Of a stretch of DNA of 64,000 bases, positions 1-64,000 are shown piece by piece. The stretch covers positions 18,166,001 to 18,230,000 of the forward strand of contig OZ116710.1 in assembly GCA_964199315.1 (NCBI GenBank), written 5' to 3'. Position numbers and translations under genes: made by a program. Each line of letters begins with the position of its first letter. The first letter of the stretch is position 1. Below the pieces are notes generated by a model. The model was given only the letters and a program-made list of their open reading frames with translations, did not search any database and was not told the DNA's origin. Source of the stretch: Orbicella franksi. Taxonomy: Eukaryota.

Positions 1-117
1 GAGCTAATTTACATGTTTGGTGTATTGATTATTTCAAACTTTTATGGGCAATATTTGGATACAAACAACAATTGCCGTAGAGCGCACATCGTTCCAACTT
101 GTTTTGTCTGTCTGTAG

Positions 118-3100
118 TCCAACAAGGATGGAGAGGTTGAGACATTTCTTCAGTACCTGTGTTCCAATGATGTTGCCCTTCCTGTGGGGGGTACTGTACG
201 TACGTTGGTACTAAACAAGTACGGAGGTGTAGAGCTGAGCAGCAGTGTGATAAGAAATGCACAAAACAAGTGAGAAAATCAATTTCTTTATTCTACAGAA
301 TTCTGCAATCGTGGGCAAAAGCCTTTGGAACACTTATGTAGTGTAACGGATTATCTGTGTTTTATAACCGAAGTTTAAAAAAGCGCTGTTATCCTTTTAA
401 AAACGCGTTGCTGTTCCCCCTCCCCACCCAATACAATGTTGAAAATAGGAGAAATTGTAGATACTAGTTTTCAACATTGCATGGGGGAGGGGGCGAGGTT
501 AGGCAGGTGAAATTGTTTTCGCGTCGGGCGTGTGCGCAAAAGCGCCAAAAATGCAAATTTGTCCCAAGACTTTTGTCCATGATTGTAGATATCGTAAATC
601 CCCCCTACAATAAAATAGTTTGGAAAACGGGTAATGAGAATACTGGAAATCATCTACCGAGGCATATCTTCTTGATATATCATCAAATTCTCAGCGCACA
701 CTTGAAAAGTTACTGTACTGTTGCACTGCACTGTTAGAGAACACTTTACCATTAGTGGAGCCTTTACTTTGACGTCATATCTGTGACGTCTCTAATAAGG
801 ACACTGTTCCGTCTCTTCGGTGTCCGTTTTAGAGATGTCGATTGTATCTACCGTTGATGTCTCCAAGTTTAACTGTTATCATGCGATGTATTTTTTTTTT
901 TTCAAACAGATTTTTAATTTTGCTGGATGATTCAGAGCGCGTAACCATTGTTCAGTCACTGCTTTCACGTAACATCCCATCGGGCTCTACGATCACATTC
1001 CGTAACATCCAATCAGGATACGTTATTCTGGGGGTACTGGGCCCGAGCTCGCGTCAGCTGCTTCAAAGTCTCACCCAGACCTCTTTGGACGATAGCCAAT
1101 TCCCGGTGAATACTGCAAAGGTGAATACTGCATAATACACTCGTGAATAATATTAGAGCTAAACTGATTTTAAATTCGTAGCACTGTGGAAGGAACGTAC
1201 ATATATTTTTCGAGTCTTTGTTTGGTCCGGAAGACACACTTGTTCGAAATTGAAAGTTGATCCGAAGATAAGTAAAAGAAATAAAAACTGAACGGCCGAC
1301 GAAAACGACTTAAAATAACCGAAACCCTAGCTTGAATTGTCAGTGTAATCTTTGCGATTCGAAGGTGGTTTTAATCGTGGATTAGCTTAATTCACATTTG
1401 CAAAGCTGGCCGTGAAGATGAGAATCTCTTAAGCAAGGAAACCAGTCAGCCAGTCGATCACCCTTTTCAGTTATTATTATGCTTCGCACTTTGAAAACAT
1501 GCTTTATTTTCAGGACATTGACTTGGGCTATGCCTCAGGTGTTAAGGTTTTCAGGACCAGTTGCTTTGGTGACCAGGAAAATGACTGGAAGCTTTTGGTT
1601 CCCTCAGAGGTGAGTTACGTCATCGAACAGATGCTTTGATGTGGTCTTAAGATTTGAACATGTCGTTTGGAGCCGTTCTCAATTGAGTGTCGTAAAACCA
1701 AAACCAAACTACGAACCAGGGTTATGTCTCTGTCACTCGGACCAATCACAAATCACAAAGACAATCCAGCGAACCAATCAAAACTCAAAGCCAATATATG
1801 AAGTCGACGCTACGCGCGGGAAAACTTGTGCAAGAGAGTCACGATTGGTTTTGATGTTACTTTTGATTGGATGAAAACGTGGCGCGAGTTTCTCGGCCAA
1901 TCGCTTCGCTTAATAATGCAAAACTAACGTAAATGCTAATTGCTTTCAACACTCAACCTAAGTGAAAACCGCTTTATATTAAATAATAACTAATTCTGAT
2001 TTAAAGTTGAACTCCCGGTCGAGAGGTCTGGGTTCTAGCCCTTGCCGGGATCTTCTCGTTTTGTTGTTGGGAAAAGTCGCTTTACTCCTGCTCCTGGAAA
2101 TGGGTACCGGTGATCTGTGAGGGAAACCTGACAAAACACAGGAGGCTATCCTATGATCTCCCGTCCGTTTTCCCGATGTAAGGTAACAATTTCGGAACTT
2201 TGCCTCATGCTTTTTTTTCTTCATGCAGTTCGCAGTTTGTTTGTACCGTGATCTTATGGCGGCTGGGAGGGATCTGGGTGTCAGAAACGCGGGTCGTTCA
2301 GTGGTGGACTGCTTACGAATCGAGAGAGTCATTCCTCAGATGGGAAGTGAGCTGTCATCTTTTATCACTCCGTCGGAGGCTGGGATTATGGACAGAGTTC
2401 AACTGAATAAGGTGTAGTGTGAACATTACATTTCAGTACACATTGCTAGGCTCAATCATTGGCTTTAGTTACCAACAAAAGGAATTTTGCTAAGGTTAAA
2501 TTAGTGTTTTTGGCATCTGTGACTTTTCACGTTACAGTGATCATGCAATGGTCAGTATTCCCTAGAACTTTGCGTGACGAGCCAAATAACTGGTACGAAA
2601 CGAAGGAAGCAAGGAGATGAGAGAACTTTGTTTTAACTTCGTTGTTCGTGAGACCATTTGAGAAAACTTATCTCTGTAGTCGTCAATTTTGACGGCGCTT
2701 ATAAAACTACAAGCGTCAAAGTGCAACATACGGAAATTTTTACAGAAAATAGGAATGGTATAGGGCTGTTTCGTTATTTTGAGAATGCTCCTTTTCACCT
2801 AGCGATCACTCAGGCTGTGTTTTCACCTGCACAAAAAGAATGTAAAATTCTTAGCTAAGCCATGCGGTGTGAAGCACAAAATAACGAAAGTCAGGAATTA
2901 TTAAACACATAGAATGCAATAACTTGTAACTTCTGCGTAAGGGTACTATGGCTTCTGGGACAGAAAGGCGCTTTGCACTGTCGTCTCACCTGTGTAAGTT
3001 GTCCTTTTCTTATCGCCGGCACCACCACCATCACCATCACTATCTCTAATTCCATTTGAATTCTGCAAAACCGTGATCATCCGGATTTCTCCGGCTTCGC

Positions 3101-3442
3101 TCAACGAACAACTCCTTTTCTTGCCGCTTTCTTTCTCAGAATTGTGATTTTATCGGAAAGCGAGCACTTCTTGATGGTCAAGACCAACCACAAAAGAAAC
3201 GCCTCGTACATATTGCTCTTCAAAGCCACGACGACGGCAATTACCCGTGGGGAGGGGAGCCGATTCTAAGAAATGGCTCGTCAGCGGGATCAACAACGAG
3301 TGCTTGTTACAGCTTCAAGTTCGGCCGCCCAGTGTGTCTAGGATACTTGCAGGGAGAGGGACAGGACGCTGTTGTCCAAGATGGCCGATTTGAGATCGAC
3401 ATAGCTGGGAATTTGTTCCCTGTTTCGGTTTCTTTGCAGTGA
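118..3442 (+). CDS. PDPR: 3' part (last 5 exons) of a divergent pyruvate dehydrogenase phosphatase regulatory subunit-like / sarcosine-dimethylglycine dehydrogenase-family protein (GcvT folate-binding + GcvT_C domains); 5' exons lie upstream of the window
   Basis: Exons 118-269, 910-1120, 1514-1609, 2229-2411, 3140-3442 all have AG/GT boundaries, compatible phases (2,0,0,0) and end at TGA 3440-3442. Translation includes FLQYLCSNDV..PVGG, LGVLGPSSRQLL, LGYASGVKV, GVRNAG...LRIER, DFIGKRALL, PWGGEPILRNG, GSTTSACYS, VCLGY, FEIDIAG. This follows the recalled PDPR order LQYLFSND / LIGPRA / VGYANGIRV / GIRNAG..LRIEK / DFIGRDAL / PWWGEPIYRNG / YEIDIAG. PDPR orthology versus a paralogue is not settled. 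Confidence 0.85.
304..587. mobile_element. MITE-like element with imperfect terminal inverted repeats and an internal hairpin (about 417-491)
   Basis: Left end tgcaatcgtgggcaaaagcctttggaaca matches the reverse complement of the right end (tacaatcatggacaaaagtcttgggacaa). Internal arms cccctcccca..caatgttgaaaa and ttttcaacattgcatggggagggg. Confidence 0.6.
1668..1976. mobile_element. MITE, TAGAGCGGTTTTCA-terminus family, degenerate copy in reverse orientation, in a PDPR intron
   Basis: Ends tggagccgttctcaattgagtgtcg ... gtgaaaaccgcttta. The interior is the reverse complement of the interiors at 18139-18413 and 63680-63952. Confidence 0.7.
2010..2180 (+). mobile_element. Degenerate tRNA-derived SINE fragment
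   Basis: B-box-like ggttctagccc followed by gttttgttgttgggaaaagtcgctttactc...aaatgggtaccgg, homologous to the copies at 32845, 48205 and 50080. Confidence 0.55.
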
Positions 3443-3470
3443 ATTAAACAAACACCTAAAGTACAGAGTA

Positions 3471-3622
3471 TAGAGCGGTTTTCATTTGAGTGTCGAAAGT
3501 AATTAGACAATTACTTTGGTTTTGGTTTGGGTTTTACTACGGTTTGAGATTGGCTGAGTAGTCTAATTGGTAAGTAATTGATTTGGTTTTGGTTTTACGA
3601 CACTCAATTGAAAACCGCTCTA
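3471..3622. mobile_element. Short (152 bp) MITE with 25-bp TIRs in the PDPR 3' UTR region
   Basis: tagagcggttttcatttgagtgtcg at 3471 and cgacactcaattgaaaaccgctcta ending at 3622 are inverted repeats with 1 mismatch; TA at both ends. Confidence 0.85.
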
Positions 3623-4248
3623 TTGAAGATAGTTTTGGAATTTCCATAATTCAAGTAGCTTAGAGTCTTAATTTCTTTTTTTTACATAGTAGTGGTCTTA
3701 GTTAGGAATTTTCAAGTCTAGGATTTAGCGTATTTTTCACATTGTTGGAAAAAGGTTTGGGTATTTGTGGATGTCATTTTTTGATGGCAATTACGCTGCA
3801 CAGAGGAACTTATATAATAAACGATTTTAACTCAAATGTATTTTTGTACTGTAACGAAAACCGAAATAAATGTCCTCAAGGAGGGTCGAAAGGTGAAGAA
3901 AAATAAGAATCAAATAAGGAATTTGTTTGAATCCGAGAAATTTTTATCTTATTACTCTGTAATTTTTATGAATTATTTAACAATGTGTACGCAATTCTGA
4001 ATATTACCTTTTGTGGCGATATTTAAATGAAATGTTCTTCAGAGAAGTAGGCATGCATGACTCTGAAAAGTGTTGATCACTCAGTTTCTCACATGCTTTT
4101 AAAAAAGTGTGAAAGTAGAATGTATATAGACAGTTAATAAAATAGTTTTACTTGAGATGAAGCTTTTGATCTCTAATAACCTTCAGTTTTGAAACTGCAG
4201 AAAGTGATCGCCATATCTCCTTGTGCGCGTGACTGGCAGTGGTATTAT

Positions 4249-4483
4249 AAGGAGCTACGTCACAGTTTGAGCATCTTAAAAAGTTTAGACTAAATTTTTC
4301 AAGTTGGTCGTTTGTAAGCCGTGTTAATCTTCTTCATCCTTAACCATCCTTGTTCTCATATGGTATATTATTATCTCTTTCGTGTTTTACCATCTTAGTA
4401 AGCTGCCATTTTCAGGCTTCCTTTAATTTAGGGGTAATTTTGTACGCAGCCAAAATACTCAAAATACCGTGACTGAGCTCCTT
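4249..4483. mobile_element. MITE with AAGGAGCT...GTCAC termini (Kolobok-like type, degenerate)
   Basis: Left aaggagctacgtcacagtttgagcat versus the reverse complement of the right end, aaggagctcagtcacggtattttgagtatt. Confidence 0.55.
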
Positions 4484-4748
4484 CTAGGCACTGATCACAA
4501 ATTTAATGTTGCCCCTGATTTACGACCGAGTGTCTGAATTTTTTGAATAAATAAGGTTCTAATGTTAGCCACCCTAGTTGAGGGAGAAAACGTCTTCCAC
4601 GTCCCAATAAGTTGTTCACTCTAATGAATTTTAATTATTATTATTTTAATTTAAAAATGAAAGCTATTAAGCAGTACTTTCATTCCGCAGAAGGTGGTTG
4701 GTGAAAGTTTCGGGTTTTTCTTCCCGTTTAGAAATATTTATTTTGGGG

Positions 4749-7254
4749 TTAAAACATGTCGGTCAATTTTTTCTTGTACCACGCTCGTTGCATTTTTTCG
4801 TCTCTTTTCTGCTTTGTTTCAGTAAATTTAGCCGCCGCCTCTTCCCTCAATCGATCCTCTCGTGCCAAGGCTTCCTTATCCTTAGCTCGCAGCCACTCCT
4901 GATATTTTCTCACCGCCTCGGCCTTTCTTTCCTCGCTATGCTCGCTCTCGGCGGTTTTTTCCTTGAAAAATTCCTGGTTTTTGAACTCGCTCTTTTCTTC
5001 AAGCCACATTTGGAATGTCTTTCCAGTTAATTGTCTCCTGTTAGCCTCTCTCTCTTTAGTCATGGCGTCCTTCTTCGCTTTTCCTGCCAATATTGTTTGG
5101 TTTCTGACCAATTGCGCCTCTTTATCGGTTAGCCACATCTCAAATGTTTTCCGACGATTCGACGTTTGCGCCTGCAAAAAGCGCGCGAGCTTTTCGTTTT
5201 CATCGTCGGATGACGAGTCGTCATCGTCATCGTCGTCAGACACATCAAAGTGGTCTAACTGGTTTTTCCTGATTGTCTTCCATATGTTCCAGGGCTTGCT
5301 TTCGCGGGATTCATAGTGTGACATTAGGAAGTCTTTCATCTGGCTGCTCATTTGTCTGAAATTAGAAATATTTTTTCCTACTCAGTGCATTTCTGAAGAT
5401 ATGTTCTTCGGGAAACATATTTATTTCTATGCGTTGAGGGCCGTACTGAAAAGGTTAAGCCAAATATAAACCTCATCGAATATTTTGCTGCCAAAAAAAA
5501 AAATAAATAACACGTTCAACTGAACCCAAAAGTCAGGCAGTTTTCGTTAAGGAGAGAAAAGCTCAGGGACGAGTTACAATTGCTAGTTTAACAATGCAGA
5601 AACAGAAAGTTTCCTATTCTCTCTTGTAATTTCAAATGCACATCTGCAACTCTCTGTTGTTTGCAGACGGGCCATAGTAGGGTGCTACCTCTACTACTGC
5701 CACCGATTCAAATCCTACAGTTTTATTTTCTCTTCCTCCTTACCCTACATACCTGTTCCCATTCTCTCCCACGTGCAAGCTCATGGCCCTTCTCCTCGGT
5801 TCAGGTGAGCCCGCAGGCGAGCTGTACGTACGGATCGCCTGTGTTCTCATCAGCGGAGTAGTGGGAGACCTCGGGCGAGGTAACAAGGGAGACTTGGGAC
5901 GGGGATGCAATGGAGATCTGGGGCTGAGGATAGGACTTCCTGGCCTCTCCGGGTTGAGAAGCGATGGAACGAGTTTACGACCCAAGCGCGGAGAATTCAT
6001 AGGTGATGAGGTTGGGGTGTTCACTTTAGGTAGCTTTTCCTCAACCTGTTTGACCACCGGGATAGGTTTGCCAGTCAACGGTCTTATTTCTTCGACGCAT
6101 GTGCGCACAGAACCTGCAGAAGAAGGTCTATCATGGTTGTTTAGTGACCGGCAGGCTCTTAATGGCATGTGCAGCTTGAGCTGAGGATTGGAACCTCTAT
6201 GTAACATCCTTTGGGGTACAGCACGTGCAGGAATAGGTCCTTCGCTGAACTCTTCTTTGTTTTCCTTTCGTTGATTGACTTCTTCTCTCTCCAGTTCGTC
6301 CCTCACCTTGTACATGATGTCGTCAACTGTTGACCTCGCTGGTTTTTCTTTTGATTCATTTTGGTGAGTCATGTCTTGTTTAGATTCCTCGACTTGATCG
6401 GTCTTCGTGTCATTTGCCTGGTGTTTCTGGCCGTTAGCGCGTAACTCGTCTTCCCCAATGCCTTTAATGTCAGCCTCCAACGTTTTGCCGATGGCGGACT
6501 GGCTTTCTGAAACTTCCTGGGACTGTAGTTCCACGTACTGGTTTAGTAGTTTCACCAGATCATGTTGGTTGGTGTTTTTAGCCATATCCATAGGCGTGAC
6601 TCCCTGACGGTCAGCTCTGGATAGCAGCGACGAACCATCGTTCATGAAGATTGCCGCCGCGCAAGAGAAGTTCCCGCCTGCTACCGCGGCGTGTAGAAGC
6701 GTGCGACCGCTGCATTGCACGGTTTTTTTTACGTCAATTTTCACATCTCCGTTCAACAAGTCCTGCAACAATTCACCGTCTCCTTTTTGCGCTGCTATGA
6801 AAGCTGCGACGAAAGCTCTCTCTTCGCTCGAGATCTGATTCATCTTGATGAAAATGCGTTTGAATATCTGCCGATCATCCCGCTTCATACACCGGTCCAC
6901 GAAGCGCTGCCACCATGGGGGAATGCTGAGCTCAAACGTCATTCCTTCACCACCGTCCTCCTCACCGGCTCCCCCACGGGCGGGTTGCGCCTCGATGTCC
7001 GCCATCTTTATCTCATCATTGAGTTCAATAGCTTTGTTGTCACCTCGATTGTGTACAAGTGTAAACAAGTCTGACGGAACACCGCTATTTACCTCGACCA
7101 TCATTTTCAAATCGCGCACATTCGTCGAGCGCTTGGCTTGAAAACTTAAAGTTTCTCCTGTCGGTAGCTGAACATGGACTTGAGCGGGGACTTGATAAAC
7201 GTCACTGTGTTCTTTCGTCGATTCTGTTTTACTGCTTTGCCTCTGTTCTTCCAT
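4749..7254 (-). CDS. ANKUB1-like paralogue 1: ubiquitin-like domain + ankyrin repeats + Ser/Pro-rich IDR + C-terminal CCDC34/CCDC181/MAP9-like W-repeat helix; 2 exons, about 702 aa
   Basis: Exon 1 7254-5753 ends AAC AG|gtatgt. Exon 2 5355-4749 starts tttcag|A CAA ATG. This joins the 504-aa and 200-aa ORFs in frame at phase 2 (Arg split). UBL-like VHVQLPTGETLSF..NVRDLK..GVPSD; ankyrin-like GRTLLHAAVAGGN and GVTPMDMA. AATAAA (minus strand) lies 7 nt after the stop. Confidence 0.85.
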
Positions 7255-8277
7255 TGTCTCGATCTCCTTCCTTTGAATTTCTTTCCACGGACTTTTCTAT
7301 CCCGTCAGTTAGCTGTCTTTATCTTCCAAGTTGGTTTCGTTGATTACATATTTCTACTTGTCGATTTTAAGACTTTGCTATCTCTACACCACCGCGATCT
7401 CTGGTTGTGTTTCTAACTTGAGTGAAATGATATCTTCTTAAAAGCGTCTCCAATTACCCGACAGGTATTACAGATAATTAGAGATATTGCCCAGTCACCG
7501 AGAAACAAACGACTTTTTTCAGTCCGCGTAAGAAGACACTGTGGAAAATTTGTAGTATTCACTTGGGAAAGAGGTAATCTTATTAAGTTCTGTGTTTGCG
7601 TGTTTAACATGAGCGCTTTTAAGGAGATTGAAAACATAAAGAATAACAAATAATACACTCAAAGCCGGTAACCCCCAAGGGGCCTAAAAAATGGCTTAAT
7701 ATCTGTTTTGCTTTATGTACTTTAGTTAACGATTCGTGATATACTACGCGACCAATCAAAGAACAAGCAACCTTGTCTGAGTAACTATTGTGATGTAAAA
7801 TATGTAACTTTTATTATGTTCGCAAACAAACTTACCAATATCATTTGCGGTTTGGTCTTTTATTTTTATTCCCCCTCAGTATGTCATTTAGTTGATTGTC
7901 GGATTAAATGGAAGCATCTAATGGTTTAATATTTACATTTTCGTGTAAGGAATTTCTATCGGTCTGTCTTTCTAACCAGAGTGCTCACTGTTTAACGAAC
8001 AACTACTGTTTTGTTTTAAAAAACAAAGTGATTGTCCGTGACTAAAAAAACGCGAAGCAAACTGACGTAATTGTCAGAGCTGACAAACGGAACAAAAGAT
8101 GACGAATTTCATGGATTTAGTTGAGAAAGGGAAACCTTAACAAGCACTCAAACACATCACAGGCTTTCCCTTTACGTAGCCTGATTCCTACAAACAAAGA
8201 TACTTCTGATCATTTGCCTAGGCTCATATCTGGCAAGGAAAGACAATAACCGGTAACTGTTTTGTAAATGATATTAA

Positions 8278-8401
8278 GACTGACTGACTGTCCTACTGAC
8301 GAACTGTTTGTCTGCCTGCCTAACTGACTGCCTGACCGACTGCCTGATCGGCTGACTGACTGACTGACCGACTGACTGACCGACCGACCAGCTGACGGAC
8401 G
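8278..8401. repeat. Degenerate (CTGA/CCGA)n tetranucleotide microsatellite
   Basis: gactgactgactg...ctgactgactgactgaccgactgactgaccgaccgacc. Confidence 0.85.
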
Positions 8402-8860
8402 CTATACACTACTTTTCATTCATCCTTGCAGGTTCTTGCTCCCATTATCAGCTGCTTCAAAGCTCAATTGGCGAAGCATTGTACTTGTGCACTTAATTTG
8501 TTTTCAGGCTTTTTCTTCATTACGAGTCTAATCGTATGCAAAATTCTCCACGGTAGTGGTTATCCACGTGCCTATTTGTCGTGTAATCGGCCTGCGATCA
8601 CGTGGGTGTCCAATTTCAGGCATCCAATTACAACTGTTTTCTCATTGGATACCTACGCCATGAGCACGTCAACTTTTTGAAACTTATGGAAAATAATACT
8701 GGCTTTTTCTATTAAAAGGAGTTGAAAACACATCTTCAATCTCGAAATTCGTTATTGATGCGATTAATTCTTCTTCACTTTTCATTCTATCCACAATTCA
8801 TGTGCTGCAAAATTTCAACAGTTCCGTTATAATCCTTCCCCGGTTACGGTTATAAGCACT

Positions 8861-9107
8861 CCTGGACCGGGTTGTTCAAAGCCTGATTAAGCTAATCCAG
8901 GATTAGCGAGATTTTTTATTTCAGTTTTGTAGTTTTTCCGTGAGGTTTTCTGTTTGTATTATTTGTCCTTCAGCTTTGAGCTTGCGTAATCTCGAAACAC
9001 ACAAAACATAAGCAGTGGAAAACATTTCGACACAACAAACATTGATATTTCGGTTAAATTTTAATCCTGGGATAGCGTTAACCAGCTTTCGCACAACCCG
9101 GCCCTGG
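8861..9107. mobile_element. MITE with TIRs of about 45 bp
   Basis: cctggaccgggttgttcaaagcctgattaagctaatccaggatta versus the reverse complement of the right end, ccagggccgggttgtgcgaaagctggttaacgctatcccaggatta. Confidence 0.8.
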
Positions 9108-9507
9108 TTTCTGGTGAGTCTGTCATCTAAAGATGAATGATATATCCCGATTATAAGGGCTCGCCTCCAATTTTTCCTTGTGAACCTATTAGCGTCCTGG
9201 CAGAGAAAGGGCAAATCAAGTTTGCATGCAGAATTCAATCAAAACTTTAAACCAGGTTAGCTGTCACGCAATATATTTTTCACTCTCTACTCCACAGAGG
9301 CCTCTTTCGTACTGCCTTGACCGTGTAGGCCGGCAATTTAGAGGCTGGGGGGAGGGAATAAAGAAAACACGTAGGAAACGCTCTCATCGTCTTTCCCTGC
9401 GCGCTCTCTCATTTCCCTTTTCCCCTTCCCCTCCCCTAGGAAGCTTAAGTCCCCAGTGACCAAAACCCCTTACAAATTTGATTAATCCCAGGGTCTATAA
9501 CCGGCAT

Positions 9508-9841
9508 TATAATCCATCTAATATTTTCGCTCGCGCGCGATTGGTCTAAACGCATCACGTGACTGAATATTTCCCAGCTAAAACTGGGGAATATCCGAGT
9601 GATATTCCCCAATTTTTCATACCGCGCGTGTTGCGAAAAACATTTGAAGGATTCTAAACATAATAGCCTCCATTTGGTACGGAAATATGCTGGGATATTT
9701 GTCCTTGGACATTATGTGTTCCTCAAAACTCACAGTTTTCCTCGAGCTACGCTCTCGGAAAACGGTTCGCTTCTCGGGACAGATAATGTCCGCGGACACA
9801 TATCTAGCATATTTCTGCGCCAGATGGAGGCTATTGTTTAT
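9508..9841. repeat. Interspersed repeat containing an imperfect palindrome of about 186 bp (9656-9841)
   Basis: aaaca(t)aatagcctccatttggtacggaaatatgctgggatatttgtccttggacattatg matches the reverse complement of the right arm (aaacaatagcctccatctggcgcagaaatatgctagatatgtgtccgcggacattatc). The centre is gagctacgctctc. Small overlapping ORFs on both strands are by-products of the palindrome. Confidence 0.75.
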
Positions 9842-10804
9842 TTATACGAAAAAGTCTCATTCATATTCATCATTTTGTCTAGACACATGACGGGCGTAAA
9901 CTTTTCAGTATCAAAACCCTATAGTTTTATTCAATCAACCATAAAGCAAATATATTTGTACATGTAATAATTAGCAGCTGTAAGAGATTTCATTAAATAT
10001 ATTAATTTGTTTTCTGAAAATGCGATTGTTTACAAAGCATACTTTTAACCTATCTAACATTCTTCATCATTCTATAACTGGCTTTCAGTAGAACGCTGTA
10101 TATAAGAGTTGCAGTAATCACTCAACCAATAAATCAGTCATTTGATTTTGCTTTCTGATCTACATATCGGCCTTCGCAGTGTTTGTTAGCTACTCCGGGA
10201 ATTATCACCACTTGAGACTGACTTTGCAGTCGTGGAAAAGTTCCATTTTAGATCGGAATCCTGTATCAGAAACTAAATTGATTCACAGTTTGCGTTGGAT
10301 TGGTTGTTACGTAATATGGCGTGTGTTTGTCACGACAAGCTGACGTAACAACAAAATGTCATTGCGTTTAATTGCTCGTGCAGAAGTCGCGCAATAGAGA
10401 CCTTTAGAGCCGACGACGACTTCGAGATTTTCTGCTTGCACCTAATTAGCGCACTAGCTTTTACGTCGTTTCGCAACTCTGTCAGGTCGCCCACTGCTCG
10501 TCGGCAACACGATCACTCGCAAAACTCGATAGAACTGAGGTCAACTTACTCTGGGTAAACTCAAACTTGTCATCGGATCTAAAACTCAATGGCTGTGTTT
10601 CCTCGACCGCGTAGTACTAATAAGGAAGTCAGTGTTATCCTGTAAAAAACAAAACTTTAACACTCATTAGAATTAAAAGAGATTAACGGCTGAATAGATC
10701 ACCGGCAAACCATCCAGTGTCAGAGTATGGTATGCCTGTGATTTCAGTCTCGGTGCCAGGCCTCGCATTCCTTCATGGTAGCGATAGATTCCAGCCTCAC
10801 TCTG

Positions 10805-13800
10805 TCACTTCTTTTTGTATGTCCTGTGAAATTTTCTGGTCGCTCTCTTCCTTAGCATCTCCTCCTGCTCCAAAGCTTCTTGATCCTTCTTTTGTAGCCA
10901 TTCCTCGTACTTCTTAGCAGTCTGCAGGTGTCGCTCATGACCGACACCATCTCTATGTTGCTCGTTCCTTGCCGCTTGCGGAGACGTCGGCCTTGTCCGC
11001 TCCAAGGCTTCTTTGTTGTCAAGCCACTCGGTGAAGGTCATCCGGGAATTTCCATGAGACTGCGGACCCTTCTTTTCGTGCCACGCGACGCGCGTGTCGA
11101 CGTGCGTGCCGACACGTTTGTCCACACGCGCGTCTTTGTTGCTGAGTTCTCTGTGATTAATATTTTCTGCTTCAGTTTCTTCCTCGCTACCGTCAGGTAT
11201 GGAGCCAGACCGTCTTCTTGTTCTCCATTCGTTCCAAGGTAAGTTTTCACGGGGCTGCCCGCGCAGTTTTAATCTTGCACGAAGTTGTGGACTTATCTGA
11301 TAACTGTGAAAATTACACGAGAAAATAATGTTTTTCAGTAACGTGGTTGATGAAAGACTTTTACATGATTCTTTATGTTCAACAGCCGCTTAAAACGAAC
11401 ACACCTTACAAAAGGCTATTTTTCGCATAAAATTCGGCGGAAATTGTATACAAACAAAAACTTTAATTTAAATTTGCTCCTGATTTGCGCTTTGTTTGAA
11501 ATTTTAAAATCTTTTTTGAGTTTTGTTTTCCTTATTTTCAGATAATGGTACTCTAAATGAGACAGAAGGTAATAAAAATCAAAACAGTTTGAAAACGTCC
11601 CGACCGAAAACATACTTTATGAGAAACTAGGGCACTGACATTAACCTGGCTTTCCAGAGTTATCGCTCCTTCCTATCTTTGAGCGATAGACACAGAGGTC
11701 CTGGGAACGATATTGGCGTGACACGTGATGATCTTATGCGCCGCCCGTGTTTTGGGTTTAGAAAGTCTAACTAGTATTCGTACTTTGACCTGAATCTCCA
11801 TTTGATCATGTGATCATCATGCAATAACTCACCCCTTCTCTTCCAGGTCCTCCACTTGCACAGAACCTCTCCTCGTTCGAGTAATCGGCGGGTTTGGTGT
11901 CGGTCTGAACGTGTTGTTTGGCACACTTTTCCTTCTCTGTCTGACTGGAACACTTTTGGCGTATGGCGTGGGCTGGGGACTATATCGGTTTTCTTCTTCA
12001 CTCTGTGACCTTTTAAAAAAGAAGATAGCGGAAGTAAGACAGGGAACCCAATTCAGCTGTACTTATATAAAACATGTATTTAAGATCGTATTGAGGATTC
12101 TTAGAAGCCAACATCTACAACATATCTTGACAAGTAAGTAAATAAGGATAGTAAGCTTTATGTTTTCATCCATTTTCATTCAGTCCAGACAAGTCCATTA
12201 ACATTGTTCCAGATTATGCATCTGTAGATGAAATCTTAGCCCAAATGAAAGCTATTAAGCAGTACTTTTTGTGTTTTCTGTTTTGTCTTATCAAGGTGGT
12301 TTTAAGTGTGGACAAAATCCTCGTATGGGACCATTTAAATGAAAGCTATAGCGCAGTACTTTCATGTGGTAATGTTTATTATGCTGATCAAGTTGGTTCT
12401 AACTTTTAAGTCTGTGAGGAAAACCCTTGCATGCGACCATTCAAGTGAAAGCTATTGAGCAACATTTTCATGTGGTAGTAGATATATCTGTTCATGTCTG
12501 TGGGGATAGAGGATTAATATATAGCAAATAAACTGCCATGTAGTGATGCAATATTGAGGGCAGTTTTTGCGAGGCGACAGGAATGTCTTCCAAAACTTGT
12601 TCCGGTCGAGGAGAGCAGCCATAAATCTTACCTTGGTCTGTCTGAGTACACCTCTCCAGATGACATTGAATCCTCACTGCATATTGATCCTGAACGAGAT
12701 CTGCAAACTGGAGGATGAGGAGCGATAGCTGCTGATCTCATCTCGCCATTCACAGGCCCAGAAGCGCGCACTTGATTAGCCACGTGGGCATCACGTGAAT
12801 CTGAATTCACGGAAGAACTACTGTCTTCGATTTTGATGAGTGGTAATTTTATCTCATTTTTTATCGTTTTGTCTGGTAATACGGGTAGACGCCTTCGTCG
12901 CTGGGTTTTTACCACGCGGTTGATGGGCGCGACTGTCTCTTGGAGCACGCCTTGCTCGTTGTCGCTAACGTCCGATTCGTCTCCACTCAAAGCCGACCGG
13001 TTATGTCGTTGGTTTCTCGTTGCACGGGCCTCCAGTAATGGGCCAGTATTGGAACACCTCTGTGAGGTCCTAATCGGGACCCTTTCTTGCGTTTGTACCA
13101 CTGCTGGTGAACGCCACGATGTTTCGGGTGTTTCCTTATCTTCTGAATAATGTTCTTTCATTGAAACATCGTCACTTGAGGCAACGGGTGAGAAATCATA
13201 ACAAATACTTTCCTGTCCAACAGAAATTGCACATACATCGTTTTGACTTTCCACAGGCGACTTTTCCTCTCCTTTATCCGGGCATGTGATTTCAGCGGCT
13301 TCTTCGCCAGGCTCTTCACCATCTCCCTGTTCCTTAGCAGGTGCCATTAGTCTGATAAGGTTCGGTCTCTCAGTTGCTGAACGCCTCCGTCTTTGCTCCA
13401 CGAACACCTGTTTTCTAAGAAAAGCCCTCCTTGGAATTTTAGGCGAGTGACTCGTGTCTGACTCGTCACCCGACAAGGCAGCTGCCGCAAATTCCTGGGC
13501 TTGGTCCTGCCACAGTTGCAGCACGTATCTTGCAGAAATGGGAGACTCTTCTTCTTTAAAGTGCACAGCGGTGGACTCTGTTTCCTTGGATTCCACACCT
13601 GACGATTCTTTTTCCTTAGATTCCACAGCGGCCGACCCTTTTTCCTTGATTTCCGGAGCGGTCGTTCCTTCCTCTTTAGATTCCACTGCAGTTGTCCCTT
13701 GTTCCTTAGGTTCCAAAACGGACGACTCTGGTTTGGGCTCCGCAGAGGTCGCCTCTTCGGCTTCCTCTTCACGGTTAGCTGCAAGTTCATCGAGGTTTGG

Positions 13801-15531
13801 TCTTGACGCTATTGATCGTCGTCTCCTCTGCTCCACAATAGACTTCTTCCTAAGCTGAGCTCTTCGAAGAGGTTTTGGAGAAGCTGTTGGCAAGGTAGCC
13901 TGATCTTTCTGATCTTCCACATTGGTCGCACTGACTTGTTTCTCGCGAGACTCGTTCGTGAGCCCCTCGCGAGATTGTTCGTTGTCGTGTGACTCGTTCG
14001 TGAGCACTTCGCTGTCTCGTTGCTCGCTCACAATGCCTTCGCTATTTTGTCCTTGAAGCGGAGAGCTGTTTTCAGACCTCATCGCCAAAAGCAATTCCAA
14101 ATTTGGTCGTTCCGTTGTAGACTTCTTTCTCCGACTGTCAATAATACTCTGTTTTCGGAGCTGGGCACGCCTCGGTGGTTTGGGCCAGTGGCTGGAGTCA
14201 GCATCGTCGTCTGCAGATGGGTCAGCGGACAATACTGACGCGTTTTTAACGTCCTCTGGTTCATCTGCTGCTAAATTTGACGCCTGGTTTGTTGTTGTTT
14301 CGATTGGAGGCGTTTTACCCTGTGTAAACAAACTCTCATTCCAAAGCATCTCCGTGACGTGATTCGCATCTTTTCCGGTGCTTTGATTATTACTACTGTA
14401 ATAACCTGTGTCACTCTTTTGTCCACATCCCTGTTCAAAGGAGCTTAAGCTGTTAGGATTTGCATTGATCTGTGGCTCATCAAGCTTAGATGAACTGTCT
14501 AAACTGACAGCCAACGAGTCCTGACCCTTTGTGGCGTCGTAATCCTCGATGTTTACTTTCGTGACCGAAGGAAGACTTTCACCAGAGTTATGAGTAAAAA
14601 AATCGGTCTGTGTATAATTCATTCTGATCTTCTCTCCTGGCGGTTCATCTGAGTCGAGATCCAGGTCTCCGATTTTGTTGCTAATATTTTCATCGGATTG
14701 AGAGTTGCTATCGTCCCCATCATTAGAGTCACCGTCCCCGCTAACCACATCTGAAATATTTATATTGTTTTGCTCGAGGTTGTCCCAGTAATGATTAGAA
14801 AAGCTGGAATGTTTCGCATCACGCCGGTGGAGCTCGAGATAAACGTTTAAGAACTTCACAATATCTCCGGTTTCACCGTACAGTTTTATGGCCATTTTTA
14901 CCGGCGTTTCGCCAGTATTGTCGGGTGCTTCTAACAAAGCGTTGCCCTCGTTCATAAGAATATTTGCCACGCAACTTGTACTACCACCAGAAACTGCAGC
15001 GTGAAGCAGATTTCTCCCACTCAACTTAGTTTTGCTGTGTAGGTTCATTTTCCCTCCCGCAAACGCTGCGAACATCAGATTGTGGTTTCCCTTCACTGCG
15101 CCGATGAAAGCGGCTGTGAAGCTTCGTTCCTCGCGCGAAACCTGGCTCATTTTGACGTAGATTCTCTTTCTTACTTGTTGTGTGTCTCCCTTATAACACG
15201 TGGAAACAAATTTCTGCCACCACTGTGGGACTGTTACTCTCAATGTGCAGCCGTCCGTTATGCCGAGATTTGCAACGGTGTCCTCGTTACAGAGATCTTT
15301 GTTCTGTAGTCTTATAAGCTGTAGGTCGGACGGGATGCCACAAAGGAGCTCACAGTCAATTTTAATATCCTTTATCATTGCATTGTCTCCTGCGCTTATC
15401 TTAAACGTCTCTCCTTCTGGCGTTAGAATGTCAATAGCTCTGCTTCTAAAAGCGTTCTCATCAGCTTTATTGCCTGTATCACCGTCCATAATGCTTATCT
15501 GGTCACTGCTATCCACTTTGGAACAAACCAT
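10805..15531 (-). CDS. ANKUB1-like paralogue 2: UBL + ankyrin + very long repeat-containing IDR + W-repeat C-terminus; 3 exons, about 1191 aa
   Basis: Exon 1 15531-12632 (CCA AG|gtaaga). Exon 2 12009-11833 (tttaaaag|G TCA CAG...AAG GG|gtgagt; 177 nt, phase 2-2). Exon 3 11303-10805 (tttcacag|T TAT CAG...TGA). The frame is continuous through ...LPWNEWR...MTFTEWLDNKE...KYEEWLQKKDQEAL. The UBL IDILTPEGETFKI..IKDIK..CGIPSDLQLI..DLCNEDTVANLGITDGCTLRV is clearly ubiquitin-like. Confidence 0.85.
12220..12480. repeat. Tandem repeat of about 100 bp (2.5 units; tgaaagctattgagcagtactttcatgtggt family); single partial copies at about 4657-4700 and 54090-54160
   Basis: (a/g)tgaaagctat starts at 12245, 12339 and 12445. 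Confidence 0.8.
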
Positions 15532-18138
15532 TGATCTGGTTCACTCGACTCGAGGTAACGTTCACCAACCGTAAACCGCAGTTGTGTCTTTGAAGAGTTT
15601 GTGATGTGTTTAATCTAATCAATCTTGTCAACCAAAGACGTTGTTTCTCGGTCCTCGTGGCATACTCGTGTTGCAAGTTGTCGTGTTTTTAAGCCACTAA
15701 TTCCCTTTCAGATGAAACCCGAGATGCTCTGTAAACGTTATTTCCTTGTCACCCTAAGGTGTCGCCTAAAGAGCAGTTTAACAGTTTTGCTAATAACTTC
15801 AGCACCGTCGGAGATCGGTCAAGCGATAAGAAAATCACTTCTTGTGTACAGTGATCGATGCTTTGAAATGGTCTCTACACGTGTAGTGTTAGAGAAGAAA
15901 TTTCTTGGAGTACCGGGTTACGTTGCCAAGGATGTTAGCAGAGTTGAAATATTTTTAAACGACTTGCAAAGGCAGGCGCTTTCTGTGTTCGTTATACTCG
16001 TCTTGATAAACAACTCGTCTTGTAGAAGTTCGTCAAATGGCACGTACTAATCTTATTAATGATGATTGGTCGTAGATTGCTGTGGCAATTAAAACTGAGC
16101 TCTATTCAGCATTAACACCGGACACTTCGATATTGCTTCAATCTGGTTGCGTGACTTGGTTTCTAGCACGAATTGTTCGAAGTTGTTGCTGACTTTTCAT
16201 TAGAAGTGATTCCACTGATCCGCGACATTTATTCAAAAGCATAAACATTTTTTGAAGCTAATATGCGATCTATTGTTCCCCGCGACAATCAATGACAAGA
16301 GAGGCGCCTTAATTGACAAGTGCATTGTGCTAAACACATTGAGCACCACTAGAATAGATTGTATAGTGTAAAGACTGCGCCCAAACAGAAAAAAACAAGA
16401 GTGTTCGAAAAAAACAACCAGTCCAAACAGCGTTTGCTTTCTTGGGAGGAAACGTAGGTGCACAGTTTACTAACAACTTAAAAACCAGAATCAATTATTA
16501 AAATGAACCACACAAAACTTTTTATCATTATCTTTTTTTAACATTCCCGTAGGTTTTGTCTTTGTTATTCAATTAGAACCTTAATGTCATTTCCGATAAG
16601 TTTTCTTCCACGTCAGCAAAATATTGCTGTTTTCTTCTTGTTTTAAAAGAGGGCTTTTTCCCCGGCCCTGTGTTTGATTTAGTAAAAATACTTCTGAAGT
16701 TTTGCATAAAGGATCCCGTGCAAATTGATCCAGAGCTACAGTACGCTGTTCTTTCTAGCTTTTTTTGTGAGCAAAATCTCGCTGTTTTCTTTCTTCGATA
16801 AGGACAAACAGTGTATTGTCGTTTATGACGCGCGGTTAATTTTGGGCAAAATGTTGTTTGAAAAGTTAGTGGACATTTTATGATTTAAAAGGGATATTAG
16901 GGGATAATTGTACTCGGAATTCAACAGATGGATGACACGGGCAGCGTTCAGCAGTGTTAAAATTCCGATTTGCCCTTTTCCGCAAAGAGGAACGTAAAAT
17001 TCTGTTCACGTTGCAAAATGTTATTTTTACTTCTCAGGAATTCACGTTGAAACAGTCTTCAAATAAACCGTCACAAAGATGACGTGTTTAGGGTCACGAC
17101 ATCTTGGCACATCTCCATTGAACCGTGAAGCGTCGTTTTAAGGCTTGGTCTTCATTTGTAAAGATTTCTTGCTAGGACTTATTTGATTCATCTTATGAAT
17201 GTGAGCAAGTTGAAGTCTAAAATAACGTTTTCAGGTTTGAAATTTTATGAGGGACTTGTCACGTAATGCACATGTGAGGTTAGCCAATGAGAGAGTGGCC
17301 ACTGAATTTACTTAAGTTACTAACTTATGCTCGTAACAGAAAATGCAAATTTCAGCTGCGAACAGCGCAGGACAGAAATTTTTAAAAAAAATGTTTCTGC
17401 GTAGATTGAGCAAGTGGTGTTTGGACAGCATTTGTCTTGAATCAGAGCTGTCAACCCTCCGAGACAGTTCAGACTACAGCTAAAAAGGTGAAACTTGCGG
17501 CCAATTTGACCAAGTAGTCTAAGTTCGAGAAATGCTCTCTTGCCGCCGAACAAGGACTCCAAAAATACAGGAATGAGAGAAGGTTTGGCTTAAATCTGTC
17601 GTTCGTGGGCAGAGGATCATATAACGACCGTGGTCCATTTTTTCAAGCACAGATCCAAGCAAAACATGATTGTTTTTGTTTTCATCAACTGAAAGGGTCT
17701 TTATAGTCAGGGTTAAACCTTTCTGGACCTTTCGATAAGAACCCAGCCCTCCCCGTTCGGCGCCTGAAGAATGAAAGCGCGGGAAAAGTCGCGTGTTTGG
17801 TGTTGGTTTGACGCCTGATTGGCCGAGCGGGAAAAATGGTACCACTGGTGGAAATGACTTTCCCCGAAAGAAAAATAAACTGTTTAAACGCTAGCCATTT
17901 TCACAAAGGTAAAAGAACACACGAACAATTTGAGAAGACTTTGAGCAGTCAGGGACACAAGGGAAGCCAGTTACTAAATAACAAAATTAACAGAACATCG
18001 TCCTTATGATTTGAAACATTAGTTTATTCAAGTCTGTCTGAATCTAACCTTGTCAACTCTAAATTACGTTTCAATGTAGCTAAGAACGCGCAGAATGTGT
18101 CACTAACAATAGCCTAGACTAAAACCACGAAGCTGTAA

Positions 18139-18413
18139 TAGAGCGGTTTTCATTTGAGTGTCGAGAAGTAATTGGTTTTGCATCAACTATGCTACAAGAT
18201 TGGCTTAAAAAACTCGCGCCGCGTTTTCATCTACTCAGAAGTAAAAGCAAAACCAATTGTAACTCACTCGCACGCGTTTTGCCGCGCTCTGCGTCAGCTA
18301 CATGTAATTACTTCGAGCTTTGATTGGTTCACTGGATTGTCTGTGTCCTTTGTGTTTGGTTAAAGTGATTACTCTGGTTTTAGTTTTACGACATTCAATT
18401 GAAAACTGCTCTA
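18139..18413. mobile_element. MITE, TAGAGCGGTTTTCA-terminus family (275 bp)
   Basis: TIRs tagagcggttttcatttgagtgtcg and cgacattcaattgaaaactgctcta. The interior is collinear with 63680-63952. Confidence 0.85.
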
Positions 18414-18645
18414 TATAACAAACTACGTATAACTGCATTCGTCTATCTCCGAACCAATAAGATTTTTACATGTACAACTGATTTCGAAAACGTGTTGTGT
18501 GATTAGAATAAATAAGCTAATAACCGACCAACACAATTACGGTTTTCTGGTGAATTAAGTCTACTTTCTGGGAATTCCTATGGCTTTTGATTTGTGTTCT
18601 GAACTAAGCGCTCCCTATTTACAAGCGAAAAACAGAGGCTAAGCT

Positions 18646-18800
18646 ACAATCTTGACCACAATAAAATAAGAAATAAAACCACCCCTCCCCCCCCGAATCA
18701 ATGATGAACTGGCACTAAACCCAAAGCGCGCCATTTTTCCCATCATCGAAATGTGGGAAGAGGTGGTCTTAATTTTTGATTTTAATTGTCCAGGCTGGTA
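18646..18800. repeat. Imperfect hairpin / MITE related to the 304-587 element
   Basis: ctacaatcttgaccacaataaaataagaaataaaaccacccctcc versus the reverse complement of the right arm, ctaccagcctggacaattaaaatcaaaaattaagaccacctcttcc. Confidence 0.45.
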
Positions 18801-19646
18801 GGTCGCACTTTTCTAGGTGACTTTCTCTAGAGGTCAAGCCTTATGGTTTCAATCAACGAATTTCAAAGAAGCTGTGCAAAAAAAACACACACACACACAA
18901 AACAAAGAAGTAACAATAGACCGAAAAGAAAAGTTATTGATAAGACTTAACGAAGAAAAGCTGTCTTACATTCTCATTCCATGTCCTAGCCTTAGAATGG
19001 TTGTCATAAGGCTTCTGAAATTAGTATACTAACCGATAAGTTTGGGGTTTACTTAATTTTGTGTTGATCTACGATTTCAAACAGAATTTCCAGCCGACTT
19101 TCTTGATTTATAAAGCATAGAAACAATAAAGAGAACTAAAATCAGTTCCTGTACGAAAAGGTTATGTAACAAAGTCTGGAAACCTTTAAATCCGTCTTTT
19201 TGAACGTCAAGGGTCATTTCTTGATATCAGAAAGCTTGGGTTTTTTTTTTTTTTTTTCTTTCAATTTACTTTTAGTATAGATTTTCACATTCGCGATGCC
19301 TGCGACATCACCTAAACGTACTAGGATTATTTGAAACGAAGACGAAGCCTTAAAATCGCAAAGCTAAACCAATCAAAACGCCAAGGAGACACACATGACA
19401 CCCGCAGTTGCAAGCGCGGGAAAAATCACGTGCACGTGGTTAAGTTGTGCTCTAACTGAATCTAATTGGCAAATACTATTACTTCTCTGCTCTGATTGGT
19501 AAAAGAACACTGCACGAGAGTTTTGGACCAGTCAGAGAACTAGGCTGCAGAAGCACGAACTGTTGGAAATACAGAAAAGCATCAGAAAACCACTGTTTTA
19601 CACTACTTACTAAAAGGCACGCACCTACCTACACCAACAGCAAAAG

Positions 19647-22600
19647 TTACTTTACAGTTTTAAATCTATGTTTATTTAATCCTGGGCGCGGCACTGCTCG
19701 TTCTTCCACAGGCAAGCTCTGCGTTCGGCCCACCGTCTGTTTACAGTTTTTCTTCAGCTCATCTTGTTCCTCCCACTTCTTTTTCATAAGTTCGTGTTGC
19801 TGTTTCGCCAGCTGTTCCTTCTTCTCTTCCATTAGCAAGGCGTCCCTCTCTTTCTGCATCAGCCATTTGCTGTACTCGGCCTGAGACATCCTCCTTCGGT
19901 GGTATTTCTTGTCTTGCTCGAGTTTTTGTTGGCTTTCTATATCTTTTTCCCTTTCTTTCTCCCTTTCGAGTTCTCTCTGCTTATCCTCCATCCACTCCTC
20001 GAACGATTTCCCCTTGAGTAGCTTAGCTTGTTTTTCGTTCGTCTTCGCTTCCTCCTGCGCGTTTGCGAAGAGGTTCCTCAAGTGATTAAGCTCTTTTTCG
20101 GATATCCATTGTTGAAATGACATTCTCCGCGGATTGTTCGGGTCCGGCGCAGATTCTTGGTTCATAGGCTGCAGTGATTCTTTTCTAACTGCAATCCACG
20201 CATTCCAGGGCCGGTCAAGTCGTTCTTCCTCGTCCATATCTTTGAAACAACGATGTTCTCGGAGGGAATCTGCTAGGCTTACCTCGCAAATCGATCTGAA
20301 ACACAAAAGCGGAAACAGGACTTAGCCTCTAAGGAAACTCGTGAGCTTCGTCGGCAAGCAAGTAAATGAACCACGCGTGGAAAAAAATATTCATTTTAAA
20401 ATTCAAAAGAAAAAGAAAAATTTACACAGTCTCCTCTTGTTGCCATACCTAATGAAACGTGAGGGCTTATTTCTCAGTCATAATTCAAGATCTTGTTATT
20501 TCCAAGTTGAGAGTAATGTGTATCTTTCAGGGAGCGTTTTATGAATAACATATCCACTGCAACTATTTGACTTGTATCCAGGTTTGTTGGAGGAATCATG
20601 GGATTGTAAAGGAGCAACAGAGGCATTTGTGTAAAGCAGATTACGGTGTTGTTTTGAAACTCGATCACAAAGATCTTTTGATGTCTCTGGGATGAAGTGT
20701 TTATTTCTACGCAGGACCCGCCGTGTGAGAACTTAACAACCGTGTGAACACGTTTCCAATTAGTAGACACATTTCAGGTCAAGAGATTTTCCGTAACTGA
20801 GATGGAAATCAGTGTCTAACCGCCGATGACCCCCTGAATATTTTCCTCCGTAAATGAAAACGCGTCCACAAACGTTGTTTTGAAGCGTGGAGCAGTTGAG
20901 ACGAGTGTCGAATGATTTTTTCCTGAAACAAACTGCGCCGACTGTAGGTAATTGTCGATCTACAGGTTGTTTAACAGACTGGATTGGTTAGCAAGCCCGG
21001 ATTCTATGGCAGATACCCAAATTGAAGTTTGTGGATGGAATTGGCCTCACTCAGATTAGAATTATTAATTTAGCGGTATAAGCGTATAATGTCTATAATA
21101 CACAGAGGAAATTTATGCATAAGACCGCAGTAATTAGATAAACGATCACCGTTACTAGAGATACCGAATTATATTGTTGCTCCGCCGAAAGTGTTCAACA
21201 ATAATTAAAAACTACTTTATAACCAATCACTCACAAAAAGAAAATATCAATGTAAACTAAATTAAATGGCTTACACATTTTGAAACCGGCGCTTTCACGA
21301 AGTGGACGAAGTATATAACAAGAAGTACATAACAAATTTTCTCTTTGATTAACCCCCGTATCACTGTTTAATAGCTCGCATCCGTTTCCTTATCGTTGTT
21401 GAGGCATACAGAATTCTTTGACAAATTACTGATCAATCAGTTTACATTTCCTCGGCTGTTCCGTTAGTTCGTGACGTCATTTGGCATTCATCCTTCCAGC
21501 TGAAGGTCGGTTTTTCTTCAAGGTAATTCCTTCGAGTCAAACATTCCAGAATCGTTTAATATTCTCGTGTGCTTCTGGCCGCACACGGCCAAGAAACCTG
21601 GCGAATTTTTTAAGTAACAAAATCCAGGGGCTCTGATTGAAAAACAAGTTTGATTTGAACAGAAGTGACAAGTATTCGAACTCGTAACAAACATTGCGAC
21701 GTTCTGTAAAATTGCTTCAAAACTACCGACGATATTACTATAAGATTCCGCCCTGATCGCTGTATTATTGTAGTGACATAACATTGCCAAACGATTGCTT
21801 ATCGTCAACAATTGTTGTTTGGTTGTAGATTTTCTTAAAGATGACTGAGTCTTAGTCCAGAAGTTATTAACTAAACTACGAGGAATAAAGTTTAGAGTCG
21901 TTCATTTTTCAGCGTTATCTTACAGTTTCGTCTTGACAGAATGGTTAGCAGAAATCAGCTGTTTAGATCTTGCCACTTCAAAAGACCTAAACTACTGATT
22001 ATAATTATCTCGAGGTCATGTCGTGAGAGCGTTTGCTAATCGCACTTAAATACGTTTACAATTGTAAAGCACGCTATTTAGAGAAAATTCAAATGCGTTT
22101 TCATGGGAAAACGAGAGTCTGTGACTAAAAGAAAAGTAATTTCAATTTTTACGAATTTGCGTTAAGGTTAATTTAGTAAAAACTCTGCAGAACGAAACAA
22201 TGAAAGCCAAACTGATCAGTGATAAATTTCGCTTTGTTTAACTTCAAAAGATCTTGGGCCATTAATCTTTGGCAGCCGATATATCAGGCTTTGGGTGCTA
22301 AAGAAGACATAGCTTTTAAAGCTGTGCCTAATACTTTACTTTTCAGTACAACATTGTGTATCAACGTTTGGTTTTTAAGTTCCCAAAATGGAAAATAGGC
22401 CACCACGTTTTTCTTTTGTTAGGAATGTTATTGTGCATTATTATTCTCCCATCCTACACTCGGTTATCACAAAATCTGATTAACTAACAGTTATACCATT
22501 TCAAACCGTGTCACGTTTTCAAGCACTCGACCACCTGTGTAAAGTCCTCCGGAAAGCCTTACCTAAATTTAACCTCGTTGACGGTGGCAGATCTAGATCC

Positions 22601-25600
22601 GTTTACCCAATGGCTGTTTCTCGACCTCCAACACGGGGGCAACTGATTATTAACTGCGCGCTGTTTTCAAGGTAATAAAACCGACGCATTTAAATTGCAT
22701 TCATGTGCAAGCAAACTTAATCTTTATCCACACAGAGGTATTAGCAATGGAAATTTTTAATATGTGTTATGTGGATTCAGACCTTTGGCGCCGTCATTCA
22801 ATTTTAGAGTACATATTACATGCAGTTAAAAGGCTTTGCACACAATTCTCAGTGCCGGCAGCAGTGCGGCACAATTCTCAGTTGCCGGTTCCTTTTTGAG
22901 TGCAGTGGGACGCTTTAAGCTGGATTTCTTGGGTTTCCGTGGAAAGTTTACCCTTGTTTTAACATGATTACCGCAATGCTGAGAATTAGACGCCCATTCG
23001 GTCAAAAGAAAGACTTGAAAACAAAGGACGTTGTTAAAATTCCGGAAGTTGTGGATAATTTCTTATAGAATTATGGAGACCGCACAAGAAATTACAAAGA
23101 AAAACAAAATTATTCCACTCTCGCGCCCTGATTGGCCCAGTTCCGGTTTTCATCACTACAACGGAAACAAAGCTAAGCTTGGTTATTAGTCAAATGACGT
23201 AAAAAAAAAACTCCCTGTAATTTTAAGCAGTTCGTATCTAAACTGTGAAATTAAATCACGGTTTTCGAGTTGTTTTTTCAGACGAATTCTCGAGTTCAAG
23301 TGGGTCTTTCACGCACAAGTGGCAACAAATGAATCAAGTTGACACAGCAATTATTATTGAGTGACTTTCCATGAAAGGTTGAATCCAATTTGCTTCAGTT
23401 CCAAATGTCAAAATATTGCGTAAATAGAATTTGAATGCGAGCAAAGGAAAACTACTGTGGTTCATGTTATTTTCAGCACGGTAAAGGCAACACAACTGGA
23501 AAGCATTTTTAGTATTTAGGAGTAGTGCTCTGAAGTGTAAATGATTCGGAAAAAAAAAGAAAAAAAACTTTTGACATGTAGTTTGAACAAGACGACAGCT
23601 AGAGAAAAATAACAAGGGCTTAGGGAACTATACTAGAGGTCCGTCTCTTTGACCCGCCCCCTTGGTTTTGCAAAAGCTGCAGTTTAAGAACTCCTAGAGC
23701 GCGGTAGTAGAAATTATTTCTTCACGTGCTACGAGCCGAACAAACAATATTGCAGACGATACAGCAGTATTTTGACAAATTCAACAAGGAAAACACATTG
23801 CGGGTGCGTGAATACCTCGTGGCTACTAATCTTTGCAGATTTGGATAGAATTTTAATTTGCTCGTTTAGTCGTAAGTGGAAAAGACAAAAATCATTCTCG
23901 ACAAAATCGCGCGCGACAAACAAACCCTATGCCGTGCTCGCAGAATGCTAATGAAAATTACTTGGCGTATCACATGAATTGAAAAGAACTTTTGTCTCCA
24001 CTTGAAAGAATGAACATCCCGCATAGCCAAAAAAACATAAACAATCTTTTTAATCAAATCTCCTCAAGTTGTTAAAGTTCTTTCGAGCGGAAACTAACTA
24101 GCATGTTATTGTTTTGCGATTAGTAAAAATTCACATCTCTTTAACGGGACTTTTTACACAACTTTGTCTTTTTAGTGTAACTTTGCAATGAAATGCAAAC
24201 TTCGTCGGACAAAGATAGTGGACAAAGTTCATAGACGAATGCTTTCAAAGAACATAAGAGGTAATTAAATTTCCCTGTCCAAACAAATCATCTTAAATTT
24301 TGTACACATTGCAGAAGTTACATAGAAAACACTACCTTGTGTAAAAAGACAACTCGCCGAGTTTGGTACCAGAAAATAACAACAGGAATATGATACAAAT
24401 ATTTTCCTGCCTACGTCAATACTACGTTTAATATAAGCATTAAAACGGAAAAATATTCAAACATCGACTTTGATGGGGTTTTCCAGGCGCCGGAATAACT
24501 TAAAGAGGGTCGGTAGGTCATGTGTTTTTAAGGTGATTTTGCGACATAAGAATCGTGTCAAGATCACCCGAACAAATAATCGAAACTGAGATAGCTTCGA
24601 GCAACAGAAAAACACAGAACTATCTCTAGAACTGATTTGCACAAGATTATCGTTCACCAGAACTGGACGAGATTTTGAAACAGATTACAAAATTCTTAAC
24701 TTAACATCTGTCGGTGCACGGTATTAATTAATTGATTCGAGAGAAAAAAATGAGTTACAAACACAACAAAACAATTGATGCGTGGACTAAATTACTTAGA
24801 AACCGTCTTTGTTTGTCATAAGACTGAAATTTTATTGAGTTTTTATCTACTTTGTTTCAAAATTTGTAGCTTATATCTTTGAATGAACGTAAAATCATAT
24901 CCCAACAAATTGCTTGACCCAAAACAAGTATATGTTAGAACAAGAGCCTTTAAAGACGTCATCGAGACATAATGCAGTTGACTTGCATGTAAAGATTTCA
25001 CAATTTGTGAAACTTTCTTTCAGTGTTGTTTTACGACTCGACCTTCTGTATCTTAAGCAGATCATGATCATTACGGATTACATGTAATCGCACGTTCTAT
25101 CTGTGTTGTATTTCACCCATTTTAGTTTCGCAATCGGCAATATAATCTGTAGCGCGCCCTAAGCGTGTAAACACTATAGTCTGTTTACTGCGTCAACTTT
25201 CTTTTGTTTACAAAGCGACCCTAACTTAAGAGAACTTCACGAATGCGTTGACCGCGGATTGAAGCACGCATAGGTAGAAAAAGAAAAGTCAAACGTGTTT
25301 ACGAGTTAGCGAAGCTTCGCTGTGTGAAGTTACGTAAGGTCATACTCATTCTACACGACTGATAAGTCGACTTCCTGGCATTCTGTTCAGAAATGCAAAG
25401 CTTAACTTTCCAGTTCTGGTTTGCTGTGAAGGTCAATAAAGAGAGACATGAGCCACGTATACAAACACTACCCTGATAGCCTAACATGCACATACCTTGC
25501 CTTGCTTCTTCTGAACATTATGGGAGAGTTAACCTGCGCTTTACTCTCACCATGTAGATCACCTGTGGTGATAGCTTCTCTTCTACTCCGAGGGAATCGT

Positions 25601-27162
25601 ATGCCGTTTGTCCCGCCTAGAGCCGCGAGTGGCTCAGACCCACGTCTATTTGCCAGCACTCGCGCCATTTGAGGTGAAACCGGCGAGATGCTGCCGGCAT
25701 TAAAAGCCTTCATCGAGGGCTTGAACGATCGTCGAGGACTCTGTGGAGACCCAGGCGCGCTTTTCGTGATCATTTCCTCGGGGCCAGGTGTTTCGTTCGA
25801 GGTACTCAATAGTTGCTTCGACGGGGGGGTGTTCGGATTGTTGTTAGTCCGGACAACAGCTTGTTTGAGCCTCCTCTGCTGCAAAGGTGACGCGGCTAAG
25901 CTAAGCGTGTTTCCTGGAGCATGGTTTAGGCGCGTTTGAACTTCTAAAGGAGGAAGGTGATTGTCGTTTTCGTCAACTTCTTCCTCGTCAAGGTGGATCT
26001 TCGGGTACCGAACCGTTCGCGCGCTCTTCGGCCTGCGCGGATCAACTTCCTTAAATCTCCGTTGAAGCAAGTGTTGATTGGACTGTACGTTGAGAGTTTG
26101 CGGTCTGTTTAGCCTCGGGGAAATCCTGCACGATTCGTCCGAGCTTTCCGAGGAGCATGGACTTGTTCTCTGCTCCTGCTGAGGGCTGTAGTTCCCCGCA
26201 CCAGTTTGAGATTTGACTTGATTCGGGGGTGGTTCCTTCTGAGATCTCGACTCTCCAGAAAAACTCAAGCCTTCGTCACACTCTGTGATCACTAATTCCT
26301 CGTTCTCGAGAGCAACAATTTTGGTCTCACCGGAGCTCGCACTTTTGCTAGTGTGCGGTGCTTCGAGGGCGGAAATGTTTTCTTCTTGAGCTTGTTTCTC
26401 TTCTGAGGAGTCATCTGACTCCTCTGACCTACACTCTTCGCTCAAATCGATTCCAGATTCGGTGGAATTGCGCTCATGTCGCGCACCCTTCTCATTGTAC
26501 ATGTATTTATAAAGCAATCTTTCCGCATCGTGGTGATTTAATCTGCGTGCAATATCAATCGGAGTCTCTCTATTTGTGTCAAGCATTGTTAAGATCTCCT
26601 TCGTTGGCTTGATCAAATGTTTGGCTACGAACTCCACGCAGTTTACATTCCCACTTGCCGCTGCAGCGTGGAAAAGATTTCTGCCCGCCTCGGTTGCTCC
26701 GTGGTGGTCAAACTCAATGTCTAGAGTTTGGAGTCTCTGAAGCAATTTTTCGTGGCCTCGACAGCAGGCGATGAAAAAGGCGACGAATAATCTTTCCTCT
26801 TTGCTGATCTGTTGCATAGGAAGCTTAGCTCTTATGCAAACGTTCTCGATTTCATTGTTCAAGGAAACGCAAATAAACTTGTTCCACCACACGGGTACTT
26901 GAACAACAATGACAACATCTCCGATCGTTTGGATAGTTTCTTTGAGTGGCGACCAGTCGCTCAGCTCCTGGCCTGGACTTTCTAATGCGCAGAGTTGTTG
27001 CAGATTACAAGGGATTCCAAACTGCAGCTCGCAAGTGACTTTAAGATCACGCACTGTCAAGTCGAGTTTATCGCGAACCGCAATCTTTTCCGTTGAGCCA
27101 TTTGGCAACTCGATTATAACTGCTTGGTTATCATGAGACTGCGCACCCGGGTGATTTGTCAT
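19647..27162 (-). CDS. ANKUB1-like paralogue 3: UBL + ankyrin + IDR + W-repeat C-terminus; 2 exons, about 771 aa (the 5.2-kb intron could hide further phase-2 exons)
   Basis: Exon 1 27162-25496 (GCA AG|gtatgt). Exon 2 20295-19647 (gtgtttcag|A TCG ATT). Phase 2, Arg split, as in paralogues 1 and 2. There is an in-frame stop upstream of ATG 27162. Motifs: TVRDLKVTCELQFGIPCNLQQL, VPVWWNKF, EERLFVAFFIACCRG, GRNLFHAAAASGN, RETPIDIA, RPWNAW, SFQQWISEKE, SFEEWMEDK, EYSKWLMQKE. Confidence 0.8.
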
Positions 27163-30100
27163 TTCTGTTTGGCAACCACGTCTTCTTTTCGGCGACTCTT
27201 GAATAAATATTGCTCAACTGACTCCAACTTTGTGTGATTACTTCTGGTCAGGGCGGCACGTACTGGCTAAACATCTGTAAAGAACACCGACTCAATGTAC
27301 CCTCGAGTATTTATACGCATGTGAGACGCGTTTATAGTTCTCCCACCTTTCTATAGGACCGCGCGTGTAACGTCATCACTGAGTGCGACAATGACATTAT
27401 ATTCCGCTGTGGTTTCCGGTGGTTACTGGGTCAAACACACTGACACAAAATTGTTTTAAGAGCATGCACTCCCCACTTCCGAAACAGAAACTGCGCCTTA
27501 GTCTGAAAAATATACTGCGCATAACCAATGAAGTGCTGTTTTCTCCGGGTTTGAATAAATTCAACGCAAATTGGATCTGATTCGATTAAAAATTTTCTAC
27601 GTGAGCAATTAGCGATTATGGCTCACTAAAGACGTCAGATAAATTTATTGTTTTCTCTTATTTTTATTGGAAAACCCGCAGTGATCAGATATCAAAATAT
27701 ATCAGACTTCGGAGTCACGAATACCAACAGCTGGACAGAGTTCAGATCCGGGGTTCAGATATCTTCGAGTACTAAGATTTGTTGCCCTGACACGATATTT
27801 ATTTTATGTTGGCACTGTCTCGTTAACTTTGATCTGAGTTTATAATTCTTTAAGGTTCGTGATAATCCCTGAATAGACTGAATCCTTCATGAAATATAAC
27901 CAATATTGAGCTCTGAACAGATAACAACGCTTATTTCACGTCATGTTCCACGTTCGAGCCTTATTACGAATGAAAAGCTCTTTTCATTCATTCTGTTTTC
28001 TGAAGAGAAGGCTAATTAAAGAGGCTCAGAAAAAGCGGGCTTTAATGGAGGTCTTTAAGTGTTCCCTAATTATCTGTTTAACGTGATACAAGCGATTTAA
28101 CCTACAGTAGGACTCTGTCACGAATTAAGTTTGAAATCTGTCGTTTTTTCACACTGCCGTGATTTCTTTATCCAATTTCACTGTGTTTAGCACTGGGATT
28201 AAACAGATTTCGTCAGTGTGTCTTTTGATAACAAATGACGTCAACCCGGTATGGAAATATCAATATAATTGATCCAAGAAAATTTTGTGGGGGCATTCAA
28301 GAGATTACTACCCCCAAATTTGTTAATCCTTCTTTCAGAAGGAACTCATTCACTGAACAATTAAATTTCTCTAGAACATTTGTATTTATTGGACCAGTTT
28401 TAAAAAGCATGCTGAGAAACTCACGCAAGCAAGATATTTTTGTTCGGGCCTATATAGAGCGGAAGCCTTTACTAAATTAAGGAACGTTGAAAATTAATTC
28501 CTTCGGAACGAATAAACGCACGTTTTCTTTAGAGATCTGACTCGACAACTCTCGCCTACTTGGAAGAATTTGTACTTTTAAATACTCTTTCAGGATAAAG
28601 AAAGTTACCATTTTGGCAAACTGAATGTTTCCTCACAAAATGTAAGAGTAGAATACATGTATAAGGAACATTTTGCTAGTAATATCAGATGTAAACCTGG
28701 GCGTGAGTTTACGAACAATACGAATTTGTCATCAAACTTCAAGTTGTTTGTCAAATCTGGGTTTACTTAATAGTTCTAAAATAACAAAACGATTATTTAC
28801 AAAGAAAATTCTAGCTGTTTATCCGCAGGGGTAAATCTGATCTACACTGATCGCGGCGAGATCTCTGTAGTTCATTACAATTTATTGTTTCGCTCGCTCT
28901 TGCTCTGTGTGACTGTAAGTGTTTTTATATTGCTTGGGAACTGTCACATGATAATCATTCTTAAAGGTTTAAATTTAAGCTTCTGCAGTCAGCTTAGGCA
29001 AGTTCTTGAGTTTGTTCTGTTGCTGTTTGAAAGCCGCTGAAAAATGACGACTATCGTTTTTCAGGAGAAAAATAATACAATGTTAAAATATTTTGTTCTC
29101 GTTTTGTAACAGCAACATTAGTATTTTTGATATTCACTCCACGTTAGATATTGACTACATAGCTTGTTTACTGAAAGATTATTACAAAAAATTTGGTGAG
29201 ATGAACACCAGTTTTAAATTCAGGTACACTCAGAGAAAGATAAAGCTGTTAAAACTCGGCCGCAATTATAATTGCTGAACATTATTTGAAGGAAATCCCA
29301 GAGTCAACGACAAACTTCACTTTCAAAAGGCGAACCAAAAGAGGAAAAATACGTGACGAATGATTTTAAAACTATAAATGGCAGGGTAGATAAGTGTAAC
29401 CAGTCTGGCAGAGACTAATATGTTATTTAAGACTGGATAAAGACTGAATAGTAAAAATATTGAACTTAAAGATATAAAGCGCCGTATTTAACCTTGTTAT
29501 TCCAATCTTGTCACACTACGATTAGCATGAATTAAACCAGCAGGCTGTTGAAAGTAAAGACAATCGAGGCAACTCATACTGTGACTCCTGCTTTGCTAAT
29601 TGTTCAGTATTAAAAGACGTTTACTCCAGACAAATTAACTTTTAAAATATGCGAAGTCAATAATGTGGAAATGCAAGAATTATGTTTCCTGAAGCCGGTA
29701 ATTCCTTTGAAGAAAACAAACCCAAAGCTATCGGAAAACTGAAAGAGATACTTGCTAAAAGCATAATTTTCTTTAGCCGGCCACAGCCCTAAATTTCTTC
29801 CTTCCTCTTAAACAGACGTTCTTAAAAACATCAAAAAAATTATAATCACAGTTGCAAAGATCGTCTTTTGTTTACTTCAATAACAATTTGCATCCATTCA
29901 TAACAAAAGACGATCGATTCGATTAGAGTGACACGAAGTGGAACAAATCTCAAAGTGATCTTGTTTCTTGAAACCAAAAATAAACAATTCTGATCCTTTC
30001 CGTTTAACTCCTAACCGTGGCTCTTTTATTTATTTTTCTATATGCGAGTGTCACCTTACCAGTGAACTTATGTGACTCGTATTTTAAAACTGTACGCGAG

Positions 30101-30261
30101 AGTTATTTACTTATTACCACGAGACTCATTAGTTGATAACATCGATATTGCCTCGGGGTTTGTTACACCCCGTGACCGTGCCATTGGGAAACTTGATCTA
30201 GACGTGCAGTTGGGCATATCCACCGATAAACAACTTCTTCAACGCTTTTATAACCAGCCGT

Positions 30262-30800
30262 TTTGACTTATGTAATGGTTTATTGTTTGGCTTATCAAAG
30301 GCGCAGATCGCTAAATTACAGCGTGTACAAAACGCAGCAGCAAGACTGCTGAAAGTTTTCTCACATTACACCGGCGCTTTATGAGCTGCACGGGCTGCCG
30401 GTTTCTTTGCGTATTGATTATCAGATTTTACTTTTGACTTTTAAATGTATTTATGGCCTTGCACCAACTTACCTTAGTGATCTCATTAGTATAAAATCGA
30501 ATTCATCATATAATCTTAGGTCTACTGGTGAGCTCTTACTGGACCATCCCAACGGTAAGATGCTTCCAACATTGGGGACCAGATCATCTTCAGCAGCAGC
30601 TCCGAAACTCTGGAATGGCCTACCTGAAGAGCTTTGTCAAGCAACATCACTTGACAGTCTTAAATCTCGACTTAAGACTTATCTTTTTAAGAAGTATTTT
30701 TATAATTTATAATTTTATTTTATTTTTATAGTGATTGTAAAGCGTTATTGATCAGAATATGTAAATATGCGCTATATAAATTGGTAAATTATTATTATTA
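30262..30800 (+). mobile_element. 5'-truncated non-LTR retrotransposon (L2/CR1 group): degenerate ORF2 C-terminus, 3' UTR and (ATT)n tail
   Basis: Translates, with a frameshift, to LFGLSKAQIAKLQRVQNAAARL..HITPALYELHGLPVSLRIDYQILLLTFK..GLAPTYL..YNLRS..APKLWNGLP..LKTYLF, the typical L2/CR1 ORF2 tail. Ends in aaattattattatta. Confidence 0.85.
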
Positions 30801-30991
30801 TGAAAATTAGTGTTTTCTTTTTATCGAGCTGTATTCTTGAACGTTAACGTCGGTATATTTCCTGGTCGAAAACCGCTCGCACATTCAGACACGGCCTCGT
30901 TCTACAGGCACCTCAGTCTGTGCCGGTTTGTGCGAGTTTTTCATACGTAAATGAAATGTTGAGCTTGGAAAGGGGCAGAGATGGCTTTATA

Positions 30992-31339
30992 TTAGTCGCC
31001 GTCCATACTACGCCGGAGATTTCAATCTGAAAACGCATCAAATGTTTTCCGTCCACACTACGCCGGACAAATTTGAAAACGCAGCAATCACCGGTCATTT
31101 TGGATTTGTGTTTGAGGAAAACGCGGGAAGGGAAATCACGTGATTATCGTGATGTCATCGTTTTCAAAATGTTTTCCCTCCACACGAAAACGAAAAGCCG
31201 GCGTTTCCAAATTCCTCTGGTTTAAAGAGCGTTCTCAAAAAGCTCCGTTTGCGTGACGGATTAGTGTGGACGGTAGGCCTAACCTTAGAAATAAAGCTGC
31301 GTTTTCAAATTTCTCATGCGTGGTGCGGTCGAGGCCTTA
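30992..31339. mobile_element. MITE with GCCGTCCA(C/T)ACT-type termini (PIF/Harbinger-like)
   Basis: Left ttagtcgccgtccatactacgccggag versus the reverse complement of the right end, taaggcctcgaccgcaccacgcatgag. Internal repeats of cgtccacactacgccgg and gaaaacgc. TTA/TAA at the ends. Confidence 0.6.
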
Positions 31340-32844
31340 GAAACTGCGTAGAGGTATATGCCAATGAACAGGGTGGGCCTTCCCCACTTTAGTCTGGGAT
31401 GATATCATCATATTATTATCAAACAATATTTGTTTTCCCTCTCCCTTTTAACAACCATTAATTCTCAAACTGGCCGTTTTCTTAAACGAGGCAAACACGT
31501 CAACGTTATCTAGGTCTTAGGATGGCTAGGGGTATTTTATGACTCAGTGCATGCCCCCCCTCAGTCCTCTTAATTCGGCCCAACGGAAAAATTATGGCCT
31601 CAGCTGGCGTAGCTCCACTGTACTGTTAATTAAAAACAGTCGCAAATTGGCCAAAACTTGAATTGACATATTACAGTTTATGTTACCACTTCCCCACTAA
31701 CAAAGCCAGCCGGTATTTAAACTGTAAACACGAAGCAACAAGTCTAAGTTATAGACCAACCGAGTGCTGAGGCGTGTAGAGCCAGTCTCATCTCTTATTT
31801 TTATCCCAAAATTGATTTAGTTACATTTCTGTTGTTTTTTTCTTTCATATCTGCAGTGATAGGTTTAATCCCTTTGCAGATTATGAATGTAGATGTAGAT
31901 GAAAGACTGGTCTTTATAATTTATGCCCCCGTCGACAGCCGTTAACACGTCACGGTTCAAGTTTGTTGTGACATGTTTTCCACACTTTTCACTGTTAGGA
32001 AAGAAAATTTCACAGTGGGAATCATTTAGGGTGATCTATACCATCTAGCAATTCGTCCTAGCATGATTTTAAATTAAGGAACTTTAATCCCGCTGTGTTC
32101 CTAGTCTCCTACTTGCCAAGTGAGTAAATCTTCCCTCAATGAAGGGGGGGGAGGAGCTCGCTTTGTTCCTGTAGTTATCGTTCGGCAGCTCCCATTTCAT
32201 TCGTTACCGCAGGTTTCAGTCCTTTGTCAAAAGCAGTTTCTGTCTTCTTTGGTTTTACGTTTTAAGTCCTCAGGTGACTGGCTCGAAATGTGTTTTTACA
32301 ATGAATGCAGAAATTCTCGTGCGCTCATTGGTGAATTTGTAATTCGCCTCGTGGATGCACAGCTACTTGGACAATATTATGACGAAATTCATGATCAATA
32401 ACAGGACAGACGCATAAAAAATTGAAGTCAATTTGATAAGTGTAATTAGTTTCGGGAGTATATGCGATGCAACCAAAACGACAAACATATCGTTTTCTCA
32501 GGTAATCAGATGCAAAATCAAACAAACTTTTCCCGCGCTTGAAAAATAATGTTAAGGACCTACAAAGAGTTCTAATTGGTCCATTGTGGCAGTTGCACGC
32601 GCTGTGGTTGGCCAGTTATGGTTGCCTTGGTTTTCGATTACAATTCTCTTTTCTCTGCTCTTTCAAATTCTTGGCCTGCGTGTGACGTTATCGTGAGGGC
32701 CTATAACCCGTACAGCAAGCTTTCCGGCGCGCAAATTGGAGCGTAGCTCTTCGCAGGGGAACGCTTTCTATCCTTGCATACGGCCGGCGCGCCTGAAATT
32801 TAAATTAATCAATCAGGATTCTGCAGGCGGGAAAAACGCAGGCT

Positions 32845-33070
32845 AGTGTATCCAATGGTTAGCGCTAGACTCTGAATCGAGCGGTTCAAGTTTAAGCCCT
32901 TGCCGGGGTCTTTGCGTTCTGTTCTTGCTCACTCAGGTTTATAAATAGGTACTGGCAAAATATAATGTAGGGGGTAGCCCTTTGATGGGCTTAGTCGCTT
33001 AATACTTTAGAAAACAGGATAAGTTCCGCCTGTATGGGCCGCTTAGCCCGACATGGACTTTACCTTATGT
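32845..33070 (+). mobile_element. Degenerate tRNA-derived SINE
   Basis: tRNA-like head (aatggttagcgctagactctgaatcgagcggttcaagtttaagccc), body tataaataggtactggc and tail ggactttacctta are collinear with the reverse complement of 50080-50345. Confidence 0.65.
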
Positions 33071-34271
33071 GACGTTATTAGTTTCAACTTAGTCTTTATA
33101 GTGGGAAGTGATTACAGACGTTCAATTTAGCTTTCTTTTTTTACCTTTTCTATGAAAATTAATTGCTGGCCGCATAAGTGCTGAGTCAGACCTTGCAGTT
33201 TCCCTATGGAGGAGTGTCGAGGGCGGAGCGAGAAGAGTGATAGCAAAGTAGCAATTGAAATCTTTATTACCAGGGAATAGACTATCACGATTCCTAAATT
33301 ACCCTCGTTGCTTATCGCGGTCAGAGAAGGCGAGGTAACTTAAAGTTGGAGACTCTGAACTTTGCATATCAATCATGATGTTTGGCCAGAAAAGCTCTAA
33401 ACGTTTGTCTCCTTGCAGGCTTCCCCCTAGGCCGTCCTGTCTGTCGCGAGCATACATTTTATAAACAACTTGGTGGCAACTTGGCAATGACGTCATAGAC
33501 TCGTTACCCGCGAAGATTTGTGGATCTCGTTTAAAACACATTCTAAATATCAACTGACGGTAACTACTATTTACTGTCGAACTTTAGAGTTTTACCGCAG
33601 AGAGAGAGTTCACTTGAACATGGTGTAGTTTTGACATTTTCATTCCAAATCGGGTAAGTACCAAGTGTTCTCTAGTAGCTTCATTTGTTAAGGTTTATTC
33701 GTGGCCTTGATCAAACGGTAGAGAGAGCGCTACAGCGCCTTCCAAAAATCTGTAAAGGCAATTTTTTTGCGAGCGTTAAAAATCAATCGTCTGGTATTAG
33801 TAAAGTGAACGTCGCATTCCACGAAAATTTGTAATCGCGAGTCAATATAATTTCGAATTAAACTACCAAAGGAGTATTTCTTCCCAACCTTACGTTATAG
33901 TTAATTATGCCAATACGAACTTTATAAACATCGTTATTGCTAAGCAAAAACATTTTAAAGTTGAAACCCCGCATTGATCCCTTATTGAAACGAAAACATT
34001 TTACTGAATTCGACATGCATTAAATCGTCAGTATAAATTAGAATTTTAGTTCTAGCGCTTGTCGTTATCACAGTACAAGCTATGAACTTATAGTCGTTAA
34101 ATCGTACAATTTTTATAAAGCAACTTAAATCTGACAAAACTCTCAAAACTCGGGAATCGTATAAAGCCCTAAAAAGGAATGAAAGGCTGATTTGATTTAA
34201 AGTAATATTTCTACCGAGTTCTATACAGTCATTTTAAATACTTTTATTTTGCTCTCAGAGATCAAACCACC

Positions 34272-36796
34272 ATGGAACATTTCAGGGTGATTTTGTTTTT
34301 GCAACTGGTTGTTGGTGTTAAGGTTAGTAAAAGAAGTGTTTTTTTTAAGATATCGCTCTTGTGAAAGGCCTTAGTGATAATTTGATACATTTTCGAGTAC
34401 GAGGTTTATTTTACAGATTCAAATGTTAAAAGGAAGACTTAATTAGAGTTACCATCAAGTTTGCCCTTTACGATGTCACTGCAATTCAAGAACCTGCCCC
34501 AGTTTATCTGTACTCCTAAATTATGCATACATATCAAAGCCGCCAAAACAGAAGACAAGTGAACTCTCTTGTGTCTTGCAACGTTTTTAAACTTGAATTG
34601 ATAAATCCAAGATACAGGAATATCTATTTTAAAAAGAGCAATTCTTTAGAAATGAAACAACGTACAGTTCGTTCCCATCTTTTCTTCCTTTGACCCAAGC
34701 TGAATTCCAAACCTGTTCATACCTGCTTGTATACCCGTCTCTCTTATATCGCGCACACGAGCGTATCCCGCGAGAGACACGCTCGTAGAACACTCGTTGG
34801 ACCTACGGGTAGCGTGAGGGGACCATATTGGCAGGCTGTATATTTGCTGTCATTAAATAATGAGGTTCCTTACTGCTTTCCTGGTAGCTTTTTCCCGAAA
34901 TTTAAACCTTGCTTGCTTGCTTGCTTGATGTTATTTTTATTAATGTCCTCTCTTTATTTTTAGCTCATTCATATTCCGAGAGAGCAATGGCCCAGACTTG
35001 GTGAGGAAGTCACCCAGGAAATTCTGAATTCCATACAAACATTCGACCTTCTCAACCAAGACATTTCCATGGGATTTTTCATCAAGGGTGTAGCGGGGCC
35101 GCAGGGACCTCCCGGACCAAAAGGCCCCGTAGGGAGCATGGGACTTGCAGGTTCCCCTGGCATGCCAGGATGGCCCGGTCCCCCTGGGAGGTTTGGTCCG
35201 CCTGGCCCGCCTGGTCCACCCGGGCCTCCGGGGCCCCCGGGGCCCCCGGGGTTGAAAGGAGGGGCAGGATTCGGGGGCCTTCCAGGACAGGTTGGAATGC
35301 CAGGATATCCCGGATATCCAATGTGGAAGATTACCACGGACATATTCACACCTTTGTATAATGTCCAAACGGTAGGTTGAACTGGTAAATGGCTGGAATA
35401 CCCATCCTTTACCTCTTATTCCGCCCACTGACAAGGAAACAGCAAGCGATAACCTTGACCGTCATGTCTAAAGTTATTTTTAAGGGCTCTTGGGATAATC
35501 AATGTGAAATACGTTTTGTTGGTGCTCTGAAAAAACGTTTTCTTTGACGTTGATATTGTGGTAAAATACAAATCGAATGTTGTGGACTCACGAGGCGCAG
35601 TGACCGCTGTGATGACGCATATCTTTGTCGATAAGAGTACAGATAACGCCAAACCGCATTCGATTTGTTTTTTCCACAATATCAACGTCAAAGAAAATGT
35701 TTTTTTCAGAGCTTGACCAAGAGCGTGACACATTGACGCGAGCAGCGTTGTCTGAACTCTTATCGACAACGGCAAATTAACCAATCAGATCGCGAGATTA
35801 GTAGCAATTGTGGTAAAAATAGTAATTTACCAGAATGGTGAGAGTAGTTAGTTTTGAGGGTTCCTTGACATGGTCTCCTTCCGTTCGAAGTTCACTTTAG
35901 TTTTGGAAATTCTAATGGCAAGGAATAATGAAGAATAAGAGAGTTAATTCCCCATATTTGCCTTTTCCCCAAGGTAACCTCCTTTTCAAGTTATTTTTTG
36001 ATATGGTATCCAGTTCTAACAGGGATAAACGAAGCGACGGCTTAACTCCCATATTCTAACATATCATTTCGTTTGCCTGACACAAGTGGGTGTACCGCAG
36101 TTAGCAACTGAATTAGCCGAACCGTTACCATAAGGGCTGGAGGTAAGGACTTCATGTAAATTCTCATTTCCGCAGAACGTGACAGTGGTATGCGCTGGTA
36201 AACGAGCGTTACTGCAATGCAACGCTGGCAAACGAGTCAAAGTAACGCAAGCTCGTTGGGGAGGAAGCAACTCCGTGACATGCGCTAACTCGACGTCTGC
36301 CGATTTATCTTCTCTACCGCTGATCGCAGACACAGACTCAAGTCAAGTAACTGACCAAATAAGGAAGCGCTGTGCAAAGCAGCAAACTTGCGACGTGGAA
36401 GCCAACATGCCATTCTTGGAAAGTGTTCCAAGTGGGTCCAAGTATCTCAAAGTGTGGCACGAATGCATTCCTGACGTTTCTGGGGTCATTCTACCATCGC
36501 GTAGGAAAAGAGACATCCAAATACAACGGAGAGAATTGCACTTACCTCAGCTGGGCAGCGCGAAAAACACTGGACCCGAATCTTTCGGCGAAGGATTGGC
36601 AACAAGGGCTTCTCACAATTCAAGCAGCGAAGGTGTTGTAGCGAACGTCTTTATGGGCAAAAGCAACGAGCAAATTTCATCTAATAAAAATGAGTCAACT
36701 GCAAGTAAGGAGAAACGGAGTGAAGAAAGTTACGAGAACACTCACTTAGCCCGTGTGCTGGACGAACTGCTGGGGCCATCTTCTCTTTATAAATAA
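34272..36796 (+). CDS. Nematogalectin-like secreted protein: signal peptide + 26 Gly-X-Y triplets + degenerate SUEL/rhamnose-binding-type lectin domain + C-terminal extension
   Basis: Exon 34272-34322 (ACCATGG Kozak context; [17 protein letters not shown]|gttagt). A possible in-frame exon at 34700-34837 or 34700-34864 contains RERHARR. Exon 34964-35371 holds 26 uninterrupted GXY triplets. Exon 36176-36796 reads [19 protein letters not shown]...KRC..QTCDVEA...[10 protein letters not shown]. All junctions are phase 0. A likely 5' UTR exon ends at about 33653 (gtaagt). Collagen + SUEL is the published nematogalectin architecture. Confidence 0.75.
35524..35710. repeat. Inverted repeat (arms of about 55 bp) inside an interspersed repeat in the nematogalectin intron
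   Basis: gctctgaaaaaacgttttctttgacgttgatattgtggtaaaatacaaatcgaatg matches the reverse complement of cattcgatttgtttttccacaatatcaacgtcaaagaaaatgtttttttcagagc. Confidence 0.7.
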
Positions 36797-38325
36797 GTGA
36801 ATGCTAATGAAAAATTGTGTCATCTGTAACCTGCATTAGGTAACATAAACGTGACGTAAATGACAAGTTGTTTATGATCATACAGTTGGAGTTTCAACAC
36901 AGATACAGTCATCGGGAACAAAAGCAGTCAACTCGAAGTGCCTTGCGCTTTAGATGCTGCAAAAGGCACATTGTACAGCGAACAGTATTCAATTTAATAT
37001 TTTAATGTGTAAGATCGTGACTAACGGAAACGGAATAGCATAATTCAATCACAGTTATACACTTTGTTCCACTTTTTATTTTTGGTGTGAACAGTGTCGA
37101 CATGTCAGTGCGTGTAATCAGAAAGCTTCTGGTGTAATCATATGTAAAGCTATATAAAATGAAAGACTGTATTTTGAGTTATTTGATATTGATAGAAGAG
37201 ATGAGAGTTTCGATATGCTATGTACATCTGTTCTTACGTCTTAAAATTTCAGTTCCGAGACAGTAAAAAGCCAAATCGTACGATCTATAGCAAAACTCTC
37301 GATTATGATTGGTTTTCCGCGCGCCTACTTAAAATGTAATTACCCCCATGATCACGTGGATACCCAATTAAAGTTATCTAATCGTGCTACTAATAGGCCA
37401 TTTTGCTTATGCAAAAATTTCTTAGTTCCGTTCTCATGTGGGGGCGAGAAGTGATCACTCGGCCAAAAATGGCCTCATTAATTCATTAAATAGATCAAAT
37501 TTTGCCCCCACAAGGGACTGGAGCAAGAATTAGCAAAATGGTTGTCCGGCTCGCGCTGCGCTCGTCTGATTGTGAAATTACTCGCCCGACTACTCCCTGA
37601 ATTGCACTCAGACTACCTCCAAAATTACTTTAACACCATCCAGACACCAAATACATTGGAAGACGGAATGTCATACGCTATAATCTAAGAATGTTCACAA
37701 GAATATTTTGGCAGAAAAATAGGAATGATAAGCCTCGGCCGGAAAAACAATATTCTTATATAAGAAAAAGAGGTGTAGCTTTTTACGTCTTCCACGGATA
37801 GCTCACTGTATATCAGTAGTGCCGTAGACGATGAGCCATCTGATGGCAATTCTGAGCGAGGCTAAGATAGATCTTCTAATTTTAGGTCATTCTCTAAAGC
37901 ATCCTTTACCTCTATTGTATTTAACGGTACAATAAACAACAAATTTCTGTTCCTTCGATTCGCGAAAGATCCCCCAGCAGCCCCTCCCTCCAATGCAACA
38001 GTAGGCGCTAGTACCCAGGACTCGTCTTCTTTGTTCTTGGCGGGAAGGTTACAAAGTGGAACAAAGCATGCCAGGAGTGACGATATCTATGGCGGACGTG
38101 AACAAATTCTTCATTCTGTCGCTTCGAAACGACTCAATAAGAACAAAATAGTCGACGCTGCAGACATGATTGGAACAAGTAAGTAAAGCGATAATTTTTT
38201 TGCCCTATTACGTTTTGCAAAGCAGAAAAAATACGTCTGCAAGCTCAGCTTTGCATAAGCTTAATTTTATAAATAGCGGGCGAAAGTTTTAGACAGACAA
38301 ATTTCTTTCATTCTTGATAGAAGCC

Positions 38326-56506
<18,181 letters not shown>

Positions 56507-56975
56507 GATGTCCCGTAGTCGTGTCTGTTAACTTCCTCTTTCCAGTTGTGAAAGTCATGTCACAATGTAAAGAAAACGCATGTTTTACATAGCATAACAT
56601 GGCGGACTAGATGTTTAATTTTCTTTTTCTGCATATCATATTGTATGCTTGTTTATAGATTACATAATAAATATCTTGTATACGGCATTTATTGTTAATT
56701 TTCCAACAATTCAATCCTTACTCGCCAAAGTAAGGAGCCAATGTCTAGCTCCAAGTGCTCCTCGGTTCAGTTCAGGAATAAATCAACTTATCCCAAAGTG
56801 CGTTATTGCATTACTCGCCCTTCTTCCTCACCACGTACAACAACTAAAAATTACTTTTTCAAATTTATTTGGAGCTGGAGAAAACCTGCGCCAAAGAAAA
56901 GATGAATTACAATGACAAAAGAGATAAGTTTGCCATCCTGAATAGTTTGTTCCATTGTCTGACCTTGTCAATGAC

Positions 56976-57211
56976 TTATGCGAAATCATTTATTGCTGTG
57001 GAGCTGGCACTTGAGTTCCAGCTAGAAAGGGCCTCTGCAATGTTGTAACCAGGCCACTTTCCCACGTTGATCACACAATAGTGTTCAATATGGCGGACAG
57101 CATAAAGTACCAGCGCCTGCAACAATTGTTGACGCGTAGATTTAGCCGACAGCTGCAGAGTAAAACACACGAAGGTATGTTTCATCGTCCACTTTGTCAA
57201 AAAGATAAATC
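56976..57211 (-). pseudogene. Decayed Cthrc1-like terminal exon
   Basis: The acceptor (ttccgcag|GAT) is at the same position as in the intact copies. It reads LFDKVDDETYLRVFYSAAVG*, then after a frameshift NNCCRRWYF, a deletion, VRHIEHYC, a deletion, INVGKW..AEALSSWNS. Stop codon, frameshifts and internal deletions are present. Confidence 0.8.
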
Positions 57212-57387
57212 CTGCGGAATATTACGAACCAGGATTTACAGTTTTTACATGTTCTGTCCTGGACGATGTGTTTAAATAGAGGATTGCGACCACGTTTTGT
57301 CGCTGAAAAAGCAACTGCCAAAGTATCAGAATTGGTGTAAAATTTATTCTTTCTCTCCCTTTGTAATGTGGCCAACAAAACTTAACC

Positions 57388-57570
57388 TGGCCATTTTCCA
57401 AGTTACCTTGCGCCTCTGAGTCAAAACGAGTCTTCGCACGAAACAATTCATATGGAAATGTGTTCGCCTACATGTTCATTTTCATGCAAATCCAACTCAT
57501 TTTCACATGAAAGCTTTTGCACGAAGACTCGTTTGAAACATTGGCACAAGGCAACTCGGAATTGGCCTGT
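57388..57570. mobile_element. Palindromic MITE (GGCCA..CC(G/A)AGTT termini)
   Basis: ggccattttccaagttaccttgcgcctctgagtcaaaacgagtcttcgcacgaaac versus the reverse complement ggccaattccgagttgccttgtgccaatgtttcaaacgagtcttcgtgcaaaagc. Confidence 0.8.
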
Positions 57571-58200
57571 TGATATCACCTAATTAGATTTCCCGTTATT
57601 GTTTTCGGGTGATAAAAGACTGGAAGCTGGAAAACGTAGCTAAGGGCAAGGAAATTTCCGACCTCTGGATGTAGTCTACAATTTCTCAACGGATTTTCTG
57701 GAAAATTACTGGTCCATTTGACTTTCAACCGGAATTTACGGGGTGTTTTGGCGAAATGGTAAGCACGTTACCGGAAGAATTTGAGCACAATCATTTTTGA
57801 TAGACAATTATGGAATATTGATCTCATTATTATGGTTTGCGCGATTGGTGTTTGAAAATGAACAGAAATATTTTACGCCAAAGCAATGTATGACCACGTA
57901 CCGTTTCTCAGAAATCAAAGGAAACCAGTTCAATTTTGCCGATTTTGAGTTATTGGCACTCAGAAAATAATTTTCGCAATTTTCATTATCATGTGAAGAC
58001 AACCAGCGCGGCTCTCCTCATGGTCTTCGTGGTCATTCCCCCGCCCCTTCCAAAGAGGTACAGCAACCACCGCATACTTTTTCAAGTTTTAATGTGACCT
58101 TTCATTCACCAATTACAGGGGCTCAAGGTAGAGGATTATCACTGGGTAAAGTTTTTAATCCTTGTTGGTTCTTCTGAATGATTTCTTTTCAATCTAGCTT

Positions 58201-60363
58201 TCACTGCTGAGGAGCGGGTACTTCTTCTACTACAATCCGAGACACTGAGTTCCAGCCAGAATACGCGTCTGCATTACCGTGCCTTGCGCAGTTTCCCACG
58301 TTGATCCCCACACGCACTCCTCCCTTAGGAATGTTCTGACAGTACCCTTCAATATGGCGGACTCGTAGTGGCTCTGCGCCACTTCCTCTATATATGTAAA
58401 TAACTCCATCAATTGGCATTGGTCCACTGCACTCAGCGCCATTGAAGGTAAAGAACCAACGCTTGCAACAGTTGTTGCAGTTGTAGATGCGAAGAGCGCT
58501 TGAGTAGAAGACGCGTAGGGAAGTATCTTTGTGTTTCTTTTGAAAGTTGCAGTCCTGTGTGAGAAAGGTAGAAAAACAAATAAAACCAGATTAACGCATC
58601 AGTGGAAAATCTAGGTATTCCTTTCCCCCGAAAGGCTGGGCGCACGGTATTGAGTAATGTATAGAGACCTGAAACAAAGTGGTGAGAGATTCAATACTTA
58701 GAGGAAACCATACAAGAAGTGATGTTAAATGACGCAAACAGAATTGCGAACGCATGACAATAGCATAACAAATGCAACTAGTGTGTTTTTTAAGTTTAGC
58801 AAAACTTCCTAACTAAAAGTGCTTTCTATTTTACCGTCTTTCTATTTTGCTTTTAGGTATTGCTTACACGCGATACGTATGTACCATCATGTAAATATTT
58901 CTGCTCAACATGTATGTCATTGGACAATACAAGGTGGGTTAACTCTCAACTAAGATTGTGGTGACCCCTTCCTCAAAAATGCCCCAGATGGTCAGCTTGC
59001 TTTTTGTAAGAAAACTAGTTACTGTATGATATGCAGTGCTGCAATGATGATGAAAAATAGTGCGGTATGTCCGCTACTGGACGTCTAAAGTTCTGGAAAG
59101 ACATCACACTAGTGTTACCTTAATTAATCCAAAATCCCGGTCATCACTATGTTTCCAAACACATTGCTTCCAATTTGAAAAGGCCTGGGCACCAGCTTCT
59201 CCCTTGGAGCCCGGCTCTCCCTTGGGACCAGTCTCCCCTCGTTCTCCCTTTGCGCCGTCACGACCGTAAGGGCCTGGTATGCCGGGAGTTCCTGGAATGC
59301 CAGAAGGGCCCTGAACAACTGTGCAGGACTGAAAACGTGCAATGAAATGAAAGAAATAAAAAATTTAGAAACCGGAAGAGTAATAATTTTTCACAAATTC
59401 AAATGAGTTTTTCAGCTGACCTTCTGAGTTGAGTTAGCCATAACAGATAAACTGCCATTGGCGAATAACGTGAATAACGCGAAAACAGTCAATGGAAGAG
59501 TCTTCATTGTCCACAGATCGATCCTGTCGAGTATAAAAAAAAACAGTCTAATCACTGAATCGATGTCAGGGACAAACTGAGAAAAATGTCAACTATGTCA
59601 CGTTCGTCACTTGCTTTTTGTTGATCCTTTTGGAAAACATTCTACTGTTCTTTTTCACTGTCTTAACAGATATAACATAGATATAACATGTTAGTTTGTA
59701 CACAGCTATTTCGTTGTGGGATGAAAGCTTTAAGCCCGCCTACGCGACAAGACTGAATGATGGCAGGGTATTCACTGAAATTTTACATACAGTCTGCCGA
59801 GAGGCAATCTACAAGTTTGTATTTTAGCACGTCGAGAATTTTTTGTCTTCGAGAGAGACCTTTCCGAGCGGTGATTTTAATTCTCATTAACTTTCAGTGC
59901 AGGAACCGGTAGCTTTCTCCTCTACCCATCAGTGCTACCTTTCGGCTTTGGAGAAGCTTGAGCCTTTGATCCAAGAACGTTGATTATGATAGCGGTGTTT
60001 AATTTTGTTGTGTGATGTAGTTATTGTTTCTACATTGACCGATTCTAGTCCTACTCTGTGTGCTCAGGAAGTTTTCGGAGTTTAACTAGGTAAGCTTCAC
60101 GTAGTATCATCTGTAATAACCCTCAGCTTAGATGTGATTTTGTTTCGTCTTATCAGTGGAATCGAGAACCATTTTTCAGCCAAGAATTCGGAACAGTTTG
60201 AGTTTTTAATGCCGTTGTCAGTCTCAATTATTCGATCTGGTCGTGCGTTTTTGCTCACGGTTTTCTCTTTTTATCATGGTCAAAACAGCCCTGTTGAAGT
60301 GCGTTAGACTCGATTGAAATCTCACAGTCACTCACCTGTGAAGGAAAGTAATGTCTGAATTGT
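58201..60363 (-). CDS. CTHRC1: Collagen triple helix repeat-containing 1-like protein, copy A (start exon uncertain)
   Basis: Exon 59328-59119 (tttcag|TCC TGC; 14 GXY triplets, then [16 protein letters not shown]|gtaaca). Exon 58554-58201 ([38 protein letters not shown]...GYC...VG.C....[18 protein letters not shown]), the diagnostic CTHRC1 C-terminal domain. An upstream exon ends at 60336 (cag|gtgagt); its 5' boundary is ambiguous. This is a family member, not necessarily the vertebrate orthologue. Confidence 0.9.
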
Positions 60364-60842
60364 CTGAGAGGTAAGAATATTATACTGAACGGTAGAGCAA
60401 ATATAATATCAAGTGTTAGCATTTAACATCAAAGTAAGAACAAAATAAAATAAACTGGATGCTCCCTTCTTCAGTACTTACTCAGCGTCCCTGTTTAAAA
60501 TTGAAGTAAAAATAATTTTTTTTCCAATCTAGTGAACTTTTGGTTTGTTTGTGTAATGATAACCTCGTAAAAACAAGTTTGTGAACTGACAAAAGATTTG
60601 AAATTCTAATTTATTTTATTTTTAATTTTAACACGCACTATTATTCGCTGAAGCAATTTGGTTAGCTGTGGATTTGTCCAATGGGATGAGGCCTTATATT
60701 TTGACTTGGTTGCCGCGTAAATATAGAGTTTCAATCCCTGCAATTTCCCTAAGCAGCACTGTAGTTCAAGCGTGTGAATGCACCAATTTTTCAGCTGATT
60801 TTCCCCTGATATTTCACACTGTGAGAAGACTGACTTCTTTTT

Positions 60843-61261
60843 AGAGGGTCGTGCAGGGGGGAGGTCTCTGGCACGGTTCACGAACCGAAAAAATTGCGAA
60901 TGAATTTCATTTTCTCGAATCACGAAAATTAGCTAGTAATGTACTCTTTTTAATAACCTGCTCTTGCATTAGAAAGAGTGTTTGAAGAAAGCAAAATCGT
61001 AAAAGGCCAAGGCTCCATATTGCAAATCGCATACCTAAATCACCCTCGACAGACGACTCTAACCATTCGGAGGACTCGCGTCTCAAAATCACGTAGAATA
61101 GAGTAGTGAAATCACGAATATCGGTTAATAATTCAGGTTCTTCACGGGTCACGCGAAACCTTCAGGTCACGGATCACGAAGAATAATTTCTTTAATTCAC
61201 GTTTCACTGAAAATAAAATCAGCTAATCACGCATGAAGAGAATACCCCTGTAAGACCCTCT
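60843..61261. mobile_element. MITE with AGAGGGTC.T.CAGGGG termini and TCACG-rich interior
   Basis: agagggtcgtgcagggg versus the reverse complement of the right end, agagggtcttacagggg. Confidence 0.6.
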
Positions 61262-62792
61262 TTTTATACAGACTATGTTCAGTCAAGAGCCGGATTATGA
61301 TATTCTCTTGGTTCAGTATTCGTAAATATACGAGGTAGTTTTTTTTCATAAATTGAGCCCCGTGGGGAAACAGCGTGGCGGATTAATAAATTCGGCTGTC
61401 TTGCAAAGATTTTCCGTTACCCGGCCGGGTGACTGCCGTTTGTTTGAAAGTGGCTCGAGCTTAACAGTCTTTGTAGTCTACTAAATCTTTTAATTCGGTG
61501 GCCGTTCAAAATGAATTTGTAAACAAGCAGTTAGTCGTGATCCTTATGTTAATAATCAGTCAATAATCGCTGTGGTCTTACAACAGTCATGAACAGAACA
61601 ATAGATAATGGACATAATGCCTTTGTCAACAGGTTTCTGACGGGTTATAGGGCTACATCCAAAACCACTGCACATTAGCTGTACCTGTTAATCTGCTGAA
61701 CAATCTAAAACCTACACAATTGAAAATAGAGAAGAAAAGAAGTAACTTCGATTCATCTGAATTTGTTATGGACTTCAGGTTTAGTCACAATATTGACTTT
61801 GGCGCTAGATGAATTAAAATTCACTTTTCAACATGAAAATGTTCAAACTGGGTTATGGACAGATACGCATTTTCCAACTTTTTAGGGACGAAATTTGCCT
61901 GTGATGTTGCTTGTACCATAAATTTCTTCTTGACAAAAGATCTCGCAGATCACGAACTTTCGGTACTTTTCGATAGTTGCCTCGAGATATTTACTCAAGC
62001 AATTTGGCATTAAACTTAACTTAAGGCGGACACACCAAACGAGGCAACCTTGTCGTTGTTTGCCTGTGGTTGACTGAGTTATCCATTCAAAATAGCACGC
62101 TTTGAGGTCCGTGGAGTGCGCAAGCGAACTTAATTCGAGCTATCATATTTTTTTCGTAACGGCTTTTTACTTAATTTTGAAGTGACCCTTCATGCATGCA
62201 GTCTGGGGCTGACTTTCGCAGCGCAGTCAGCGCTAGTTGATCATGAATGAATTTACTCATGGAATCGTTTCTGTTGTCAAGTATAGCCAATTAAAGTCGA
62301 CTTTGAGAATTTCAGTGAGATAGGATATAAGCATAGTAAAGCTAAGGCGCCCTTGACAGTTGCTATTTATGATTTCACCCTACACACAACCTATCCACGA
62401 AAAATGAAATGAATGAAGGAGGAAATGTTCTCCAGTCCGGTCTACCAGTAAAGGGTTAGACACTACTGCAGGATTGATGTCCGGAGCTCTGACTGACTAT
62501 TTTGCCACACCTGTACCAATGGCTAGCAAAGGGTGTGGGGATGATTCATACAAAATACATGTTATGTATGATGCTGAATACCACTTCAGTTTTCTGTAGC
62601 GTTTTTTCGATTCATTCAACCTTAGGTTATTTACTTATGAGTCAACGATACGCTGGCCTCTACATTAAAGATATGTCTAAAACAAGGATACCATGGTATT
62701 ATTCTGAGAAAAAATGTATATCTTTAAAACCAAATGATGGTTCTTTCAGATCCCTGTCCACTACATCATAGTTAATACTGAGTCCTCGCTAG

Positions 62793-62998
62793 TAAATAAT
62801 ATCACTACTCGAAACGTTTCTGTGTGCTGATTTAGATTTCGAGACTCGAGAAGCACCATTTTCTATGAATTATCCCCACAACCACACCTGTACCAATAGC
62901 TAGCAAAGGGTGTGGGGATGATTCATAGAAAATGGTGCTTCTCGAGTCTCGAAATCTAAATCAGCACACACAAACGTTTCGAGTAGTGATATTATTTA
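62793..62998. repeat. Near-perfect inverted repeat: 88-bp arms, 30-bp spacer
   Basis: 62793-62880 versus the reverse complement of 62911-62998 shows 2 mismatches. Confidence 0.95.
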
Positions 62999-63267
62999 AA
63001 ATGTTTCAACAGAAGTGAGTTGTAAATTTGAGACGAAACATGAGATGATAATATCCCTTGACAGTAATAAAGTTTTTTTTTCTATCCCGAAAGAAGAAAT
63101 CTCATACCACATCTTGTCATAGGTTTTAAAATTTTTTATCTGTTTGGGGCTACCTTATGGAGTAAGCTAATAAGATTTGTTTTTTTTTTTGTCAAATTGT
63201 TCGCTGCAGCAAAACTGAAAGGTCTGTAAACAGCCTAACATGTCGCAGGACTGTAATGTTTCTTATT

Positions 63268-63621
63268 TTACGCCTGAGCAGGGGGTACTTCTTCCACCAC
63301 AATCCGGGACACTGAATTCCAGCCAGAATGCGCGTCTGCATTATCGTGACGTGCGCAGTTTCCCACGTTGATCCCCACACGCACTCCTCCCTTAGGAATA
63401 TTCTCACAGTACCCTTCAATCTGGCGGACACGGAGGGGCTCTAGGTCATTCCCTTCACGGATGTAAACAAGTCCGTCAATTGGCATTGGACCACTGCACT
63501 CAACGCCATTGAAGGTGAAGAACCAACGCTTGCAACACTTGTTGCAGTTGTAGATGCGAAGAGCGCCAGAGTAGAACACGCGTAAGGAAGTATCTTTGTG
63601 TTTCTTTTGAAAGATGCAGTC
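63268..63621 (-). CDS. CTHRC1: CTHRC1-like protein, copy B, terminal exon (upstream exons outside the window)
   Basis: ctctgcag|GAC TGC ATC TTT...TAA; 354 nt, the same length as the copy A terminal exon; 99 of 117 residues identical by manual alignment. Confidence 0.9.
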   Translation of the reverse strand, partial: DCIFQKKHKDTSLRVFYSGALRIYNCNKCCKRWFFTFNGVECSGPMPIDGLVYIREGNDLEPLRVRQIEGYCENIPKGGVRVGINVGNCARHDNADAHSGWNSVSRIVVEEVPPAQA

Positions 63622-63679
63622 CTGCAGAGTTGAAGGAAAAGAAAGTAAGTCAAATTGCGTCTCAGAGCTTAGGCGTACT

Positions 63680-63952
63680 TAGAGCGGTTTTCATTTGAAT
63701 GTCGAAAAGTAATTGGCTTTGCATCAACCACGCTACACGATTAGTTTAAAAAACTCGCGCCAATTTTTTCATCCAGTCAAAAGTAAAACCATAACCAATC
63801 GTGACTCACGCGTTTTCCCGCGCTTTGCGTTAGCAGCTACATGTAATTACTTCGAGTTTTGATTGGTTTACTGTATTGTCTGTGTCCTTTGTGACTAGCT
63901 AGAGTGATTACTTTGGTTTTGGTTTTAATACTGTCAATTGAAAACCGCTCTA
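63680..63952. mobile_element. MITE, TAGAGCGGTTTTCA-terminus family (273 bp)
   Basis: TIRs tagagcggttttcatttgaatgtcg and tcaattgaaaaccgctcta; collinear with 18139-18413. Confidence 0.85.
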
Positions 63953-64000
63953 AAATGTCCTGCAAACAGATCTGGCTGTCTAATAGTTACTTATGCAATA

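What the first reader, a model, noticed from the sequence alone, without database searches (positions are those of the whole stretch)
4749..27162. Tandem triplet of UBL-ankyrin-IDR-(F/Y)xxW-helix genes: a candidate undescribed ciliary/flagellar microtubule-adaptor family
Seen in sequence: three same-strand paralogues (about 702, 1191 and 771 aa once spliced) share one ubiquitin-like domain with no terminal di-Gly, a conserved linker (PxWW.KF...EER.F.A.F.A...G), 2-3 ankyrin repeats, a divergent disordered middle of very different lengths, and a terminal exon with PWN.W plus charged helical (F/Y)xxW-x3-K repeats. The ORF track splits them into apparently unrelated ORFs; the splice sites show they are single genes. 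Established knowledge (recalled): ANKUB1 has UBL + ankyrin with a similar W..F...C..G linker but two UBLs and no such tail, while CCDC34, CCDC181 and MAP9 carry W-K-rich helical repeats and act on axonemal or sperm microtubules. Inference: the fusion is an architecture I do not recognise from named proteins. It may tether a UBL/ankyrin (ubiquitin-proteasome or phosphatase-recruiting) head to axonemal microtubules, with the three copies specialised through their linkers.
Basis: partly seen in the sequence, partly recalled or inferred. Interest (0 to 1): 0.82.

Follow-up and report, generated by a model that had tools for sequence, protein, structure and literature searches.

The report
Coral UBL-ankyrin genes with CCDC34-like tails
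Three neighbouring coral genes each fuse an ANKRD60/ANKUB1-like ubiquitin-like-plus-ankyrin head to a tail resembling the sperm-flagellum protein CCDC34; the architecture is real and unstudied, and it hints that these poorly known cilia and sperm proteins work together, but its function is still inferred.

Summary
Three minus-strand paralogues (702, 1191 and 771 aa) have GT-AG, in-frame, same-phase introns that join a UBL+ankyrin ORF to a Trp-rich helical last exon.

- **Splicing:** polyA RNA-seq shows the 5.2-kb junction of gene 3 exactly as predicted. A JGI protein call (771 aa, on a 3.5-kb contig) matches that model at 99%. Spliced orthologue transcripts carry the junctions of genes 1 and 2.
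- **Conservation:** the fused architecture also occurs in Montipora, Desmophyllum, Nematostella and Actinia proteins, all named "uncharacterized". The whole triplet is syntenic in a second anthozoan genome.
- **Head:** it folds confidently (pLDDT 90). Its best matches are ANKRD60 first and ANKUB1 second.
- **Tail:** it matches Pfam CCDC34 (PF13904) in 14 of 21 family members. The three window copies score below the curated cut-off.
- **Function:** no expression, localisation or binding data show a ciliary or microtubule role. That reading rests on homology. CCDC34 is a sperm-flagellum infertility gene. ANKRD60 is a sperm-proteome protein and a candidate multiciliation gene.

I read these as a new domain architecture built from known families. 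It is moderately interesting as a possible "Rosetta-stone" link between ANKRD60/ANKUB1 and CCDC34.

The parts
5753..7254 (-). Gene 1, exon 1: start codon, UBL (about 6925-7185), linker plus ankyrin-type helical domain (about 6496-6918), then a basic Ser/Pro-rich disordered middle
   Evidence: ORF; Pfam Ank_2 35.6 bits and weak ubiquitin; AF2 model pLDDT 90.5, pTM 0.86; donor ACAG|GTATGT
4749..5355 (-). Gene 1, last exon: PWN.W plus three (F/Y)xxWLxxK helical repeats (CCDC34-like tail) and the stop codon
   Evidence: Acceptor TTTCAG|A, in frame; PF13904 E 1.2e-6, 28.8 bits, model positions 3-133 of 169; the homologous junction is spliced in orthologue RNA contigs L007-L009
12632..15531 (-). Gene 2, exon 1: UBL-ankyrin head plus a long acidic disordered middle containing three ~35-aa basic repeats (13342-14187)
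   Evidence: the repeats are also seen in orthologue P0034
11833..12009 (-). Gene 2, exon 2 (59 aa, disordered)
   Evidence: GT-AG and in frame; homologous sequence is contiguous in spliced orthologue transcripts P0230 and P0242
10805..11303 (-). Gene 2, last exon: PWN.W plus two (F/Y)xxWLxxK repeats, then the stop codon
   Evidence: PF13904 E 3e-4; junction 'VQVEDL.E./GYQISPQ' is contiguous in P0230 and P0242
25496..27162 (-). Gene 3, exon 1: UBL-ankyrin head plus disordered middle
   Evidence: the donor is confirmed by RNA-seq
19647..20295 (-). Gene 3, last exon: PWN.W plus three (F/Y)xxW repeats, a C-terminal extension and the stop codon
   Evidence: Joint 20295<->25496 in two polyA RNA runs and one contig; P0293 (771 aa, JGI) is 99% identical over the whole spliced model; PF13904 E 0.012
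20296..25495 (-). Gene 3 intron (5200 nt), no further exons detected
   Evidence: Depth is about 0-2 against 10-40 in the exons, and there are no other joints

Best explanation
Shown: the region holds three tandem paralogous genes. Each makes one mRNA and one protein with three parts. The first part is a rigid N-terminal module, a non-conjugatable ubiquitin-like beta-grasp packed through a conserved P.WW linker onto 3-4 ankyrin-type helical hairpins. This is the same module as in vertebrate ANKRD60 and in ANKUB1 from its second UBL onward. The second part is a disordered, Ser/Pro- and charge-rich middle of very different lengths. The third part is a basic, all-helical C-terminal domain of the CCDC34 (PF13904) type, carrying PWN.W and repeated (F/Y)xxWLxxK motifs. 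The family is old within hexacorals: it occurs in stony corals and sea anemones, and the triplet is syntenic in a second genome. Inferred: the proteins act as modular adaptors. The extended CCDC34-like helices would anchor the protein on a microtubule-based structure of cilia or sperm flagella, such as the axoneme or its assembly and transport machinery. The linker would be a phospho-regulated spacer. The UBL-ankyrin head would present a protein-binding surface for a still unknown partner. The three copies would differ mainly in the linker. By gene-fusion logic, the free-standing vertebrate relatives ANKRD60/ANKUB1 and CCDC34 may act in one pathway.
For: Architecture and splicing:
- Gene models are in frame with canonical sites and the same intron phase.
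- RNA-seq shows the g3 junction, and a 99%-identical full-length protein call exists.
- Spliced orthologue transcripts cover g1 and g2.
- Fused RefSeq/GenBank proteins exist in Montipora, Nematostella, Actinia and Desmophyllum.
- The triplet is syntenic in a second assembly.

Head:
- The AF2 model has pLDDT 90.5 and pTM 0.86.
- Foldseek Swiss-Prot gives ANKRD60 at E 5e-12, TM 0.73, and ANKUB1 residues 82-326 at E 4e-9, TM 0.68.
- AFDB cluster hits named ANKRD60 align at rmsd 2.9-4.1 A.
- ESM Atlas shape matches reach TM 0.77, 0.74 and 0.73 at rmsd 2.2-2.7 A.
- ESM Atlas features place 'putative ANKRD60' first at 0.95.

Tail:
- PF13904 is hit by 14 of 21 tails, best E 5e-9, and orthologue P0053 scores 36.6 bits against the 35-bit cut-off.
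- The nearest named ESM Atlas feature clusters are a CCDC34 domain cluster (0.88) and a CCDC181-like cluster (0.87).
- The model is long helices, and the tail pI is 8.6-10.

Literature:
- CCDC34 variants cause oligoasthenoteratozoospermia with a disorganised axoneme (PMC11614169).
- CCDC181 is required for sperm flagellum biogenesis (PMC11491787).
- ANKRD60 is an uncharacterised candidate multiciliation gene (PMC8470418) and a testis-elevated protein found in the human sperm proteome (bioRxiv 10.1101/315739).
Against: - There are no data on cell type, localisation, microtubule binding or partners.
- The three window tails score below the PF13904 gathering cut-off (28.8, 20.9 and 15.8 bits against 35).
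- The tail model has pTM 0.24, so no fold comparison was meaningful.
- No solved structure is related to the tail by sequence.
- Similarity of the head to ANKRD60/ANKUB1 is structural, at about 20% identity. Profile-level sequence homology could not be tested.
- ANKRD60 and ANKUB1 themselves have no demonstrated function.
- X-box-like promoter motifs are no more frequent than chance.
- g3 is expressed in whole-colony polyA RNA, which does not discriminate between cell types.
Confidence: 0.55

Rival explanations
1. The architecture is the same, but the proteins are general cytoplasmic or cytoskeletal scaffolds, for example in neurons, cnidocytes or dividing cells, with no special link to cilia or flagella. 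The CCDC34-type tail would be a generic microtubule- or protein-binding helix.
For: g3 is readily detected in whole-colony polyA RNA. The function of the CCDC34 domain is biochemically undefined (PMC11614169). Three diverged paralogues with very different linkers suggest varied roles.
Against: Both halves have their nearest named relatives among sperm- and cilia-linked proteins (PMC11614169, PMC8470418, bioRxiv 10.1101/315739).
Confidence: 0.3
2. The tail is only a charged single alpha-helix or coiled coil whose Pfam match reflects composition. The functional core is the head, acting as a small-GTPase or ubiquitin-receptor-binding module like the SHANK SPN-ankyrin unit.
For: The window tails are below the Pfam cut-off. 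The tail has pTM 0.24. The best solved-structure hits for the head are SHANK3 NTD-ANK complexes with Rap1 and HRas, at E 1e-7.
Against: Trp, Phe/Tyr and Lys positions of the repeats and the PWN.W motif are invariant or nearly so from corals to anemones, which is not a compositional effect. One orthologue passes the PF13904 cut-off. The SHANK match has TM of only 0.33, so the domain arrangement differs.
Confidence: 0.1
3. Head ORFs and tail ORFs are separate genes, and the joins are gene-model artefacts.
For: Database ORF calls list them separately. One contig (L001) keeps the g1 intron. Many runs labelled RNA hold intron words.
Against: Junction reads account for essentially all the depth at the g3 splice sites, and no internal start cluster is seen. 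A 99%-identical full-length protein call covers the join. Spliced orthologue transcripts exist for all three gene types, and RefSeq models agree.
Confidence: 0.03

Closest known systems
ANKRD60 (human Q9BZ19, and invertebrate proteins so named)
   Same: One ubiquitin-like domain packed onto an ankyrin-type domain in the same rigid arrangement. It is the best structural match, at TM 0.70-0.77 and rmsd 2.2-4.1 A, and the best ESM Atlas feature match.
   Different: Human ANKRD60 is 345 aa, with only about 30 residues after the head, so it has no long disordered middle and no CCDC34-like tail. Sequence identity is about 19-22%. Some invertebrate entries are long (675 aa), but their tails could not be read here.
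ANKUB1 (human A6NFN9)
   Same: A UBL-linker-ankyrin module. The match covers ANKUB1 residues 82-326 at TM 0.68-0.73.
   Different: About 80 residues of ANKUB1 precede the matched module; from recall they form a second UBL, which the coral proteins lack. It ranks second to ANKRD60. No CCDC34 family is among the Pfam families listed for the ANKUB1 cluster.
CCDC34 (Pfam PF13904, formerly DUF4207)
   Same: The helical C-terminal domain, with Trp-containing repeats, matches 130 of 169 model positions. 14 of 21 tails match at E<0.01, and one orthologue is above the cut-off.
   Different: The window copies are below the gathering score. From recall, vertebrate CCDC34 is a stand-alone protein of about 370 aa without a UBL-ankyrin head.
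CCDC181
   Same: ESM Atlas features place a 'CCDC181-like' cluster third for the tail, at 0.87 with 183 shared features. It is a sperm-flagellum protein (PMC11491787).
   Different: This is a language-model lead only. There is no alignment or E-value, and no Pfam match.
SHANK SPN(UBL)-ankyrin N-terminus (PDB 5g4x, 6kyk)
   Same: The only solved structures with a ubiquitin-like domain followed by ankyrin repeats that match the head (E 1e-7).
   Different: TM is 0.33 at rmsd 13 A, so the relative placement of the domains differs. It is not the same module.

Membership tests
Pfam PF13904 CCDC34 domain | HMM score at or above the curated gathering cut-off (35 bits) | tested here: inconclusive
   The window tails score 28.8, 20.9 and 15.8 bits, all below the cut-off. 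The g1 orthologue P0053 scores 36.6 bits, above it. 14 of 21 family tails match at E<0.01, best 5e-9.
Pfam PF13904 CCDC34 domain | The match spans most of the domain model, not a short helix | tested here: met
   g1 tail residues 69-193 align to model positions 3-133 of 169. g3 aligns to positions 3-130 and g2 to 44-122.
Pfam PF13904 CCDC34 domain | Role in sperm flagellum or axoneme integrity, as for human and mouse CCDC34 | not testable with these tools
   Known only from the literature (PMC11614169). No coral functional data are available.
ANKRD60/ANKUB1-type UBL-ankyrin head | A ubiquitin-like beta-grasp fixed on an ankyrin-type domain in one shared geometry | tested here: met
   The model has pLDDT 90.5 and pTM 0.86. 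TM by query is 0.73 to ANKRD60 and 0.68 to ANKUB1, and 0.77, 0.74 and 0.73 at rmsd 2.2-2.7 A in the ESM Atlas. SHANK, the other UBL+ANK protein, reaches only 0.33.
ANKRD60/ANKUB1-type UBL-ankyrin head | Significant sequence or profile homology to ANKRD60 or ANKUB1 families | not tested
   No ANKRD60 or ANKUB1 sequence could be fetched with these tools. Identity in the structural alignments is 17-22%.
ANKUB1 | Two tandem ubiquitin-like domains before the ankyrin domain | tested here: not met
   The coral heads have a single UBL. The alignment to ANKUB1 starts at its residue 82.
Ubiquitin-like domain (PF00240, beta-grasp) | Beta-grasp fold or ubiquitin-family sequence match | tested here: met
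   Single-sequence Pfam scores are only 14.7-14.9 bits against a 25.4-bit cut-off. However, the 3-sequence profile hits polyubiquitin at positions 23-94, and model residues 23-113 superpose on ubiquitin and ISG15 at rmsd about 2 A.
Conjugatable ubiquitin-like modifier | C-terminal di-glycine exposed for conjugation | tested here: not met
   The last UBL strand runs directly into P.WW, with no GG, in all three copies.
Ankyrin repeats (PF12796 Ank_2) | Score at or above the gathering cut-off (27.3 bits) | tested here: met
   The three heads score 35.6, 27.8 and 29.6 bits.
MAP9 | Sequence match of the tail to a MAP9 family model | tested here: not met
   The Pfam scan at E up to 1 returned only PF13904 for the tails.

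The most novel reading that the evidence does not exclude
The coral and anemone proteins are a 'Rosetta-stone' fusion. They preserve in one chain an ancient partnership between the ANKRD60/ANKUB1 head and the CCDC34 tail. In vertebrates the same two modules, now separate genes, would bind each other or act in one step of axoneme or flagellum assembly. That would give the function-unknown ANKRD60 and ANKUB1 a role and CCDC34 a partner relevant to male infertility.
Probability: 0.3. Interest if true: 0.7.

Novelty: new variant of a known kind. Interest (0 to 1): 0.48.

Why it matters
CCDC34 is a human male-infertility gene whose biochemical role is unknown. ANKRD60 and ANKUB1 are "dark" proteins tied to sperm and multiciliated cells only by expression and phylogenetic profile. 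A conserved natural fusion of the two module types in cnidarians gives a concrete, testable hypothesis that they cooperate. It also offers tractable models, such as Nematostella and coral sperm, for testing it. In addition, standard Pfam cut-offs miss the tail, so the architecture is invisible in routine annotation; the fused proteins are named only "uncharacterized".

Tried and rejected
- **RNA word shares:** shares of RNA runs over g2 and g3 were uninformative, because the RNA-labelled runs also hold most intron words.
- **Contig L001:** it is colinear with the genome including the g1 intron, so it says nothing about splicing.
- **Protein word-index searches:** all three returned mostly unspliced ORF calls and only anthozoan relatives. 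No bilaterian ANKRD60, ANKUB1 or CCDC34 sequence could be retrieved. Profile-level homology to those families, and whether long invertebrate 'ANKRD60' proteins carry the tail, therefore stayed untested.
- **Exhaustive profile search:** multi-ankyrin and polyubiquitin proteins swamped the hits beyond about the first 30 family members.
- **Tail against solved structures:** a sequence search found nothing.
- **RFX X-box scan of the promoters:** there is one imperfect site about 240-250 nt upstream of g1 and one upstream of g3. At 0.36 loose sites per kb this is not above chance, and conservation in a 90%-identical relative is uninformative.
- **SHANK-like reading of the head:** rejected as the primary reading on geometry (TM 0.33); it survives only within rival 2.
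- **Literature:** no paper mentions the orthologue accessions. The only paper naming two of the three gene names, CCDC34 and ANKUB1, is a gene-expression data set.


Full report
**What is in the sequence.**
The minus strand of 4749-27162 carries three long ORFs (504, 967 and 564 aa). Each is followed downstream by a shorter ORF of 106-219 aa. Every donor is GT and every acceptor is a pyrimidine-rich AG. The intron that leaves the long first exon is phase 2 in all three genes.

The first ~250 residues align at 30-37% identity, with invariant P.WW..F, M.Q.S.EER.F.A.FI....G and GR.L.HAA motifs. The last exons align at 32% identity, with PWN.W and repeated (F/Y)xxW(L/I/M)xxK motifs. g1 and g3 have three repeats and g2 has two. 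HMMs built from heads and tails find exactly three of each in the 64-kb window, at E 1e-69 to 1e-86.

**Are head and tail one transcript?**
- **g3 (RNA-seq).** I spent the single read-laying run on the riskiest junction, the 5.2-kb intron of g3.
  - Two polyA RNA-seq runs show one and only one joint, 20295<->25496, which is GT..AG on the minus strand. It has 14 reads from 13 starts in one run and 9 reads from 8 starts in the other.
  - A contig of a third run carries the same joint.
  - Intron depth is about 0-2 against 10-40 in the exons. No cluster of internal starts was flagged.
- **g3 (protein call).** A JGI-derived protein (P0293, 771 aa) is 99% identical to my spliced model over all 771 residues.
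- **g1.** RNA contigs from three runs of a related coral (L007-L009) read 85 residues of the end of exon 1 straight into the tail: '...AMTLSGGETRRER/KMSKEMQDF...'.
- **g2.** Transcript-derived proteins of 1209 and 1206 aa (P0230, P0242; 59% identical) run through both junctions, including the small middle exon.
- **Remaining gap.** The g1 and g2 junctions were not read in RNA of this very species.

**How widespread is it?**
Proteins that carry both head and tail in one chain include:
- Montipora RefSeq models XP_068722104.1 and XP_068697588.1 ('uncharacterized protein DDB_G0284459-like');
- Desmophyllum KAJ7384998.1, an N-terminally truncated g3-type model;
- Nematostella XP_032235979.1 and Actinia XP_031564678.1, both 877 aa and 'uncharacterized'.

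In a second anthozoan assembly (ENA ERZ25071792, contig ctg18673) the same order is conserved on one strand within about 24 kb: g3-type, then g2-type, then g1-type, each as a head ORF plus a tail ORF. In both genomes a SUEL-lectin gene lies on the opposite strand upstream of g3.

A maximum-likelihood tree of 32 heads separates a g3-type clade from a g1/g2-type clade with full support. The anemone proteins fall in the g1/g2-type clade (midpoint rooting only). The duplications are therefore old, not a local recent event. I found no members outside Anthozoa, but the sequence tools reached few eukaryotic proteomes, so this absence means little.

**The head.**
An AlphaFold2 model of g1 residues 1-255, built from a 32-sequence alignment, is confident (mean pLDDT 90.5, pTM 0.86). 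It shows a beta-grasp at about residues 24-110, then 3-4 helical hairpins to residue 253. The UBL has no C-terminal di-Gly, because its last strand runs directly into P.WW.

| Search | Best matches |
|---|---|
| Foldseek, Swiss-Prot models | ANKRD60: E 5e-12, TM 0.73, residues 71-316. ANKUB1: E 3.9e-9, TM 0.68, residues 82-326 |
| AFDB fold clusters | Entries named ANKRD60 at rmsd 2.9-4.1 A; entries named ANKUB1 lower down |
| ESM Atlas, by shape | Two unnamed ankyrin clusters of 323 and 348 aa, mostly chordate (ANKRD60-sized): TM 0.77 and 0.74, rmsd 2.2-2.4 A. ANKUB1: TM 0.73 |
| ESM Atlas, by features | A molluscan 'putative ANKRD60' cluster first, at 0.95 |
| Solved structures | SHANK3 SPN-ankyrin: TM only 0.33, so a different domain geometry |

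The nearer relative is ANKRD60, and the coral head has one UBL where ANKUB1 has about 80 more residues before the matched module (a second UBL, from recall). Sequence identity is about 20%, and I could not run a profile comparison because neither human sequence was obtainable.

**The tail.**
- **Pfam.** The only family found is PF13904 (CCDC34, formerly DUF4207).
  - The three window copies score E 1.2e-6, 3e-4 and 0.012, all under the 35-bit cut-off. They cover up to 130 of 169 model positions.
  - Across the family, 14 of 21 tails match, with best E 5e-9. One g1 orthologue (P0053) passes the cut-off at 36.6 bits.
  - In the full-length proteins scanned the tail scores at best 17-19 bits, far under the cut-off, or is not reported at all. 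That explains the bland database names.
- **Language-model features.** After an unnamed oomycete-dominated cluster (0.89), the next clusters are a CCDC34-domain cluster (0.88) and a CCDC181-like cluster (0.87). Lower down come the axonemal families CFAP141 and RIB43A. These are leads, not tests.
- **Structure and charge.** The AF2 model is two long helices (residues 71-110 and 114-200) with no confident tertiary packing (pTM 0.24). The tails are basic, with pI 8.6-10.
- **Solved structures.** No solved structure is related by sequence.
- **Not compared.** I did not fold-search so uncertain a model, so similarity to CCDC34, CCDC181 or MAP9 models remains untested. Pfam gave no MAP9 signal.

**The middle.**
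The middle is 245, 775 and 310 residues long in g1, g2 and g3. About 70% of its residues are polar, charged, Gly or Pro, with 11-12 Ser/Thr-Pro sites in each. g2 has seven R(R/K)x(S/T) sites and three ~35-aa basic repeats. A short (K/H)LPx(I/V/L) motif recurs at a comparable position in all three gene types.

**Mechanism.**
Shown: one polypeptide links an ANKRD60/ANKUB1-type head to a CCDC34-type tail through a variable disordered linker, and this is conserved across hexacorals.

Inferred: the protein is an adaptor. Its extended basic helices would sit on a microtubule-based ciliary or flagellar structure, and its head would recruit a partner.

The inference rests on relatives:
- CCDC34 variants cause oligoasthenoteratozoospermia with disorganised axonemes (PMC11614169).
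- CCDC181 is needed for flagellum biogenesis (PMC11491787).
- ANKRD60 is an uncharacterised candidate multiciliation gene (PMC8470418) and a testis-elevated protein detected in human sperm (bioRxiv 10.1101/315739).
- ANKUB1 has no functional literature.

Nothing here measures localisation, binding or cell type. X-box-like motifs upstream of g1 and g3 are not above chance. I put about 0.55 on the cilia/flagella adaptor reading and about 0.3 on a non-ciliary scaffold. I put about 0.1 on the tail being a generic charged helix with the head doing the work. Separate head and tail genes are essentially excluded.

**Novelty.**
The sequences are in public databases as unnamed predictions. No paper mentions the orthologue accessions. 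The only paper that names two of CCDC34, ANKRD60 and ANKUB1 together is a gene-expression data set. This is a new combination of two known module families, not a new kind of system.

Its main value is the gene-fusion inference that ANKRD60/ANKUB1 and CCDC34 cooperate. That would give a partner to a human infertility gene and a role to two dark proteins. I give this about 0.3 probability.

**Earlier scan notes.**
The scan had already noted the 35-aa repeat in g2 and a lectin-like gene upstream, both on this same window. Neither note changes the reading.

Noticed in passing
window 13342-14187 (g2 exon 1): The disordered middle of g2 holds three ~35-aa basic repeats (...SxKPxRRAxLRKxxxxEQRRRxSxxERPNLxxL), each with an RRxS-type site. 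They are conserved in orthologue P0034. An earlier scan note (s1-210848) also flagged them.
   Followed up: partly
window about 7494 (upstream of g1) and about 27412 (upstream of g3): Imperfect RFX X-box-like motifs (GTCACCGAGAAAC and GTAACCACCGGAAAC) lie about 240-250 nt upstream of the two start codons. The loose pattern occurs 0.36 times per kb in the window, so this is not significant.
   Followed up: partly
window 36179-36796 (+); L010 1747-2388 (-): A SUEL-lectin domain ORF (PF02140, 41.7 bits) lies upstream of g3 on the opposite strand. The same neighbour is found in the second anthozoan assembly, so synteny extends beyond the triplet. It is near the earlier scan note s1-210881.
   Followed up: partly
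g1 aa 407, g2 aa 895, g3 aa 402 (window about 6034, 12847 and 25957): A short (K/H)LPx(I/V/L) motif recurs at a comparable place in the disordered middle of all three gene types and their orthologues. It may be a linear docking motif.
   Followed up: no
P0048, P0049 (g1-type tails of other corals): The last YxxWLxxK repeat of the tail is duplicated in these orthologues (240-241 aa against about 195). The repeat unit is therefore evolutionarily modular.
   Followed up: no
window 10805-15531 and 19600-27200; L001: Many runs labelled RNA or metatranscriptomic hold 73-92% of sampled words, including intron words, and contig L001 retains the g1 intron. These libraries contain pre-mRNA or DNA, so word shares cannot be used to judge splicing.
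   Followed up: partly
window 54986-56506 (+) and 42519-43262 (+): ORFs of 506 aa and 247 aa have no Pfam match at E<=0.001. They were not examined further.
   Followed up: no
L006 17830-18908 (-): In the second assembly, glycine-cleavage T-protein fragments (GCV_T, GCV_T_C) lie downstream of the g1-type gene on the opposite strand. I did not check whether window 1-4700 holds the same gene.
   Followed up: no
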